A DNA stretch of 61,031 bases from a virus (Duplodnaviria; Caudoviricetes). Under the pieces are notes generated by a model. It made no database searches. It had not been told where the DNA came from and worked only from the letters and a program-made list of their open reading frames with translations. The stretch lies in the IMG/VR virus record IMGVR_UViG_3300006920_000008, positions 1 through 61,031 of that record; one strand, written 5' to 3'. Numbering within the stretch: position 1 is the stretch's first letter; every line of letters begins with the position of its first letter. The position numbers and the translations under genes were made by a program. This document shows positions 1 to 61,031 of the stretch, in pieces.

Positions 1-70
1 ATGACCATCGTGGTAATCGTTTATGTAAAGAGAATTGATTTTTCTTTGCTTAACATTTACATACTGTTTA
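1..70. repeat. 70-bp terminal direct repeat (copy 1), most likely an assembly circularisation overlap
   Basis: Identical to 60962-61031; the helicase ORF continues in frame across the join. Confidence 0.95.
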
Positions 71-774
71 GAAAACTTATAAAAGTTTACAAAGCCGGAA
101 AAGGGATTTCCCTTTATCCCATAAACTTGATGATACATCTGACTATAAGATTCAGGAGTAGGTGTACCTGATAACAGAATTACATTTGGGTTGTCTGATT
201 TTTGTAATAGTTCTTTTACTTGCTTAGCACGTTTACTTGGTTTAGGAAATGCACCCATACTATGTGCCTCATCTAATATTACTAAATCAAAAACACCTTC
301 CACTTTGTGTAATGATTCATAGTTTATAATTGTAATACTAAAGTCCGGGTTAAGTAAATCATAATCATTCTCTATGCTGCTGATTGCTTTCTTTTTAGTA
401 ACAAACAAAACGTTTCTTTTATTTTGAAGTTTAGCTATACCTAAACTTGTAAGTGTCTTGCCTGTTCTAACCTCCATCGTTAGATATAAAAAGCCTTTTA
501 ATAAAAGTATTTCACTTCCTTTAACAATAATTTTTTTCTGATATTCTCTGTATTTAATTTTTGATTTTTTATTTTCCATTCTGTCTTTGTAATATTCAAG
601 ACTTTCGATTGCTCTTCGCTCCACCTCTTCAGTATGTTTGTAGCATCTCTGCTCAACCATAACGGCATTCTTACCTCTTCCCGTTTTTACTAATTTGGTT
701 TTAAATACAATTCCGTGTAGTAACTTTGACTGACGATACATCTGCTCGTCAGAGTAACCCGGTATTCTATCCAT
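1..774 (-). CDS. SF2 (SNF2/DEAH-like) helicase, N-terminal part; continues at 60961-60299
   Basis: Manual translation from ATG at 774: MDRIPGY...YREYQ...MEVRTGKT (Walker A)...ILDEAH (Walker B)...LLSGTP (motif III); open to base 1. Confidence 0.9.
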   Translation of the reverse strand, partial: MDRIPGYSDEQMYRQSKLLHGIVFKTKLVKTGRGKNAVMVEQRCYKHTEEVERRAIESLEYYKDRMENKKSKIKYREYQKKIIVKGSEILLLKGFLYLTMEVRTGKTLTSLGIAKLQNKRNVLFVTKKKAISSIENDYDLLNPDFSITIINYESLHKVEGVFDLVILDEAHSMGAFPKPSKRAKQVKELLQKSDNPNVILLSGTPTPESYSQMYHQVYGIKGNPFSGFVNFYKFSKQYVNVKQRKINSLYINDYHDGH

Positions 775-1004
775 TACAAATCTTGTTTTTCCTGAATATA
801 TCTTTGTAACGCTGCACATCTTTTGTAGTCTTCTTGTTCTATAAAATAATTTAAAATTTTTTCTAAGTCCCTCATACTTGGGAGCCTTTTAGCTATGTTA
901 TGAGCGAAGTATGGATTCTTTCCATCCACAATTTCTTCCCAATCATATTCAAGTATGATAACATTAAATGAATTAATCATAGCTATATGAACCGTATCTA
1001 TCAT
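774..1004 (-). CDS. small hypothetical protein with UVR-like C-terminal motif
   Basis: Likely start MIDTVH at 1004 (ATGA overlap with the primase stop); ends YFIEQEDYKRCAALQRYI. Confidence 0.6.
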   Translation of the reverse strand: MIDTVHIAMINSFNVIILEYDWEEIVDGKNPYFAHNIAKRLPSMRDLEKILNYFIEQEDYKRCAALQRYIQEKQDL

Positions 1005-3412
1005 AGGTCCATTGATGATTGCTTTACCTTTGGTTTTACAATAGTGAACCATCTTCCGTTCATATCTCTTCCCTCTAACGGTTGAACACCGGTAGTGAAT
1101 GAGCCATAGGCTACTAACCATCTATAGAATCTTGTTCTGCTTATTGTCATCTTAGCCTTTGGTCCGTAGTCAGGATACTCCCCTATGAAGTCGAAGTATA
1201 AATCTTGCATCATAAGTTTTGTGTCTACCCTTAATCTCTCATTCTTTTGATGACCTTCAATAAGTCCGCACCATTCTATAAAATCGTGTGAAGTTTGTGC
1301 TGAGAGTTGTCTGATTTTTAGGTTGACAAATTTACTTTTAACTAAACCTGTATTTAAGTAATCTTGTAGGCAGTATGTCATATAGTTATCGAACAAACAC
1401 CATTCATCTTCATTCCATTCTGCAAAGAAATGCTTATTAAACTCATCAAGAGGAGTGAAGTTTTTATTGTAATGTTGGTGAAGTTCTATTTCCCATTTTC
1501 TTCTTTCAAAAGAATTACCTGCTCCCTTAATTGCATAGTTAGTTGTGATTGCAATCTTTGGAGATTTACTAAAAGGTATTTTGATAGCATCTTTATTTTT
1601 CTTTTCAAGAGTAAGTCCTTCTGTAACTACACTAAACAATCTTTCAAAATCAAAGTGCTTCTTTACATCATCGAAACAAAGTATCTGCGTGTCTGCTGAT
1701 ACCAATTGATATGGAAATGATTTTTCGAAAGCGAATGCTTTACCATCAATGACTACGAGTTTTTTCATTTGTGAAAGTGCGTTCATAAACAAACCTTTAC
1801 CCGTACCTCCTTCAGGGTTGTCTGATATTACCTCATCATTTAATATGATTGCCGGGCAATAGCTTAGGTTTTTATATCCGTGCATCATATATCCAATGGT
1901 ACTTTCCATTGTCTTGGTTCTGTCTCTGTCATTGCCACAAACATTTCCAATGAACACAGAGTAATCACATTTCTTTTCATCACAAATTTTAAACTTGCGA
2001 TTAATGATATGGTCCTTCCAAACATAACCACCTAAGTCAAGGTAATCAATTGGCTCTATGTTTTCTTTTGTTATTTTGACCGCACAGTTTTGATAATATA
2101 AATATGCTGAGTCCTTGGTATCTTCTATAAAGTAGATGTCTATAGTTGATAGTAGTGTAAGAAACTCTTCTCTAAAGAATCTAACTTGGTCAGCAAAATA
2201 ATTGTAAACACTTAAGTCTTCAATCTCTTGTAAGTAATTCAACACATAATCTTTTATTTCTTTTTCAGATGTATGGTCTATTAGATTGTTGGTTACCTTA
2301 ACGAATACATAGTTCTTACTACCTTCCGGGCAATACTTATAGAATCCATTATCTTCTAAAAACTTTTTAAATGAAAAGTGAACAATCTTTATAACACCTT
2401 TATCGCTCTTCTCCCAAAATGTTTTTTTTGCCTGTTCTTTCTCTATGTTACTTACAATCGTTTCAATTGAATCAGAGTCTAATCCCGTTTCGCTCAGTTG
2501 ACTTTTGATTTCTTTCTTTGATACACCCTTTCTTATTTTATCTTTTATCTGCTGAAGCCTCTCATCATCTTGATAGTATTTTGTTCCGTGGTTAGTTGTA
2601 TTACTGTACGCACTATCAATAGTTCTTGTTACCTCGGCTTGTGAGAATCCATTAGTAACATATCTGTTTAGTATGTAACCGGCTAATGATTTGGCTACAC
2701 CATAATCATTAAAAGCCATAGCTAATACAAAACAATTTTGATTTCTTTGACCTTCAGTCATTGGATATTTTTTCTCCCACCACTTCACAAGTATTTCTAC
2801 TATTTTATTTTCGTCTGTGATTGGTATAGTCTGTTGGTCATTATACTTACTTACCTCTTGATATTCCGGCTCAGCTATTGTATCCCAAACCTGTGAGTTT
2901 ATGTTTATAAAAAGTAATGGGTCATAAGATTCATAACAAACTCTTGAAACATTCTTACACATCTTATCAAAGTAAGGTGAGTCATAATATTTCTGCAGTG
3001 AATTAAAATACTTAATATGATTTTCCGGGAGAGCAGGTATTTTAACTAATACCTTTAGTCCATTACCCGATGGAGATATAAATACACTGTATGTGTGTGG
3101 GTCCTTTGTTAGGTTCTCTTTGTGTTCGAGTAATAGTTTCTTCTTCTCGTATCCATCAAAGTCTAAACAAATTAAACCCGAATGCTCAACCAATGCTGAG
3201 TCTTTTCTTTTGGTGAATGTTCCTGAAAAACAAATAGCAGGTAGTAATTTTTTTAATTCATTACGCTCTGTCTTGTCCTTGGTGATTCTGATTTGCTTTA
3301 CAAGTTTCTTAGTGGCTCCATCTTTGATTCTCTCTAATACAACCTGTACCTCCCTGTGAAAAGGAGTCTCTGTCTCCTTAATGTTTTTGAATATAGTTAC
3401 TGTTTGTGTCAT
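1001..3412 (-). CDS. primase-helicase (VirE-N/BT4734-like primase domain, PriCT, C-terminal P-loop helicase)
   Basis: 803 aa; CFSGTF..HSGLICLDFD and FISPSGNGLKV primase motifs; GQRNQ PriCT-like; GGTGKG Walker A, FDD Walker B, ITTN. Confidence 0.85.
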   Translation of the reverse strand: MTQTVTIFKNIKETETPFHREVQVVLERIKDGATKKLVKQIRITKDKTERNELKKLLPAICFSGTFTKRKDSALVEHSGLICLDFDGYEKKKLLLEHKENLTKDPHTYSVFISPSGNGLKVLVKIPALPENHIKYFNSLQKYYDSPYFDKMCKNVSRVCYESYDPLLFININSQVWDTIAEPEYQEVSKYNDQQTIPITDENKIVEILVKWWEKKYPMTEGQRNQNCFVLAMAFNDYGVAKSLAGYILNRYVTNGFSQAEVTRTIDSAYSNTTNHGTKYYQDDERLQQIKDKIRKGVSKKEIKSQLSETGLDSDSIETIVSNIEKEQAKKTFWEKSDKGVIKIVHFSFKKFLEDNGFYKYCPEGSKNYVFVKVTNNLIDHTSEKEIKDYVLNYLQEIEDLSVYNYFADQVRFFREEFLTLLSTIDIYFIEDTKDSAYLYYQNCAVKITKENIEPIDYLDLGGYVWKDHIINRKFKICDEKKCDYSVFIGNVCGNDRDRTKTMESTIGYMMHGYKNLSYCPAIILNDEVISDNPEGGTGKGLFMNALSQMKKLVVIDGKAFAFEKSFPYQLVSADTQILCFDDVKKHFDFERLFSVVTEGLTLEKKNKDAIKIPFSKSPKIAITTNYAIKGAGNSFERRKWEIELHQHYNKNFTPLDEFNKHFFAEWNEDEWCLFDNYMTYCLQDYLNTGLVKSKFVNLKIRQLSAQTSHDFIEWCGLIEGHQKNERLRVDTKLMMQDLYFDFIGEYPDYGPKAKMTISRTRFYRWLVAYGSFTTGVQPLEGRDMNGRWFTIVKPKVKQSSMDL

Positions 3413-3545
3413 TGATATGTTGATTAAATGATGATTTGATTTTCATAACTAACTGATTATCAGTGGTTATGTTGATTATGTTGATTATTTTCTCTTTAAT
3501 GTAAAGAAAAGAAAATTATTGTTAATAAAAAAATATAGTAGTACA
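3413..3545. promoter_or_regulatory. AT-rich origin-like element with TATGTTGA repeats and an IHF-like site
   Basis: TATGTTGA at 3416, 3468, 3477; TAACTAACTGATTATCAGT at 3446-3464; directly upstream of the primase; similar to 12752-12900. Confidence 0.5.
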
Positions 3546-3580
3546 AAAGTTTTTTTACTTCACTGTGACATATTAGGTAT

Positions 3581-3610
3581 AAAAAAGAAGGGAGCAATGC
3601 TCCCCTCTTT
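3581..3610 (-). terminator. intrinsic terminator after the SSB-like gene
   Basis: GGGAGCA/TGCTCCC stem followed by a U-rich tract on the minus strand. Confidence 0.7.
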
Positions 3611-3617
3611 AACCTTT

Positions 3618-3633
3618 GTGTCTTTGAAGACAC
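3618..3633. repeat. 16-bp palindromic motif, copy 1 (GTGTCTTTGAAGACAC)
   Basis: Directly after the SSB-like stop codon and before the terminator. Confidence 0.95.
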
Positions 3634-3906
3634 TTAGAATGGTAAGTCGGCATCAACCTCCTTTGCAGTTTCCTGCTTAGGTGTGTTGTCTGCTTTTGGT
3701 TTAGCCTCCCAAGTATCTAACTCACAATAGTAGTTGCCTCCTTTTGCTCGTTTGATGTCAAGGTTTACCCAACCGTTTTTAGCGTTAGCTTTTAAGAAAG
3801 CTATAGCCTCATCGACTTTAATTGATTGCTTCCCTACTACAAATTCAGGAGCATTGTCGTTTCTCTTAAATGAGAAACCATCTGCAAAAACTTTTTCTTC
3901 TGCCAT
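3634..3906 (-). CDS. putative single-stranded DNA-binding protein
   Basis: 90 aa with acidic DADLPF C-terminus; next to the recombination genes. Confidence 0.6.
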   Translation of the reverse strand: MAEEKVFADGFSFKRNDNAPEFVVGKQSIKVDEAIAFLKANAKNGWVNLDIKRAKGGNYYCELDTWEAKPKADNTPKQETAKEVDADLPF

Positions 3907-3908
3907 TT

Positions 3909-4046
3909 TTAATTGATTTTAATTGTTCGTTCCAAATGATTAATAATTCCGAGGATAACATTATCTTTCTCCCCACGACTGATGCAGTTGATTGGAACTT
4001 CCAACCACATCACTCGCTTTCTTTTTTTAAAGAGTAGCTTCCACAT
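3909..4046 (-). CDS. small hypothetical protein (45 aa)
   Basis: Manual ORF MWKLLFKKRKRVMWLEVP...; fills the gap in the operon. Confidence 0.45.
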   Translation of the reverse strand: MWKLLFKKRKRVMWLEVPINCISRGEKDNVILGIINHLERTIKIN

Positions 4047-4749
4047 AATATTCGTTTATATCATATTGAGGATTCTCTCCAAAGAACTTTTTGTATACTT
4101 CAATTGCTCTTTCTACTTTCTCTTCCCCACGTTGAAGAAATTCTTCTGATGGTTTAAAGATTCCAAGTTGCAAGTTAGTCTTATCTACAACATAAAAAAC
4201 TAACGGCTTACCAAATAGTTGTTGGTAGATATAGCACTGACTGTCATAATTGTATTTTCTTGCACTCCACTTAAAATCAGATATTGAACTTGTAGTTTTC
4301 AGGTCAATTAATTTATCGCTACAAACGATGTCTGCTTTACCTTTCCACTTCATCCCTTTTATCTCCTTAATAGATGGAACTTCATACTCGTTACCTTCCT
4401 GACGTATACCTTCAAAGAATGGTAAGTTACCCATCATTGCTTGAACACAATCACGAATCTCTTGTCCTTCCTTTTCTAACATAATAATCCCGTTAGATGC
4501 TTGTTCTTTGTATGCCTTCGTGTTTCTTGATGACACTCCAATGAACTCAGTTTCTTCTGCCTTCTCCGGCTCAAGGATTAATTGATGAAAGTATCTTCCT
4601 TTGTGAAAGTTTACATTATCATCTTGAGGTTTACCAAACATAGTTGGATTACTCAATAGCGTACCGATGTCTGAATTAGATAAGAACTGCTTACCGAACT
4701 CCCCATAGTATTGGGTGTCATCTTTTAGTTTTTCTATTAACTCTTTCAT
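4027..4749 (-). CDS. RecE/exonuclease VIII-like PD-(D/E)XK nuclease (DUF3799-like)
   Basis: LSNSDI, G..FH..ILEP, KGKADI...IDLKTT, YNYDSQCYIY. Confidence 0.8.
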   Translation of the reverse strand: MKELIEKLKDDTQYYGEFGKQFLSNSDIGTLLSNPTMFGKPQDDNVNFHKGRYFHQLILEPEKAEETEFIGVSSRNTKAYKEQASNGIIMLEKEGQEIRDCVQAMMGNLPFFEGIRQEGNEYEVPSIKEIKGMKWKGKADIVCSDKLIDLKTTSSISDFKWSARKYNYDSQCYIYQQLFGKPLVFYVVDKTNLQLGIFKPSEEFLQRGEEKVERAIEVYKKFFGENPQYDINEYYVEATL

Positions 4750-5414
4750 TTGATTAGATTTTTGATTTCATTCTTAGCTGCTGCACTCAATGTATACTTT
4801 GTACCAACCTTATCACATAGCTTCTTGAAACCTAATGACTTGTTTTCTTTACAAAAGTTTGCCATTGCACTCCACTTCTCATCAGACACATCTAACTTAG
4901 GTTTGCTTGGTGTCTTTGAAGACACTTCTTTCTTAGTAGTTGGCTGAGGTTCGCTTGTAGTAGTTGGCATATCTTCTCCTGCATAGATATAAATACCCAT
5001 ACCGAACATTGCAAGATTCTTAACTAAACATCTCATAAGAGTTTTGTTTATATCAAAAGATGTTGCTGCTGCTACTTGCTTCTCTCCGTATCTTGTTTGA
5101 TACGAATAAGGAACTTTCTTCATTGCCTGATTCTTACTATCCATTACCGGCAACCACATTGATAATGTTTCTCCGTTAATAGTTACGTTAGTCTCACACA
5201 TAAAACCTAATGCTTCATCATAGACGTAAGGATTTCCTTGTTCATCTTTAATGATTTCATAAGTTGCATCCGGACATACTTTCTTAGTTTCGCTCCAAGC
5301 GAATGCCCAAGATAAATAAGTTAATCCGTTTTTCTTTTCAACGTACTTGTTTACGTTGATTGCAGATAGTTTCTCAAACGTTGTCTGCTTCTTCTCTGTT
5401 GACTTTGTTGCCAT
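4746..5414 (-). CDS. Sak/Rad52-like single-strand annealing protein (DUF1071-like)
   Basis: EKKNGLTYLSWAFAW, MWLPVMD, INKTLMRCLVKNLAMFGMGIYIYAGED. Confidence 0.85.
   Translation of the reverse strand: MATKSTEKKQTTFEKLSAINVNKYVEKKNGLTYLSWAFAWSETKKVCPDATYEIIKDEQGNPYVYDEALGFMCETNVTINGETLSMWLPVMDSKNQAMKKVPYSYQTRYGEKQVAAATSFDINKTLMRCLVKNLAMFGMGIYIYAGEDMPTTTSEPQPTTKKEVSSKTPSKPKLDVSDEKWSAMANFCKENKSLGFKKLCDKVGTKYTLSAAAKNEIKNLIK
4910..4925. repeat. 16-bp palindromic motif, copy 2 (intragenic, encodes VSSKT)
   Basis: GTGTCTTTGAAGACAC. Confidence 0.95.
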
Positions 5415-5826
5415 AATTTAATTGATTTAATTGATTTAATTTTGAATTGATTTCTGAATACTTATTTAGTATTCTTTCTCTACTTGATTTTAAAATTCCT
5501 ATCTGCTTCTCAGACTTTTTATCATTGATATATTGTTTGATTCGTTGCTCAATGATATCAAGCTTTGAACGATAGTTAGACAAAGATAAGACAAAAACTC
5601 CATATCTCCAACCTTTTTCTGTAAAAGATTTTAATTCATCTTCGGTTATTGATATGTAATAATCCCCTCCTTTCATAGTGTTTAGTATTTGAATTGTACC
5701 GGTCTCTTTGTCCTTCACAATCTTTGTCCCGTACACCATTTTGGATTGGTATCCATCTCCATCTAAGGAGATTGCATAAGTATCTTCCATTGCCTGAGCA
5801 AATATATCTTCCAAACTATACTTCAT
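5374..5826 (-). CDS. hypothetical protein
   Basis: 150-aa ORF in the operon. Confidence 0.7.
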   Translation of the reverse strand: MKYSLEDIFAQAMEDTYAISLDGDGYQSKMVYGTKIVKDKETGTIQILNTMKGGDYYISITEDELKSFTEKGWRYGVFVLSLSNYRSKLDIIEQRIKQYINDKKSEKQIGILKSSRERILNKYSEINSKLNQLNQLNYGNKVNREEADNV

Positions 5827-6118
5827 CTTCGTTTAATACTGATTCTATTGTTTCGATATAATCAACATCACTTTCAAGTTTACTTTTTACTTGTGAGATT
5901 CCGTGATGTATAGATGAATGTGGAATAACATATCCATTCTCTGCCATATACTCTTGAATATAAACCAACCTCATTGGTCTAACGTGACAGAGATAATATA
6001 GAAGATGTCTTGCATCTACTACATCTCTTCGCTTTGTTTTGGTAAATAACATTTCTTTGTCAATCCCAAAAAGGTAGCAAACCTTGTCTACATACTTATT
6101 AAAAATTGTTGCCTTCAC
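5816..6118 (-). CDS. DnaA C-terminal-like HTH protein
   Basis: TKRRDVVDARHLLYYL...HSSIHHG resembles the DnaA domain IV signature (R..AMYL...DHTTV.H). Confidence 0.65.
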   Translation of the reverse strand: MKATIFNKYVDKVCYLFGIDKEMLFTKTKRRDVVDARHLLYYLCHVRPMRLVYIQEYMAENGYVIPHSSIHHGISQVKSKLESDVDYIETIESVLNEDEV

Positions 6119-6311
6119 TTGATTTTGATTTTAAATTATCTCTTGACCTGCCTGAAAATATTTCAGCCCAAGCTTCAAAGATTTCGTTTAACACTTTTTT
6201 TGTTTCTTCATTTGAATACTGTGCCTCTCGGTAAGTATCATCTAAATAATCTCTTAAGTTTTGAGATTCTTTTTCACGCTCCTCTTGGAACATTTTTTTT
6301 GATTTTGACAT
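6099..6311 (-). CDS. hypothetical protein
   Basis: Likely start MSKSKK at 6311. Confidence 0.6.
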   Translation of the reverse strand: MSKSKKMFQEEREKESQNLRDYLDDTYREAQYSNEETKKVLNEIFEAWAEIFSGRSRDNLKSKSSEGNNF

Positions 6312-6375
6312 ATGATTTAATTTAATTGATTGAATGGTAAAGATAGTAAAAGTATATGGCTTGACCAAATTTTGT

Positions 6376-6645
6376 CTAACTTTTATCTTCTTTTTTGCAC
6401 TGAACTCTATATAAGATTAAGTATCCAATCAAGTCAAGAAGAGTATCCTCCGTCTTGTCATTAATTCCTACCGTCTTTATCCTGCTCAGCTTGTCATCTA
6501 TTCTCGCAAGGATTCCCTCCTTAGCAGATAGCTTTGAGAATATTTTTGGTGGCTTGTTAGCCGTGTCTCCGTATGCTTTATTTTTTTCAAGCAGGAGCAT
6601 AACTACCTCCCTGCCTACCTCTTTAATTAATTCTTCTGTTTTCAT
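6376..6645 (-). CDS. DUF1599/Nmad1-like helical nucleotide-associated protein
   Basis: KNKAYG...ARIDDKLSRI...EDTLLDLIGYLIL. Confidence 0.75.
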   Translation of the reverse strand: MKTEELIKEVGREVVMLLLEKNKAYGDTANKPPKIFSKLSAKEGILARIDDKLSRIKTVGINDKTEDTLLDLIGYLILYRVQCKKEDKS

Positions 6646-6878
6646 TTTACTATTTGATTATACATAAATTCTTCTACCAAATTCAAATCGTTTGAACGCT
6701 TACCCCTGCCAATGCCTGATGGTCTGTATAAAAACTTTCCATTCTTTAGCATTTCGATGTAATGTTCTCCTGCGTACATAATAACATCTGTTGTATGTTG
6801 ATGTAGAATTGATACATCCGGGACCGCTTGTATCTTTTGAATTTGCCCGGTGTTTATAAATGATTTAATTGATTCCAT
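6642..6878 (-). CDS. hypothetical protein
   Basis: Likely start MESIKS at 6878. Confidence 0.6.
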   Translation of the reverse strand: MESIKSFINTGQIQKIQAVPDVSILHQHTTDVIMYAGEHYIEMLKNGKFLYRPSGIGRGKRSNDLNLVEEFMYNQIVK

Positions 6879-6879
6879 T

Positions 6880-7257
6880 TTAATTATTAAATAATTGATT
6901 ACACATAATTTTTTCAGCACCTGCCAAAGTTTTGTATAGTTTAGGTTTGTCTCCCGAGATTCCACTCCAAAGATATTTGTATTCTTTTTTTTCTTTGTTT
7001 GGCTGAATCTTTTCAATATAGTTTAGACCTAAATAGAGATAAACCTCAACCACAAAATCATTAAGCCTTGGTGGATTAGCATAGGTTTTTAAAAATACTG
7101 AAGGATTTAGTTTTCTTCTTGTCATACGATATTCTTTCGCTCCGTATGTATCGCCATCCATTGCTTGTTGAACTTTCTGAATAGCAACCTTGTTGTCTGT
7201 TCCTGAGTCAAGCTTTAACTCAAGTAGATGCTCTCGCATCAAATGTTTCATATCCAT
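6880..7257 (-). CDS. hypothetical protein
   Basis: 125-aa ORF in the operon. Confidence 0.65.
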   Translation of the reverse strand: MDMKHLMREHLLELKLDSGTDNKVAIQKVQQAMDGDTYGAKEYRMTRRKLNPSVFLKTYANPPRLNDFVVEVYLYLGLNYIEKIQPNKEKKEYKYLWSGISGDKPKLYKTLAGAEKIMCNQLFNN

Positions 7258-7263
7258 AATAGA

Positions 7264-7503
7264 TTATTTTACTTCACTGATACCACATTCGATTGCATCC
7301 CCCACGATTGGATGCCCTGCGATTTCAGTTGCTTGTTTATTTGGTGGGAGATTCATAATGAGACCTTCTTCATTCACGACTAATAGTTTCTCGTTTAAGT
7401 AAACGAACTCTATGTATCCCTGAACTAAGTCTTGCATTTTCTTTAATGATGAGATGTCTACATTTGGTATCACCTCACCGCTTGATTTGATTAATCTTGC
7501 CAT
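7264..7503 (-). CDS. DUF3846-like protein
   Basis: MQDLVQGYIE..VNEEGL..LPPN..A...IVGD. Confidence 0.7.
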   Translation of the reverse strand: MARLIKSSGEVIPNVDISSLKKMQDLVQGYIEFVYLNEKLLVVNEEGLIMNLPPNKQATEIAGHPIVGDAIECGISEVK

Positions 7504-7550
7504 AATAATTTAATTTGATTTATACGAAAGTACGAATTTTATTAGACGTA

Positions 7551-7784
7551 TCAAAATTTTATGTCTGTTATTTTAGCGTACCAATATCCCTTGATTAACT
7601 TCTTGTCTGCTTTGTGGAACCATCTTTCTCTTTGATTGTCTGTCTGTTCAAGATGCCTGATTAACATATCAAGTCCATCCTTGATTCCTTTATGCTCTGC
7701 TGATGTATGGCTATCGTTTACCCATTCATCATCTGCCTTTATGTCTTCTGCTATTCTTTTGATTCTGTTTAATTCTATTTTCAT
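7551..7784 (-). CDS. hypothetical protein
   Basis: Likely start MKIELN at 7784; the GTG start in the ORF track comes from the palindrome. Confidence 0.6.
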   Translation of the reverse strand: MKIELNRIKRIAEDIKADDEWVNDSHTSAEHKGIKDGLDMLIRHLEQTDNQRERWFHKADKKLIKGYWYAKITDIKF

Positions 7785-7796
7785 TTTATTGGATTT

Positions 7797-7830
7797 AAAA
7801 AAAGGATGTGTCTTTGAAGACACACCCCTC
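7797..7830 (-). terminator. intrinsic terminator whose core is palindrome copy 3 (7808-7823)
   Basis: Minus-strand RNA GGGG-UGUGUCUU-CA-AAGACACA-UCCU followed by a U-tract. Confidence 0.75.
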
Positions 7831-7841
7831 GGATTATTAAT

Positions 7842-8921
7842 TTATTGTTTGCTGAAATTTAATATCTCATCTTCCTTAAACCAACCACCACAAGAAGAGC
7901 AGTAGTAGTTGTGAAACATATCGTGTTCAACATCATTGAAACAATCAATACAAGTTGGTGTCTCTGATGTTGGGAAATCATTGTCATCCCAACCGATGTC
8001 TATTGCTTGATGATTCTCAGTTGCATCATAAGTTGGCTGAACATCATCGAAAGTAAAACTTCGCTGAGGATAAACCCTTGTCTGTTTGTACTCACTATGT
8101 AACTCTGTGTCCGGATGAATGTCCTTTGGATTAAAGTATATCCAACAATTCAATGTTCTATTCTTTAGCTTTACCGGTATCTGAACTCTCTTGTACCACT
8201 GCGGATGTCCCTCAAGTTGGTCAACCTTTTTAAGTTGCATATCGCTAACCTTGAATACATCAACCACAACATTGTGACCTACACCTTTTTTGTTTACTAA
8301 GAATGGTAACCCATCAACAATTAAAGGATATTTGTCTTGTGTCTTTCCTCTACCAATGTGCTTTGCATTTGTAAGGTAAGAGTAATAGTTGTTGAATCCT
8401 TTCTTTAATGTTCCATACACCGCAATCAGATTGTCTTGCAATACATTTGCTTTTGAATACCAAATGCCATCACGATATGTATACATATTGCGATTGTAAA
8501 TTTGGAATGAACGAGTACGAACATTTACTGAAACAAATCTTGAATCATACTGCTCAAGATGTGTCTTCCAATTTCTACGATTCATTGAGCCAAGCTGAAT
8601 AGCTAATGCTTTTGAATCACATAACTCTGCACTACCAAGTCCTTTGATTGTTCCATTCATCATAAGGTATTCATCTTTGTTGTTACCACATACAAATGGA
8701 TGAGTGTTTGCTCTGTTGATTGCACCGACTGTTGCATATCTAAAGTGAGCAATGAATGGTCTCTTTGTTATTAGTTTACGATAGTCTTTTGATTTGTGGT
8801 AAGTTACCTCAAAGGTATCTAACCAAATGATTCCTAATCCGTGAGGATTAATTTTTGATGATGTCTTTGCTATCTCTTCAGACATCACATTGTTTTTCTG
8901 TTTAATAATAATTACACACAT
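7842..8921 (-). CDS. class II glutamine amidotransferase fused to gamma-glutamylcyclotransferase (AIG2-like) and a Zn ribbon
   Basis: N-terminal Cys2, HFRYAT.G..NTHPF, NG, DS; VYGTLKKG...DQLEGHP.WY.R; CIDC..CSSC. Confidence 0.85.
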   Translation of the reverse strand: MCVIIIKQKNNVMSEEIAKTSSKINPHGLGIIWLDTFEVTYHKSKDYRKLITKRPFIAHFRYATVGAINRANTHPFVCGNNKDEYLMMNGTIKGLGSAELCDSKALAIQLGSMNRRNWKTHLEQYDSRFVSVNVRTRSFQIYNRNMYTYRDGIWYSKANVLQDNLIAVYGTLKKGFNNYYSYLTNAKHIGRGKTQDKYPLIVDGLPFLVNKKGVGHNVVVDVFKVSDMQLKKVDQLEGHPQWYKRVQIPVKLKNRTLNCWIYFNPKDIHPDTELHSEYKQTRVYPQRSFTFDDVQPTYDATENHQAIDIGWDDNDFPTSETPTCIDCFNDVEHDMFHNYYCSSCGGWFKEDEILNFSKQ

Positions 8922-8942
8922 AGTGATTTGAATTTGCGAGGA

Positions 8943-8958
8943 GTGTCTTTGAAGACAC
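8943..8958. repeat. 16-bp palindromic motif, copy 4 (5' leader)
   Basis: Between the promoter at 8985 and the start at 8921; hairpin extended by GAGG/CCTC. Confidence 0.95.
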
Positions 8959-8984
8959 TGACCTCTGATTTATAATTGATTGAA

Positions 8985-8992
8985 CAAATATA
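8985..8992 (-). promoter_or_regulatory. Bacteroidota-type -7 promoter element (TATATTTG)
   Basis: Matches TAnnTTTG upstream of the GATase gene. Confidence 0.6.
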
Positions 8993-9017
8993 AGACTAAA
9001 TTTAGACATAACCTAAT

Positions 9018-9560
9018 TTAATCTAATAATTCTTTTTTAACTCTTTCCCAATAGATTTCTGTTGACTGCTTCTTGTGTCCTCTTGGTCCACCATTCCATT
9101 TTCTTGCAACGATTTCGAAGAACTCTAATTGAGTCAAACCTAAACAACATTCAACCTCTTCAGCCATTATGTCAAACATATCAATTGACTTCTGTCTGTT
9201 CCATCTGTCATTCATTTCGAACTTGAGATTGACCTTGTGTCCCCTGAGAACCCTGTTTACTTCCCTGACCATTATTGGTCTAATTTGTAGACAACCGACT
9301 GCCTTTTCTTTTTTATGGTATGCCGAATCATTACCTCTTGATTCTACATAGATGACTGCGTTAACGAAATCATCCCAGACAATTTTATGTTCCACTGTTA
9401 CCGGAACTGTGTCTACGGTATTTGCTACGGTGTCTGCTGATTGTAAAAGAAGGGAAGGAATTTCTTCCCTCCCGACTTCTGCAGTTTGTGTCTTTGAAGA
9501 CACATCACTGCCCACATATCCAACCACAGATAATGCTGATAGTAATATAAATTTTTTCAT
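9018..9560 (-). CDS. secreted lysozyme-like/lytic transglycosylase protein
   Basis: Signal-like N-terminus; VESRG, GCLQI, ARKWNGGP motifs. Confidence 0.7.
   Translation of the reverse strand: MKKFILLSALSVVGYVGSDVSSKTQTAEVGREEIPSLLLQSADTVANTVDTVPVTVEHKIVWDDFVNAVIYVESRGNDSAYHKKEKAVGCLQIRPIMVREVNRVLRGHKVNLKFEMNDRWNRQKSIDMFDIMAEEVECCLGLTQLEFFEIVARKWNGGPRGHKKQSTEIYWERVKKELLD
9488..9503. repeat. 16-bp palindromic motif, copy 5 (intragenic, VSSKT)
   Basis: GTGTCTTTGAAGACAC. Confidence 0.95.
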
Positions 9561-9745
9561 TTTGATTTGATTTGGTTATCTTCTTCTAAGAATACTTCAT
9601 CCAAGTAATATCCTTTTGTTCTGTGTATGTAAGCTATGAAATTATCCATATGCTTTTGGTCTTTAAACTCCTTGGTCAATGTCCAAAGAGATTTCCCTCT
9701 GCCGTAAGGAATCTTACCGGTTTCGAATTGTAATGTTGCTTTCAT
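9557..9745 (-). CDS. hypothetical protein
   Basis: 62-aa ORF overlapping the next gene by ATGA. Confidence 0.6.
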   Translation of the reverse strand: MKATLQFETGKIPYGRGKSLWTLTKEFKDQKHMDNFIAYIHRTKGYYLDEVFLEEDNQIKSK

Positions 9746-9746
9746 A

Positions 9747-9914
9747 TCATCTTGATTTTACTGCGTTAAACTTCGCTCTGATTATCCAAGGGAACTTGCT
9801 TATGTTGTCGTTATAAACTCTATCAATTGCTTCCCATTTAGAATGAGCAGGTAAGACTTTAATTAGCTTACCTGCATACCTAACTTTGTAGTAGTGTTGA
9901 ACTTCTCTATGCAT
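9747..9914 (-). CDS. small hypothetical protein (55 aa)
   Basis: Manual ORF MHREVQHYYKVRYAG...; fills the gap. Confidence 0.55.
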   Translation of the reverse strand: MHREVQHYYKVRYAGKLIKVLPAHSKWEAIDRVYNDNISKFPWIIRAKFNAVKSR

Positions 9915-10143
9915 TGTGTCTTTCTTTTATATCAGCTACAATTAAACCTATTGTTGCCCACATACAGAACAACAAGAATGCAAATACAATGAACATTGAC
10001 AATGCACCACTGATGGTCTGTAATAGACTTCTTGCATCGTTAAGTACAATGTGAATTAATAGTCTTCCCACCATTGAGAAAACTCCTAAAGTGATTGCGA
10101 TGTACAGAACTGATTCTGCGTAATTTTTGATTTGATTTTTCAT
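9907..10143 (-). CDS. small membrane protein (2 TM)
   Basis: Two hydrophobic stretches. Confidence 0.65.
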   Translation of the reverse strand: MKNQIKNYAESVLYIAITLGVFSMVGRLLIHIVLNDARSLLQTISGALSMFIVFAFLLFCMWATIGLIVADIKERHNA

Positions 10144-10164
10144 TTTATTATAAATTAAATTAAT

Positions 10165-10222
10165 GCTTCTGTTTCATCCTTTTGGAATCATCAGTCAAGG
10201 TACACACCTTGATACAGAAAGC
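10165..10222 (-). ncRNA. type III hammerhead ribozyme
   Basis: Minus strand GCUUUCUG-UA^UCAAGGU-GUGU-ACCUUGA-CUGAUGA-UUCC-AAAA-GGAU-GAAA-CAGAAGC: conserved core plus three stems. Confidence 0.8.
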
Positions 10223-10252
10223 AGTTTTACATCTTGCTTAGGATATTGTTTG

Positions 10253-11203
10253 TTATGGTCTGTATCCGTTTGTTAACAAATCTCTGTCGTACCATTTCTG
10301 TGCATCTAATCTTCGCATTGGGTCACAGAATGGAATTACATCACGATTCACTTTGTGAGTAAGAATCATCTTGCGGAATGATTTCGCCAAGGAGATTATC
10401 TCAGCCACTTTCGTTTCATCATTGTTGTACATTGACTTCACAATTGGTGTTACTCTTTTAAGGAATGTGTTATGACTTCCGTTAGGATTGTTGATTGAGA
10501 AATCAAGTAACTCATACATCAATTCGTATCTTCTCATCATCTGCTTTACAGATTGGAATCTGCTTGGCAATCTAAACTCGATGCAGTTACCTTTCACAAG
10601 GATAACTTTGTATCTACCACCACCCCACATCATTGAATCTGTTGTGTCTGATGGCATCAATGTCATATTACCTCGGCAGTAAGAATTGTTTAATCTCTTA
10701 CGGAATAAAGACATAATGATTCCGGCATTCTTACGAACTGCTTCGAGCAAATCATCTCCACTCATACCTTGAACTGCGATTGTGATATGTCCACCACAAT
10801 TTGTTGAACTTGGAGAGTATTGGTCCTCGATTACTTTTCTCGCTTCAAACATCATATTGAAAACTTTGTTTCTCCACTTTCCACTTGGTAGTAATGGAAG
10901 AATGTTTGTCACTGCTTCATAGCCACAAGAAGAATCTCTTTCGAATCCGCAAAACAATGGGTATTCTTTCACTGCACCTCTGTGCAATCTGTTCTTCTCT
11001 ACTTCCATTCCGATAGTGAATTTAGAATCGTAGTTACCATCGCCTAAATCGACAAGGTTACGTTTCTGTGAAGACTTCAATGCTTTAATATCTGAAGACT
11101 TTGCACCTTTCGACATATCTCTGAAAGATGGCTTTCTGTGGTAAGAAGACATAACTCCTCTATCTCTTCTACCTTCTGTTGTGTATTGAATTTCTGTACT
11201 CAT
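10253..11203 (-). CDS. putative amidoligase (COOH-NH2 ligase, Amidoligase_2-like)
   Basis: TIGMEVE, ERDSS, YEAVT, CGGHITI, RYK, IEFR; likely start MSTEIQ. Confidence 0.75.
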   Translation of the reverse strand: MSTEIQYTTEGRRDRGVMSSYHRKPSFRDMSKGAKSSDIKALKSSQKRNLVDLGDGNYDSKFTIGMEVEKNRLHRGAVKEYPLFCGFERDSSCGYEAVTNILPLLPSGKWRNKVFNMMFEARKVIEDQYSPSSTNCGGHITIAVQGMSGDDLLEAVRKNAGIIMSLFRKRLNNSYCRGNMTLMPSDTTDSMMWGGGRYKVILVKGNCIEFRLPSRFQSVKQMMRRYELMYELLDFSINNPNGSHNTFLKRVTPIVKSMYNNDETKVAEIISLAKSFRKMILTHKVNRDVIPFCDPMRRLDAQKWYDRDLLTNGYRP

Positions 11204-11223
11204 AATATCTGTGGTTTTAGATT

Positions 11224-11239
11224 GTGTCTTTGAAGACAC
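11224..11239. repeat. 16-bp palindromic motif, copy 6 (intergenic)
   Basis: GTGTCTTTGAAGACAC about 20 bp upstream of the amidoligase start. Confidence 0.95.
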
Positions 11240-11241
11240 TA

Positions 11242-11886
11242 TTATTGATTAATTGAATTTTGTAAAAACTGAATTGCGTTTGCAATCTCTTCTAAATTGT
11301 TACCGGATACATTTCCTTGGTCATCAATTCTAATAGATAGATTTGTTCCGTTAGGATTTTTGTATGTCATCACAAATTGATAGTTAACTCTATCTTGCTC
11401 TACAGATGCTTCAGCAATTACTTCTGCTTCTGCTTCAGCAATCTCTTCTTCTGTAGCATCTTCACTAACTTCAATAGCAGTTAAATCTATTGTTCTGCTA
11501 AACTCAAGCAATCCGGCAATTGAACGATTTGCATCTTGTCCGACTTCATCACATTTAGTGTTGAATGCATCTACTATTCTTTGGTCAAGGTTAGCCACCT
11601 TGATTAGCTTGTAGAAGAATGACTTCTGATATCCGAAGACTTTCTTACCGAACTCTTCTTTGTTCCATTCAATTCCCTCTTCACGAAAGATTGCTTTTGC
11701 TTCATCACTTCCGAACCATTCAACTGCTTCGCCAATTAGCTTAGCAAGTTTTGTTGTGTGATTGAATTTGCTCTTGTGAGCATTGTCGATTGAACGCTGA
11801 ATGCGTTTCACTTCATTTAGTTTCAGTGATTCTTTCACTGATGGCATTCTTAAGAATGCATTTTCGATTTCTAATAATTGACTCAT
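11242..11886 (-). CDS. hypothetical protein, first gene of the leftward arm
   Basis: 214 aa with an acidic linker. Confidence 0.75.
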   Translation of the reverse strand: MSQLLEIENAFLRMPSVKESLKLNEVKRIQRSIDNAHKSKFNHTTKLAKLIGEAVEWFGSDEAKAIFREEGIEWNKEEFGKKVFGYQKSFFYKLIKVANLDQRIVDAFNTKCDEVGQDANRSIAGLLEFSRTIDLTAIEVSEDATEEEIAEAEAEVIAEASVEQDRVNYQFVMTYKNPNGTNLSIRIDDQGNVSGNNLEEIANAIQFLQNSINQ

Positions 11887-12097
11887 TGTCTGTTAATTTT
11901 AAGTTAAATAATTGATTTTCAGTTACTTAGGGTTGTTCGAGACTCTCTCGTTCCCTTTGCATACTGCAATATACACAATTCTTTTCTAATATTAGTCTAA
12001 TTCTATAATAAACTTTGTCTCTCTCTTTTCTCTTTCTATTTACGCAGTTTTGTTTACCCTTAAAAATCTTCGCACAGAGGTTAAGCAAAGTCTCTTT

Positions 12098-12113
12098 GTG
12101 TCTTCAAGGACAC
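12098..12113. repeat. 16-bp palindromic motif, copy 7 (variant GTGTCTTCAAGGACAC)
   Basis: One mismatch to the consensus; lies in the divergent intergenic region. Confidence 0.8.
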
Positions 12114-12205
12114 TATGTAATAGCTTTTACTCAAGGAATGGAGGAGAGGAGAGGAAGAACAGACAAACAACAGGAGATGTAACCGGAAGACGAGACGTTA
12201 AACGT

Positions 12206-12246
12206 CAGCAGCAGCAGCAGCAATATGTATTGCAGCAGCAGCAGCG
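12206..12246. repeat. CAG trinucleotide runs
   Basis: (CAG)5 CAA...(GCA)4 in non-coding DNA. Confidence 0.8.
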
Positions 12247-12394
12247 ATGAGGTCAAATAAAAAGCTAAAAAAATCCGGATGCGAGGATAAAAAGCATACC
12301 CCACCCCTCTAAAAAAAATCGGTTTTCGTTTTGGGGTCCGGCTGCGTGTGCCCGGGGGGAACCTAAACAGTATACATACCTAATATATTTTTTG

Positions 12395-12402
12395 TATATT
12401 TG
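12395..12402 (+). promoter_or_regulatory. -7 promoter element TATATTTG
   Basis: TAnnTTTG 16 bp before the ATG at 12419. Confidence 0.6.
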
Positions 12403-12418
12403 TACAAAAGCATTAGAT

Positions 12419-12613
12419 ATGAAAATGAAATTTCAAAGTATGGGAGGTCTTAGAGTTGAGAAGGGAAGACTTATCAATGATAGACCCGATGGTATTACAG
12501 GTATCGCACAAGCTGCTCAATTGCGAAAGACTTTACATAGAGCAAGGAAAGTTGATATGATGGCTGACGGCATAGAACTTGCTGAAGGCAGAAAGAACTT
12601 CTACAGAATGTAG
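12419..12613 (+). CDS. small hypothetical protein
   Basis: MKMKFQSMGGLRVEKGRLINDRP..., flanked by a promoter and a terminator. Confidence 0.7.
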   Translation: MKMKFQSMGGLRVEKGRLINDRPDGITGIAQAAQLRKTLHRARKVDMMADGIELAEGRKNFYRM

Positions 12614-12640
12614 TTGATTTTGATTTGATTGATTGATAGG

Positions 12641-12674
12641 AAAGGAGGAGCATAATATGTTCCTCTTTTTTTTT
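12641..12674 (+). terminator. intrinsic terminator, possibly bidirectional with the tRNA
   Basis: GAGGAGCATA/TATGTTCCTC stem plus T9. Confidence 0.7.
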
Positions 12675-12675
12675 G

Positions 12676-12749
12676 TACACCCATCAGGATTCGAACCTGA
12701 GACCTACTCATTAGAAGTGAGTTGTTCTATCCAACTGAACTATGGGTGC
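12676..12749 (-). tRNA. tRNA-Arg (anticodon TCT), CCA not encoded
   Basis: GCACCCA acceptor stem, D-arm AGTTGGATA, anticodon arm ACTCA-CTTCTAA-TGAGT, T-loop GGTTCGAATCC. Confidence 0.93.
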
Positions 12750-12751
12750 AT

Positions 12752-12900
12752 TCAACATAGAGATGTTATTTTCTATGTTATTTAATTTTACTTAACTTAT
12801 TGATTATCAGTTTATTATTTTATTTATGTTGATTATGTTAAAAATATTCTATCATAGATAGTAATTGAAAAAAATAAATAAAGTAGTAGTAGTAGTATAG
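12752..12900. promoter_or_regulatory. second copy of the iteron/IHF-like element
   Basis: TAACTTATTGATTATCAGT 12793-12811; TTATGTTGATTATGTT 12824-12839; inverted TCAACATA 12752. Confidence 0.5.
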
Positions 12901-12977
12901 AGAGTCAATGTTTCTTCATATAGTAATTTAGACAAAATATATACATACTGTTCTTGTGCTAAGATAAATATAATTCG

Positions 12978-12985
12978 TATCTTTG
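12978..12985 (+). promoter_or_regulatory. -7 promoter element TATCTTTG for groEL
   Basis: TAnnTTTG consensus. Confidence 0.6.
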
Positions 12986-13006
12986 AGCAAATTAAATTAA
13001 ATTAAA

Positions 13007-14602
13007 ATGTCAGAAATAGGATACACACCAAAGAACCTACAATTCGATAGCGAAGGTAGAGACAAACTATTCAAAGGAATAGAACAAATTGCTAAAGCAG
13101 TTAAGTCAACCTTAGGACCTTCCGGTCAAACAGTTCTTATTGAATCACCAAACCACACTAACGGAATTACTGTAACTAAAGACGGAGTGACAGTAGCTAA
13201 AGCAGTTTCACTAATTGACCCAACAGAAAACTTGGCAGTTAAGATAATGAAACAAGCTTCTGAACGAACCGCAACACAAGCAGGAGACGGAACAACTACT
13301 GCTATTGTTTTAACTGAGGCAATTGTAGAAGCAGCCAAACACATTATTAATGACTCTAACAAGACAGATGTTCTTAGGGACTTAATTAAAGAAACGAACT
13401 TGATTGTTTCTAACCTGAAGGCTAAAGCCAAGAAAGTAACTAATAAGATGCTGAAGGATGTAGCCACTATCTCCGCAAACAATGATGAAGAGTTAGGTGA
13501 TATTATAGCATCAGTTTATAAGAAGGTTGGTACAGATGGTATAGTAGCCGTGGATAAATCTCAAACATCAGATACATATTATGAAACCACAAATGGATTA
13601 AAAATTCAAAGAGGTTATGAATCACCATTGTTCGTAAACAATCAAAGGAAGGATGAATGTGTTCTTGAAGACTCTTATGTATTAGTTAGTGATGCACCAA
13701 TTGAAAATATATTAAGTATAGAGAGTATACTTAAACCAATTATACAAGGAAATAAAAAGTTACTAATCATAGCACCAACCTCACAAAACGTAACGAACAC
13801 TTTAGCTGCTAACGTTATGAAGAGTAATTTAAAGTTATGTGCTATAGGTCCACCATCATTCGGATACAAGCAACACGAACTAATGCAAGACATTGCTATT
13901 AGCGTTGGAGCAACTTACTTTAGTGAAAAGACCGGGGATGATTTATCATTGATGACAGAAAAAGATTTGGGTCACTGTGCTAAGGTGATAGTTAGCCGTG
14001 ACTCAACGGTCATCATAAAAGATGATGAAGAGTTAAATGATACCGTAGGGAAAAGAGTAGCGGAACTTAGGGTTGCTATGACAAATGAAAAACGTAAAGA
14101 AGAAAAGGAGTTTATCTTAAGTAGAATCGCAACACTAAATGGTGGTGTCGGTGTAATATACGTTGGTGGTCAAACAGACTTAGAACAAAAAGAATTATAC
14201 GATAGAGTTGATGATGCAGTATGTGCAGTACGTTCAGCTTTAGAGGAAGGCATACTTCCGGGAGGTGGTTCAGCATTAATGCAAGAAGCACACCGCATTG
14301 ATTTCAGTAAAGGTGAAACCACAGTTGCTCAACAAATTTTAGTGAAAGCACTTCGTGCTCCTATGTTTCAGATATGGGAGAACGCAGGTATTAAATATGA
14401 AGGTCAGTATGAAGCTTCAAAAGTAGAATACAATGATGGCTTTGATGTAAAGGAAAGAAGGTGGGGAGATATGTATAAGATGGGAATCATTGACCCACTA
14501 AAGGTAACTAAGTCCGCATTACAAAATGCAGTGTCGGTTGCAGTAACTATTTTATCAACCAATGCTATTATTACAATGGCAAGAACATACGAACAGAAAT
14601 GA
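13007..14602 (+). CDS. groEL: phage chaperonin GroEL
   Basis: TLGPSG, VTKDGVTVA, AGDGTTTA, ATISAN, EEGILPGGG, GIIDP; no GGM tail. Confidence 0.97.
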   Translation: MSEIGYTPKNLQFDSEGRDKLFKGIEQIAKAVKSTLGPSGQTVLIESPNHTNGITVTKDGVTVAKAVSLIDPTENLAVKIMKQASERTATQAGDGTTTAIVLTEAIVEAAKHIINDSNKTDVLRDLIKETNLIVSNLKAKAKKVTNKMLKDVATISANNDEELGDIIASVYKKVGTDGIVAVDKSQTSDTYYETTNGLKIQRGYESPLFVNNQRKDECVLEDSYVLVSDAPIENILSIESILKPIIQGNKKLLIIAPTSQNVTNTLAANVMKSNLKLCAIGPPSFGYKQHELMQDIAISVGATYFSEKTGDDLSLMTEKDLGHCAKVIVSRDSTVIIKDDEELNDTVGKRVAELRVAMTNEKRKEEKEFILSRIATLNGGVGVIYVGGQTDLEQKELYDRVDDAVCAVRSALEEGILPGGGSALMQEAHRIDFSKGETTVAQQILVKALRAPMFQIWENAGIKYEGQYEASKVEYNDGFDVKERRWGDMYKMGIIDPLKVTKSALQNAVSVAVTILSTNAIITMARTYEQK

Positions 14603-14856
14603 AACCAATAGGACACTACATATTAATTAGACAAATAAAAGAAGAGATTAAGACAGAGTCAGGTTTGTTATTATCTGCAGATGATGTATCTAACATAAGA
14701 TACAAAAAAGCTAAAGTTGTAAAGCCGGGAACAGATGTTTCTCACATTGCAGCAGAAGATATAATTTACTATGACTCAAGAGCAGGACACACAATGGTAA
14801 TCAAAGACGAACAATATACAGTTATTTCTGAGAGGGATGTTGTTGTTGTCGAATAG
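14599..14856 (+). CDS. groES: co-chaperonin GroES
   Basis: MKPIG..ILI...KTESGLLL...VVKPG...ISERDVV; overlaps the groEL stop. Confidence 0.9.
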   Translation: MKPIGHYILIRQIKEEIKTESGLLLSADDVSNIRYKKAKVVKPGTDVSHIAAEDIIYYDSRAGHTMVIKDEQYTVISERDVVVVE

Positions 14857-15252
14857 TCTTGTTTAGCTTTTTAATGTAATTCCTGTACACCTTATCTGTA
14901 TAGTTTGCTCCTTCCAAGAATAGAGGGTTTGAAGATTTACTTTCAGGTATTTCTTCTCCCTCTAATTTTTTATATAAAGATGTTATCATTCTTTGAGCCT
15001 TATAAGATAATTGGTATATGGCTCTACGCTTTCCTTCTTTCTTTCTAAAAGAATCTATCCAACCTTCCTTTCTTAATTTTTCAAATCTATTTTATCCCAA
15101 CTTAAGAGTTCGTCAAACTCATCAAAGTTATCTTTTGAAAAATATTTTTCGCTTCTCAAAAAGAGAAGCATTTCCAATTCCGCTTGACTTATGTCGTATT
15201 TCTTTTTGACATAGTACCTTATTACTCGCCAATATTTGAGGTAATCAACCAT
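14822..15252 (-). pseudogene. MarR/winged-helix-like protein with an apparent 1-nt frameshift near 15090 (possible sequencing error)
   Basis: MVDYLKYW...DISQAELEMLLFL...WDK, then a second frame RFEKLRKEGWI...KRRAIYQLSYKAQ...PSQK*. Confidence 0.65.
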
Positions 15253-15266
15253 TCGATTAAATTTAA

Positions 15267-15285
15267 TATCTTTGTAACAAAGATA
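15267..15285. promoter_or_regulatory. face-to-face -7 elements TATCTTTG-taa-CAAAGATA
   Basis: Perfect inverted TAnnTTTG pair between divergent genes. Confidence 0.6.
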
Positions 15286-15293
15286 CATTTATT

Positions 15294-15545
15294 ATGAGTG
15301 ACGAAAAGAAATCAAGACCTAACTCTCAAACTGAAGAGAATAAGTACAAAGAGGGTAAGGCAAAAGAAAGCACAACTGCAAACTTAAATATCTTTAAACC
15401 TAAAGATGTTACGAAGTGGTCAAGAAACACAAGAAGTGACAGAAACAATAGAAAAGTTTCTTCAGGTGGTAAGATAACTTTTGGAGGTTCAAAGCTTGGA
15501 ACAAGAATGCGTCTTCATAGAAAAAAGAACAATAGAACAACATAA
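15294..15545 (+). CDS. small basic protein
   Basis: 83 aa, K/R-rich. Confidence 0.6.
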   Translation: MSDEKKSRPNSQTEENKYKEGKAKESTTANLNIFKPKDVTKWSRNTRSDRNNRKVSSGGKITFGGSKLGTRMRLHRKKNNRTT

Positions 15546-15555
15546 ATATATTATT

Positions 15556-15819
15556 ATGCCGGATAAAGAAGATTTAAAAGCCAAGAAGAAAGCAGCGAGA
15601 GAAAAAAGAAGAACTGCAAGACAAGATGTTCGTTACAAAAAGAAGTTAAGAAAAGCTAAGAGTAAAGAAACTTTAGGTAAGCTTACGGGTAACGAAGTTA
15701 GACAGGTTAAAGGTGAAATTAAAATTGACAAGCTTAAAACAAAAAGAGCAAAGCAACTTGAGAGAAGAGGTAGAGATATGTCAAAGCCATTGTCAGATTC
15801 AAAGTTTGATGATGAATAA
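15556..15819 (+). CDS. small basic protein
   Basis: MPDKEDLKAKKKAAREKRR... Confidence 0.65.
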   Translation: MPDKEDLKAKKKAAREKRRTARQDVRYKKKLRKAKSKETLGKLTGNEVRQVKGEIKIDKLKTKRAKQLERRGRDMSKPLSDSKFDDE

Positions 15820-15937
15820 AAAACTTGTACCATATTTCTCTGCAGCTATAAAAAAGAATGGCAATCCTGATAAGTGGTCAGGACAGGCTAAACAAAAATA
15901 TATAGACAACAGTCCTTATAAAAAAATAAAGAGGTAA
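15809..15937 (+). CDS. small basic protein
   Basis: MMNKKLVPYFSAAIKK...; overlaps both neighbours. Confidence 0.5.
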   Translation: MMNKKLVPYFSAAIKKNGNPDKWSGQAKQKYIDNSPYKKIKR

Positions 15938-16294
15938 TGCCAAAAGATGCTTGTTACAGAAAGGCAATGAAGAGTTACGGTAAGTGGTCGGCTCGAGCTG
16001 CACAAGCAACTGCTAAGTGCCGTAAAAAAAAAGGTAAGGTACGAAAGACTGAGGCAGGTTCTAATTTAAAGAGGTGGACTAAAGAAAGATGGATAGATAC
16101 TCGAACAAACAAACCTTGGAACAGGAGGTAAGAGTGAATATTGTAGACCATCAAGAAGAGTGTCTTCAAAGACACCGGTTACCAAAAAAGAAATGTCACA
16201 AAAGACATTAAAGAAAAAACAATCTGAGAAAGCAAGAATCGGAAAACAAGGAGCCGGAGGTAGAAAAGTTAAGTCTGTTCGAAGAAGAAAATAA
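15937..16294 (+). pseudogene. basic Cys-containing phage protein with an apparent frameshift at ~16117
   Basis: MPKDACYRK...LKRWTKERWID...KP, then a second frame GTGGKSEYCRPSRRVSSKTP...RRRK*. Confidence 0.65.
16160..16175. repeat. 16-bp palindromic motif, copy 8 (GTGTCTTCAAAGACAC)
   Basis: Intragenic, encodes VSSKT. Confidence 0.95.
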
Positions 16295-16297
16295 TAT

Positions 16298-16591
16298 ATG
16301 GCAGTTAGTAAAAAAAATATGAAGTGTAACTCGGTTAGACCGAGCACAAGACCGGGCAAGAAGAAAATGGTAAAAGCCTGTGAAGGTGGAAAAGAAAAAC
16401 TAATTCACTTTGGTGCTAAAGGTTATGGTCATAATTATTCTGCTAAAGCGAGAAAATCTTTTAAAGCAAGACATAAATGTGGAACTGCTAAGTCTAAGTT
16501 GACGGCAAGGTATTGGTCCTGTAAAAAACTATGGGCAGGTAAAGGGGGAAGCACCAAGTCTTCACCAAAAAATAGACAAGGAAAATATTAG
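16298..16591 (+). CDS. small basic phage protein
   Basis: KKKMVKAC..KLIHFG...RKSFKARHKC...ARYWSCKKLW. Confidence 0.8.
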   Translation: MAVSKKNMKCNSVRPSTRPGKKKMVKACEGGKEKLIHFGAKGYGHNYSAKARKSFKARHKCGTAKSKLTARYWSCKKLWAGKGGSTKSSPKNRQGKY

Positions 16592-16618
16592 TATATTTGT
16601 AAAATAAAAAAAACAATT

Positions 16619-16819
16619 ATGGCACAGGGATATAATTCAAGACTCGATGAGTCAATGGGAGCAAGAAACGGAAAGAAGTCTCAATCATACAAGTCTCGTA
16701 GAAACGAGTCAAAAGGTATGGAAAAAGCAATGGGTAAAAAAGCATACTCAGGAAACAAGTCTTCAGCACAAGGATGCTATCACAATATGAATTTGAAATT
16801 CGTTAAACACAACTTCTAA
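16619..16819 (+). CDS. small basic protein
   Basis: MAQGYNSRLDES...; TATATTTG promoter at 16592. Confidence 0.7.
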   Translation: MAQGYNSRLDESMGARNGKKSQSYKSRRNESKGMEKAMGKKAYSGNKSSAQGCYHNMNLKFVKHNF

Positions 16820-16959
16820 TGGGGAAACTATTTGTAAAGATGGGATTGTGGATGCAATCCGTTTGGTGTAAATTCCAATGTAAATGGAATTGGCTTGTAT
16901 CTAAGTTAATGTTTAATGTGGATTCTTGTCCTAACAAATTGTGCACTTGTAAAAAATAA
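16819..16959 (+). CDS. small Cys/Trp-rich protein (46 aa)
   Basis: Manual ORF MGKLFVKMGLWMQSVWCKFQCKWN...CPNKLCTCKK. Confidence 0.55.
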   Translation: MGKLFVKMGLWMQSVWCKFQCKWNWLVSKLMFNVDSCPNKLCTCKK

Positions 16960-16965
16960 ATCAAA

Positions 16966-17121
16966 ATGAAATCAAAAGGACTCGGAGATACTGTAGAAAA
17001 AATAACAACTGCCACAGGTATTAAACAAATTGTTGAAGCCGGAGCCAAAGTTTTAAAAAGAGACTGCGGATGTGGGAAAAGGAAAAAAATGTTAAACGAC
17101 AAGTTTCCTTATAAAAAATAA
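16966..17121 (+). CDS. small phage protein (51 aa)
   Basis: Manual ORF MKSKGLGDTVEKITTATGIK...DCGCGKRKKMLN. Confidence 0.7.
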   Translation: MKSKGLGDTVEKITTATGIKQIVEAGAKVLKRDCGCGKRKKMLNDKFPYKK

Positions 17122-17127
17122 AAAGAT

Positions 17128-17631
17128 ATGGCAACAAACAAAATACAAGGATATCAAGCACTTAGCATTGTTACTTCTGATAACGCTAACGTTCCTTACA
17201 CTGTAATTAGAGTAAGTGGGGAATGCGATACAATAAGCACAGACCAATTGAATGGTATGTCCGGTGTGGAATTTATTAAGAATGGAGTAAAAGCAGGTGA
17301 CATTGTAGTAAACACAATTACCGGTGTATCTGCAACGGTAACCGCAGTAATTGATTCTGAAGTGCTACAGTTAAATGCTAACATTTTTACTGTTGTTAAT
17401 GAAACATATACTATATATGCAGCAAGTGCAGTTGACAACTACCAAGATGCAAATAACGGATGTGTCTTATACATTGGTAAAGGTGGTGCAGGTCTCGATT
17501 TAAAGATAACTCCATTGGCTAATCAATTACCTGTAGTTTTTAAAAATGTAAAAGAAGGATTCTTTCCTGTTCAAGTAAAGAAAGTTTGGAAGACAGGCAC
17601 AACTTGTGCAGAAATTATAGCACTTTGGTAA
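17128..17631 (+). CDS. hypothetical, probably structural protein
   Basis: 167 aa, beta-rich; ends FFPVQVKKVW.TGTT...IIALW. Confidence 0.7.
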   Translation: MATNKIQGYQALSIVTSDNANVPYTVIRVSGECDTISTDQLNGMSGVEFIKNGVKAGDIVVNTITGVSATVTAVIDSEVLQLNANIFTVVNETYTIYAASAVDNYQDANNGCVLYIGKGGAGLDLKITPLANQLPVVFKNVKEGFFPVQVKKVWKTGTTCAEIIALW

Positions 17632-17734
17632 TATGGAAAAATTAACAATAGGCATAACAATTAGAATATGAAAAATTATTGGGTATATACTACCACTTGG
17701 GGAAACATCGTATTTAATTACAAACTAAATAATA

Positions 17735-17917
17735 ATGAGTAATTGGATGGGAGATATTAAGATGTACCTTCTTAATATAGGTACTTTTGCGATTTCGATG
17801 TCGCATATAGATATGATTTTAAAAATCACCTTGCTTGTTTTATCAGTGGGATATACCGCTCAGCGTTGGTACTTGTTAGATAAGGAACGCAGAGAAAAAA
17901 ATAACAATGAAGATTGA
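17735..17917 (+). CDS. putative holin or small membrane protein
   Basis: Hydrophobic with a charged tail; immediately before the endolysin. Confidence 0.55.
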   Translation: MSNWMGDIKMYLLNIGTFAISMSHIDMILKITLLVLSVGYTAQRWYLLDKERREKNNNED

Positions 17918-18368
17918 AAAACTTATAGTACATTGTTCAGCCACCCGAGAAGGTCAACATATAACTATTGACACTATAAGAGATTGGCACGTTAACGGCA
18001 GAGGTTGGAAAGATGTCGGCTATCATTATATTATTTATCTTGATGGCACAATTAAAAAAGGAAGAGAAGATAATGTTCCCGGTGCTCATTGTAGACAATA
18101 CAATAGAAGCAGTTTGGGAATTTGTTATATTGGGGGTGTTGAGTCCGATGGAAAGACACCTAAGGATACAAGAACTTGTGAGCAAGAAGAAAGTTTAGAA
18201 AGTTTACTTATGACTTTAAAGGCAATTCACACCGATAGTGTTGTTCACGGTCATAGAGATTTCGCAAATAAAGCTTGTCCAAGTTTTGATGCAACGGAAG
18301 AGTATAAATATATAAGCGAAATAGAGTATGAAAAAAATAGTGGAATGGTTCGGGGGGAGTGTAGTTAA
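17907..18368 (+). CDS. endolysin, N-acetylmuramoyl-L-alanine amidase (T7 lysozyme-like)
   Basis: IVHCSAT, GWKDVGYHY, GAHC, SLGICYIGG, HGHRDF..KACPSF. Confidence 0.92.
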   Translation: MKIEKLIVHCSATREGQHITIDTIRDWHVNGRGWKDVGYHYIIYLDGTIKKGREDNVPGAHCRQYNRSSLGICYIGGVESDGKTPKDTRTCEQEESLESLLMTLKAIHTDSVVHGHRDFANKACPSFDATEEYKYISEIEYEKNSGMVRGECS

Positions 18369-18723
18369 AGACTTACTCGGAGGACTTGATAATCTCTTTA
18401 CTTCTAAAGAGGAAAAAATAAAAGCACAAAACGTTATAAAGCAAATTCTAATTCAAAAAGAATTAGAGTTGCAAAAAATGCAAACTGAAATCATAGTTAC
18501 AGAAGCAAAAGGTAATTGGCTTCAAAGAAGTTGGAGACCAATATTAATGTTAGCTTTTGGTTTTATAGTAATCTATGTAAAGTTTATTGCACCATTATTT
18601 GATTTAAGAATTCCTGAGTTAGAAAATGAATTTTGGAATTTGTTGCAGTTAGGTATAGGTGGTTATGTTATAGGTAGGACAGGAGAGAAAATGATGAAGT
18701 CCTATTCTGATTCCAAAAAATAA
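18328..18723 (+). CDS. holin (3TM/GTA-holin-like)
   Basis: EAKGNWLQRSWRP + TM segments + GGYVIGRTGEK. Confidence 0.75.
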   Translation: MKKIVEWFGGSVVKDLLGGLDNLFTSKEEKIKAQNVIKQILIQKELELQKMQTEIIVTEAKGNWLQRSWRPILMLAFGFIVIYVKFIAPLFDLRIPELENEFWNLLQLGIGGYVIGRTGEKMMKSYSDSKK

Positions 18724-18775
18724 ACCATCAAATAATTTCAGTACCTTTGTATAATAATAAAAACTGCAAATATAG

Positions 18776-19507
18776 ATGTCAAGAATTCGCTTATATCCAA
18801 TTGATGAGAACGTAGTCGGTGGTGACAAAATGATTGGAACTAATATTAACAATGGAAGAACTAAAAACTTCTCAGTTAATAAAATGGTTCAATATATCAA
18901 TGAGTCATCTGCAATTGACACTCAAACATTGAGATATAAGTTTCAGTTTTTAGAGACGGGAGATACATTAGAACCCGGAACATTATCTTTCAATCCACAA
19001 CAAGGAAAGGTTGTTGATTTTATAAATGTATCAAACATAGTTTTAAGCGAAACAAGTTTAAGATATGTTAGTCAAGGTACACCAACAGATGTTTCAACTT
19101 TTTATTCAGCAATTATAGGCTCTCAGGTATTGATATCAGACACAACAGACATTTCTAAGTTTGGTGTTTTTGATTGGGATAGTAGTGTTGTTAGTGGTAA
19201 TCCTAATTTTTACGATATAGGATTAACCCTAATTTCAGGACAAGGTGCTTTAGAAAAGGATAAAGAATATTTCATATCTTTGTTGTCGTGGAACCCATCG
19301 GGTGCGGGAGGAGATAAAACATTTGTGTTTTCACAAGGAGTTCCTTTATATCAATGGGATATTACACACGATTTAAATAAATTTCCTTCAGTAAGTGTTG
19401 TTAATTCATTTAACGAAGAAGTATTTGGTAAAGTAGATTATATAAACAAAAATAGAGTAACGGTAACTTTCGCAGCACCCTTTTCAGGTCAAGCGTACTG
19501 CAACTAA
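18776..19507 (+). CDS. structural/tail-associated protein
   Basis: N-terminus shared with the 24521 protein, C-terminus similar to the 19529 protein; TACCTTTG promoter at 18742. Confidence 0.65.
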   Translation: MSRIRLYPIDENVVGGDKMIGTNINNGRTKNFSVNKMVQYINESSAIDTQTLRYKFQFLETGDTLEPGTLSFNPQQGKVVDFINVSNIVLSETSLRYVSQGTPTDVSTFYSAIIGSQVLISDTTDISKFGVFDWDSSVVSGNPNFYDIGLTLISGQGALEKDKEYFISLLSWNPSGAGGDKTFVFSQGVPLYQWDITHDLNKFPSVSVVNSFNEEVFGKVDYINKNRVTVTFAAPFSGQAYCN

Positions 19508-19528
19508 AAAAACAAAAACAATAAAATT

Positions 19529-21634
19529 ATGGCAATAAAATTTTTAGATGCAATTGACTTAACAGGATTAGAAATCCAAAATGTCATTGCACAGAACAAT
19601 CCGGGTAACCCTGCAAGTTCATTGGGTGAAGGACAATTTTTCTTTGATTCAACTGCAAAGACATTAAAGTATTATAATGGTACAGGATGGGTAGAACTTG
19701 ATGGTCAAGGTGGAGTAACAGGTATTACTGCAGGTCCCGGACTTTTAGCTTCTTCCTCAACGGGAGCGGTTACAATTAGTCCTGATTATTCAACTGCCAA
19801 AAACATTATTCTTTCAGCAACTAATTTAGCAGGTACACCTGTTCCTTTAGAGGCTCACATTATTTATTCAGATTCAAAGAGTGTTGTTAATTATGCAGCC
19901 GTACAAGACTTACCTTTTACTGCTAACACAGGTACAGTAACAGGGGTGTCAGGAACTGCTCCAATAGTTTCAAGTGGAGGTACTTCACCGACTATTAGCA
20001 TTAATGACTTCACGGGTGCAAACGGAACAACTGCAGGAACTAAAGGTGCAGTACCTGCACCGGCAGCAGCAGATAATGTTAAGTATTTAAAAGGGGATGG
20101 AACTTGGGCAACTATTCCTTCAGGATTTGCAGGGTTTGATATTACAGATGGAACAACTTCATTCTCGGTAGCTTCAGGTCAGACCGTAGGTTTTATTTCT
20201 AAAACCTTAACTGTTGACACTTCTACTCCTCTTACAGTTAGTTTAGAGTTACCAACAACAGGAATAACTGCAGGTAATTATACCTCAGCAGATATTACTG
20301 TAGATGCTGAAGGTAGAATAACCAAGGTTAGTGATGGTGGTGCAGGAACAATGAGTTCATTTATACTAACATCAGATAGTGGTACAAACCAAACAATAAC
20401 TGACGGGGAGACACTTACTATTAGTGGTGGTACTGCATTGTCAGGTGTGGTTGGTAATACAGATAAAGTAACTATTAATCACGATGCTTTTGGAAGTGCA
20501 GGAACATATGCATATCCTTCTCAAGTAGTAACAAACGCAACCGGTCACATTACCTCTATTACTGCAGGTAGTGCTCCGGGCACAATGAGTTCGTTTACTA
20601 TTGAAGCTGACTCAGGAACTGCTGAAACAATTAGCAATGGTAACTCAATAAACTTTGCCGGTGGTGAAGGTATTGTTACTGATGTAGCAGCTACAGACCA
20701 AATAAATATTGTACTTGACCTTACGGAACTTCCTGCAAGAACTGCAACGATAGACCCTAAGTCAGATAAATTAATTGGATTGTTTGATAAAGCAGCAGAC
20801 CAAAACACGGTTGTCATTGCTGATTTAACATTAAGTATGTGGGGAGCACCAACTGCTGACATAAGCATTGCTTCTAACAAACTTACTGATGTTAAAGACC
20901 CAACTGCTACTCAGGATGCAGCTACTAAAAACTATGTAGACACTACATTCGCAGGTTCAGGTGCATTGATTTACCAAGGTGGTTATGATGCAGATACTGC
21001 AGCACCAACAGGAGCAGCAGTTAAGAAAGGATTTACTTATGCAGTAACCAAAGCCGGTACAGGAAATCCTGTTGGATTTTGGAGTCCTGCTTTAGAGGTT
21101 GGTGATTTAATTATTGCTAATCAAGATAATCCTACAACTGCAGCAGATTGGACAGAGATTAACAAGAACATTGATGTTGCAACTGCAACGGTTCAAGGTA
21201 TTGCTAACTTCCCAACTGCAGGTGGACTAAGTGTATCTGCAGGTGCAGTAAGCTTACCAAACAAAGTAACTGCAGGTAGTGCAGGTACTGCTTCTAAGTC
21301 TGCTGCAATAACAGTTGATGCTAAGGGTAGAGTAACTGCTTTATCAGATGCAGATATTTCTATATCAGCAAGTCAAGTTAAAAACTTCTGTGCAGAAGTT
21401 GAAGCTTGTCAAACTAAGAGGGAATATGTTGAGACAGTTGGTGGTAGTGATACATTTGTTATTAATCACAAACTTGCCTCACAAAATGTAATGGTTCAGG
21501 TGTATTCAAATACTTCACCTTTTGATACTGTTCACGTTACAGTAGAAAGAACTGATGTTAATACCGTAACAGTAAGAACCGCTAAACCACAAGCAGCAGC
21601 AGCACTTGTTGTAATGGTTCAGAAAATAGGCTAA
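19529..21634 (+). CDS. tail fibre-like protein
   Basis: G/T/A/S-rich with internal repeats (ITVDA.GR.T; MSSF...DSGT) and a DAATKNYVD neck motif. Confidence 0.75.
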   Translation: MAIKFLDAIDLTGLEIQNVIAQNNPGNPASSLGEGQFFFDSTAKTLKYYNGTGWVELDGQGGVTGITAGPGLLASSSTGAVTISPDYSTAKNIILSATNLAGTPVPLEAHIIYSDSKSVVNYAAVQDLPFTANTGTVTGVSGTAPIVSSGGTSPTISINDFTGANGTTAGTKGAVPAPAAADNVKYLKGDGTWATIPSGFAGFDITDGTTSFSVASGQTVGFISKTLTVDTSTPLTVSLELPTTGITAGNYTSADITVDAEGRITKVSDGGAGTMSSFILTSDSGTNQTITDGETLTISGGTALSGVVGNTDKVTINHDAFGSAGTYAYPSQVVTNATGHITSITAGSAPGTMSSFTIEADSGTAETISNGNSINFAGGEGIVTDVAATDQINIVLDLTELPARTATIDPKSDKLIGLFDKAADQNTVVIADLTLSMWGAPTADISIASNKLTDVKDPTATQDAATKNYVDTTFAGSGALIYQGGYDADTAAPTGAAVKKGFTYAVTKAGTGNPVGFWSPALEVGDLIIANQDNPTTAADWTEINKNIDVATATVQGIANFPTAGGLSVSAGAVSLPNKVTAGSAGTASKSAAITVDAKGRVTALSDADISISASQVKNFCAEVEACQTKREYVETVGGSDTFVINHKLASQNVMVQVYSNTSPFDTVHVTVERTDVNTVTVRTAKPQAAAALVVMVQKIG

Positions 21635-21640
21635 AACTAA

Positions 21641-24211
21641 ATGGCATATATAAAGTTTAAGGAACCCATTGACGTTACCGATGACCTTAAGGTTAACGGT
21701 ACATCTTTGGGGTCCAATGCTTTTACGAGCACAACAATTCCAACAGACAATAATCAGTTAACTAACGGGAGGGGTTATATTACTCTTGCTCAAGTACCGG
21801 CTGAGTCTGATACTTTAGCTACAGTTACAGGGAGAGGTGCTACAACAAATAGTGCTCTTACTTTAAATGGTAACGTAACCTTAGGTAGTAGTGCCGATTT
21901 AGTATTTAAAGACTTAGGGGGAACTTTTCCAACATCAGGTAAAGGTTTTGATTGGACCTTAAATAATGATGGTGCAAGAATCTACGCACAACAACCATCT
22001 TCTGATTCAATTAATTTTGTTTTTGAATTAAGAGATAACACAACTGTAAACGATAAATTTATATTTTACGTTAAAGACTACAGAGGTGCAGCATTCAATA
22101 GAACTCCACTTGAATTGAGAGGTGGTACTATTGTTGATTTAGTAGATTCAGCTTTATATACCAATGGCTCTTTAAGACTTTCTAATACAGGTGTTCTTTC
22201 AAATGTAACAAACACCAATTGGGATAATGCTTACAACAATCAAATTACAAAACTTGCAGTAACCGGTAACACAACTAAAACATTAACTGCTACTCAACAA
22301 GATGGTGGTACGTTAACTGCATCTTGGACAGACAACTCAGCTTCAGTAAGCAATAATAAAATTACATTATCTGCAGGTTCAGGTATGAGTGGTGGAGGAG
22401 ACTTTACACTAAACCAAACTACAGATGAAACAATCACACTAACAAACAACGACAAAGGCTCTTCTCAGGCAATATTTAAAAATGTTACTAATGGTGTGGG
22501 CATTATTAAAGCAACATCAAATAACGACACTTAAACTCTTATTGGTTGTAAAGGAACAAATGTAACTATTAACGAAGAAACAAGAGAAGTTGAGTTTTGT
22601 GTTGATAGACAAACATTATCTGTAGTAGGTGAGGAACTTACTATAACCGATGGTAACACTGTAACCCTACCAACAAACACAGGACCTCAAGGTCCTAAAG
22701 GAGATACGGGAGCACAAGGACCGGAAGGTCCGGAAGGACCACAAGGTGCAAAAGGAGACACGGGAGCAGCCGGTGCAAAAGGAGATACGGGAGCAGCCGG
22801 TGCAAAAGGAGATACGGGTAGTCGAGGACCAATAGGCTTGACAGGACCGGAGGGTCCTCAAGGTCCTAAAGGAGATACAGGCGACCAAGGTGTTAAAGGT
22901 GATACCGGAAGCCAAGGACCAATAGGATTAACAGGTCCACAAGGACCCGAAGGACCACAGGGTGATATTGGCAAGACCGGTGATACGGGTGCTAAAGGCG
23001 ATACAGGTGCACGGGGTCCTATCGGATTGACAGGACCTGAAGGTCCACAAGGACCAAAGGGTGATACAGGTGACCAAGGTCCCAAAGGAGACACAGGTTC
23101 TCAGGGTCCTATAGGTTTGACGGGACCAACGGGACCCGAAGGACCACAGGGTAAGACCGGTGCCACAGGAGCCACCGGACCACAGGGACCTAAAGGAGAT
23201 ATTGGAGCAACAGGACCGGAAGGTCCTAAGGGAGATACCGGAAGTACGGGTCCACAAGGTGCTAAGGGAGATACCGGAAGTACGGGTCCACAAGGTCCGG
23301 AAGGACCCGAAGGACCACAAGGGAAAACCGGAGATACCGGTGGTGTTGGACCTGAAGGACCTAAGGGAGATACAGGTGCTAAGGGAGATACCGGAAGTAC
23401 GGGACCAACGGGACCGGCAGGTGCTAAGGGTAGTACCGGAGCAGTTGGACCTGAAGGACCGGAAGGACCGGAAGGAGCCAAAGGCGATACGGGAGCAAAA
23501 GGAGACACGGGAGCAGTTGGACCGACAGGACCAAAAGGTAGCACCGGAAGTGTAGGACCGGAAGGACCTGCAGGAAAAGATGGAGCAACAGGTCCGGAAG
23601 GACCTGAAGGACCTAAAGGAAGCACAGGGTCAACGGGACCTCAAGGTCCACAGGGTCCGGCAGGAGCCAAAGGAAGCACAGGGTCAACGGGACCGCAGGG
23701 ACCGGAAGGTCCGGAAGGTCCGGAAGGTCCGGCAGGAGCCAAAGGAAGTACAGGCTCAGTAGGACCGCAGGGACCGGAAGGTCCACAAGGAGAAAAAGGA
23801 AACACCGGTGCACAAGGACCAATAGGATTAACGGGACCTCAGGGAGCCAAAGGCGATACCGGAAGCCAAGGACCTCAGGGAGCCAAAGGTGATACAGGAA
23901 GTACAGGACCACAAGGACCACAGGGTCCGGCAGGAGCAGATGGTAAAGATGGAGCAACAGGACCTCAAGGTCCACAGGGTGCAACCGGCTCAAAAGGAGC
24001 AACCGGAGCAACAGGACCTCAAGGTCCACAAGGTCCACAAGGACCACAAGGACCTGCAGGAGCAGATGGTGGCGGTGATATTTTCCTTAACGGTAAACAA
24101 ACACAAATTGTTAGACAAGATTATATTACAGAAGGTAAGACTGCATACTTGCAAATAACTTTTGATGATGGAAGTACAACTTGTATATTGTTAACTCGAT
24201 GTGAGTTTTAA
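21641..24211 (+). CDS. fibre protein with a long collagen-like domain, interrupted by an in-frame TAA at 22532-22534
   Basis: ORFs 21641-22534 and 22838-24211 share one frame and the sequence between them is open: ...SNNDT*TLIGCKG...[10 protein letters not shown]. Confidence 0.75.
22682..24070 (+). repeat. Gly-X-Y collagen-coding repeats
   Basis: Continuous GPQ/GPE/GDT/GAK triplets. Confidence 0.95.
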
Positions 24212-24266
24212 TTGCAATAGAAAATTTCATATCTTTGTAACTAATAATTAATTTAATATAAATCAA

Positions 24267-24521
24267 ATGGCAAAAAGTAAAAAATTGACAGAACAAGAAC
24301 TTACACAAGTTCAATCAATGCTAAACGCATTCAATCAATTAAAGATGCAACTTGGAGATGCAGAACTACAAAAAGTAGCACTCGTTAAAAAGATTGACAC
24401 TTTAAAATCTGATTATGCAGCAGTAGAATTAGAACTATCTAAAAAGTATGGTGAAGATTCTCAAATTGATGTTCAAACAGGAGAAGTAAAAAAGAAAGAA
24501 GAACTAACTAAAGTAGAATAA
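24267..24521 (+). CDS. small coiled-coil protein, possible fibre chaperone
   Basis: Heptad-like; ends KYGEDSQIDVQTGE; TATCTTTG at 24230. Confidence 0.65.
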   Translation: MAKSKKLTEQELTQVQSMLNAFNQLKMQLGDAELQKVALVKKIDTLKSDYAAVELELSKKYGEDSQIDVQTGEVKKKEELTKVE

Positions 24522-26587
24522 TGGCAAGAATAAGTACATATGCAATAGATGGCATCCCAACAATTCACGACAAAGTAATTGGTACAAACGTTGATGATGC
24601 TGATGTTACAATGAATTATACCATTGGAGACATTATTGCATTAGTACCGGGAGGCTCAGCTTCCGTTCAGTCATTAAATACTCTTACGGGTGACTTAAAC
24701 TTAGTTGGAGCCGGAGGCATTAGTATTAGTGCTTCCGGAACTGACATTACTATTACAGGCAGTGGCAGTGGTATTCAATCTATTGATGGAGCAACAGGTC
24801 CTGATATTGATTTAGTAGGTAAGGGAGGTATTACAATAACTGCAGTAGGGAACTTAATTAACATAGATGGTTCAGGTATTTCAGGAGGTAGTCCGGGAGC
24901 ACCTAACCTTGGAGTTCAATATAATGATGGTGGTAACTTTGCTGCAGGTGATTTTTTCACAGTAGATTTAAAAGGATACGCAAACCCTGCAGTTAATATA
25001 GGTAAAAACCAAGAACTAAAAGGTCAGTTAAATATATTTTCAGGAACCGGTGAAGGCTCGTTTTTTGGAGAGACAAGATATTATGATGCAATTGGTTCGG
25101 GTCAATATGCTTCTTGGGCATCTCCGGGTCAAATATCAAAACAAAGCTATGCGGTTGCTCTACCGGAAAACGAACCGGCAACAGGTCAAGTATTAGTTAT
25201 TGATAAAGTTGCAACCTCAACAACTCCTTACACATCTCTATGGTCTACCGTAGGTGGTAGTAGTGCTGATGAAAAATTTAAATATGATGCAGCAGATACT
25301 CAAGCAGGATATTGGAGTGAAAAAGTAACAATAGGTTCAGGTTTATCAGGTTCAGTTAATACAGATGTAAATGGTGTTAAAACACTAACTATAAGTGCTG
25401 TATCATACAATATGGTAAATAGTATTAAGGTTGGTAGTGATACTGAATCAGGAACATTTGAGTTTACAGGTTCAGGTGTTACTATGGACAACTCAAGTAA
25501 TCCAACTGTAATTAATTTTGATTCAGGAAGTTCAGGAATTACAGGGGTTATAGGACCGAATGCATCTGTTGTAGGAGATATAACATTTAACGGTGCTTTA
25601 GTTTCTCAAACCGGAAATACATTTTCATTTGATTTACCAAAGAGTGGTCTTGTAACAAGTGTTACGGCAACTAATCCTATTAAGAGTTCCGGTGGAACAA
25701 CACCGGATATTAGTATGAGTGCAGCTTCGGCAACAGGTGATGGGTATTTATCATCAGGAGACTTTGCTACTTTTAATAGTAAACAAGATGCTTTAGTTAG
25801 TGGAACAAATATTAAAACCGTTAATGGAAACAGTCTTCTTGGTAGTGGAAATTTAGCTATTACTGCTACTGCAACACCGGGTGGTTCAGCATCTAATGTT
25901 CAATTCCATAATTCAAGCGGATTATTAGATGGTGATATACAATTTACTTATAACTTAGATTCAGTTAATAAAATTGCTACGGTTAAAATAGGTGATGAAG
26001 TTTCTCCATCTGAAACTTATGGAGTATTAAGGCTTGACGGAAACAATGGTAGCCAAGGTGGTAAAGTTGAATTTAGAACAGGAAGCAGTAAAGCAGTTAC
26101 TCCAAAAACAATTACTCTTCAAGCACCGACTTCAGGTGTTGACCAAGTGATTTCATTACCTGAAACTTTACCTACTGCAGGAACTCAAGTGTTAGGTCTT
26201 AAAGCAATCAGTGGAACAGACATAAGCACACAATGGGTAGACCAATCAGCATCTTCACTGCCTTATACAAGTTACGAGGTTCTTTTTTCAACTGCCGGTG
26301 GTGTGGTAAATGCTAAGCAATTAAATAACACAACGGCTTTGACTTTTGGTTGGACAGATAATCGTAATGGTACGTTAACTGTTAAAGCAAGTGGGACACT
26401 TCCGGATACTGATGAAGTATTTGTATTGTTAAATGGATTTGGTGGTTCAAAAGGTGGAATAGTTCAATGCTACTTTGGTGGTTTCGACAGAGTTCAAAAA
26501 GAAATTCAAATTGACATATATGATGAAGTACTTCAAAATCAAGCAATTGATATCATACAAGGCAACTTTGAACTTAGAATATACTAA
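24521..26587 (+). CDS. tail fibre/spike-like protein
   Basis: 688 aa, G/S/T-rich with VQSLN..TGD and VQYN/VQFHN repeats, KQDALVSGTNIKTVNG. Confidence 0.75.
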   Translation: MARISTYAIDGIPTIHDKVIGTNVDDADVTMNYTIGDIIALVPGGSASVQSLNTLTGDLNLVGAGGISISASGTDITITGSGSGIQSIDGATGPDIDLVGKGGITITAVGNLINIDGSGISGGSPGAPNLGVQYNDGGNFAAGDFFTVDLKGYANPAVNIGKNQELKGQLNIFSGTGEGSFFGETRYYDAIGSGQYASWASPGQISKQSYAVALPENEPATGQVLVIDKVATSTTPYTSLWSTVGGSSADEKFKYDAADTQAGYWSEKVTIGSGLSGSVNTDVNGVKTLTISAVSYNMVNSIKVGSDTESGTFEFTGSGVTMDNSSNPTVINFDSGSSGITGVIGPNASVVGDITFNGALVSQTGNTFSFDLPKSGLVTSVTATNPIKSSGGTTPDISMSAASATGDGYLSSGDFATFNSKQDALVSGTNIKTVNGNSLLGSGNLAITATATPGGSASNVQFHNSSGLLDGDIQFTYNLDSVNKIATVKIGDEVSPSETYGVLRLDGNNGSQGGKVEFRTGSSKAVTPKTITLQAPTSGVDQVISLPETLPTAGTQVLGLKAISGTDISTQWVDQSASSLPYTSYEVLFSTAGGVVNAKQLNNTTALTFGWTDNRNGTLTVKASGTLPDTDEVFVLLNGFGGSKGGIVQCYFGGFDRVQKEIQIDIYDEVLQNQAIDIIQGNFELRIY

Positions 26588-26814
26588 TGGATATTAGAAA
26601 AATTTCTATAGGACCTGATTATAAGTCAGGAGCAATGCATTATATTGTAGGTCAAGCAGTGTTAAATGGTAGTTATACAATTCATTTAATTAAGTTTGAA
26701 GAAGAGTCTGATAGTATTTTAATATACATTCAGAAAAATGATGAAATATTATTATGGAAAGAGTTCACATCTATGATGCCTGTCTCTATTGAATACAATA
26801 TAAATTTTCTGTAA
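26587..26814 (+). CDS. hypothetical protein
   Basis: MDIRKISIGPDYK..AMHY. Confidence 0.7.
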   Translation: MDIRKISIGPDYKSGAMHYIVGQAVLNGSYTIHLIKFEEESDSILIYIQKNDEILLWKEFTSMMPVSIEYNINFL

Positions 26815-26996
26815 TGACAGATAATGAAAGAAAAGAACTAACAGAAAAAGTAGAAGTTCTTAAAAAACAAAAAGAAAGTATCTCTGATTGGATGGAACAA
26901 ATGTCAGTTGCTGATGAGATTCACAATATTGAAATGAAATTAAATGGAGTCAAACCAACTGATTCACATATAGACTGTATTGGTTGTGGCTCATAA
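26814..26996 (+). CDS. hypothetical protein with C-terminal CxxC
   Basis: Ends DCIGCGS. Confidence 0.65.
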   Translation: MTDNERKELTEKVEVLKKQKESISDWMEQMSVADEIHNIEMKLNGVKPTDSHIDCIGCGS

Positions 26997-27004
26997 ATTA
27001 AATT

Positions 27005-27568
27005 ATGAAATCACCTTTTGCTTTTATTGTAAAACCTTTAAAGGGTAAGCGATATAACAACACAAAAGAAATGTCCGGATTGGACATTATTATAAGTACA
27101 TCTGAAGAGGATTTTCGATTTGCGAATCGAGAAGCCGAAGTAATAGAACTCCCCCTTGGATATAAAGGTCCAATAAAGGTGGGAGATTTTTTATTAGTAC
27201 ATCACAATGTTTTTAAGTTCTACAATGATATGAAGGGTACAAAACGAAGTGGTAAAAGTTACTTTAAGGATGATTTGTTTTTTGTAGAAAAAGAACAATT
27301 TTATATGTATCATAATGGCACACAATGGAATGCCTGTGATAGATACTGTTTTGTCAAACCTGCTCCCGTTGAAGAATCATATGTATACAAACCTTTAAGT
27401 GAAGAGCCTTTAGTAGGTGTTATGGAATACCCAAACGATTACTTAAAATCTAAAGGTGTCACAAAAGGAGATAAGGTTTGTTACAAACCCAATAGTGAAT
27501 ATGAGTTCATCGTTGATGATGTTAAGATGTATAGAATGTTTGACCATCAAATCGTTATGTCAATATGA
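27005..27568 (+). CDS. GroES-fold-like protein, possibly two tandem domains
   Basis: FIVKP...AEVIELP..IKVGDFLLV and CFVKP...VTKGDKVCY...YRM. Confidence 0.5.
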   Translation: MKSPFAFIVKPLKGKRYNNTKEMSGLDIIISTSEEDFRFANREAEVIELPLGYKGPIKVGDFLLVHHNVFKFYNDMKGTKRSGKSYFKDDLFFVEKEQFYMYHNGTQWNACDRYCFVKPAPVEESYVYKPLSEEPLVGVMEYPNDYLKSKGVTKGDKVCYKPNSEYEFIVDDVKMYRMFDHQIVMSI

Positions 27569-28041
27569 ATGTAGGAATATTTGAAGATGTAATAAAGGAT
27601 GTAGAGTCTTATGTTCAGGATATAAATGATTTTGGATTTGAAGATGTTAGTCTTGATGAGGGTTTGTTTAAGAATATACAGATAAGACCTGTAGATGAAT
27701 TTGTTCTGTTTTTAGAAAAAAAATATCCATCGTATGAAGCAGTTTTAAATTTCATTAGACGTTCACCTAAGAACCAAGAAGAACCAAATTGGATTCATAC
27801 AGATGAAATGATGGGAGACTTGACCGCTATACTTTACTTAAACACAGAGCATCCTGAAAAGGATGGAACTACGTTATATTATAAAGGAGAAAAAATGTGT
27901 ATATTGAGGTCAAGATATAATAGGCTTATTGTTTTTCCATCTAACCTTTATCATTCAAGAAATATTTTTGAAAATTTTGGTTATGCAGAAAAAGCAAGAT
28001 TAATACAAGTGTGTTTTTTAAAAGAAAAAAACAATGGATGA
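27565..28041 (+). CDS. 2OG-Fe(II) oxygenase
   Basis: WIHTD..TAILYLN..GTTLY..YNRLIVF...YHSR..RLIQVCF. Confidence 0.8.
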   Translation: MNVGIFEDVIKDVESYVQDINDFGFEDVSLDEGLFKNIQIRPVDEFVLFLEKKYPSYEAVLNFIRRSPKNQEEPNWIHTDEMMGDLTAILYLNTEHPEKDGTTLYYKGEKMCILRSRYNRLIVFPSNLYHSRNIFENFGYAEKARLIQVCFLKEKNNG

Positions 28042-28426
28042 TTTTCATAAATTTCTTGAAGAACAAAATATAGACTTAGAAACTCTTAATAATTATATTG
28101 ACTCTGAAGAGTTTGAGTCACAAGCAGGACCTGTTGTCGATTTTGGTAATAATAATTATGAAGTTAGAAATTCAAGCATTGAAGGTTTTGGAATTTTTGC
28201 AACAAAAGATTTTAATAAAGGAGAAGTTATTGGATATGGAACTCTTGACGGATGTAGAACTATAGCAGGTAGGTATACAAACCACTCTAAACATCCTAAT
28301 GCAGGATTTTATTATTTTAGAGATAATGAAAATATGATACTGTTAGCAAACGGGTACATCGAAGTAGACGAAGAAATTGTTGTTAATTACAGACACCATA
28401 CTGACACAAGAAAATATTATGAGTAA
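28034..28426 (+). CDS. SET-domain protein
   Basis: SSIEGFGIFATKD..KGE, RYTNHS..PN, I...EEIVVNY. Confidence 0.85.
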   Translation: MDDFHKFLEEQNIDLETLNNYIDSEEFESQAGPVVDFGNNNYEVRNSSIEGFGIFATKDFNKGEVIGYGTLDGCRTIAGRYTNHSKHPNAGFYYFRDNENMILLANGYIEVDEEIVVNYRHHTDTRKYYE

Positions 28427-28503
28427 GTATATTTATTGGGAAGATGAATGGAACGAACACGATGGTTCTCAGATTCCTATTAGAAAATCTAAAAGATTTA
28501 AAA

Positions 28504-28785
28504 ATGAAATCAAAAGAAATAAAATTAAAAATAATAGAAGCAGGTCACAGGGCAGTGGAACAACTGATAAAGGTGGCGAAGGAAGCGATTATTAAACAAG
28601 ACCCTGAGGATGACCTTTCTGCTGATAGATTAAAGAATGCAGCAGCTACTAAAAAATTAGCAATCTTTGATGCTTTTGAAATACTTAATCGTATAGAGGC
28701 TGAAAAGGATGCAATAGATTCATTAGAAAAAGGAACAAGTAAAACTGATACAAAACAAGGATTTGCAGAGCGAAGGTCTAAATAA
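28504..28785 (+). CDS. hypothetical, candidate terminase small subunit
   Basis: Helical 93-aa protein overlapping the terL start. Confidence 0.55.
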   Translation: MKSKEIKLKIIEAGHRAVEQLIKVAKEAIIKQDPEDDLSADRLKNAAATKKLAIFDAFEILNRIEAEKDAIDSLEKGTSKTDTKQGFAERRSK

Positions 28786-30991
28786 CTTATTTATAACCCT
28801 TAATGGTGTTGTACCAAAAAATGTTTTAAAGTCTAAGAACAAGGCTAAAACGTGGAAATATGGGTATGACACTAAGTATGAGTTTGTAGTTATTTCTAAG
28901 ACAGGTCAGATTGGCGAGGTTATCAGTATAAGTGGATTAAAGGTAGCGTTACCATTAGAACCAAAAAAGTGTCTTCAAAGACACAAAAACCCTAAAGAAC
29001 AATATTGGGAAAGAGAAGACCTTCCTAAGCAATTAAATAAAATACAATCTATATTTCAGTGGAATGAAATGTCATCTGAATTCAAAGACAGATGGGTGGA
29101 TTATATTGAGGAAGAGTTTGATAGAAGGGAGCAAGGTTTATGGTTTATGTCCAATGGTAAACCAACATACATAACCGGAGCACATTATATGTATCTGCAA
29201 TGGACAAGTATAGATGTGGGTTATCCGGACTTTAGAGAAGCTAATAGAATATTGTTTCTTTATTGGGAAGCATCAAAGGCAGACACAAGGAGTTTTGGAA
29301 TGATATACTTAAAGATAAGACGTTCAGGCTTTTCTTTTATGTCATCATCTGAATGTGTTAATACAGGGACACTTGTAAAAGATGCAAGAGTAGGTATATT
29401 ATCTAAGACAGGTTCTGATGCTAAAAAAATGTTTACAGATAAAGTAGTTCCTATAAACAGTAGGCTGCCGTTTTTCTTTAAACCTATTATGGATGGTATG
29501 GATAAGCCAAAAACAGAGTTGGCTTTTAGAATTCCTGCGGCAAAGATTACAAAGAAAAATATGTATGATACAACTAATGATGAGTTGTATGGGTTAGATA
29601 CTACTATTGATTGGAAGAACACAGATGATAACAGTTATGATGGTGAAAAATTATTATTATTAGTTCACGATGAAAGTGGTAAATGGACAAAGCCTAATAA
29701 CATTTTAAATAATTGGAGAGTTACCAAAACTTGTTTAAGGTTAGGTAGTAAAATTATAGGTAAATGTATGATGGGGTCCACATCAAATGCACTTGAAAAG
29801 GGTGGTGATAATTTTAAAAAACTATACACAGACTCTGATGTGGGAAAACGAAATGCAAATGGTCAAACCAAAAGCGGTATGTATTCACTTTTCATCCCTA
29901 TGGAATGGAATATGGAAGGGTTTATAGATAGGTATGGTATGCCTGTTTTTGATACACCGGAAGAACCTGTTGTTGGAATAGATAATCAATTAATACATCA
30001 AGGAGCAATTGATTATTGGAAAAACGAAGTTGACTCTTTAAAAAATGACCCTGATGCATTAAATGAATATTACAGACAATTCCCAAGAACTGAGTCTCAC
30101 GCATTTAGAGATGAAAGTAAACAGTCTCTTTTTAATCTAACTAAAATATATCAGCAAATAGATTACAATGATTCATTAATTATTGACCACCATATTACGA
30201 GAGGGTCATTGAGTTGGAAGAATGGAGTTAAAGATACTGAGGTAATATTTTCTCCAAATAATAGAGGAAGGTTTTTAGTTTCTTGGACCCCTAATAAGTC
30301 TTTACAAAACAGGGTTGATATAAGAAGAGGTATTAAGTATCCCGGCAATGAACACATAGGTGCATTCGGGTGTGATAGCTATGACATATCGGGTGTAGTT
30401 GGTGGTGGTGGCTCTAATGGAGCACTGCACGGGAAGACTATGTTTAGTATGGCTGAAGCACCAAGTAATGAATTTTTCTTAGAATACATAGCAAGACCAC
30501 AAACTGCAGAAATATTTTTTGAAGATGTTTTAATGGCTTGTGTGTTTTATGGTATGCCTATATTAATAGAAAACAATAAGCCTCGATTATTATATCATTT
30601 TAAAAACAGAGGGTATAGAGGGTTTTGTATGAATAGACCTGATAAGGCATATACTAAATTATCAAAAACTGAAAGAGAGTTGGGTGGAATACCTAACTCA
30701 AGTGAAGCAGTAAAACAAGCACACGCTTCTGCGATTGAATCTTACATTGAAACTAATATAGGTTTTAAAGATGATATGGAGATTGGAGATATGGTTTTTT
30801 CAAGAACTTTAGAAGATTGGGCAAAGTTTGATATTAGCAATAGAACTAAGTATGATGCTTCTATTAGTTCAGGCTTAGCAATTATGGCAACACAGAAACA
30901 CCTTTATTTACCTGAGAAAAAAGTTTCAAAAATAAAGGTTAACTTTGCAAGGTATAGTAACAAGGGCAAATATAGCGAAATTATTAGATGA
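28763..30991 (+). CDS. terL: terminase large subunit
   Basis: LKIRRSGFS (Walker A variant), LLVHDESGK (Walker B), MGST, FGCDSYD nuclease motif, IENNK; followed by portal and capsid. Confidence 0.85.
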   Translation: MQSEGLNNLFITLNGVVPKNVLKSKNKAKTWKYGYDTKYEFVVISKTGQIGEVISISGLKVALPLEPKKCLQRHKNPKEQYWEREDLPKQLNKIQSIFQWNEMSSEFKDRWVDYIEEEFDRREQGLWFMSNGKPTYITGAHYMYLQWTSIDVGYPDFREANRILFLYWEASKADTRSFGMIYLKIRRSGFSFMSSSECVNTGTLVKDARVGILSKTGSDAKKMFTDKVVPINSRLPFFFKPIMDGMDKPKTELAFRIPAAKITKKNMYDTTNDELYGLDTTIDWKNTDDNSYDGEKLLLLVHDESGKWTKPNNILNNWRVTKTCLRLGSKIIGKCMMGSTSNALEKGGDNFKKLYTDSDVGKRNANGQTKSGMYSLFIPMEWNMEGFIDRYGMPVFDTPEEPVVGIDNQLIHQGAIDYWKNEVDSLKNDPDALNEYYRQFPRTESHAFRDESKQSLFNLTKIYQQIDYNDSLIIDHHITRGSLSWKNGVKDTEVIFSPNNRGRFLVSWTPNKSLQNRVDIRRGIKYPGNEHIGAFGCDSYDISGVVGGGGSNGALHGKTMFSMAEAPSNEFFLEYIARPQTAEIFFEDVLMACVFYGMPILIENNKPRLLYHFKNRGYRGFCMNRPDKAYTKLSKTERELGGIPNSSEAVKQAHASAIESYIETNIGFKDDMEIGDMVFSRTLEDWAKFDISNRTKYDASISSGLAIMATQKHLYLPEKKVSKIKVNFARYSNKGKYSEIIR
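28969..28984. repeat. 16-bp palindromic motif, copy 9 (encodes CLQRH in terL)
   Basis: GTGTCTTCAAAGACAC. Confidence 0.95.
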
Positions 30992-33423
30992 AAAAAGTAA
31001 ACATAAATATATCATCTGCCGGATTTCCAAGCCAATTTGTATCTGATTCAGAAAAAGCTACTGATGAATTTGGATTACAAATAGGACAGGCTATTCAATA
31101 CGAATGGTTTAAAAAAGACGGCAGTGGTTGTAGATACTTTAGTCAGTGGAGAGACTTCAATAGACTAAGATTGTACGCAAGAGGTGAACAAGGTACAGGA
31201 AAATATAAAAACGAATTAGCAGTTGACGGAGATTTGTCTTATCTAAATTTGGATTGGACCCCCGTACCTGTATTACCTAAGTTTGTAGATATCGTAGTTA
31301 ACGGTATGCAAGATAGAGAGTTTAGTGTTAAGGCTTACGCACAAGATGCTATGTCTCAATCTAAAAGAAGTAAGTATCAACAAATGATTGAAGGGCAAAT
31401 GGTAGCTAAACCAATGCTCGAAACTATACAACAGAAGACCGGTGTCAATCCTTTTACTATGGAACCGGAGGACCTTCCTCAAACTGATGATGAGTTAAAG
31501 CTATATATGCAGTTGAACTATAAACCTGCAATTGAAATAGCAGAGGAAGAAGCGATTTCAACAATATTTGAAAGCAATAAATATAATGATATAAGAAAGC
31601 AGTTAGATTATGATTTAACTGTTTTAGGTGTTTCAGTAGCAAAGCACGAATTTTTACCCGGTGATGGGGTTAGACTTAAATATGTTGACCCTGCTAATGT
31701 TGTCTATAGCTATACAGAAGACCCGCACTTTAAAGATTGTTTCTATTGGGGAGAAATTAAAACAGTACCAATTACTGAGTTAATTAAAATTGACCCAACT
31801 TTAACTAACAATGATTTAGAAGAAATATCTTCATATGCACAAAGTTGGTTTGATTATTTTAATATAGCACAATATTATCAAAATGATATTTTCTATAAGG
31901 ATACTGCTACGTTAATGTACTTCAATTATAAGTCTACTAAAAAAGTCACTTATAAAAGAAAAGTAAAGGATAATGGTAATGTAACTATGGTGGAAAAGGA
32001 TGATACTTTTAATCCACCTATTGAAATGCAGGAAGAAGGAAACTTTGAAAAAGTTCAAAAAACAGTTGACGTATGGTATGAAGGGGTAATGGTTATGGGT
32101 ACTAACATTATTCTCAAGTGGGACTTGATGGAAAATATGGTTAGACCTCAATCAGCAACCCAACACGCTATACCAAATTATGTAGCAGTTGCACCAAGAA
32201 TGTATAAAGGTGTTATTGAATCTTTAGTAAGAAGAATGATACCTTTCGCTGATTTGATTCAGATTACACATTTAAAACTACAACAGGTTATAGCGAGAGT
32301 TGTACCTGATGGTGTGTTTATTGATGCTGATGGACTGAATGAAGTGGACCTTGGCACAGGGAATGCTTATAATCCCGAGGATGCTTTAAGGTTGTATTTT
32401 CAAACAGGTTCTGTTATTGGTAGAAGTTATACTCAAGAAGGAGACTTTAATCAAGCAAGAATTCCTATAAAAGAGTTACAGTCATCTTCGGGTGCATCGA
32501 AAACTCAAATGCTTTTAAGCAACTACAATCATTATTTAAACCAAATTAGATTAGTAACAGGGCTAAACGAAGCAAGAGATGGAAGCACACCTGACCCTAA
32601 CTCTTTGGTTGGGTTACAAAAGTTAGCTGCATTAAATTCAAATGTAGCGACAAGACATATTTTAGATGGAAGCTTATACATATATCGTAGTCTTGCTGAG
32701 GCAACTACATATAGAGTAGCTGACATTTTGCAATACTCTGACTTTAAAGAAGAATTTATAAACCAAATCGGTAAATACAACGTCTCTATATTAAGTGATA
32801 TAAATGATTTGTATATATATGATTTCGGAATATTTATTGAGTTAGCACCGGATGAAGAACAAAAACAACAATTGGAACAAAACATCCAAATGGCTTTATC
32901 TAAAGGTGATATTAATTTGGAGGATGCTATTGATATTCGTGAGATAAAAAATCTTAAACTTGCTAACCAACTTCTTAAAATGAAAAGGGTTTCTAAGCAA
33001 GAGAGAGATGAAAAAATGGCTATGCAGAAACAAGCTATGCAGTCTCAACAACAACTTAAGTCTCAAGAGATGGCAGTTCAGGCAGCACAGATGAAAGTGC
33101 AAATGGAGACAAAAGCAAAAATGGAGTTTAGACAAGCCGACATTGCTTTTGAAATAGAGAAATTAAAAGCTGAAGCACAATTGAAATCTCAATTAATGCA
33201 ACAAGAGTTTGACTTAAATATGCAATTAAGAAATGCAGATGCAGAATTATTACAAAGCAGAGAGAGTCAAAGAGAAGATGCAAAAGCAAAAAGAATTTCT
33301 CAAGCTAATACAGAGCAATCTAAAATGATTAACCAACGTAAAAATAATTTACCTCCGATTAACTTTGAATCAAACGAGGATAGTTTAGATGGGTTTGACC
33401 TTGCAGAATTTAACCCAAGGTAA
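30988..33423 (+). CDS. portal protein
   Basis: 811 aa after terL with a long Q-rich coiled-coil C-terminus (barrel). Confidence 0.8.
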   Translation: MKKVNINISSAGFPSQFVSDSEKATDEFGLQIGQAIQYEWFKKDGSGCRYFSQWRDFNRLRLYARGEQGTGKYKNELAVDGDLSYLNLDWTPVPVLPKFVDIVVNGMQDREFSVKAYAQDAMSQSKRSKYQQMIEGQMVAKPMLETIQQKTGVNPFTMEPEDLPQTDDELKLYMQLNYKPAIEIAEEEAISTIFESNKYNDIRKQLDYDLTVLGVSVAKHEFLPGDGVRLKYVDPANVVYSYTEDPHFKDCFYWGEIKTVPITELIKIDPTLTNNDLEEISSYAQSWFDYFNIAQYYQNDIFYKDTATLMYFNYKSTKKVTYKRKVKDNGNVTMVEKDDTFNPPIEMQEEGNFEKVQKTVDVWYEGVMVMGTNIILKWDLMENMVRPQSATQHAIPNYVAVAPRMYKGVIESLVRRMIPFADLIQITHLKLQQVIARVVPDGVFIDADGLNEVDLGTGNAYNPEDALRLYFQTGSVIGRSYTQEGDFNQARIPIKELQSSSGASKTQMLLSNYNHYLNQIRLVTGLNEARDGSTPDPNSLVGLQKLAALNSNVATRHILDGSLYIYRSLAEATTYRVADILQYSDFKEEFINQIGKYNVSILSDINDLYIYDFGIFIELAPDEEQKQQLEQNIQMALSKGDINLEDAIDIREIKNLKLANQLLKMKRVSKQERDEKMAMQKQAMQSQQQLKSQEMAVQAAQMKVQMETKAKMEFRQADIAFEIEKLKAEAQLKSQLMQQEFDLNMQLRNADAELLQSRESQREDAKAKRISQANTEQSKMINQRKNNLPPINFESNEDSLDGFDLAEFNPR

Positions 33424-33481
33424 CCGTCTAAAACTATAATAATTTTTGTGTAACTTTGTATAAAATTAAATTCAATTAAAT

Positions 33482-34612
33482 ATGGAAATAAAAGTAAGAG
33501 CAGTTGAAAGCAACGAAGAAAAGTCTATACAACAAGTTGAACAAGAGTTGTTAGATAAACACGAAGCACAACTAAATAACGAAACCACTCCTACACCTGA
33601 GACAGTAATTGTAAAGGAAGAAGTAGTTTCTAAAGAAGAGCCTAAGGCTGCAGAGCCTGAAGCAAAAGAAGAAATTAAAACTCAATCCTCAGAGTTAACC
33701 GAGGAAGATGTTCTTAAATTTATTGGTAATAGATATGGAAAAGAGTTTAAGTCTATTGACGAACTCAATCAACAGAGAGAGGAAGAACCTCTGCCTGAAG
33801 ATGTTTCTAAATATCTACAGTATAAAAAAGATACAGGTCGTGGATTCGATGACTTTGCAAAATTGCAAAAGAATTACGATGAAATGGAACCTGACAATTT
33901 GCTAAGAGAATATTTATCTGCAACAGAAAAAGGTTTGGATGCAGAAGATATTGAAGACTTAATGGAAGATTATCATTATGATGAAGATATAGATGATGAA
34001 AAATCCATTAAGAAAATAAAATTAGCAAAGAAAAAGACTATTGCGAAAGCCAAGGAGTTTTTTGAGAAGCAACAGGAAACATATAAAGTTCCTCTCGAGT
34101 CGAGAAGGGGTCCAATTCCTGAAGTGGAAAACGAAGACTACGAGGCATATAAACAATATATAGCTGAAGCGAAGACAGTTAATGAACAAAACGCTCTTAA
34201 GAGTGAGGTGTTCACGAAGAAGACTGACAATGTGTTTAGTGAGTTCAAAGGTTTTGAGTTTACGTTAGACGACAATAAAGTTTATTTTTCTCCCGGTGAT
34301 GCTGCTGAAATCAAGAAGACCCAAATGGACCCTTCTAACTTTATAAGAAAGTTTTTAGATGACAATGGGTTAATGAATGATGCAGGTGGTTATCACAGGT
34401 CATTAGCGATGGCGATGCACCCCGACAAATTTGCTAAGTTCTTTTATGAACAAGGTAAATCTGCTGCTGCTGAAGACACTATGAAGAAGTTAAAAAATGT
34501 AAATATGACGACTCGTAGTGCTCCTGAAGTATCATCAAAAGGAGGGATGCAAATAAAATCTTTAAGTAATGACTCAGGTCGTGGGTTAAAGATTAGGAAT
34601 AGAAATAAATAA
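33482..34612 (+). CDS. scaffolding protein
   Basis: Acidic and helical, between portal and capsid; TAACTTTG at 33451. Confidence 0.65.
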   Translation: MEIKVRAVESNEEKSIQQVEQELLDKHEAQLNNETTPTPETVIVKEEVVSKEEPKAAEPEAKEEIKTQSSELTEEDVLKFIGNRYGKEFKSIDELNQQREEEPLPEDVSKYLQYKKDTGRGFDDFAKLQKNYDEMEPDNLLREYLSATEKGLDAEDIEDLMEDYHYDEDIDDEKSIKKIKLAKKKTIAKAKEFFEKQQETYKVPLESRRGPIPEVENEDYEAYKQYIAEAKTVNEQNALKSEVFTKKTDNVFSEFKGFEFTLDDNKVYFSPGDAAEIKKTQMDPSNFIRKFLDDNGLMNDAGGYHRSLAMAMHPDKFAKFFYEQGKSAAAEDTMKKLKNVNMTTRSAPEVSSKGGMQIKSLSNDSGRGLKIRNRNK

Positions 34613-34635
34613 CGTTTAAAAAAAAAAGTAAAATT

Positions 34636-36087
34636 ATGAGTGTACAAGCAACTCCCGGTTTTGACTTACAACCAAGTGCTCAAAGAGTACCGCTTAAGTC
34701 AAACTATATTACTAATTTTGATTTCTTGAATCAGTATCTTCCTGATACTTATGAAAAGGAATTCGAAAGATATGGTAATAGAACAATCTCCTCATTCCTT
34801 AGAATGGTAGGAGCAGAAATGCCTTCTAACTCTGACCTTATTAAATGGGCAGAACAAGGAAGACTTCACACTAAATATGTAAACTGTACTACTGCTGCAC
34901 TTGCAGGAGATTTAGAGTTTACATTAACAGTGAATGATGCAGGTAACCCTGCTTTCAGTGCAAACAACAGTATCGCAATCAGAATTGGACAAACCGTAAT
35001 GGTGAGTGACAATGCAGGTGGTGGTTCAGTTAAATGTATTGTAACTGACGTAGATTACGCAGCACAAACTTTCAAGGTTGCAACTTATCCTGATACAGGT
35101 ATTCCTATTGCAGGTGCAGCAGCGAAGTTTACTGTATTCATTTACGGTTCTGAATTTAAAAAAGGTACTCACGGAATGAAAGGTTCTCTTGAGGCTGATG
35201 ACTTTATCTTCGAGAACTCTCCAATTATCATTAAAGATAAGTATGCAGTATCAGGTTCAGATATGGCTCAAATCGGTTGGGTAGAAATTACAACTGAAAA
35301 TGGAGCAAACGGATACCTATGGTATTTGAAGTCTGAGCACGAAACAAGACTTAGATTTGATGACTACTTGGAAACTTCTATGATTGAAGCAGTTCCTGCT
35401 GATGCAGCAGGTGGTGTTGCTACTCAAGCAGTAGTAGGTGCTGAAGATGTAGGTAACAAAGGTTCTGAAGGTATCTTCTACGTTGTTGAAGACAGAGGTA
35501 ACGTATGGGGTGGTGGAAACCCAACTACTCTTCCTGAGTGGGATACAGTTATTTCAAGACTTGACAAGCAAGGAGCAATCGAAGAAAACGTAATCTTTGT
35601 AGATAGAGATTTCTCTTTCGACATTGATGATATGCTTTCTGAGCAATCTTCTAATGCTGCAGGTGGTGTTTCTTACGGTCTATTTGACAACGAAAAAGAA
35701 ATGGCATTGAACTTAGGTTTCACAGGATTCCGTAGAGGATATGACTTCTACAAGTCTGATTGGAAATATCTAAACGACCCAACTATGAGAGGTGGTTTAG
35801 CATCAGGACCGGCAGGTGTTGGTGGCTCAGGTAGAGTTAATGGACTTTTAGTTCCTGCAGGTTCTACTTCAGTATACGACCAAGTGTTAGGTAAAAACGC
35901 TAAGAGACCATTCTTGCACGTTAGATATAGAGCTTCAGAAACTGAAGACAGACGTTACAAGACTTGGATTACAGGTTCTGCAGGTGGAGCAGAAACTTCA
36001 AGCTTAGATGCTATGGAGGTTCACTTCTTATCTGAAAGAGCAGTATGTACTTTAGGTGCTAACAACTTCTTCTTATTCCAAGATTAA
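34636..36087 (+). CDS. major capsid protein
   Basis: 483 aa; position after the scaffold; followed by a strong terminator. Confidence 0.8.
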   Translation: MSVQATPGFDLQPSAQRVPLKSNYITNFDFLNQYLPDTYEKEFERYGNRTISSFLRMVGAEMPSNSDLIKWAEQGRLHTKYVNCTTAALAGDLEFTLTVNDAGNPAFSANNSIAIRIGQTVMVSDNAGGGSVKCIVTDVDYAAQTFKVATYPDTGIPIAGAAAKFTVFIYGSEFKKGTHGMKGSLEADDFIFENSPIIIKDKYAVSGSDMAQIGWVEITTENGANGYLWYLKSEHETRLRFDDYLETSMIEAVPADAAGGVATQAVVGAEDVGNKGSEGIFYVVEDRGNVWGGGNPTTLPEWDTVISRLDKQGAIEENVIFVDRDFSFDIDDMLSEQSSNAAGGVSYGLFDNEKEMALNLGFTGFRRGYDFYKSDWKYLNDPTMRGGLASGPAGVGGSGRVNGLLVPAGSTSVYDQVLGKNAKRPFLHVRYRASETEDRRYKTWITGSAGGAETSSLDAMEVHFLSERAVCTLGANNFFLFQD

Positions 36088-36099
36088 GATGATTATATT

Positions 36100-36134
36100 G
36101 GGGGAGTGTCTTTAAAGACACTCTCCCTTTTTTT
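36100..36134 (+). terminator. terminator whose core is palindrome copy 10 (36106-36121, GTGTCTTTAAAGACAC)
   Basis: GGGGGA-GTGTCTT-TA-AAGACAC-TCTCCC-T7. Confidence 0.85.
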
Positions 36135-36158
36135 AAACTTTAATTAAATTTTATAATA

Positions 36159-36911
36159 ATGGCAAAAAAAACCAACAAGCAATTTGTAGCTAAGAGTTAC
36201 AAGCTTACAAGAAACCGAGCACCTTTATCTTTTATGCTGCCGGTTAGACACTCCAAAAGATTTTCACTATTACATTTTGATGACACAACAGGAACCAACA
36301 GGGAACTTCGTTATGCACGAAACCAAAAGTCTTGTTTTGTAGATGAGCAAGATGAGAATGCATTAATGGAACCCATTATCTTTGAAGATGGGTTTTTGCA
36401 CGTTGCTAAAGAGAATCAAGTTTTACAAGAATTTCTTCATTATCATCCATTAAATGGAAAGCAGTTTACTGAAATGGATAAAGCTAAAGATGCGGCAAAA
36501 GAGGTTGAAGACCTTATGGTGGAAGCAGATGCTTTAGCTGAAGCTAAAAAACTATCTATTGAGCAACTTGAAAATGTATGTAGAGTATTGTTTGGCACTG
36601 ATACCACTAAATTATCAACTGCTGAATTAAAAAGAGATGTATTAGTATTCGCAAGAAATAATCCTTCTGATTTCTTAGAGGTTATTAATGACCCTGATTT
36701 GAAATTTATGGGAACTATACAAAGATTATTTGACCAAGGTTTATTGACAACTCGTAAGAGCGGTAAAGAAGTTTGGTACAATACACCAACTAATAAAACC
36801 AAAATGCTAAATGTTCCTTTTGGAGCAGAAGCTGAGGATATGGCAGGTTCATTTTTACAAAGTGATGATGGATTAGAAGCACTTAAACACTTAGAGGGTT
36901 TATTGGATTAG
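36159..36911 (+). CDS. hypothetical protein (head region)
   Basis: 250-aa ORF. Confidence 0.75.
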   Translation: MAKKTNKQFVAKSYKLTRNRAPLSFMLPVRHSKRFSLLHFDDTTGTNRELRYARNQKSCFVDEQDENALMEPIIFEDGFLHVAKENQVLQEFLHYHPLNGKQFTEMDKAKDAAKEVEDLMVEADALAEAKKLSIEQLENVCRVLFGTDTTKLSTAELKRDVLVFARNNPSDFLEVINDPDLKFMGTIQRLFDQGLLTTRKSGKEVWYNTPTNKTKMLNVPFGAEAEDMAGSFLQSDDGLEALKHLEGLLD

Positions 36912-36934
36912 TAGTAATAATCACTTATTCTAAG

Positions 36935-36968
36935 AGAGGGGTCAGTTTTCTGACTCCTCTTTTTTTTT
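36935..36968 (+). terminator. intrinsic terminator
   Basis: AGAGGGGTCAG-TTTT-CTGACTCCTCT-T8. Confidence 0.85.
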
Positions 36969-36995
36969 CATTATCTTTGTAAAAAAGAATGACAG

Positions 36996-37961
36996 ATGAT
37001 AAATTCAGTTAGACAAACAGTAATGTCGGTACTGAATAAGAATAACTACGGATATATATCCCCATCGGATTTTAACTTATTTGCAAAACAAGCACAGTTA
37101 GATTTATTTGAAGATTATTTTTATTCTTACAACTATCAGATTAACAAAGAGAATGCTCGTAAATCAGGTACGGGTTATGCTGATATTACCAAAGGATTAG
37201 AGGAGGTTATTGATACATTTTCTGAAACTCTACCTTTAACTCAAAGTGTTGTAAATACTAATGGGTATTTTTTGCCATCTCTATTAACCACTAACAACGA
37301 TTACTACTTAATTAATAAAATGCTTATTAATAATAAAGTAATTACAAGTGGAACCACTACAAGTACCGTTGGTGGTCAAAATAAAATAGTAGATTCATCG
37401 GCAGACTTTAACGCAGATGGTGTAGAGATAGGAGATATAGTTGGTGTAGAAATAGGAAACATTGCTTATAATTTAGTTGTAACTGCAATAAACACAACGG
37501 GTGATGCTCTCACTGTTGCTCCAAATGTGGTAAATACATTCCCACTTACATATACCGTTTTTAAAGCAAGAACAGTAAAGGAAGCAGAGAAAGTTACGCA
37601 TAGCAAAATAACTATGCTTAACAACTCTATTCTTACTTCTCCGAATCTAACATACCCGGCTTATACGCAAGAGGCATTGGTGGGTGATATGTTCCCTTAT
37701 ACTATAAACAACCCGGGTCAAGTTATATGTCAATACATAAGGTTCCCTTATACACCAAATTGGACATACGTTACATTGATTAATGGAGAACCTTCGTTTG
37801 ATGAGAGTGCTGCTGATTATCAGGATTTTGAATTACCAAACGATGATGAGGTTAATTTAATAAATAAAATACTGCAATATGCAGGTATGTCTATAAGAGA
37901 AATAGGTGCAGTTCAATTCGCTCAGGCTGAAGAACAATCCAATAACCAAGAAGAGAAATAA
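36996..37961 (+). CDS. structural protein (head-tail adaptor-like)
   Basis: Position in the morphogenesis module; TATCTTTG at 36972. Confidence 0.65.
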   Translation: MINSVRQTVMSVLNKNNYGYISPSDFNLFAKQAQLDLFEDYFYSYNYQINKENARKSGTGYADITKGLEEVIDTFSETLPLTQSVVNTNGYFLPSLLTTNNDYYLINKMLINNKVITSGTTTSTVGGQNKIVDSSADFNADGVEIGDIVGVEIGNIAYNLVVTAINTTGDALTVAPNVVNTFPLTYTVFKARTVKEAEKVTHSKITMLNNSILTSPNLTYPAYTQEALVGDMFPYTINNPGQVICQYIRFPYTPNWTYVTLINGEPSFDESAADYQDFELPNDDEVNLINKILQYAGMSIREIGAVQFAQAEEQSNNQEEK

Positions 37962-37963
37962 TT

Positions 37964-38887
37964 ATGAGTTATATATCACAATATCAGTATTATGAAAATG
38001 GGGGACTACCTCCTGAAAATGCAAATTGGGGTTCATATCAATATGTCTCTCTTGAAGATATAGTTAACAATTTTATGTTAATGTATGCAGGGAATCATAA
38101 CTTGATAAACAACGAAGAAAGATTTAAAGTTTTGTTTCACGCAAAAAGAGCGATTCAAGAACTGAACTACGATGCATTTAAAGAAATAAAAATATTAGAA
38201 CTAAGTGTCTGTGACACATTGAGATATGTTCTTCCATCAGACTACGTTAATTGGGTGAGAATCTCTTTGTATAGAGATGGCTTATTAATGCCTTTAACAG
38301 AAAATATTCAGACTAATTGGTCCGGTGCTTATTTACAGGATAATGAATGTAGAATATTGTTTGATTTAGACGGCAATGCTTTATCTCCACAATATTCAGA
38401 TTTAGATTACGACAGAATAAAAGGAACTAAACAAAGCATATACTTAAATCAAAACTCAGAGTATTATGGAAAAGCAGGTCATTGTGTAGATGGTGCTTGG
38501 TACTTTGAATATGGAATTGGTGCACGTTATGGTTTAAATACAGAGACTGCAAACGCTAATCCTACTTTTAAAATTAACCCCAAAGGAGGTGTAATTAATT
38601 TTAGTTCAGGTATGTCAGGTGAGTTATGTGTTCTTGAATATGTTTCTGATGGTATGGAGAATGGTGATGATAGTTTAGTTACAGTGAATAAATTATTTGA
38701 AGAGTTTATTTATGCATACATTGAGTTTGCAATACTTAGCACTAAACTTAATACTCAAGAATATATTGTTGCAAGAAAGAGAAAGCGTAAAGCTGCACTC
38801 TTAAGAAATGCAAAAATTAGAATTAGTAACATACATCCCGGAAGACTATTGCAAAACTTAAGGGGTAGAGATAAGTGGCTAAAATAA
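37964..38887 (+). CDS. structural protein (tail tubular/ring-like)
   Basis: Position; LPSDYVNWVRI motif. Confidence 0.6.
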   Translation: MSYISQYQYYENGGLPPENANWGSYQYVSLEDIVNNFMLMYAGNHNLINNEERFKVLFHAKRAIQELNYDAFKEIKILELSVCDTLRYVLPSDYVNWVRISLYRDGLLMPLTENIQTNWSGAYLQDNECRILFDLDGNALSPQYSDLDYDRIKGTKQSIYLNQNSEYYGKAGHCVDGAWYFEYGIGARYGLNTETANANPTFKINPKGGVINFSSGMSGELCVLEYVSDGMENGDDSLVTVNKLFEEFIYAYIEFAILSTKLNTQEYIVARKRKRKAALLRNAKIRISNIHPGRLLQNLRGRDKWLK

Positions 38888-38888
38888 T

Positions 38889-41800
38889 ATGGCGAATATA
38901 ACAAGAAACTTTACCCAAGGTAAAATGAACAAAATGGTTGATGAGCGACTCGTTCCAAACGGGGAGTACATTGATGCATTAAATGTTCGTATGGGTTCAA
39001 CGGAAGGTGCTGAAATAGGGGTTATAGAAAACTCAAAGGGTAATCTATTAATAACCAATATTCAAGTTGATGGTGTTGCATTATCTGCTCAAGCCAAATG
39101 TATAGGTGCTTTTGAGGATGGTGCTTTTGAAACCATTTATTGGATGATACACGACCCTGCATTTACTGATAGCAACACAGGTAAGTTGGACTTAATAGTT
39201 TCTTGGAATTCAAATAATAATATAGTTGTATATCACATTATTAGTAAAGACGATGGTGGCGGTGTAGATACTACATTAAACTTTAATGATGACTATTTAT
39301 TTACAGGAGTTGATAAGGTAGAAAACTTGTTGTTTTTTACAGATAATTATAATCCTCCAAGAAAAATAAATGTACAAAAAAATTATGCAAATCCTGATGC
39401 AAGTGGAGTAGATGGATTTCCTGCAGAAGATATATTGGTTATTAAAAAACCTCCCACTCACGCACCTGATATTTTACTATTACAAACAGGTAGTCAGGAA
39501 AACTTTTTAGAGGAAAGATTTATTTGTTTTGGGTATAGATACAAGTATGATGATGATGAGTATTCGGCTACATCACAGTTTACACCACCTGCTTTTAATC
39601 CGGGACCTTTTCTGTTTTCCGGTGAGAGTTATCTTAATGAGGGTGTGGTTAACATTTATAACACGGCTTTAGTTACGTTTAATACAGGAGGACCTTTAGT
39701 AAAAGGGGTTGACCTTTTGTTCAAAGAGGCTAACAGTCCTGTTATAAAAATCATTGAAAAACTTAATAAGAATGACCAAGGTTATTCAGACTTTCAGGAT
39801 GTAACATACTCTTTTACTAATAGTAAAATTTTTACAATATTACCTGAGGCAGAAGTTTTAAGACTGTATGACAACGTTCCGTTACTTGCTCAAGCATCAA
39901 CCTTAATGGGTAACAGAATTATGTACGGTAACTATGTTGAGGGATATAATATGGTTACAGGAGACGGTAATCCTGTTAGACTTGATTATACAACAGAAGC
40001 AGTTTCAGAATCTTTTGATGACACAGACGTTGAAGGGGAATCTTTTAATGTTAACTACACAATAGATGGCTCTCAAACAATAAACGATGCAGGTTTAGAA
40101 TATGACTTTCAAGGAGTTGATTTAGTAGAGGGTGCTACAATAACAGTGTTATGTACATTTGAACACGCATCCTTTAGTGGTGGAACAACACCTGTTGAAA
40201 CAAATGAAGAACTACTATTTCAGTATACTTTCTTGCTACAACAAGATTATGCAAGTGTGTATGAATGGGGAATAAGTAGTATTACATTAGGTCAATTAGG
40301 TACTTCATTACCCGGTGGTAATATTCAGCCTATGGCTACTCGAGATGATGGTAGCACAATGACAGATGCTTTTAATAGATTATTTAAACCTGACTTAGAC
40401 GGAACAGAACTTATTTATCAAAGTGGTATAAGTGCAGTAGAACAAGCTATTCAGCTTGATGTAACTCCGGGTTCTAATATTGTTAAATTTAGATTTCCTG
40501 CTGCTCAATATGCTTCGCCTGATATTGTAACACCTACAACTATAACAACTGAATATTTTAAAGCAGTTGATGTAGAACTTTTATATAACAAATTAGGTTC
40601 AGGAGAAAGTCTACATAGTAACAGAGGGTATGAGGTTGGTATTATTTATATGGATGAGTTTAATCGTTCAACACCTGCATTGGTTAGCCAATATAATACA
40701 ACTCATTTTTCCTGTGATGACTCTGATACTGCTAACAGTATATATGTTAATATACCAACATCACAAATTGCTCCATTTTGGGCAACAAATTATAAGTTTG
40801 CTATAAAGCCTGATAGAGAAACATATGAAACAATTTATTCAAGCATATTCTTTACCGACCCACAAGATAGTCAAACGTACTTTTTACTTCAAGGAGAAAA
40901 CTCTCAAAAGATTACAGAGGGTCAAAGACTGATTGTAAAGAGAGATGTTGATGGTCCAACTTCAGGTTGTGTATTTGCTACTGTTCTTGAAAAAGATGCT
41001 AAGCAAAAAGACTTTATAGAGGTAGCATCCGAGGCAGACCCAACTACGAATCTTCCTATTCCTTCAGGAACTTATATGAAGATTAAGGCTAATTCGTTTG
41101 GAGTTCAGCAAGGAGAGAATGCAGTTGTAGATTATGGTTGTAAAAGCGAAACGAGAAAATCATCAGGTAGTTACCCACAGGTTAATTATCCGGTAACCTT
41201 ATCTCAGCCGGACCCTAATATTCCCGGCTCTACAAATACAGATTACACCATTCCTGCAAACTCAAGAGTTACTTTTGACATAGAGGTTAAAAGAAGAGGT
41301 TCGGGGAATAAGTGTGAGGGTAGAAGATGGAACTTAGAAAAAACTGCAGTTGCTTCTCAAGATTACGACAACTTTCAAGAATGGTTTGAGGGAGATAATA
41401 TAAAAGATGTATTAGCACTTGGTGTTAGTAGTATTGGTAATCCGGGAAGTGGTTGTGATTTTGATACAGATTATGTAGGTACAACTACAGGTTCTCTTCC
41501 TCAAGATTTGTGTACAATATATTTTGGGTTTTATAGAAACTCTTCTACAAACCAATTGTATTTTCAAACAAGAGGTACAAGAGCGTGTGGTAGCACTAAG
41601 AAAAGAAGGTCTTCTTTAAAAGTTTGTATTACTGTTTTTAGAGCAGAGAATACTTGTGTTTTTGAAAGTGAGCCACTTGATGCATCACCGGATATTTGGT
41701 ATGAAGGTTCAGAAACATTTAGTGTTATTAGAGGAAACAACATATGTAATTTCACAATAGAGAATGACGACATAAACGATGTGGTATTTGACTACGTTGA

Positions 41801-43538
41801 TATTAATGGGTCACCTCAGCAGGTTTTAGTTACAGGCAATTCGGCAGGTTCAGGAACCACAATAACATTAGCTGCAGAATGTGGTAGTGTTAGTATAAAC
41901 CCTTCAACACCACCGTTTGACCCGACAGATATAAATATAGGTTCAACCCCAATACCGGCAGGTACACACTTAGGTAATATTCAAAACCAAGTAATATCAA
42001 CTAATCAACCTGCAATAATTGATTCAAAGTTTTTTAATTGTTATGCGTTTGGAAATGGTGTTGAAAGCTATAAAATTAGAGACAGTGTAATTGGCAAGGA
42101 TTTTAAACTTGGGAATAGAGTAACTTCTACAGAGGCTATAGACTATTCAAGAGTTCGAAGAGGAGCAGATATTACTTACAGTGGTATTTACAATGATGAA
42201 TCAAACGTAAATAGACTTAATGAATTTAACGGAGGATTACTAAACTTTAAAGCTTTAGAAGAATCATTTGGTCCTATTCAAAAATTATTTGCAAGAGAGA
42301 CTGATGTACTAACATTGCAAGAGGATAAGATATCCTATGTTCTTCAGGGAAAGAATCTATTGTCAGATGCAGGTGCAGGTAACTTATTACAATCGGTCCC
42401 TGAGGTTTTAGGAACTCAAATAGCAAGAATAGAAGAGTTTGGCATTAGTCACAACCCTGAAAGTTTTGCTAAATGGGGTCCCGATAAATATTTTACTGAT
42501 GCTAAGCGTGGTGCAGTTTTAAAACTCAGTGGAACAAGTTACCAAAACGACAGTCTTGAAACTATATCAGGATATGGTATGCGTACTTGGTTTAGAGATT
42601 TGTTTAACACACAATTTGAAACTCAAAAGTTAGGAGGGTTTGACCCTTATATGAATGAGTACGTTTTAAATTCAAATAAAGAATTAATTCCTGTGGAAAA
42701 AGAATGTGTGGCTTGTGGTGTGTCACAACAACTTACAATTCTTGCTTCACAAGATTTTGATGCTTGTTTTGAAATGGGAGAGGTTATAGGACCTGTTGAA
42801 ATAGTTTGGGATGTTGCTCAAATCAGTGGAACGTTTGATGTTATTATTGAGTATAATGGTAACACCACAACTGTATCTAATGAGAATTCAAGTGGAAGTG
42901 TAGTTATTCAGAAAAATGTGATTTCAGTTACTGAAATAAATGTAACAATAAGTTCTACTAATGCAGTAACCTTAACCCTAAATGTTCCTTGTCCTGATGC
43001 AAAAACAATAACCGTTATAGAGGTTGTTGCCACAAGTGCAAATGAATCAGGTTTGGATATTCATACTCAGTTTAGATACGTTGATGGTACTTTTGTTTCT
43101 CCATTAACATCTACGTTAGTTCAGTTTGACTCGGGTGCAGGTAATCCTGTAGTTAGTTATTATAATGTGGTTTCAGGTCAGCAAGGTAATGGAGCAATTC
43201 CAACAACAGGTTCTACTGTAAAAATGTTATGGAACAAGTTTGTTACAGATACTGCAGTTTGGGATAACAATACTAATAAACTTAGATATCTCAGAACTGC
43301 TGATAACTTTGCAAACACATCACAATCAATAGCTGCATTAATACCACAGTGTACTACTTTGGTTACTGACACTTCGGGTCAACCAAATGTTTATACAGGT
43401 GAATTCACAATGCCGGGTGGTAGTGATGGAGATTATTTGTATTTAGTATGGGATTTAAGAAAACCAACTGCAATAGATTTATGTAAAGGTAACGACCTAT
43501 TAGGTGCTTGTTGTGGTTGTAACGAATCACCTGATTAA
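38889..43538 (+). CDS. tail stabilisation/nozzle-like protein
   Basis: 1549 aa; MNKMVDERLVPNGEYIDALN N-terminus; YFTDAKRGAVLKL, LGGFDPY. Confidence 0.7.
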   Translation: MANITRNFTQGKMNKMVDERLVPNGEYIDALNVRMGSTEGAEIGVIENSKGNLLITNIQVDGVALSAQAKCIGAFEDGAFETIYWMIHDPAFTDSNTGKLDLIVSWNSNNNIVVYHIISKDDGGGVDTTLNFNDDYLFTGVDKVENLLFFTDNYNPPRKINVQKNYANPDASGVDGFPAEDILVIKKPPTHAPDILLLQTGSQENFLEERFICFGYRYKYDDDEYSATSQFTPPAFNPGPFLFSGESYLNEGVVNIYNTALVTFNTGGPLVKGVDLLFKEANSPVIKIIEKLNKNDQGYSDFQDVTYSFTNSKIFTILPEAEVLRLYDNVPLLAQASTLMGNRIMYGNYVEGYNMVTGDGNPVRLDYTTEAVSESFDDTDVEGESFNVNYTIDGSQTINDAGLEYDFQGVDLVEGATITVLCTFEHASFSGGTTPVETNEELLFQYTFLLQQDYASVYEWGISSITLGQLGTSLPGGNIQPMATRDDGSTMTDAFNRLFKPDLDGTELIYQSGISAVEQAIQLDVTPGSNIVKFRFPAAQYASPDIVTPTTITTEYFKAVDVELLYNKLGSGESLHSNRGYEVGIIYMDEFNRSTPALVSQYNTTHFSCDDSDTANSIYVNIPTSQIAPFWATNYKFAIKPDRETYETIYSSIFFTDPQDSQTYFLLQGENSQKITEGQRLIVKRDVDGPTSGCVFATVLEKDAKQKDFIEVASEADPTTNLPIPSGTYMKIKANSFGVQQGENAVVDYGCKSETRKSSGSYPQVNYPVTLSQPDPNIPGSTNTDYTIPANSRVTFDIEVKRRGSGNKCEGRRWNLEKTAVASQDYDNFQEWFEGDNIKDVLALGVSSIGNPGSGCDFDTDYVGTTTGSLPQDLCTIYFGFYRNSSTNQLYFQTRGTRACGSTKKRRSSLKVCITVFRAENTCVFESEPLDASPDIWYEGSETFSVIRGNNICNFTIENDDINDVVFDYVDINGSPQQVLVTGNSAGSGTTITLAAECGSVSINPSTPPFDPTDINIGSTPIPAGTHLGNIQNQVISTNQPAIIDSKFFNCYAFGNGVESYKIRDSVIGKDFKLGNRVTSTEAIDYSRVRRGADITYSGIYNDESNVNRLNEFNGGLLNFKALEESFGPIQKLFARETDVLTLQEDKISYVLQGKNLLSDAGAGNLLQSVPEVLGTQIARIEEFGISHNPESFAKWGPDKYFTDAKRGAVLKLSGTSYQNDSLETISGYGMRTWFRDLFNTQFETQKLGGFDPYMNEYVLNSNKELIPVEKECVACGVSQQLTILASQDFDACFEMGEVIGPVEIVWDVAQISGTFDVIIEYNGNTTTVSNENSSGSVVIQKNVISVTEINVTISSTNAVTLTLNVPCPDAKTITVIEVVATSANESGLDIHTQFRYVDGTFVSPLTSTLVQFDSGAGNPVVSYYNVVSGQQGNGAIPTTGSTVKMLWNKFVTDTAVWDNNTNKLRYLRTADNFANTSQSIAALIPQCTTLVTDTSGQPNVYTGEFTMPGGSDGDYLYLVWDLRKPTAIDLCKGNDLLGACCGCNESPD

Positions 43539-43549
43539 AATTAAATATT

Positions 43550-44710
43550 ATGGCAATATATTACATAGACGGAACAACACTAAGCAACTCAACTGCGGTA
43601 TACACAGACCCCACGTTGGCTAATTATGCACCTGCTGCTTTTTATTCAGATGGTGTGGTTTCAAGAGAGCAAGTCCCTGTAGGCAATTTTTTTGAATTAT
43701 TACCTCCTCAAATTTGTCCTACTTGTGCTACTCCTTGCGGAACTTCCATAGCAGCATCAGGTGGTGAAGGTATTTATAGGTTAGACGTAGATACGGGAGG
43801 AACTGCTACAGATACGGGTGCTATAGTTATAACGTTTGACCCTGCAAATGTGCCTGACGGTATTAAAGTTATTTATGACGGAACAACTTACAATAAATTA
43901 AGTTCACCACAGTTTGGTTTGTTACAATCAGGAACTGCAGGAGTGCCAACATTCATAGGTTCAACAGGAAGTCAAGGTGGTTGTGGTGGTGCGATAGAAG
44001 GAAATTACAATCTTACAGTTTATGAATACTCAGGTTCTTCATTTGTTAATACAGGGAATTCTGAGACTGTAATTATAAACGCACCTCAAAACCAACTAAC
44101 TGCAGGTGGTCCGGGTGATTGTGTTATGGTTGTGCCAAAACCAAACCCATCTCCTACTGTTGTAAATGTAGAGGTTATAGGACCTTGTGGTGGAACTGTT
44201 TGGAGTATTGATGTTAAATGTCCTGTAGAAATACCTAAACTTCTTGCAGGGTACAATTCAAACCAAGAACAAGCTTGTGCTGAAATTTTAGACCAATATG
44301 TTTATCACGTTCCGGTAAATGGTCAATCATCTCAAAACAATGTGTTTGTTCACGATTATATTTTTGCGGATAATAACGGTGCAGTATCCGTAAATGATGG
44401 GTGGTATTTACATCCTACCGGATACATCTATAGGGTACAAAGCGGTGTAGTTACAGACAAGCAAAGCAACTACTGTAATACTATTACATTAGAAGATTGT
44501 ACTACAGGTCAACTTTGGACAATGAATGACAGATTTAACACTAATGTTGTCGGTGAGGTTATTCAGTATAAAAGAGTAAATTTAGTAACCCAAGAAGTTG
44601 AAACAACTATTTACTGTGGTGAAATAACCTCTACAGGTAGTGGTTCGACAAATGCACAACAAGTAAGTCCAATAAGCAGAGCCTGTGATGACACAGTACA
44701 CTGTCCATAA
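43550..44710 (+). CDS. Cys-containing structural protein
   Basis: 386 aa, G/T/C-rich. Confidence 0.65.
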   Translation: MAIYYIDGTTLSNSTAVYTDPTLANYAPAAFYSDGVVSREQVPVGNFFELLPPQICPTCATPCGTSIAASGGEGIYRLDVDTGGTATDTGAIVITFDPANVPDGIKVIYDGTTYNKLSSPQFGLLQSGTAGVPTFIGSTGSQGGCGGAIEGNYNLTVYEYSGSSFVNTGNSETVIINAPQNQLTAGGPGDCVMVVPKPNPSPTVVNVEVIGPCGGTVWSIDVKCPVEIPKLLAGYNSNQEQACAEILDQYVYHVPVNGQSSQNNVFVHDYIFADNNGAVSVNDGWYLHPTGYIYRVQSGVVTDKQSNYCNTITLEDCTTGQLWTMNDRFNTNVVGEVIQYKRVNLVTQEVETTIYCGEITSTGSGSTNAQQVSPISRACDDTVHCP

Positions 44711-44720
44711 AATATAAAAT

Positions 44721-45542
44721 ATGAGTAATCAAGTAAATAAGGATACGATATACACATTAACCTATGATAATGGAGTTAAAGGATTTCCATCTTTTTATTC
44801 ATATTATCCGGATTGGATGATTGGTATGAACAATTATTTCTATACGTTTAAGGGGGGTAATCTTTATCGACATAATACAAACCCTGTAAGAAATAGATAC
44901 TATGGTGTAAACTATCCATCTATAATGCAATCTGTATTCAATGACATACCCTTAGAAAATAAACTTTTTAAAACAATAAACTTAGAGGGGGATGATAGTT
45001 GGGGTACAATATTAATTAGTGACCAACAAGACGATGGCTTTATATTAAAAGATTGGTACGAAGAAAAGGAAGGTGCTTTTTTTGCTTTTGTTAGAAACAA
45101 TGGAACAACACCGGCTCAATTAAGCGAGTATGCTTTACGTTCTTTAAATGGTATAGGTACAAGTGCAGACATCGTTGTGACAGGTTCAACCACAACTGTT
45201 TCTTTCCCTGTAACTATGCCTATAGGCAGTATAATATCTGTAGGTTCTCCACTAAACAATGATGGTGATATGCTTTATTTTGGTGCACCTTTACCAACAT
45301 TATTGGGTAGAATAATTGAGGTCAATCAAGACTTCCCTGCAGGTATAAATAATATAGTTGTAGATAACTCAATAGGTGTTCCTGCTCCGAGCACAACTGA
45401 ATATATTTTGTATATAAAAAACTCAGTTGCTGAGTCTCACGGAATACTTGGACACTATGGTGTATTCACGTTAACTAATAATAATACAGATAAGGTTGAA
45501 TTGTTTTCAGTAGAAAGCGAAGTAATGAAATCATTCCCTTAA
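44721..45542 (+). CDS. structural protein
   Basis: 273 aa; GFPSFYSYYPD, KLFKTINLEG. Confidence 0.65.
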   Translation: MSNQVNKDTIYTLTYDNGVKGFPSFYSYYPDWMIGMNNYFYTFKGGNLYRHNTNPVRNRYYGVNYPSIMQSVFNDIPLENKLFKTINLEGDDSWGTILISDQQDDGFILKDWYEEKEGAFFAFVRNNGTTPAQLSEYALRSLNGIGTSADIVVTGSTTTVSFPVTMPIGSIISVGSPLNNDGDMLYFGAPLPTLLGRIIEVNQDFPAGINNIVVDNSIGVPAPSTTEYILYIKNSVAESHGILGHYGVFTLTNNNTDKVELFSVESEVMKSFP

Positions 45543-45563
45543 ATTTCTTATCTTTGTTGTTGA

Positions 45564-45977
45564 ATGATATTTGATATAAGACCACTTAATTCAGATGATT
45601 ATGACACCATCCTTGTAGATTGGTGGAAAGATTGGGGGTGGACACCTCCTCCAAAAGACTTTCTACCTCAAGAAGGAACAGGTGGGATGATGGTATTAGA
45701 CCCTGACGGAACACCAATTTGTGCAGGTTTTATATACATAACTAATTCGAATGTAAGTCTTATAGAGTTTATGGTGTCAAGTAAAAAATATAGAAAAAAA
45801 CCACATAGAAAAAATGCTATGGGTTTGTTGATTGAAACGTTAACAAATGTAAGTAAAAGAAATGGTGCTAAATATTGCTACTCTTTGTTAAAACATAAAT
45901 CTTTAATGGGCACTTTTGAATCATTGGGATATGTTAAAGGAGATTCTAATACTTATGAAATGATAAAAAACTTATAA
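45564..45977 (+). CDS. GNAT-fold acetyltransferase-like protein
   Basis: IRPL..DDY, ICAGFIY, FESLGY; sits before the ejection proteins; TATCTTTG at 45549. Confidence 0.55.
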   Translation: MIFDIRPLNSDDYDTILVDWWKDWGWTPPPKDFLPQEGTGGMMVLDPDGTPICAGFIYITNSNVSLIEFMVSSKKYRKKPHRKNAMGLLIETLTNVSKRNGAKYCYSLLKHKSLMGTFESLGYVKGDSNTYEMIKNL

Positions 45978-45980
45978 ATT

Positions 45981-46796
45981 ATGGCAGCAGCAACGGCAAT
46001 AGCAGCAGCAGGTTTAGCGGTATCCATAGGGACTACTGCGGTATCCTTCTCTCAAGCAAGTAAACAAAGAAAGGCTCAACAACAAGCAGAAATTGATGCA
46101 GACAAAGCAATGGCAGAAGCAAGAGGAAAACTCGATGTAAATTTTGCGGAGCAAATGTCTATCAAAAAAGAAGCTTATGATAATGAGCGTGAGGCTTTAT
46201 TAGTACAGGGTGCTATGGCAACTCAAGCAGGTATCGAAAGTGAAAGAGGCTCGGCTGCTTCTGCAGGTAGAGTTTATGCTGCACAACAGGCAGGACAAGC
46301 ACAGGTAAGAGGTGCTATGGCTGATGAGATGACAAACATCGAAAACGCTATTATAGAAGAAGATTCAAGGCTAAGAGATTTAGATGTAGCATTAGATTTA
46401 GAAGAGGTAGCAGGTAATCAACAAAAAGCTGCTGATGCTCAGAGAGCAGCAGAGATGGCTAAGCAACAAGGTATTCAAGGTATTATGAACACTGCACAAC
46501 AAGCAGCAGCGTTTGTTCCTTTATATGGTCAGAACACTGCAGCACAGAGAGCGGCAGTTGGTCAAATTGATAACATAGATGCCAATACATTTGCAGCAAA
46601 AGGAACAGGAGCAACTTTTCAGGACCCTGCTGCAATTGCTGCTATGAGTAACAAAGACTTTAGAGTGTATAAAAGAAGTTTAAGTGATGCTCAGAGTAAT
46701 ATGTTGTTTCAAAACCAACAATATATAAATGCATACTCTAATCCTTTTAATGCATATCTTGGAAATACTGCTGCGGTTACAGGAGCACCGAAATAA
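45981..46796 (+). CDS. putative internal virion/ejection protein
   Basis: Ala/Gly-rich hydrophobic N-terminus plus Q/A coiled coil. Confidence 0.65.
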   Translation: MAAATAIAAAGLAVSIGTTAVSFSQASKQRKAQQQAEIDADKAMAEARGKLDVNFAEQMSIKKEAYDNEREALLVQGAMATQAGIESERGSAASAGRVYAAQQAGQAQVRGAMADEMTNIENAIIEEDSRLRDLDVALDLEEVAGNQQKAADAQRAAEMAKQQGIQGIMNTAQQAAAFVPLYGQNTAAQRAAVGQIDNIDANTFAAKGTGATFQDPAAIAAMSNKDFRVYKRSLSDAQSNMLFQNQQYINAYSNPFNAYLGNTAAVTGAPK

Positions 46797-46810
46797 ACTA
46801 AAACTAAGAA

Positions 46811-48799
46811 ATGGCAACAGCATATAAATACGTTGAAAGACAAGCAGAGGACAATATTAATTGGGCAGAAGTTGGTAGCAACTTTAATAATATGCTCAAA
46901 GAGGAGATGCGTGTCCGAGAGGAAAAGAAAGCTGCCATTGATGAAGCCTCAAGAGAATATCAGAGAGTTTTAAATAATGTTCCTCAAGGTGAAAACCAAG
47001 ACTTAAATGGATTTGCAATTGGATTTGCTGATGACCTACAAAAACAAATGTTGATGCAAGAGACTTTGTTAAAAAGTGGTCAATTAACTCCTAAGAAATA
47101 CACGATGATGAGGCAAAACTTAACCGATGGAACTGACCAAGGTTTTAGTTTACTTCAAGATTATAATGATGAGTATACCAAAAAGATGGATATGCTATCG
47201 TCAGAACTTCCGTATGGTGAACAGTTATCTGAAATTGATTTGCAGATTATGGCAAATGTTGAGGGGTTCTCAAACTTTAATAATTCAAAATTAGTTATTA
47301 ATCCCGAGACAGGTTTAGTATCTATGGGTAAAATGATTGACGATGGTAAGGGTGGAAAAATGCTTGACCCTAACCGAAACAATTTGGTTTCAGTACAAAA
47401 TTTAAAAAACAGAATAAAAACATCAATTACTAAATATGATGTTGTTGGTAATGCTAAGGATTGGACAAACTCCTTAGGTCAAGATATAAAAGCAACTGTT
47501 CAAAGTATGGGTACAACATATACTGCAGGTACTTTAAAAACAATTGAAGACATAAGACAAAGAGAAGGTGGCTATGCCGGAATGGATGACAAAAAATTAG
47601 CAGCACTTGCTGCAGAAATGGGAGTCAAGCCAAGTGATTTGAAGGCATTAAGTTTATGGGAAGAGTCTTCTAAAACTTGGGCACAAGGTCAATTGCAAAG
47701 CGGCTCGTTTAACGGAGCATCTATCCTTATGGATTTTAATAAAGCCACTCCCGATGGTCAGCAGTATACAACCACGTTTGATGAGGCTGAGACTTTAGAT
47801 GCTAATGGCAAGAGAAAGCAAAATGTAATTTTGTTGAAATCAGAAAATGGTCGTACTGTTACAGATATGACAGACGAACAAAATGCAGTTGCTGCAAGAA
47901 CATTAGCCGCTCAAGCAGAGATGCAAATTGACTACAAGGAAAAAGTAGATACAGAAAGAATGAAGTTTGAGGCAAGACCTAAAACTCCAACCGAAGATGC
48001 AAATAATAAAAAAGCACAAGAAGACAAATCTGTAGTAGGTAACTTTGCTAAGCTTTGGTATGGTAATGATACAGAGGTTAAGGAGGCAGAAGATTTCCTA
48101 AGAAGTCTTAACTCTGACATCGTATCTTTTGATAGGGATGGAACATCAGTTGTTGTTGAATTTTCAGATGGCAGAAGTGAAACGCTTTCATTTACAGATG
48201 ATGCAGGGGTACGAGTAGACCAAGCTTCATTTATAAAAGGTAACGTAAATAAAATATTGTCCGAGGACAATAAAATAAAAGATGTAGATGCTACCCTTAA
48301 AAAATCTAAATTTGACCAAGACAGAGAGTTTAATGAAAAATCAGTAGGCTTTAGTGCAGGTACTGATGCAGATACTAAGGAACCTCTTCAGAAAGCGTTT
48401 GAACGAGTTATAAAGAAAGAGAATCCTATTCCAAAAGGTGCAATTAAACTTGATGACAAAAATGCTTCTGTGCCCGGTGTACAAGCATTTGTAAATTCAC
48501 TTCCGGGTCTTTCAGGTAAGTATACTGTTAGAGCAGGAGGATGGGGTACAGATGATTATATTGAAATAGTAGATGCAAAAGGTAATGTGGTGGTTAAATC
48601 TCCTGATTTTAGTTCAAGCTATCCACCTGATTCTTGGTGGCAATCTATTTATGATTTGTCTACTAATCAAACCTCAATGGAAGATAAGGGTTTAATTACA
48701 CAAGGAAAAAGAAAAACCATAAAGGCAACAACAAAAACAAGTAAGAAACAAGCAGCAGCAGCCGCCAACAATAACGCAGGTGGTGGAACATCAAGATAA
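46811..48799 (+). CDS. putative internal virion/ejection protein
   Basis: 662 aa; position between the ejection-like gene and the giant gene. Confidence 0.6.
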   Translation: MATAYKYVERQAEDNINWAEVGSNFNNMLKEEMRVREEKKAAIDEASREYQRVLNNVPQGENQDLNGFAIGFADDLQKQMLMQETLLKSGQLTPKKYTMMRQNLTDGTDQGFSLLQDYNDEYTKKMDMLSSELPYGEQLSEIDLQIMANVEGFSNFNNSKLVINPETGLVSMGKMIDDGKGGKMLDPNRNNLVSVQNLKNRIKTSITKYDVVGNAKDWTNSLGQDIKATVQSMGTTYTAGTLKTIEDIRQREGGYAGMDDKKLAALAAEMGVKPSDLKALSLWEESSKTWAQGQLQSGSFNGASILMDFNKATPDGQQYTTTFDEAETLDANGKRKQNVILLKSENGRTVTDMTDEQNAVAARTLAAQAEMQIDYKEKVDTERMKFEARPKTPTEDANNKKAQEDKSVVGNFAKLWYGNDTEVKEAEDFLRSLNSDIVSFDRDGTSVVVEFSDGRSETLSFTDDAGVRVDQASFIKGNVNKILSEDNKIKDVDATLKKSKFDQDREFNEKSVGFSAGTDADTKEPLQKAFERVIKKENPIPKGAIKLDDKNASVPGVQAFVNSLPGLSGKYTVRAGGWGTDDYIEIVDAKGNVVVKSPDFSSSYPPDSWWQSIYDLSTNQTSMEDKGLITQGKRKTIKATTKTSKKQAAAAANNNAGGGTSR

Positions 48800-48808
48800 T
48801 ATAAAGGT

Positions 48809-51800
48809 ATGAATCCATTAGAAGGCAAAACAAAAGAAGAGGTTGAACAACTGTTAAGGGATTACATTACTACGGTTAACAACCCGGTATATAAAGGGAA
48901 TATAGATGTAATAAATTCTAAGTTCCCTGAATTTAGTGGAATAGATGTTCAGGTGTTACAGGACTATATTGCCACTTATAATAATCCGGAATACTCAGGA
49001 AATTACGATGTAATAAATTCTAAGTTTCCTGAATTTTTTGCAGGAGTAAAAAAAAAAAAACAAACACAAGAAGATACGGATTCTTCTTCGGAAGATGGTT
49101 CTTCGGATTTGTCCGACATTCCTGAATTTGACCCAAGTACATTTAATTATGACCCAACCGCACCGGGTGCTCCAAGAGACACAAGAGAAGATGGCTATGT
49201 AAGTCCTATGTCTACCCAAAATATGGGTATGTATCCTGAGCAAAATGTTCTTGAAAGAGCACAAAACCAAATGGCAGCAGACTTTGCTTTTACGACAGAG
49301 CAAAGAAATAAAGATTTACCGGACCTAAGACTACAACAAGAGCAAGAGGCTAAGGCTAAAGAAATAGAAAGAGAGTTAAAGAATGCAGAGATATTAGGTG
49401 TACTACAAGACGAAACTTTTGTAAATGAAATATCACAAATAGATGCTTCTCTTATAGATAAAGAAGAGGAAGAGGTTGTTCCTTTTTTAATAAAGAATTT
49501 TAAAAAATATGGGTTTAGGTTTGTTGAATCAGGCATTGGCGATAACGTTACTGTAACTGCACCTGATGGAAAAACTACAACTACAATTGATTTAGACCCC
49601 TTCACATCTGACGGGGAAAGACAAGGAGCAGATAAACTAAGAAACTTTATAAAAGGAAACCTTGGTGGTGCTGCTAAAAAACCTTTATCGTCTGAAGTTC
49701 AAAAAGCAATCAAAGCAAAAACATTAAGAAAGATTCCTTTAAAAAACGAAGATGGAACAGTATCAACTGTTAGAATGACCTCGTTTGAAGAGGATGGTAA
49801 GCACAAGGTTATACCTATGCTGCATCCTGTTAATCCTGACCACTATACATCAGATGGGATGTGGTGGCATCAAGACTTAAGTTTTGATGAGGCTTTAAAA
49901 TTGGCAAGAGAAAGAGATGAGGTTTTTGAATTCGACACCAAAGAAGAAGCAGAGGCTTTTGCTCAGGGCAGTTGGAAGGATGTGGCTACTGCAGAGGCAG
50001 AGATGGAAAAATACTATGATGAGAGAGGTCTTGATTATTCTACTGAAAGAAAACTTTTATCTGATTATGACGAAGCTAAAGACACAGAAAACTTTTTAAG
50101 TGGTGCTCCGTTTAAACAAGAAGACCTTAGTCCTCAGGACCAAATAAAATATGATAAATTTTATATCAATGGTAGATTAAGGGATGATTCTTATGAACTT
50201 AAAAAGGCTGCTACAAAAAGAAGAGAAGAATTAGCAGATGCATATCTTGATGACGAAGCAATGTATGTTAGGGAAGAAGCAGACCTTTATCTTGAAAAAA
50301 GAAGAAAGGCTACTATTGGGGATGCAATAAAAATAAACGTTGCCGCAAAAGAAGCTGAACAAGCAATTGAAAATAAAAGCTTAAGATATTTTGGTGTGAA
50401 GCCAAGTGAATTAAGTCTTTACGAACCCCAAGACGAAAGAGAGGCTCAGATAAAAAAAGTTATTGAATTAGAGTATGGTGCTCAACAATACAAATCTCAG
50501 ATTGCTGCAGATGCTTATAAAGAAGCTTCAACATACTATGATTTAAAGTACGACAAGTATGCTGAAAAAGAGTATGCTGAAAATTGGGAAGGGTTTCAAG
50601 TAGCCTTAGAGAACGGAACCAATATGGGTAAAGCAGGTGATTTAATTTTAGCTGCTACAATGTACCCGGGGTTTATGGATGGTATTGACCTTGAAGACCC
50701 TGAGTCTACTTCATTAATGGCAGAGAAGATTGTAGACTATATGAATCGAACTTCTGACAAAAGGTCAAGAGTTTTAAATAGATGGGAGAAAGCATCTAAT
50801 ATGGATGAGAATTGGGATGTTATTTTAGACGACCCATTTGAGTGGATGACATCATTAGCAGCACATAGTCTCTCTATGATGTTGCCGTATGGTAAAAAGA
50901 TTATTCCTATATCTATGGCTGCAGGTACAGTTGCAGGTGGAGTTTATGGTAGTGTTGTTCCCGGTGCAGGTACTGCTGCCGGTGCAGCAACAGGATTTAC
51001 TTGGGGTACAAGAACAGGGTTTGCAGCTACTTCATTGGCTATGGAATATACCAACGCAGTTCTTGAGGCTATTACAAATCAAGGATACGATATGACAGAC
51101 CCTGAATCTGTGGCAAAAGCTTTGAATGACGAAAAAGTTTGGGCAGAAGGTAAAGAGCGTGGATTTAAAAGAGGTGTTCCAATTGCTATTGTAGATTTAA
51201 TTACTGCAAAATTAGCAGGTAACCTTATAAGAGTTGGAAGTGTATCAGGAAAAGGAGCGAGAATTGCAGCTTTAACTGCAGAACGTATGATAGCTGACCC
51301 AATTGGTGAAGGCTTTGGCGAACTTGCTGCTCAAATAACAGTTGGTGATGATATAAACATCAAAGAGATAATGGCTGAGATGGGTGGTGCTATGGGTAAC
51401 AACACATCTAATATGGCAATTAATCTTGCACTACAAGCAAGAAGTAGAAACAACTTAGAGTTAGCATCAGCATTTACAGATATAAAGTTTATGTCTGATG
51501 AGTTGTCTTCAGGAACTAAGATTTCTGCTTGGGCAAATAATATGGAACGTCTTGGTCAAATAGATGCTGAGACTAATCAGCGTATACAAATGAACGTTGG
51601 TTTAAGAAAGACTGCAAGGGAACTGTTAAATAACACAGGAGCATTTTCAAGAATTAAAAGAAATGGCGAAGTAGAAACAAGAGTTATGGAACTTCTTGCA
51701 GCTAAGGAGGAAATGTCATCAACACCAAATAGAAAATCAATTTTCAGTAATAAGATTGGTGAAATAAATAAAGAGTTAGAGGACATAATTACTACTCGAA

Positions 51801-54800
51801 AAACAAGACCACTAAACGAGCAAACTATTCTTGCAGGTACAGGTGTTTTTTCTATTGGAGAACAAGCAAACGTTTCTGATGTAAGAGAAGGGTTACCATC
51901 TTATAGAATTAAGAAAAATAGATTTGGAAGATTACAACAAGTTTCTAAAGAAGAGTTTGTTGAATTTATAAATGGACTTAGTCCTAATGAGTTGCTTCGT
52001 ATGAGTGCAACTGTAGATAATGATGATGAGGTATCTAAGTTAGTTTCTCGAAAGTTAGTTGAAGCAAACATTCAAGAAGCAAGAGGTGGTGCTCAAACAA
52101 CTACGGAAACTGAAACAGAGGTAAGAGATACTCCTGAAGCTGAAACAGAGGTAAGCGAAGAGCAAAGTGAAGTTCCTACAGAAACAGGCATTGTTCCTAC
52201 AACAACAGAAGAAGTGTCTTCAAAGACACAAACTGAAGAAACCACTCCGGCATTACCTGAGGGTACTCAAACAACTCCTGCTCTTAATCAAGGTCAAGGT
52301 CAAGCAAGTGTTGGTGTTATAGAAGAAACAAAAGAAACAGAAACCCAACAAGCGGCAGAGGACTTTGAGGCTTCACTAAAAGAAGAGGAATCAGGTAAAA
52401 AACCAAAGGTAGATTTCAGATTAGAGATAGATGAGACTACTGATGAAAATGCAAAACAAGAAGCTGAAGATGAAGTGACCAATGCAATAAACGCAATGGA
52501 AAGTCCAAACGTTGATGTTAAGATTACACCTGATGAAATGACATCAGAAAAGATTGATGTTGATGAACTAAATAGTAGAACAGATAGACCACTGAAGATT
52601 ACTAATCTTAAAGTTGTCAAGGGTGTTCCTACTATGTTTAGTATTACAGACCAACTAACAACAGGAACCGTTACTAATCCTGTTACGGGGAATGTAATTG
52701 AAGACCTTAAGGGTGCGATTGGTTTCAATGGAACTGTAGGCAATGAACAAGCAGCTTGGGCAAATGTGGAAGAGAAAGAGGCTCAGACTATTATAAGTAG
52801 AGCAGAAAAAATCTATCAAGAAAACCAAGAAATATTTAAAGATTTTTGGGCAAAGAATCCTGAGTACAATGGTTTGGTTCCAATGAACATTGTTAAGATG
52901 GGTCAAGATGCTATGCAATCTAACGAAGCAGTTGTAAGAGTGTTAGCAGATAATATAGGTACGTTGCCTAAGAGAAACAGAAAGTCAGCAGTTCGTGTTT
53001 TAAAAACACAGATGAAGGAGGACTTGGTTAAGTTAAAGGCTAAGCCTAAAAAGAACGCTACTGATAAAAAGAATATTAGAAACCTAACTGACCTATTAAA
53101 AAGATTTAGAGAAGGCAAGGTTACAACAATGGACCAAGCACTTACTCCTCAATTTATAGAGAATATGTCTCTACCTATGAGAGCAAAGTTGGTTGGATAC
53201 CTAACCACAGGAGTCATTCAGGAAGCTAAGGGTAAAGAAAAGAAAGTTGGAGGAGTAACTAAAAGCACAAAGGTTACAGTAAAAGAACTTTTGAAAGGTG
53301 TAGAACAGGATGCAGCTAAACTAAACTTGGCTCAGATAACTAATTTACTTACAGACCCACAACTAAAAAACGTACCTATTGGTAACGTTGTTGCGTTGGT
53401 TGGTGTTGATGTTTTAAATCCGGGTATCATAGAAACCACACATCCTAATTACAAATATGGTGTTAGAGGAAAGTCAATTGGTATACTTGAAAATCCACAA
53501 TCAATGGAGACGGTATATCCTAAAGCTTTCGAAAAGATAATGGCTAAGATGATTACCTCTGAATCAAGTGGTAAAAAGTTTGCTGCTAAAACAAAAAGAA
53601 CTCAAACAACAGGTGTGGGGATTGGTGTTCCGGATAAAGATTATATTGGTATTATGGCAACCATCAATCCTGATGAGTCTACCAAACTAAATGCATTTAT
53701 GAACTTAGCGTTCCCGTCTGTAGTAATAAATTCAGACGTAGATACATTCAACAATGTAATGTCTCAAGACAACGTTAGAACATATCTAAGAGGTGATGAA
53801 ATCATTTATGGTGTAACAGTGGATGGAGATATTTATATCAACCCTGAGGTGCACGAAACCAAGTCTTCCTTGTACAATACATCTATACACGAAATGGGTC
53901 ACGTTTGGACAGACTACTTACAGACAACAAAGAAAGGTAGAGAGATTTACAAGAAGGGTGCTGAGGTTGTTCAAGAAACTGAGGAGTTTAAAAAACAACT
54001 TAAAAGATTTGATGGTGATGTAGATAAAGCCACAAGAGAAGCTATGGCTATTCTTATTGGTAATAAAGGTGAGACAATAGTTAATGGTTCTATTAAGTCC
54101 AAGTTCAGCGAATGGTTGATTGGGATGTGGAATTATATCAAGTCTCAATTTAAAATGTCTAAAGACCTGTCAGCAGAAGAAATTCAAAACTTAACACTTG
54201 ATGAATTCTTAGGTACTGCATTAGCAGATATCTTTGCAGGTAAGCCACTGAAGATGACAGAGGCTCAAACAAAAGCTTTAAAAAACCCTGAAGCTATGTT
54301 TAGTTCCGGGATGAGTATAGATAGTATTATTCAGAAAGGAAGAGACCAAGGTATCCCTGATGAATCAATTAGAGTAGTCTTAAAAAACAGAGGCTTTAGT
54401 GCAACTGATATCAACAAGGCAATGGTAGTAAACATAGGATTAAGAGTTCCTATGCCAAGAGTTTTTGGAGATGTGAACGAAGGTGCGAAGGTTGGTTTTA
54501 GATTATTTAATAATGTAAGAACTGCAGTAAATAAATTTGCATTTGACAAGACGGGAAGAATTAAAACTTTTTCTGAGATAAGAGAAAAAGCATTTGATAC
54601 TTTAAAAGCCGACCCAATATTTAAAATTCAAACTGAACAATTACAGAACGAGTTACTTGTTGCATTTGATAGAGCACTTGGTATTAGAGGAAATGCTAAG
54701 GTTGCAAGAGAAATAAATAACATTAAGAAAAATCTTAAGCAAAGAAAGATAAGTGCAGATAATCTTACAGATGCACAAAGAAGAATGAGAATGATTATTC

Positions 54801-57724
54801 GTAAGCTTCTACCTGCAGGTAAGAATTATTCTAAAACAGTAATCAACAGATTACTAAAAACAGTCAACACAACTACACCTAAAAACTTCATAGGTAAAAT
54901 GTCTGAGGTTTTAAAAGAAGTTGAGATTGAAAGAAATAATGAAAAGAACAGAGTAATAAAAGACATCCTAACTATAGTAAAAAAGAAAGCAAGAAAATCT
55001 AAAACATCTTCAGGCAAGGTAAGAGCAGCAGGGTTAGATGCAATAGGTCAAGCCTATTTCTCTCAAGTAAAAGAAGTTTTGGATGCAGTAATGAAACAAG
55101 ACTTCGAAACATTACAGGAATTAGCAGATAGCGTTAGAGACGAAAAGATTACAGAAATACTTCAGAAACAAGAAGAAGGTAAGAAGCTTACATCAAAAGA
55201 AAAGTTACTTCTTGACAGAAGAATTGCAATAGATTCTTTTGCAGACGTTATGACAATGGAACTTGAAGATGTTCAGGAGTTACTCGAAGATGTCAAGAGT
55301 GCAAGGAAAGAATCAATTCAAAGATTAAATAACAGAAAAGAAGAAAGAAGACAGAAAGTAGAAGAAAAACAAAAAGAGTTTAATGAACAAATAAAAGACG
55401 ACTTTGGTCAGCTATATGATGAGAACGGTAATCCACTAAACGATAACGGTCTTGAGAAGAATAAGCAGTTTATTAGAAAAGCATTTAAAGAAAAAGGATT
55501 GTTTGGAGCAGTCACTGCATTCTTTAATCAGTTTAAAGAAAATGGTGTAAAAGATTTAACATCAAATGGTGTAGCTAAGTTTATGCAAAACTATGTTACT
55601 CACTTTAAAACGTTTACTAATATACTTGACGGAAATAAAGACGGAATGTTTACTGAAACATTTTTTAATGTGTTGAACGACTTCGATGAAAGAAATCTTC
55701 AAGGTGTTAGAAGAACCGAAAGTGATATGAATGCTATGACTAATTCTACTCACGGTAAAAAATGGACCGATTGGAAGTATTCATTAGGAACAGATGTTCA
55801 AGAGTTGTCATTTATAGATACAGAAACAGGTAATAGAACCTCAAATGTTTTCAATAAAGACCAAGCAATGAGAATCTATGCGTTGTCTCTAAACCCAATT
55901 CAGGCAGAAAAGTTAGCTAAGATGGAGGTGGATTTAGAATTAGTTAAAAGATTTATTGGTAAAGACAATCAAGAGTTGGTAGAGCAAACTGTAGATTTTT
56001 TAAGTAATAAATATTTTGAAGAGACCAATTCAGTTTACCAACAAGTAAATGATGTTAGTCTTGGTTATGTAGAAAATTACTTTCCTACAAGAACAATTAG
56101 TAAAGGAGCAATCACCAACGATATGATTCTTCAAGGAGAGTTTAACAAGGTGTTTACTGCGGAGTTTTCTCCTGCACTTAAAGAGCGTGTTGATTTAACA
56201 GGAGATGTTTTATTAGGCTTGTCTTTCAGTGAGGTTATGGAGGAGCACGTTAAGGCTATGGAGAAGTACAAGGCATATGCCGTAGGTGTCAAAGAAATGA
56301 ACGCAATACTTCAGGACCAAGGAATACAAAACCTTTTAAACGAAACAGGTTTGAAGCAATTGTTTTCAAGGTCGCTTAATTATGCCATTAATCCTGATTC
56401 GGGACCACAAGTAGAAAGTGCAGATGTGGTTACAAAATTACAATCTTTGTTTACAGGTTTTGCTTTAGCACTAAAATTGGTTCAGATTCCAAAGCAGATG
56501 TCTTCATTTATATTTGCGTGGCAAAAGTATAACGCATTGCCATCAGGTAAATATATTCCGGGGTTAGACACACTTGGGTTTATGAAAGACTATGCTGAGG
56601 TATTGTTGTTCTTAAGAACAAATATTAAGGAAGCAAGAGAGATATCGGCAACTTTTGATAATCGTATCAAGCAAGGTTTAGAAGGTGATGTATTTGGTAT
56701 TGAATCGGGTGGTAGAACTTTTAAGAAAACAAAAGCACAACAAGGTAGAAAGGGTCGTGCTGCAAGAGCATTTACAAAAGTAAAAGGTTTTACTACAGTC
56801 GCAGGGGATATCCTTGGTGTACTCGGATACAAAGCTTTATACAACAGACAAATCAGAAATGGTGTAGATAAAAATGAAGCACTTAGAAATTTCAATGATT
56901 ACAACTCTACTCAGCAATCAAGAAGAGCAACAGAAAAAGTAGGACTTCAGCAAAGCACAGATGCTCTTAACAGAACGTTTACAATGTTTGGTAGTTCTTT
57001 GTTTCTAATGATGAACAATGTTTACCAATCTTCTATGAATGTAACAAGCGACATTATGAAGGGTAAGATGCCTAAGAGAGAACAGATTCGTAAATTGCTT
57101 TTAAATTATTCATTAGCAAACGTTGCGTTTACCGCAGTGTCATACGCACCTGCATTACTTCACGGTAAAGATGGAGAGAAAGATAGAGCGTACAAAGCAT
57201 TGAGAGATGCAGCGTTAGGACTTAACTTAATCTATGCTATACCTATTATGGGTTCTGCAATTGAAACGGCAATAGCATACGCTGAGAAAGATAGAAAGCC
57301 AATCTCTGATGTTGTAAACCCATTAACATCTGTAGTTAGAAAAGTATTCAAGAGTATTAAAGATGTCAGTGGTCCTGATGGGTTAGTTCAAGCAACGAGA
57401 GTGTTGTTAGAAATTTATTCAGGAATGCAACTTGATGCACCAATAGGATTAATAAAGCTTCTCGGAGGCAGTGGTGATTCAGATGATATGTATGATGCAC
57501 TTGGTATCACACCATCTTACAGACCGGGTTATGGGCAAACTAAACCAAAGGGTGAAACTAAAAAGAAATCAACTACTGCAGAAGATAAGAGAGCAATAAA
57601 GGCTATTGACCCTGAGTTGTACGAAGAACTATACGGGAAAGAAAGACCTACATATGGAATCGAGCAGGAGTTAAAACAGATGAAAAAAGAAATAAAAGAT
57701 GAACTTAAAGAGACATATAACTAA
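48809..57724 (+). CDS. giant (2971 aa) polyvalent/ejection protein with a zincin-like HExxH motif
   Basis: IYINP...SIHEMGHVW...EAMA; Gly/Ala-rich membrane-like segment; N-terminal tandem repeat. Confidence 0.75.
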   Translation: MNPLEGKTKEEVEQLLRDYITTVNNPVYKGNIDVINSKFPEFSGIDVQVLQDYIATYNNPEYSGNYDVINSKFPEFFAGVKKKKQTQEDTDSSSEDGSSDLSDIPEFDPSTFNYDPTAPGAPRDTREDGYVSPMSTQNMGMYPEQNVLERAQNQMAADFAFTTEQRNKDLPDLRLQQEQEAKAKEIERELKNAEILGVLQDETFVNEISQIDASLIDKEEEEVVPFLIKNFKKYGFRFVESGIGDNVTVTAPDGKTTTTIDLDPFTSDGERQGADKLRNFIKGNLGGAAKKPLSSEVQKAIKAKTLRKIPLKNEDGTVSTVRMTSFEEDGKHKVIPMLHPVNPDHYTSDGMWWHQDLSFDEALKLARERDEVFEFDTKEEAEAFAQGSWKDVATAEAEMEKYYDERGLDYSTERKLLSDYDEAKDTENFLSGAPFKQEDLSPQDQIKYDKFYINGRLRDDSYELKKAATKRREELADAYLDDEAMYVREEADLYLEKRRKATIGDAIKINVAAKEAEQAIENKSLRYFGVKPSELSLYEPQDEREAQIKKVIELEYGAQQYKSQIAADAYKEASTYYDLKYDKYAEKEYAENWEGFQVALENGTNMGKAGDLILAATMYPGFMDGIDLEDPESTSLMAEKIVDYMNRTSDKRSRVLNRWEKASNMDENWDVILDDPFEWMTSLAAHSLSMMLPYGKKIIPISMAAGTVAGGVYGSVVPGAGTAAGAATGFTWGTRTGFAATSLAMEYTNAVLEAITNQGYDMTDPESVAKALNDEKVWAEGKERGFKRGVPIAIVDLITAKLAGNLIRVGSVSGKGARIAALTAERMIADPIGEGFGELAAQITVGDDINIKEIMAEMGGAMGNNTSNMAINLALQARSRNNLELASAFTDIKFMSDELSSGTKISAWANNMERLGQIDAETNQRIQMNVGLRKTARELLNNTGAFSRIKRNGEVETRVMELLAAKEEMSSTPNRKSIFSNKIGEINKELEDIITTRKTRPLNEQTILAGTGVFSIGEQANVSDVREGLPSYRIKKNRFGRLQQVSKEEFVEFINGLSPNELLRMSATVDNDDEVSKLVSRKLVEANIQEARGGAQTTTETETEVRDTPEAETEVSEEQSEVPTETGIVPTTTEEVSSKTQTEETTPALPEGTQTTPALNQGQGQASVGVIEETKETETQQAAEDFEASLKEEESGKKPKVDFRLEIDETTDENAKQEAEDEVTNAINAMESPNVDVKITPDEMTSEKIDVDELNSRTDRPLKITNLKVVKGVPTMFSITDQLTTGTVTNPVTGNVIEDLKGAIGFNGTVGNEQAAWANVEEKEAQTIISRAEKIYQENQEIFKDFWAKNPEYNGLVPMNIVKMGQDAMQSNEAVVRVLADNIGTLPKRNRKSAVRVLKTQMKEDLVKLKAKPKKNATDKKNIRNLTDLLKRFREGKVTTMDQALTPQFIENMSLPMRAKLVGYLTTGVIQEAKGKEKKVGGVTKSTKVTVKELLKGVEQDAAKLNLAQITNLLTDPQLKNVPIGNVVALVGVDVLNPGIIETTHPNYKYGVRGKSIGILENPQSMETVYPKAFEKIMAKMITSESSGKKFAAKTKRTQTTGVGIGVPDKDYIGIMATINPDESTKLNAFMNLAFPSVVINSDVDTFNNVMSQDNVRTYLRGDEIIYGVTVDGDIYINPEVHETKSSLYNTSIHEMGHVWTDYLQTTKKGREIYKKGAEVVQETEEFKKQLKRFDGDVDKATREAMAILIGNKGETIVNGSIKSKFSEWLIGMWNYIKSQFKMSKDLSAEEIQNLTLDEFLGTALADIFAGKPLKMTEAQTKALKNPEAMFSSGMSIDSIIQKGRDQGIPDESIRVVLKNRGFSATDINKAMVVNIGLRVPMPRVFGDVNEGAKVGFRLFNNVRTAVNKFAFDKTGRIKTFSEIREKAFDTLKADPIFKIQTEQLQNELLVAFDRALGIRGNAKVAREINNIKKNLKQRKISADNLTDAQRRMRMIIRKLLPAGKNYSKTVINRLLKTVNTTTPKNFIGKMSEVLKEVEIERNNEKNRVIKDILTIVKKKARKSKTSSGKVRAAGLDAIGQAYFSQVKEVLDAVMKQDFETLQELADSVRDEKITEILQKQEEGKKLTSKEKLLLDRRIAIDSFADVMTMELEDVQELLEDVKSARKESIQRLNNRKEERRQKVEEKQKEFNEQIKDDFGQLYDENGNPLNDNGLEKNKQFIRKAFKEKGLFGAVTAFFNQFKENGVKDLTSNGVAKFMQNYVTHFKTFTNILDGNKDGMFTETFFNVLNDFDERNLQGVRRTESDMNAMTNSTHGKKWTDWKYSLGTDVQELSFIDTETGNRTSNVFNKDQAMRIYALSLNPIQAEKLAKMEVDLELVKRFIGKDNQELVEQTVDFLSNKYFEETNSVYQQVNDVSLGYVENYFPTRTISKGAITNDMILQGEFNKVFTAEFSPALKERVDLTGDVLLGLSFSEVMEEHVKAMEKYKAYAVGVKEMNAILQDQGIQNLLNETGLKQLFSRSLNYAINPDSGPQVESADVVTKLQSLFTGFALALKLVQIPKQMSSFIFAWQKYNALPSGKYIPGLDTLGFMKDYAEVLLFLRTNIKEAREISATFDNRIKQGLEGDVFGIESGGRTFKKTKAQQGRKGRAARAFTKVKGFTTVAGDILGVLGYKALYNRQIRNGVDKNEALRNFNDYNSTQQSRRATEKVGLQQSTDALNRTFTMFGSSLFLMMNNVYQSSMNVTSDIMKGKMPKREQIRKLLLNYSLANVAFTAVSYAPALLHGKDGEKDRAYKALRDAALGLNLIYAIPIMGSAIETAIAYAEKDRKPISDVVNPLTSVVRKVFKSIKDVSGPDGLVQATRVLLEIYSGMQLDAPIGLIKLLGGSGDSDDMYDALGITPSYRPGYGQTKPKGETKKKSTTAEDKRAIKAIDPELYEELYGKERPTYGIEQELKQMKKEIKDELKETYN
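52214..52229. repeat. 16-bp palindromic motif, copy 11 (VSSKT in a low-complexity linker)
   Basis: GTGTCTTCAAAGACAC. Confidence 0.95.
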
Positions 57725-57879
57725 TGCCATTTAAGAGAGTTGGTTCAAATAAAAACGTAAGTCCAAGTGGTAGGGTGTTCACTGATAAACAAGTGAAACT
57801 CTACTACGCAACTGATGGATTTAAAAAATCTAAGCTATCAAAGAGTTCAAGGAAAAGAAGAAGAAAGAAGAAGGATTAA
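57724..57879 (+). CDS. small basic protein (51 aa)
   Basis: Manual ORF MPFKRVGSNKNVSPSGRVFTDKQVKLYYATDGF...; TAATG overlap with the giant gene. Confidence 0.55.
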   Translation: MPFKRVGSNKNVSPSGRVFTDKQVKLYYATDGFKKSKLSKSSRKRRRKKKD

Positions 57880-58284
57880 GTCTACACCTTCTGATACTTT
57901 TAAGTAGCCTACTTCTTTTGATATGGTTTGTCTATCTGAGAAATCTGTTTGTTTAGGTAGGTCTCTGCGTGACCATTCTACTTCATATTGTTGTAAATAA
58001 AAACCCCAAACACCTTTAGGTGTGGAGTTTATATAAACAGGTATTGTACCATAAGTTTTACTACGCTCCATAAGTGAGACGTATTTTTTTCTTTCTATAA
58101 TTAATTCATCATAGTGTTTTCTTCTACACTTTAACTCTATATCTAAATTGTATTCGGAAGAATAACAATCATACCTACTGTTTGTAAATTTAGTAGGGTT
58201 TAAATCTTGTATAAAATTTTTTTTTATAAATGCAAATAGCTGCTGCTCCGAAGCAATCTCTTGATAGTCATATGTCATCCTCAA
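57847..58284 (-). CDS. PD-(D/E)XK nuclease-like protein
   Basis: SRYDC...DIELKCRRKHY. Confidence 0.6.
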   Translation of the reverse strand: MRMTYDYQEIASEQQLFAFIKKNFIQDLNPTKFTNSRYDCYSSEYNLDIELKCRRKHYDELIIERKKYVSLMERSKTYGTIPVYINSTPKGVWGFYLQQYEVEWSRRDLPKQTDFSDRQTISKEVGYLKVSEGVDLILLLSSSFP

Positions 58285-58462
58285 CTGATATTGAAATATC
58301 CTTTAAGATAGACTGCAACAATTTAATTTGTGATTTTAAAACCTCAAAGTCTCTATCCATTAGAGCCTCGTAGATTTCAGTAGTAGAGTCGTGAATGTTG
58401 TCCATCAGGTAGTTGATGTGAGCGATACGTTCTTTGTCATACGCTGATGGGTCAGGAGCCAT
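58268..58462 (-). CDS. hypothetical protein
   Basis: 64-aa ORF in the operon. Confidence 0.6.
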   Translation of the reverse strand: MAPDPSAYDKERIAHINYLMDNIHDSTTEIYEALMDRDFEVLKSQIKLLQSILKDISISVEDDI

Positions 58463-58463
58463 T

Positions 58464-58721
58464 CTATAAGGGTTCTTTTAATGTGTCTTTTGAGTCCATT
58501 GTTTGTAAGAACAAAGTCCCCATACTATTATTAATTGTTTTAATTGCTAAATAAATTCTACGAGACATTTTTTTTACTTCGTCTTTCTCTTTCCTTGTAG
58601 AGTCCGTACCAAGATGACAATGCATACTGCAATCCATTTCAAGAAGCCTGTCCTGCTTTCTTTTATTGGACCAAGTCTTATAGGAAAGTACCTTTTCTAT
58701 TTCACTTGTCGTAAATACCAT
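58464..58721 (-). CDS. hypothetical protein
   Basis: 85-aa ORF in the operon. Confidence 0.6.
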   Translation of the reverse strand: MVFTTSEIEKVLSYKTWSNKRKQDRLLEMDCSMHCHLGTDSTRKEKDEVKKMSRRIYLAIKTINNSMGTLFLQTMDSKDTLKEPL

Positions 58722-59250
58722 TGTAGAATTGATTTAATTTATGTAAGATTACATCTTCAGTTCCAATTCGGGTTCTTTCTTGTATCACTTTAAACAATTC
58801 TTGAAACCTTTTGTCTTTTTCTTGGAATTCTTTTAGACGTAAACTAAACTTTTCTGTTTCCGAAGATAACTCTTTGTTTCTAATTCTCAAAGAAATTACT
58901 TCTTTTTTTAGTTCATTTTCTGACGCATAATAAATTGGGTCATAATTCTTATTGAATTCTGATTTAATTCTTTCGTAGTTATTACGCAGTTGAACATCGG
59001 TTTTTACATACCACTTAAAGTTTTTAAAGTAGTGTAGCATGGAAGCGTGGTTCATTAACATCGACTTCGCTATAACACTACAACCATACCCTGCTTCATT
59101 TAATATGGTAGCATAAATCATTTTAGCATTTACATTGTGTTGTACTCTGCTTCTGTCTTTTCGTACATCAACTCCTAAGAGAGTCTTCACTATCGTTCTC
59201 AGGTGGCTGAATTGCTCCTCCTTCAAGTATAAAGTTTCTAATTGGTTCAT
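58702..59250 (-). CDS. DnaA C-terminal-like HTH plus coiled coil
   Basis: SRVQHNVNAKMIY...IAKSMLMNHASMLHY. Confidence 0.55.
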   Translation of the reverse strand: MNQLETLYLKEEQFSHLRTIVKTLLGVDVRKDRSRVQHNVNAKMIYATILNEAGYGCSVIAKSMLMNHASMLHYFKNFKWYVKTDVQLRNNYERIKSEFNKNYDPIYYASENELKKEVISLRIRNKELSSETEKFSLRLKEFQEKDKRFQELFKVIQERTRIGTEDVILHKLNQFYNGIYDK

Positions 59251-59578
59251 TTTTTATTATATGTGATTTGATTGAGTTGTTATTTGATATAAAATCTAAG
59301 TATTCATCTACTTCTATTTCATTAAGGTCTACTAATATAGGTCTTTCTGTTTCTTGTTTTAAATATTCAACAACAAAAAATATGGGTTCTTCTTTTTTTA
59401 TTACACCTGCAACCTCTTGGGTCCATCCATTTTTTATTGGAAGAAACTCCATTACAGATACGGTTTGTCCAATGATTAAAGATGCATCATCAATACTGTA
59501 GTAGCTAAGCTGCTGATAAAACCAATCATCAACTTCATACGCTAACTCATCCTCTAAATACTTCAGTTGTAAATCCAT
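59168..59578 (-). CDS. hypothetical acidic protein
   Basis: 136-aa ORF. Confidence 0.55.
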   Translation of the reverse strand: MDLQLKYLEDELAYEVDDWFYQQLSYYSIDDASLIIGQTVSVMEFLPIKNGWTQEVAGVIKKEEPIFFVVEYLKQETERPILVDLNEIEVDEYLDFISNNNSIKSHIIKNEPIRNFILEGGAIQPPENDSEDSLRS

Positions 59579-59786
59579 ATTTCTCTAATTCTTTTAGTCT
59601 ATACTTTTGTAGTTCTGACACTTTACCTTTCGGTGTCTTGACTTCACTAAAGATTACATTAGAGTTTGGTGGTATAGCAAGAATATCCGGTATACCATTC
59701 TTATTTGTCTTAACTAATTTTAATACATAATATCCTTCAGCTTCTAACTGCTTTATTCTTTTTGATTGTATTTGTTGTTCAGTCAT
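59547..59786 (-). CDS. VRR-NUC domain nuclease
   Basis: MTEQQIQ...GIPDIL...FSEVKTPKGKVSELQ. Confidence 0.85.
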   Translation of the reverse strand: MTEQQIQSKRIKQLEAEGYYVLKLVKTNKNGIPDILAIPPNSNVIFSEVKTPKGKVSELQKYRLKELEKYGFTTEVFRG

Positions 59787-59965
59787 CCGTTCTTTTTGTA
59801 ATCCTCAAAGAAGCCTATGGCAACAATAAGGTTCATACTTAATGATGATGCAATCTCTATTACATCGTGATAGTTGTGAATAGACAGGTGTATGTGACCT
59901 ACTACCCAAAAAGGAATTGCTAAGTTTTGACTAATCCAAATCAGTAAAAATCTTAAGAACCTCAT
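59783..59965 (-). CDS. small membrane protein
   Basis: Hydrophobic; TATATTTG (-) at 59970-59977. Confidence 0.55.
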   Translation of the reverse strand: MRFLRFLLIWISQNLAIPFWVVGHIHLSIHNYHDVIEIASSLSMNLIVAIGFFEDYKKNG

Positions 59966-59984
59966 ATAACAAATATAAAATATT

Positions 59985-60302
59985 TTATTGGAAGTTATAT
60001 CTATAGTTATGCCTTTCGACTTCTATCTTTTGATTTGAAAAGCAAGTCATTCCATTTATATGACTATCGGTAGGTACAAAGTAATGCCACCTTTTTATGC
60101 CGGGGATGTAGTAGAAAAAGAATGCTGCTCTTTTCCCCGTGTTCTTTTCATAAATAACAGTTGCAGTATGGTCGCTTGTTGGTATAATTTCCTGCACACT
60201 AAAAGTTTCATTATTGTAGTTGTTCTTTCTTTCTTTATTAGAATACCTTCTACACACCTCATCAGTAAATGATTGTAGTTGTTTTGCTATTTGTTTATTC
60301 AT
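59985..60302 (-). CDS. hypothetical protein
   Basis: 105-aa ORF. Confidence 0.65.
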   Translation of the reverse strand: MNKQIAKQLQSFTDEVCRRYSNKERKNNYNNETFSVQEIIPTSDHTATVIYEKNTGKRAAFFFYYIPGIKRWHYFVPTDSHINGMTCFSNQKIEVERHNYRYNFQ

Positions 60303-60961
60303 ATTATCTTTTTAAAATGATTTACTGTAAAGTCCTTCTTCTTTGATACTGCTTTATAAATATCTTTTTCTATTCCACCCTTAGCGAATATCCAATACAC
60401 ATCTGATTCCAATCTATCTTTAGTTGTCATTCTATCTCTTGACTGCCAATAGCTTGTAGCACTAAAGTCTATGTTATAATATACAAGTGCCTTTGCTTTT
60501 CGTAAGGATATACCCTCACGACCTGATACAATTTGTAAGGCTATAGACTTACTTGTGTCTTCAAAGACACTGAGTTCTGTACACAGTTGGTCCCCGTATA
60601 TCTTCTTAAGTGCGTTCAGTTCTTCTTTAAACTTATAGAAGATACCAATCTTTACATCTGCAAAGTTGTCGTGTATGAATTGTGCTTTTGAATAATCTAT
60701 AATTGTTGAGTTGCCTGACTCAAACTTAATGGTCCCTGAGTACAATTGATGAAGCTTCATCATAAGCTTTACGGGAGTGTCTCCAAGTATAACTTCTTCC
60801 TTCCCTTCTACTACCCTATGTTTTTTTAATTGAGCCGTAAGCTTCTTTGTAATTGGCTCAACATCTACCTCAAGTATGTGTTCACGGGTATCTACCTTAA
60901 ACCCTGCCTCTTTTTGTGAGTAAGAAATAGTATATGGTTTCATCTCATCAATAATCTTTTG
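60299..60961 (-). CDS. SF2 helicase, C-terminal part (joins 774-1; about 478 aa in total)
   Basis: KLHQLYSG, SGREGISL (motif V), YWQSRDR (motif VI). Confidence 0.9.
   Translation of the reverse strand, partial: QKIIDEMKPYTISYSQKEAGFKVDTREHILEVDVEPITKKLTAQLKKHRVVEGKEEVILGDTPVKLMMKLHQLYSGTIKFESGNSTIIDYSKAQFIHDNFADVKIGIFYKFKEELNALKKIYGDQLCTELSVFEDTSKSIALQIVSGREGISLRKAKALVYYNIDFSATSYWQSRDRMTTKDRLESDVYWIFAKGGIEKDIYKAVSKKKDFTVNHFKKII
60555..60570. repeat. 16-bp palindromic motif, copy 12 (encodes VFEDT in the helicase)
   Basis: GTGTCTTCAAAGACAC on +. Confidence 0.95.
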
Positions 60962-61031
60962 ATGACCATCGTGGTAATCGTTTATGTAAAGAGAATTGAT
61001 TTTTCTTTGCTTAACATTTACATACTGTTTA
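60962..61031. repeat. 70-bp terminal direct repeat (copy 2)
   Basis: Identical to 1-70. Confidence 0.95.

Follow-up and report, generated by a model that had tools for sequence, protein, structure and literature searches.

A repeated palindrome in the viral genome

The window is a complete viral genome of 61,031 bp. It carries a palindrome with the consensus GTGTCTT-YR-AAGACAC, present in 11 exact copies and one copy with a single mismatch, where none would be expected. Exact matches to GTGTCTTNNAAGACAC (n = 11) start at positions 3618, 4910, 7808, 8943, 9488, 11224, 16160, 28969, 36106, 52214, and 60555. Allowing up to 2 mismatches brings the number of sites to 12 by adding 12098 (GTGTCTTCAAGGACAC). 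The 12 coordinates given in the first-pass annotation are thus all correct, as judged by a count of exact and one-mismatch copies. None of 100 dinucleotide-preserving shuffles contained an exact match, and at up to 2 mismatches the shuffles had a mean of 0.27 matches and a maximum of 2. The pattern read backwards has no match in the window. The dyad is a perfect inverted repeat of the 8-mer GTGTCTTY, and the centre rule, Y then R, is symmetric too.

The motif does not stem from assembly or adapters: contigs of 14 DNA runs (8 studies) contain at least 94% of the sampled words of the 9-kb early region, and independent relatives have the motif at orthologous places. Gene calls used here are crude longest-ATG ORFs. 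The "GTG starts" at 7823, 11239, 16160, and 3633 in mechanical ORF lists are the motif itself and not real starts.

Positions of the individual copies

The copy at 3618..3633 (-) abuts the TAA stop of ORF 3634-3906 and has the centre CA in the sense of the minus-strand genes. A separate GC hairpin with a U-run starts 11 nt further on, and segment 3575-3640(-) folds into two hairpins with -26.8 kcal/mol. The copy at 4910..4925 (-) lies within the gene for a Sak-like annealing protein (4746-5414, -), in the inter-domain linker, where it encodes VSSKT; the relative MW202828 carries a motif variant of its own at this linker, read in the same frame. The copy at 7808..7823 (-) sits at the tip of a 13-bp hairpin with a U-run after it (-18.0 kcal/mol, z -4.6), which looks like an intrinsic terminator after gene 7842-8921. 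Upstream of that gene, the copy at 8943..8958 (-) sits 21 nt before the ATG and 59 nt past the preceding stop. A TAnnTTTG box, presumably promoter-like, lies 34 nt upstream of this copy and likewise at three orthologous sites. RNA contigs from two studies end around this copy, at 8951 and 8962, which is a weak hint at most.

The copy at 9488..9503 (-) falls within an SLT-domain ORF (9018-9560, -), directly after a signal-peptide-like N terminus, and again encodes VSSKT; a second strong hairpin comes after it. At 11224..11239 (-) the copy is bare and intercistronic; gp214 stops 2 nt ahead of it, and the gp316 ATG follows after 20 nt. It folds at -7.1 kcal/mol into a 6-bp stem and a 4-nt loop. 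The one-mismatch copy, 12098..12113, has A11 changed to G on the plus strand and lies in a 530-nt non-coding region between divergent operons. Two relatives (G013 and G031) share this variant.

On the plus strand, the copy at 16160..16175 follows ORF 15937-16131. The annotation had placed it in a basic protein. In four relatives the orthologous site is within a 112-122-aa ORF, in the VSSKT frame, whereas the window copy is past the stop of 15937-16131 and its GTG opens a 44-aa ORF. It follows that the window gene may be frame-shifted. The copy at 28969..28984 (+) lies towards the N-terminal end of the large terminase (gene 28763-30991) and encodes CLQRH. The copy at 36106..36121 (+), with the centre TA, is the apex of a terminator after the gene for a 483-aa head protein (-21.5 kcal/mol, z -5.5), whose flanking arms vary by genome with pairing kept. 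The copy at 52214..52229 (+) lies within the gene for a 2971-aa giant protein and encodes VSSKT. The last copy, 60555..60570 (-), is in the helicase gene, encodes VFEDT, and has the centre TG in sense. The reading frames first reported for the Sak-like, SLT-domain ("lysozyme"), giant, terminase, and helicase genes are right.

Conservation and selection on the nucleotide sequence

The motif is present in all 37 related viral contigs checked. Near-complete related genomes have 9-21 copies each, the exception being G030 with a single copy, and bacterial chromosomes show scattered single matches only. A likeness to parS/matS or DNA-uptake sequences, proposed earlier, is not supported: host-type chromosomes are not enriched, and intergenic copies stand at cistron ends beside elements that form RNA 3' ends.

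Selection acts on nucleotides rather than on the peptide, as had been claimed. For both terminase and helicase, none of the 16 bases varies in 7/7 genomes, the helicase copy always having the same orientation, whereas 23-50% of flanking columns are invariant. The peptide at the motif's place in terminase is free to vary in 54 of 89 relatives. In 7/7 genomes the giant-gene copy is in frame 0, at a relative position of 0.30-0.39, with 14 of 16 motif columns invariant and flanks that cannot be aligned. That is, aligning orthologues shows the three sites kept while their flanks diverge. In terminase, the site came about through point changes to a peptide that was already there, not through an insertion. 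Well-supported branches of the TerL tree force at least 8 changes to account for the canonical state of this site, which fits selection for the site better than passive spread.

Variants in relatives keep pairing, lineage by lineage. MW202828 has 14 copies of GTGTCGTTAACGACAC, in which both half-sites are changed together; G038 has three copies of GTCTGTT-NN-AACAGAC, and L152 has one site with GTGCCTTCAAAGGCAC. In G044 two sites read GTGTTTT-YR-AAGACAC; at each of them the C-to-U change leaves a G·U pair in the sense strand. Within any one genome the apical 16 bases do not differ, and changes between lineages are pair-preserving substitutions. To summarize, the motif is real, clade-specific, and under nucleotide-level selection.

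Intergenic copies as RNA helices and their neighbours

A helix in the sense-strand RNA extends many intergenic copies. At least 3 contiguous flanking base pairs were found at 17 of 57 intergenic copies (7 genomes), against 0 of 44 coding copies and 5.4% of random positions; many counted sites are orthologues, so such counts do not represent independent events. Twenty-two extended helices (10 genomes), oriented by the sense strand of their flanking genes, contain 97 Watson-Crick, 28 G·U, and 2 A·C pairs. A structure confined to the DNA duplex, or equal on the two strands, would give equal numbers of G·U and A·C, so the count of 28 versus 2 argues against both. The loop centre of intergenic copies in sense is CA in 42, TG in 11, TA in 6, and CG in 1.

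One-mismatch variants inside the motif follow no clean G·U rule. Among clear intergenic cases 5 are G·U-compatible and 1 is C·A, versus 2 and 6 among cases labelled coding, and G007 has both orientations of a variant at position 6/11.

The copies are physically coupled to ribozymes, terminators, and tRNA-like elements. A clade hammerhead covariance model, whose seed alignment is paired in 97% of its cells and shows compensatory changes in 11 of the 15 pairs, found 18 type III hammerheads in 8 motif-bearing genomes. A motif copy lies on the 5' side of 15 of these, separated by 2-7 nt in 13 cases and by 25 nt in the other two; none was seen by eye in the 60 nt 3' of the hammerheads. The sole hammerhead of the window (10166..10220, -), between gp316 and the next gene, has no copy in front, and its orthologue in G016 has one. 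It scores 34.8 bits with Rfam (E 9e-4), below the gathering score of 48.5, and 74 bits with clade model R1, the latter by construction because it is a seed sequence of R1.

Of 64 co-directional intergenic copies (10 genomes), a hammerhead core comes after 13 and a T-loop minihelix after 6, terminators have 10 at their apex, a U-run occurs within 60 nt of 3, and the other 32 are bare. The terminator after the head gene also occurs in motif-less relatives, with an unrelated apex, so the motif adds something beyond termination. In MW202828 the motif is alone in 8/8 clearly intergenic spacers, at a distance of 3-65 nt from the preceding stop and 16-38 nt from the ATG that follows. For many copies, an early-gene start codon comes 16-30 nt later.

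A candidate reader

The protein gp214 (11242..11886, -; 214 aa) is an early protein of no known family, encoded by the first ORF past the divergent non-coding region. It is found in 15/15 near-complete genomes with at least 9 copies, and is missing from elemoA, from a motif-less fragment containing the early region, and from G030, the one complete genome with a single copy, on which the link between gp214 and the motif rests. A fold search gave no recognisable RNA- or DNA-binding fold (best PDB match, E 0.91), and a family search gave no helix-turn-helix or other DNA-binding family. Its co-occurrence with the motif makes gp214 a candidate reader, the sole binder among those proposed earlier to have some support. 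A phage-encoded reader is plausible, given that bacterial genomes show no more than single matches.

Proposed role of the motif

We tentatively propose that the motif works as an RNA stem-loop placed at the ends of cistrons and recognised, in a sequence-specific way, by a factor particular to the clade. The palindrome would be the DNA image of a stem-loop with a 6-bp stem, GUGUCU/AGACAC, and a UYRA loop, written after stops, at terminator apexes, and 5' of hammerheads or tRNA-like minihelices. With hairpins so placed, mature phage RNAs would end in the hairpin or a few bases beyond it. Identity within each genome and pair-preserving changes between lineages suggest that the hairpin is read by sequence. 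The reader would be a trans-acting factor, with gp214 the best candidate, and its binding could cap and stabilise phage messages or tune expression. In-gene copies would be extra binding sites on long messages. The annotation had offered a cis-acting site for a dimeric protein or an RNA hairpin; a cis element of this clade of flavobacterial phages it is, the hairpin has gained direct support, and the dimeric site becomes the main rival.

That rival is a duplex-DNA operator for a dimeric phage-encoded protein that blocks or tunes transcription from many genome sites, the RNA hairpin of copies in terminators or beside ribozymes being a by-product or second use of the palindrome. Although we consider it unlikely, it draws on what weakens the stem-loop proposal. 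The perfect dyad with its symmetric centre is what a dimeric DNA-binding protein would give, and identical copies within a genome and the joint half-site change in MW202828 also fit it. Conserved in-gene copies, which lack a flanking helix and are hard to explain as 3'-end caps, require no RNA explanation under an operator. The 8943 site and its three orthologues are about 20 nt downstream of the presumably promoter-like box, gp214 co-occurs with the motif, and there is a precedent in the dyad repeat of Cluster O mycobacteriophages, for which the authors suggested dimeric regulatory proteins (Cresawn et al. 2015, PMC4351075). The centre TG in sense, fixed at the helicase site and found at 11 intergenic sites, also speaks against the stem-loop proposal, as do the one-mismatch variants, the intergenic copies with no recognised 3'-end element beside them (half of the 64), and the solitary position, from stop to ATG, of most MW202828 copies. 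Yet a duplex site needs no paired variable flanks with an excess of G·U over A·C in sense, and all 15 hammerhead-adjoining copies are on the 5' side, nearly abutting. The centre orientation follows transcription (CA over TG), a homodimer is not expected to ask for the same one-arm change at two G044 sites, and gp214 belongs to no recognised DNA-binding family.

Other readings are less probable still. Hammerheads and tRNA-like minihelices are known RNA-cutting signals, and the hairpin could do the same job in neighbouring spacers, as a cleavage site at which a sequence-specific endoribonuclease of phage or host splits polycistronic early RNA into single messages. The solitary MW202828 copies, in spacers whose equivalents in relatives hold hammerheads or minihelices, agree with this, and gene-flanking phage hammerheads have been proposed to process long transcripts (PMC3088659). 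We think it quite improbable, because cutting at the conserved copies in the terminase, helicase, Sak, and giant genes would destroy those messages, a cuttable hairpin 2-7 nt ahead of a self-cutting ribozyme is redundant, and no nuclease family was recognised among genes co-occurring with the motif. In T4-type phages, repeated promoter and stem-loop cassettes have been proposed to spread by recombination. A repeat with no function of its own, a short homology spread and homogenised in this way and carrying ribozyme or gene cassettes, would suit the variable early-region gene content between copies and the phage's Sak-like annealing protein and exonuclease, and Cluster O deletions apparently arose by recombination between repeats (PMC4351075). 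It is very improbable, given in-gene sites fixed in place and frame while flanks diverged beyond alignment, the terminase site made by point changes with its forced changes on the TerL tree, and a length of 16 bp, short for homologous exchange. Hardly credible is a promoter role, in which the hairpin would serve an RNA polymerase carried in the virion, as coliphage N4 has, and one of the giant virion proteins would be that polymerase. The terminase relates the phage to podophages, two proteins have 1549 and 2971 aa, the former matching a "virion structural protein" family, and many copies precede early-gene starts. Against it, terminators follow copies by 11-12 nt or have copies as apexes with U-runs, copies occur inside late genes, and a sequence search against solved polymerases gave no match for the 2971-aa protein and chance-level matches for the 1549-aa protein.

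Comparison with known systems

Mycobacteriophage L5 stoperators, which are asymmetric, and the conserved inverted repeats in Streptomyces phage phiC31 serve as repressor sites in temperate phages and work at the DNA level. They resemble the motif in having many intergenic copies of one short site, one phage protein as reader (a candidate here), and a sequence that co-evolves with the phage lineage; the flanks here differ in indicating RNA structure. The 3' stem-loop of histone mRNA is read by sequence by a dedicated binding protein, and hairpin or REP-type elements stabilise bacterial mRNA 3' ends. The histone element likewise has 16 nt, a 6-bp stem, and a 4-nt loop, conserved a few bases upstream of the 3'-end site, which is a presumed one here. 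It has no homology with the motif and belongs to another domain of life, and copies of the motif also lie in coding regions. The resemblance is one of possible mechanism and not of family. The RNase III hairpins of coliphage T7 also stand between operon genes, shaping and stabilising message ends. They are longer, imperfect, non-identical in sequence, and cut by a host enzyme, in contrast to the strictly conserved core of 6-7 bp here.

Phage and prophage hammerheads flank genes, several per transcription unit, and are thought to cut long transcripts into gene-length messages (Perreault et al. 2011, PMC3088659). Several likewise occupy spacers of one transcription unit here. The available part of that report mentions no conserved hairpin in front, whereas 15 of 18 here carry the 16-nt stem-loop 2-25 nt upstream, and the stem-loop is far commoner than the ribozyme.

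The three 16-mers of the motif had no match in the literature searched, in keeping with the annotation's view that it is not a described element. The general kind is known, however. In Cluster O mycobacteriophages a 17-bp dyad, 5'-TGTTCGG-NNN-CCGAACA, recurs more than 30 times, in and between genes; its function is unknown, and the authors favoured dimeric DNA-binding proteins and saw little orientation bias (PMC4351075). As far as the available part of that report goes, both repeats have invariant 7-bp arms around a short variable centre, tens of copies genome-wide between and inside genes, places mostly common to related phages, absence from host genomes, and G/C-rich flanks. They differ in sequence, host phylum, phage type, and centre, which is 2 nt here and 3 nt there. 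Repeated dyads through phage genomes are a known kind of element; the evidence for a sense-strand G·U helix and the coupling to ribozymes are found here and are absent from what is available of the Cluster O report.

Occurrence of the motif in the window

The palindrome GTGTCTT-NN-AAGACAC is present in the window in 11 exact copies and one copy with a single mismatch, each where the first-pass annotation had placed it. Exact matches were found in none of 100 dinucleotide-preserving shuffles of the window (0/100), and matches with up to two mismatches averaged 0.27 per shuffle. The reversed pattern, i.e., the motif read backwards, has no match in the window. At the centre, a pyrimidine invariably precedes a purine: on the + strand, TG in six copies, CA in five, including the one-mismatch copy, and TA in one.

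The 61,031-bp window spans a whole viral genome that has direct terminal repeats. Genes lie on the − strand at 1–12 kb and 57.8–61 kb and on the + strand at 12–57.7 kb. PHROG and Pfam scans named a primase-helicase, a Sak-like annealing protein, an exonuclease, GroEL, the large terminase, the portal, head proteins, and a collagen-like tail fibre; two giant proteins have 1549 and 2971 aa. Matches to the large terminase are confined to phages infecting Flavobacterium (68 records), Cellulophaga (15), Tenacibaculum (2), and Maribacter (1), all with ≤47% identity, and to one uncultured relative, MW202828, with 75.6%. When 25 kb of the window was used to look for near-identical sequence in the phage collection, there was no match.

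At least 94% of the sampled words from the 9-kb early region are present in contigs of 14 public DNA runs, which come from eight studies and are labelled marine, freshwater, and estuary metagenomes. The phage, found in 14 runs of eight studies, is widespread. An assembly or adapter artefact, the explanation that the first-pass annotation had named as fatal to the motif, is therefore rejected: the early region is in contigs of the 14 runs, and the motif is present in related contigs as well.

Other features of the window are as follows. A CAG repeat run with one interruption (12196–12250, +) lies in the 530 nt of non-coding DNA that separate the divergent operons; it is followed by a G+C-rich stretch that looks structured (12300–12365). 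A tRNA-Arg with anticodon UCT lies in the divergent region at 12675–12749 (−), on the strand opposite to its neighbour at 12419–12613, and a bidirectional-looking hairpin is near it at ~12640–12675. A basic protein gene appears as two short ORFs of 64 and 44 aa in different frames (15937–16294, +) and as a single 112–122-aa ORF in four relatives; the window copy may have a frameshift or an assembly error. A protein with a VRR-NUC nuclease domain (59547–59786, −; E = 9e-10) is kept in nearly all relatives. A second palindrome, GGACCT-NN-AGGTCC, was set aside as unrelated: it stems from the repeated Gly-X-Y codons in the gene for the collagen-like tail fibre at 22.6–24.1 kb. In that gene, GGACC-NNNN-GGTCC occurs 11 times at 22682–24030 (+), reflecting a Gly-Pro-X-Gly-Pro codon pattern.

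Spread among viruses and bacteria

More than 119 stretches in the viral collection contain the exact 16-mer. With one mismatch allowed, the motif is found in all 37 searched contigs of at least 19 kb, with zero matches to the backwards control in each. Copy number is 9–21 in 15 of 16 near-complete genomes and one in the sixteenth, G030. The cultured relative elemoA has no copy. Twelve fragments first classed as motif-less gave 0/12 for GTGTC-N6-GACAC, a pattern that is too narrow: two of these records, G044 and G038, carry variants outside it. The label is safe solely for the complete genome G030, which keeps its single motif copy and has no other palindrome with 6-bp arms in more than two copies. 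In the four fragments G040–G043, a scan with 5-bp arms gave only A/T-rich or low-count palindromes, none in more than seven copies.

The first-pass annotation had likened the motif to parS/matS or to DNA-uptake sequences. In a scan of one genome each from 185,579 bacterial and archaeal species, which gave at least 120 stretches, the matches listed are single sites in unrelated phyla, with one exception, a 56-kb contig binned as Cytophagales that has at least five sites, equals these phages in size, and resembles a phage of this clade. Host-type enrichment is thus absent among the matches listed, and the likeness is not supported. No ParB-like family was found among the ~40 of ~70 window ORFs scanned. 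A REP element with its RAYT transposase was likewise rejected: the matches listed include no multi-copy bacterial chromosome, and the proteins scanned, the same ~40 of ~70 ORFs, include no transposase family.

Conservation of the motif and its variants

Another part of the first-pass interpretation, that selection acts on the nucleotides and not on the peptide, was borne out. Across seven genomes, all 16 motif columns in the N-terminal region of the terminase gene are invariant, vs 40–46% of flanking columns. The helicase copy, always in the same orientation, is also invariant in 16/16 columns, vs 23–50% of flanking columns. The copy in the giant gene lies in frame 0 at a relative position of 0.30–0.39 in 7/7 genomes, with flanks that cannot be aligned, and the copy after the head gene is kept in the seven genomes compared amid variable flanks. 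Several coding copies are thus kept in position in all seven genomes compared. At the terminase site the peptide varies freely (e.g., VYKRS, CFSRS, and IHSRS); therefore, the peptide is not what is conserved.

Across 89 terminase genes, the site holds the exact motif in 28, a near match in seven, and another sequence in 54. It originated by point changes, with no insertion. On a FastTree terminase tree, the exact-motif state requires 13 changes, and at least eight of them are forced by well-supported branches. Either the site would have been gained and lost repeatedly, or the gene would have been exchanged between lineages. Close terminase genes among the 89 relatives (loci L144–L216 and others) can differ sharply at the motif site: L162 has the motif, and its tree neighbour L169 differs at 5 of 16 bases.

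Several lineages have a version of their own. All 14 copies in MW202828 read GTGTCGTTAACGACAC, and the window form is absent from it, positions 6 and 11 having changed jointly; one copy sits in the same Sak gene linker, and in the same frame, as the copy in the window. As RNA, the two forms are GUGUCUU..AAGACAC in the window and GUGUCGUUAACGACAC in MW202828. G038 has GTCTGTT-NN-AACAGAC three times, and the terminase site of L152 reads GTGCCTTCAAAGGCAC. Two sites were found in the 40 kb examined of G044, a record that is ~67% complete, and each reads GTGTTTT-YR-AAGACAC; this C-to-T change in one arm retains a G·U pair on the sense strand alone. Uniformity within genomes, together with pair-preserving changes between them, suggests a sequence-recognising reader that would co-evolve with its sites.

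Probable RNA structure at and around the motif

At least three contiguous extra base pairs outside the palindrome are found at 17 of 57 intergenic copies in seven genomes, at 0 of 44 coding copies, and at 5.4% of random positions. Read in the sense of the flanking genes, 22 extended helices from 10 genomes comprise 97 Watson–Crick, 28 G·U, and 2 A·C pairs. Gene calls followed a crude, ATG-only ORF rule and many counted sites are orthologues, so these counts overstate the number of independent events. A G·U pair on one strand is an A·C pair on the other; the helix is thus placed on the sense strand, i.e., in the transcript. The centres of intergenic copies, also read in sense, are CA in 42 and TG in 11. 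Metatranscriptome material consisted of contigs, from relatives 90–95% alike, and in contigs alone RNA ends could not be seen; in two studies, RNA contigs break off at 8951 and 8962, a weak hint at most. An apparent RNA joint between 4938 and 11224 proved to be two motif copies on another phage's contig.

The intergenic copies keep particular company. An intrinsic terminator, i.e., a G+C-rich hairpin followed by a U-run, is predicted at 36106 (−21.5 kcal/mol) and 7808 (−18.0 kcal/mol), and in 10 genomes the motif forms the apex of such a hairpin at 10 of 64 intergenic copies. This structure is lacking at every coding copy and at bare copies, for example the one at 11224 (−7.1 kcal/mol, no U-run). 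The terminator after the head gene in motif-less relatives has an ordinary apex, unrelated to the motif. The motif serves as a module in some terminators rather than being one itself.

Hammerhead cores were seen directly after several motif copies in a listing of flanks. These elements have the type III core CUGANGA ... GAAA and three helices, and they match the Rfam type III hammerhead RF00008 at 34.8–42.9 bits, below its gathering score of 48.5 (E = 4.6e-6 to 9.4e-4). In their alignment 97% of cells are paired, with compensatory changes at 11 of 15 pairs. The window has one predicted type III hammerhead ribozyme, also below the Rfam gathering score, at 10166–10220 (−), between gp316 and the next gene. 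A covariance model made from the clade alignment predicts 18 hammerheads in eight motif-bearing genomes, relatives holding one to four in their early-region spacers; it found none in G007, G008, G030, MW202828, or six motif-less fragments, and one weak match in elemoA. A motif copy lies 5′ of 15 of the 18, at a gap of 2–7 nt in 13 and 25 nt in two, and none was seen by eye in the 60 nt on the 3′ side.

Five to six further motif copies are followed by a tRNA-like minihelix, consisting of an acceptor-like stem and a T arm, GGTTCGAnTCC; Rfam gave just a weak tmRNA-end match for one. The minihelix family, ~45 nt long with a conserved AATGGT stretch, occupies early-region spacers, some members lying directly after a motif copy. 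Examples in related genomes are at 57.1–58.3 kb of G007 (L128), 55.15 kb of G013 (L131), 56.1 kb of G032 (L134), 1.6–3.9 kb of G008 (L361), and 55.4–55.7 kb of G002 (L359). Among 64 co-directional intergenic copies, 32 are beside a hammerhead, a minihelix, or a terminator or U-run; the other 32 are bare, four of these being the terminase site miscalled by the ATG-only rule.

A candidate reader

Three − strand ORFs of the region taken as early, gp214 (11242–11886), gp316 (10253–11203), and gp359 (7842–8921), are present in 10/10 motif-bearing genomes compared, MW202828 among them. None of the three occurs in G030, which is complete and has a single motif copy, in the 50 of 61.7 kb of elemoA that were covered, or in a motif-less fragment spanning the early region. 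Of 16 near-complete genomes searched, 15 have gp214, the exception being G030.

gp359 has a GGACT domain (E = 2.5e-21) and a weak class II amidotransferase match below cut-off; its N terminus, which starts MCVIIIK, is class II amidotransferase-like. A low-confidence model of gp316 (pLDDT 60) weakly matches only carboxylate-amine ligases, including glutamine synthetase, YbdK, and PafA (best E = 1e-3, TM ~0.3). Such a trio of amidotransferase, GGACT, and ligase domains is known as a phage ‘amidoligase’ module. Since gp359 and gp316 look like enzymes, gp214 is left as the candidate reader. In its model (pLDDT 79.6), an acidic linker joins a helical domain to a small α/β domain. A fold search against the PDB gave no assignment (best E = 0.91), no DNA-binding family was found in the protein, and the ESM Atlas places it in unnamed viral clusters with a weak DUF3102 lead. 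Co-occurrence with one clear absence, in G030, makes gp214 a putative motif reader, at the rank of candidate only.

Readings of the motif

Known elements for comparison include the L5 stoperators, the φC31 repeats, the T4 cassettes, the N4 promoters, and the histone stem-loop; TAnnTTTG is the Bacteroidota promoter box. The nearest described element is the 17-bp dyad repeat of the Cluster O mycobacteriophages. That repeat numbers more than 30 copies, lying both within genes and in the spacers, and the host lacks it; the authors, who gave it no established function, proposed dimeric proteins (PMC4351075). Like it, the motif is a short, invariant inverted repeat that recurs many times per phage genome, inside and between genes, with only single sites, apart from the phage-like contig, among the bacterial matches listed. 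Its sequence differs from TGTTCGGNNNCCGAACA of Cluster O, so the two are alike in kind without being identical. Hammerheads are known to flank phage genes and have been proposed to process long transcripts (PMC3088659). In the literature searched, no account was found of one sequence-conserved stem-loop combined with ribozymes, tRNA mimics, and terminators, or of the strand-specific evidence for RNA, and no paper there contains the three 16-mers. The working mode may be closest to that of the histone mRNA stem-loop or of 3′ stabiliser hairpins.

We favour, at somewhat less than an even chance, a reading in which the motif is a sequence-specific RNA stem-loop: the hairpin would stand at cistron ends and be recognised by a clade-specific factor. 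A DNA operator is possible but on the unlikely side. The motif is a perfect dyad with a symmetric centre rule, and several observations speak against RNA: no helix flanks the coding copies, variants with one mismatch within the motif obey no clean wobble (G·U) rule, the helicase copy invariably has the opposite orientation, and most MW202828 copies are the only element in the gap from a stop codon to the following ATG. Against a stoperator or repressor operator, a signal of the duplex alone does not account for 28 G·U vs 2 A·C pairs in the sense flanking helices.

The hairpin could instead be a nuclease site, which we consider improbable, or the motif a passive recombination repeat, which is more improbable still. 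A hairpin promoter of the N4 type, serving a virion RNA polymerase, is scarcely credible: copies precede terminators or form their apexes, and the giant proteins have no sequence match to solved polymerases, the search of both against solved structures having returned nothing useful. The RNA stem-loop can also be put in a fuller form, which is doubtful as a whole. A clade of abundant flavobacterial phages from aquatic habitats would tag its own messages with a sequence-specific 3′ stem-loop read by the early protein gp214, and 3′ ends would be made by three interchangeable devices, i.e., hammerhead ribozymes, tRNA-like RNase P/Z substrates, and terminators.

Significance

Iterated short dyad repeats have precedents in phages, those of Cluster O being without an explained function; for one such repeat, strand-specific wobble pairing and tight coupling to predicted self-cleaving ribozymes place it in RNA. 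The cassette of hairpin and ribozyme would be a ready-made natural insulator part for Bacteroidota genetics. If the fuller form is true, it would be a bacterial-virus counterpart of the histone stem-loop system, and the stem-loop could distinguish phage from host RNA or time the decay of early messages. If the RNA reading is right, the virus would combine a sequence-specific hairpin, ribozymes, and tRNA mimics, and the clade would exemplify how polycistronic messages are organised and stabilised by a virus whose bacterial hosts lack classical ribosome-binding sites.

Follow-up and report, generated by a model that had tools for sequence, protein, structure and literature searches.

Between two genes of the leftward block of a tailed-phage genome lies a 55-nt segment that reads, on the coding strand, as a self-cleaving RNA. 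The question raised by this locus is whether that segment is a genuine hammerhead ribozyme and what a cut in this position would do for the phage. The window, that is, the whole stretch of DNA analyzed here, is the full IMG/VR record IMGVR_UViG_3300006920_000008 (Caudoviricetes; 61,031 nt), a complete viral record flanked by direct terminal repeats. Its terminase was 46.6% identical to that of Elemovirus (Flavobacterium phages) and about 37% identical to those of Cellulophaga phages; the phage is probably an aquatic, Elemovirus-like podophage related to Flavobacterium phages, with a host among the Bacteroidota. At the nucleotide level, megablast against GenBank phages gave no match to the window, and blastn against the same collection gave one match of 212 nt.

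A type III hammerhead between two leftward genes

On the minus strand the original prediction placed a hammerhead of type III whose core is canonical, and this call is borne out by the sequence itself and by conservation and covariation in relatives. Three helices surround a junction, I and II being closed by loops and III open, which is the arrangement that defines type III; the core nucleotides C3 U4 G5 A6 U7 G8 A9 and G12 A13 A14 are all canonical, A10172 pairs with U10214 (A15.1-U16.1), and position 17 is A10213, a non-G as required. In place of G10.1-C11.1 the window copy has U10187 and U10176, a departure that is not disqualifying. Stem III had been located correctly but listed with five pairs, and seven are present (Table 1). 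Minimum-free-energy folding of 69 nt recovered all three hammerhead stems (z = -2.67), and folding in a context of 161 nt recovered them again, with the leader down to the ATG left unpaired.

The cut had been predicted between 10213 and 10212, leaving a leader of about 70 nt, and the sequence agrees: this bond lies 69 nt ahead of the ATG at 10143 and 41 nt past the upstream stop codon (10253), with 37 nt between that stop and the GUA. Cleavage by the usual hammerhead chemistry would leave A17 with a 2',3'-cyclic phosphate, and the RNA downstream of the cut would start with a 5'-OH at U1.1. A stem II as short as this one (3 bp plus the mispair) lowers the rate in minimal ribozymes, and a tertiary contact between loops I and II is required for fast cleavage at cellular Mg2+. 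We regard the element as almost certainly a real, selected hammerhead which, judging from its sequence, very probably cleaves itself in vivo.

Table 1. Features of the hammerhead locus in the window, and RNA modules found at the orthologous site
Feature	Position or occurrence	Strand	Basis or remark
Type III hammerhead ribozyme, 55 nt	10166-10220	minus	sequence, Rfam RF00008, model R1, folds
Stem III, 7 pairs including A15.1-U16.1 and a terminal U-G	10220-10214 with 10172-10166	minus	sequence
Cleavage triplet GUA	10215-10213	minus	sequence
Predicted scissile bond	10213/10212	minus	position of GUA relative to stems III and I
Stem-loop I, 7 bp, GUGU loop 10205-10202	10212-10206 with 10201-10195	minus	sequence
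Core strand CUGAUGA (C3-A9)	10194-10188	minus	sequence
U10.1/U11.1 mispair at base of stem II	10187/10176	minus	sequence
Stem II, 3 bp, AAAA loop 10183-10180	10186-10184 with 10179-10177	minus	sequence
G12 A13 A14 (GAA)	10175-10173	minus	followed by A15.1 and the 3' strand of stem III, to 10166
Upstream gene, 316 aa from ATG 11203	10253-11203	minus	listed as 328 aa from GTG 11239
Downstream gene, 78-aa hydrophobic protein	9907-10143	minus	ATG 69 nt past the predicted cut
Terminator-like hairpin with T-run, downstream of three small genes	9452-9473	minus	consensus scan only
tRNA-Arg(TCT) near start of leftward block	12676-12749	minus	Rfam tRNA, 71.2 bits
16-nt palindromic hairpin repeat, one of 12 copies	11224-11239	minus	repeat scan
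Hammerhead at orthologous site	32/39 genomes		window and 31 relatives
tRNA-like element at orthologous site	5/39 genomes		L016, L017, L023, L027, L038
Third hairpin motif at orthologous site	2/39 genomes		L010, L014

A search with the Rfam hammerhead models, which the original prediction had proposed as a check, returned a match to RF00008 (Hammerhead_3) of 34.8 bits over model positions 1-54 of 54. The E-value was 3.1e-6 when a 201-nt stretch was searched and 9.4e-4 in the 61 kb window (both strands, 4227 families), where the match was third-best. The score lies under the RF00008 gathering cut-off of 48.5 bits, thus a default Rfam scan of the window shows tRNA only. A covariance model (R1), built from our alignment of these hammerheads (A1, described below), found one copy in the window at 74.4 bits, the next best match reaching 10.4 bits with filters off. 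Hammerheads of the relatives scored 34.2 to 50.1 bits against RF00008, and in 38 related loci only two of them, both in L028 (50.1 and 49.5 bits), were at or above the cut-off, so that the family is overlooked by routine annotation.

RF00008 (clan CL00010) and the phage family have in common the three-way junction open at stem III, CUGANGA plus GAAA, A15.1-U16.1 and a non-G at position 17. The phage family differs in being compact (55 nt), with a stem II of 3-4 bp bearing an NAAA tetraloop and a conserved UGWGU loop I, and the window copy differs further in its U10.1/U11.1.

Conservation and covariation among related phages

A back-translated search yielded 38 IMG/VR loci that encode relatives of the upstream protein, 48-98% identical to it. 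Scanning both strands of the related loci with a hammerhead descriptor gave 47 hammerheads, all 47 on the coding strand like the window copy, and one further match that was spurious; a relaxed descriptor gave 50 matches. Alignment A1 comprises 41 distinct hammerheads, the window's included, and is almost gap-free. In the core, in GAAAC and over much of both loops, columns either do not vary or are conserved to at least 90% (GAAAC is invariant throughout, and the U-A pair of A15.1-U16.1 is found in 41/41 sequences) while the stems vary, a combination that fits what is expected for a catalytic fold with loop-loop contact; the two loops showed no assignable pairing and no known contact motif. All core nucleotides are retained in the window and in 40 of the 41 distinct relatives; in L004, A9 is changed to U, so not all copies need be active.

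Covariation in the homologous intergenic regions, the other check that had been suggested, was evident in A1. Double-sided changes were seen in 6/7 pairs of stem I, where 99.7% of cells were paired, in 3/4 pairs of stem II and in 2/7 pairs of stem III, whose two outermost pairs are not real in A1; in alignment A2, stem III showed them in 6/7 pairs. Over A1 as a whole 89.1% of cells were paired against 69.1% in shuffles, a percentage that is biased because the scan that selected the sequences demanded pairing, the diversity of pair types being unaffected. The covariation score was 0.625, against 0.218 for shuffles (0/500 reached the observed value) and 0.08-0.13 for slid partners. A second set of 90 distinct hammerheads, aligned by fitting to R1 and drawn from contigs partly overlapping the first set, gave 0.640 against 0.196.

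When R1 was run over the 38 whole records, 64 copies were found in 33 of them, with one to five per record spaced 0.4-3.4 kb apart; this count is partly by construction, A1 having been drawn from the same loci, and several of the matches fall beyond the stretches scanned earlier by descriptor. Among GenBank relatives, the cultured Flavobacterium phage vB_FspP_elemoA_7-9A carries one hammerhead, canonical and of type III (42 bits), in a divergent intergenic region, 13-20 nt 5' of gp62, the first gene of its leftward block; a bench test of cutting is therefore possible. R1 found no hammerhead in MW202828.1, Cellulophaga phages phi38:1, phi18:3, Calle_3, and Tenacibaculum phage Gundel_1 (0/5), which makes 1/6 once elemoA_7-9A is included. 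MW202828.1, a closer relative (TerL 75.6% identical), has the site rearranged and bears only the hairpin repeat discussed below.

Altogether at least 130 distinct hammerheads were seen, almost all of them under the Rfam cut-off. This is a large family, previously unflagged, whose members may figure in the supplements of Perreault et al. 2011. On these sequences the family is compact (about 50-55 nt), lineage-specific and common in podophages of about 60 kb near the Flavobacterium phages; no paper joining hammerheads with Elemovirus or Flavobacterium phages was found in the library searched.

Placement of the hammerhead and its replacement by other RNA modules

The leftward block starts at a divergent region near 12.8-13.0 kb and runs through the tRNA-Arg, small ORFs, a 214-aa gene, the 316-aa gene, the ribozyme and genes of 78, 55 and 62 aa to the hairpin at 9473-9452; beyond that hairpin lie a lysozyme-like gene, a glutamine amidotransferase/gamma-glutamyl cyclotransferase fusion and a primase/helicase. 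Its gene content makes it plausible that the block is an early one. The hairpin would probably form the 3' end of the RNA segment starting at the ribozyme cut. The tRNA-Arg(TCT), orthologues of which were called by ARAGORN in 12 of the 38 related loci, would be a further point at which the transcript presumed to carry the hammerhead is cut, in this case by the host.

The upstream gene had been taken for an amidoligase. Its protein has no Pfam or PHROG match, but it falls into a language-model neighbor cluster in which 12% of members carry PF12224, thus it is possibly a distant amidoligase. The start of this gene is probably ATG 11203 and not GTG 11239, which lies inside a copy of the hairpin repeat. 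Downstream a membrane-protein gene had been predicted, and the 78-aa product is indeed hydrophobic, as fits a small membrane protein. The leader left after the ribozyme, about 20-22 nt, is AU-rich, unstructured and without a Shine-Dalgarno-like sequence, which is compatible with a Bacteroidota host, leaders without Shine-Dalgarno being a trait of Bacteroidota mRNAs. Metatranscriptomes supplied assembled contigs of relatives 90-95% identical, none of them covering 9900-10256; two of these contigs, from two studies, terminate at 10257 and 10263, which is close to the stop codon and away from the predicted cut.

Placement was judged by the distance to the upstream stop and not by an ORF-overlap test; a naive version of that test flagged 19 of 53 hammerheads as overlapping an ORF, and we suspect that most of these overlaps are artefacts, caused by an ATG inside the core CUGAUGA or by other spurious ORFs that open with ATG and reach 50 aa. 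For 51 of the 53, the GUH follows the end of an ORF of at least 50 aa at a distance of 25-57 nt, and at the orthologous site of the relatives the next ATG usually lies 65-74 nt past the cut. A hammerhead within 60 nt of the upstream stop occupies the orthologous intergenic site in 32 of 39 genomes, a count that overstates independent events, as do the other genome counts, many of the 38 records being mutually close kin. The 39 genomes are the window and its 38 IMG/VR relatives; the copy in L039 was added from the relaxed and R1 scans.

Two other RNA modules were found at this site in place of the hammerhead, a tRNA-like element and a third hairpin motif (Table 1). A second site, immediately 5' of the same gene, has the hammerhead in 2 loci, and 5 loci have the tRNA-like element there.

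The tRNA-like element, of which there are 15 examples, is 42-48 nt long and without D and anticodon arms. It consists of a 7-bp acceptor-like stem, a linker of 10-16 nt usually starting with UGG, a 5-bp T stem and a loop of the UUCGAGU type (UUCGANU); both stems differ among copies yet remain paired. A strict anchored scan of the coding strand gave 27 matches, 16 of which are true tRNAs and 11 tRNA-like elements, with no match on the other strand and 0-1 in shuffles. Counts for this element rest on the anchored scan and on no covariance model or pair count, a MAFFT alignment having misplaced the 5' strands. ARAGORN calls none of these elements as a tRNA, and Rfam at E <= 1 on 7 loci gave no family for either this element or the third motif. 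Bacterial RNase P recognizes tRNA by its acceptor stem stacked on the T arm; the tRNA-like elements are therefore probably processing sites cut by the host, as RNase P substrates.

The third motif (five examples: L010, L014, L087, L103 and L105) folds into a 7-bp stem, three of whose pairs covary, closed by a 10-nt loop that does not change between copies; its 3' tail is conserved, and an ATG follows 10-40 nt further on. A scan of the viral collection for this motif gave 5 genuine stretches out of 70, two of them in contigs already known; the other matches were one unrelated repeated family and scattered coding matches, at about chance level, and were rejected. A model of the motif (R2), run on 100 sources, found the two known copies and one weak match only.

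Since either of two devices for cutting RNA, unlike each other, can be found at both sites, the cut itself is favored as the selected function, and the swap between hammerhead and tRNA-like element supports mRNA punctuation as that function. We advance only tentatively the broader view, to which we would give somewhat less than even chances, that any of the three RNA modules, unrelated as they are, can stand in for another at these intergenic sites and that the purpose of the phage hammerhead is a site-specific, mRNA-punctuating cut.

What a cut at this site may do

In the mechanism that we propose the leftward block would be transcribed from the divergent region near 12.8-13.0 kb as a polycistronic RNA, within which the ribozyme would fold co-transcriptionally and cut itself after A10213. 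The upstream mRNA would be left with a 2',3'-cyclic phosphate end 41 nt past its stop codon, and the downstream mRNA would carry a 5'-OH at its start, and after it stem-loops I and II, an AU-rich unstructured leader of about 22 nt and ATG 10143. The cut would act as a punctuation mark in the mRNA, by which the two segments would gain separate stability and translation. We infer the polycistronic transcript, the cleavage and the effect of the cut alike from sequence. Segmenting or maturing mRNA is, on balance, the probable main purpose of the element, and the explanation taken as a whole, from the hammerhead down to the punctuation role, we consider likely. Self-processing of a polycistronic mRNA was already part of the original prediction; the constant placement and the replacement by a tRNA-like element in 5/39 genomes support it indirectly, but the same idea was published in 2011 (PMC3088659).

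In that work, Perreault et al. described hundreds of bacterial hammerheads near prophage genes, with clusters flanking genes; three clusters cleave in vitro and one in E. coli, and it was proposed that long phage transcripts are processed to shorter mRNAs by hammerheads (PMC3088659). A review of 2019 stated that more work is needed to define the purpose of phage hammerheads (PMC6765202). The clusters of Perreault et al. 2011 (A. tumefaciens ardA triplet, C. scindens, PaP3, Bcep176, haloviruses HF1/HF2) are also intergenic and on the coding strand, and likewise several of them lie within a few kb, where they flank a single gene or a short block. The lineage of the window shows such clusters too (one to five per record in 33/38), the window itself having one hammerhead. 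The present case differs in belonging to another phage lineage, the Flavobacteriia podophages, and in the tRNA-like swap at one site, of which the sections of Perreault et al. 2011 considered here make no mention. A search by titles and abstracts found nothing on a hammerhead/tRNA-like swap in phages. Published phage and prophage hammerhead clusters are reportedly largely of type II.

Punctuation of mRNA by cutting has parallels in other systems. The polycistronic early mRNA of T7 is cut at intergenic RNase III sites into segments with structured ends; there a host protein enzyme acts on a double-stranded hairpin, whereas the hammerhead RNA would cut itself, with a 5'-OH and a cyclic phosphate as the predicted ends. 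In the tRNA punctuation of mitochondria, and in the t-elements of plant mitochondria, tRNA or tRNA-like structures between coding regions are the cut sites of RNase P and RNase Z, an arrangement resembled by the tRNA-like minihelices of 5/39 relatives and by the tRNA-Arg of the window; those systems are organellar, whereas the elements of the phages, at 42-48 nt, have neither a D arm nor an anticodon arm and are putative cleavage substrates.

A cut in this position might also serve a transcript with a promoter of its own, the ribozyme trimming a triphosphorylated 5' leader and acting as a natural insulator that leaves a defined, structured 5'-OH end; we hold this to be unlikely for the window, though worth weighing. 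RiboJ-type insulators work in this manner, being type III hammerheads engineered before a coding region, where they remove the upstream RNA and leave a hairpin-capped 5'-OH leader; they are engineered, whereas the window hammerhead would be an evolved, natural counterpart. The tightly kept spacing between ribozyme and ATG is in line with leader trimming, as is the only hammerhead of elemoA_7-9A, which sits before the first leftward gene; at such an operon start, trimming of the 5' leader fits better than separation of cistrons. The promoter could perhaps be tied to the 16-nt hairpin repeat, which precedes most of the relatives' hammerheads. It usually lies 5-15 nt 5' of a hammerhead or tRNA-like element, and in 16 of the 32 hammerhead-bearing genomes it is found directly before the hammerhead, 11-14 nt past the stop. 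In the window this repeat has 12 copies against 0.27 expected, 11 of them in the same orientation relative to the genes (the exception is the copy at 60555). Nevertheless, no copy lies directly upstream of the window hammerhead, between stop 10253 and the ribozyme, where the space is only 37 nt; two copies are extended to terminators with T-runs and others lie within ORFs. A sigma-70 scan, whose consensus does not cover Bacteroidota promoters, gave no site in that interval and 15 sites in the window against 14.4 in shuffles. The tRNA-like replacement is compatible both with punctuation and with trimming.

The hammerhead or tRNA-like element could instead travel with the small downstream genes as a mobile cassette, a self-contained expression module which serves autonomy and spreads by recombination between repeats, with no programmed role in the operon. 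The window ribozyme is 80% identical to L011_6481 and shares 10/14 stem I positions with it, and hammerheads like L011_6481 sit 2.5-3.5 kb further downstream in other genomes; the same-site copies of the closer relatives L003-L005 are less alike (71-73%, 7/14 stem I positions), and the nearest genome, with a 98% identical upstream protein, differs by double changes at 4 stem I pairs. The copy number of 0 to 5 per genome and the repeated hairpins flanking the modules point the same way. Comparisons over 55 nt are, however, too short as proof of transfer, and since 39/39 genomes have the site filled, a role selected at that very place is favored. We therefore think it improbable that mobility explains the element in place of a role in the operon; mobility itself is compatible with mRNA processing and not opposed to it.

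The U-U at 10.1/11.1, flagged as unusual in the original prediction, together with the 3-bp stem II, could be taken to mean that catalysis was disabled and that an inactive relic or a plain structural RNA persists as a stabilizing hairpin cluster. This is very improbable. A score under the Rfam cut-off and the core change in L004 might be cited for it, and no stem pair of hammerheads is more conserved than 10.1-11.1 (PMC3088659). The two uridines are present as described, but they are recurrent: in A1 the pair is G-C in 31 sequences and U/U in 10, with no other mispair. Moreover, the exact pattern of the U-U subtype matched 67 viral-contig stretches, against a chance expectation of well under one. 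R1 found 115 hammerheads in those stretches, 90 of them distinct, of which 51 are U/U with 44 different, fully paired stem-loops I, and position 17 is A in 43 of these 51. Perreault et al. 2011 (PMC3088659) report that stem II of natural hammerheads can begin with a U10.1-U11.1 mismatch, that such a mispair is active, and, citing older mutagenesis, that U-U is the most active and best-tolerated mispair at this place; no paper combining G10.1, C11.1 and mismatch was found in our literature search. With its earlier description and its 51 distinct sequences, U10.1/U11.1 is to be read from these alignments as a known, stable, recurrent and selected subtype and no defect, thus it is not novel. A relic is further at odds with the complete core of the window and of nearly all relatives, with stems that covary, and with 13 unpaired core positions which would not stay fixed. 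Chance resemblance to the hammerhead consensus, conceivable for a short motif in an AT-rich genome, is refuted by E = 9.4e-4 in the window and by orthologous same-site copies with compensatory changes in 31 other genomes, and carries practically no weight.

To return to the cut as mRNA punctuation, what is new here, as far as the sequences of these genomes go, is that the hammerhead is replaced at one site by a tRNA-like element (5/39) or by a third motif (2/39). A fixed site filled either by a ribozyme or by a tRNA-like element that would be the substrate of a host nuclease constitutes a natural comparative experiment. If the modules are equivalent, the third motif would be either an RNA that cleaves itself or a signal that recruits a nuclease, new in either case.

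Hammerheads and other RNAs at shared intergenic sites

In the cultured Flavobacterium phage vB_FspP_elemoA_7-9A we found one canonical type III hammerhead, previously unannotated, which has the core CUGAAGA and a G-C pair at positions 10.1/11.1; it lies in a divergent intergenic region, immediately upstream of gp62. Its score under R1, the covariance model built from our alignment A1 of 41 distinct hammerheads (window included), is given in the table together with the coordinates of the other features.

Sites held by hammerheads in some genomes are occupied in related phages by an intergenic family of tRNA-like minihelices of 42-48 nt, consisting of an acceptor-like stem, a GG-containing linker and a T arm, and lacking both the D arm and the anticodon arm. 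Neither ARAGORN nor Rfam called them; judging from their architecture, they are probably substrates of RNase P/Z. A third conserved RNA motif stands in for the hammerhead in two genomes at the same site as in the window, that is, after the orthologue of the window's upstream gene. Three pairs of its 7-bp stem covary, its 10-nt loop does not vary and its 3' tail is conserved, with an ATG 10-40 nt downstream; the motif had no Rfam match at E ≤ 1, and is a candidate nuclease signal or new ribozyme.

Coordinates of RNA elements, repeats and genes (unprefixed positions are those of the window; L-numbers are loci of other phages)
Feature	Position	Strand	Remarks
Window hammerhead	10166-10220	-	U10.1/U11.1
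elemoA_7-9A hammerhead	NC_055852.1 19083-19139 (L179:1501-1557)	-	R1, 42 bits
Hammerhead, nearest genome	L002:4020-4074
Hammerhead, A9 variant	L004:4009-4063		same site
tRNA-like minihelices	L016:2840-2885, L016:3961-4005
tRNA-like minihelices	L017:2907-2949, L017:3891-3935
tRNA-like minihelix	L018:2912-2959
tRNA-like minihelix	L023:4013-4054
tRNA-like minihelix	L024:2938-2980
tRNA-like minihelix	L027:2929-2970
tRNA-like minihelix	L028:4942-4983
tRNA-like minihelix	L030:2537-2579
tRNA-like minihelix	L031:4642-4684
tRNA-like minihelix	L032:4647-4689
tRNA-like minihelix	L034:3318-3360
tRNA-like minihelix	L038:3947-3989
Third RNA motif	L010:3957-4017; L014:3954-4014		same site
Third RNA motif	L087:1379-1439; L103:2187-2247; L105:133-193		further examples
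Third RNA motif	L164:14433-14488		weak match
Hairpin repeat	3618, 4910, 7808, 8943, 9488, 11224, 12098, 16160, 28969, 36106, 52214, 60555		16 nt each
2971-aa ORF	48809-57724	+	structural block
GroEL-like chaperonin	13007-14602	+	PHROG 5725, E = 6e-132
Class II glutamine amidotransferase fragment / gamma-glutamyl cyclotransferase domain fusion	7842-8921	-	PF06094, E = 2.5e-21 (cyclotransferase domain)

Hairpin repeat and large ORF of the window

The window carries 12 copies of a palindromic 16-nt hairpin repeat (0.27 expected), the loop of which reads identically along the local gene direction in all copies except that at 60555. Those at 7808 and 36106 are lengthened into terminators with T-runs, and several others lie within ORFs, including one of 2971 aa. 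In the related GenBank phage MW202828.1 the repeat occurs in a variant form, its stem altered by a compensatory change. As to its function, the repeat may be a promoter or terminator signal of the phage, a site bound by a protein or a repeat used in recombination. The 2971-aa ORF, by its size reminiscent of the giant virion-packaged proteins of other podophages, showed no significant PHROG (E ≤ 1e-5) or Pfam match, the Pfam hits being sub-threshold (E 0.032 and 3.7).

Variation among hammerhead copies

The nucleotide at the cleavage position correlates with the 10.1/11.1 state: it is A in 8/10 U/U hammerheads of A1 and in 43 of the 51 distinct ones in a second set, and C in 25 of the 31 G-C hammerheads of A1, an association that could reflect shared descent or functional coupling. 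One same-site copy (L004) has A9 replaced by U, the remainder being intact, and may be impaired or contain a sequencing error. In the genome nearest to the window (L002), whose upstream protein is 98% identical, four stem I pairs are changed on both sides and one U-A pair has become U-G; this turnover is unusually fast for such close kin and suggests that the differences arose by exchange between ribozyme copies and not by stepwise mutation.
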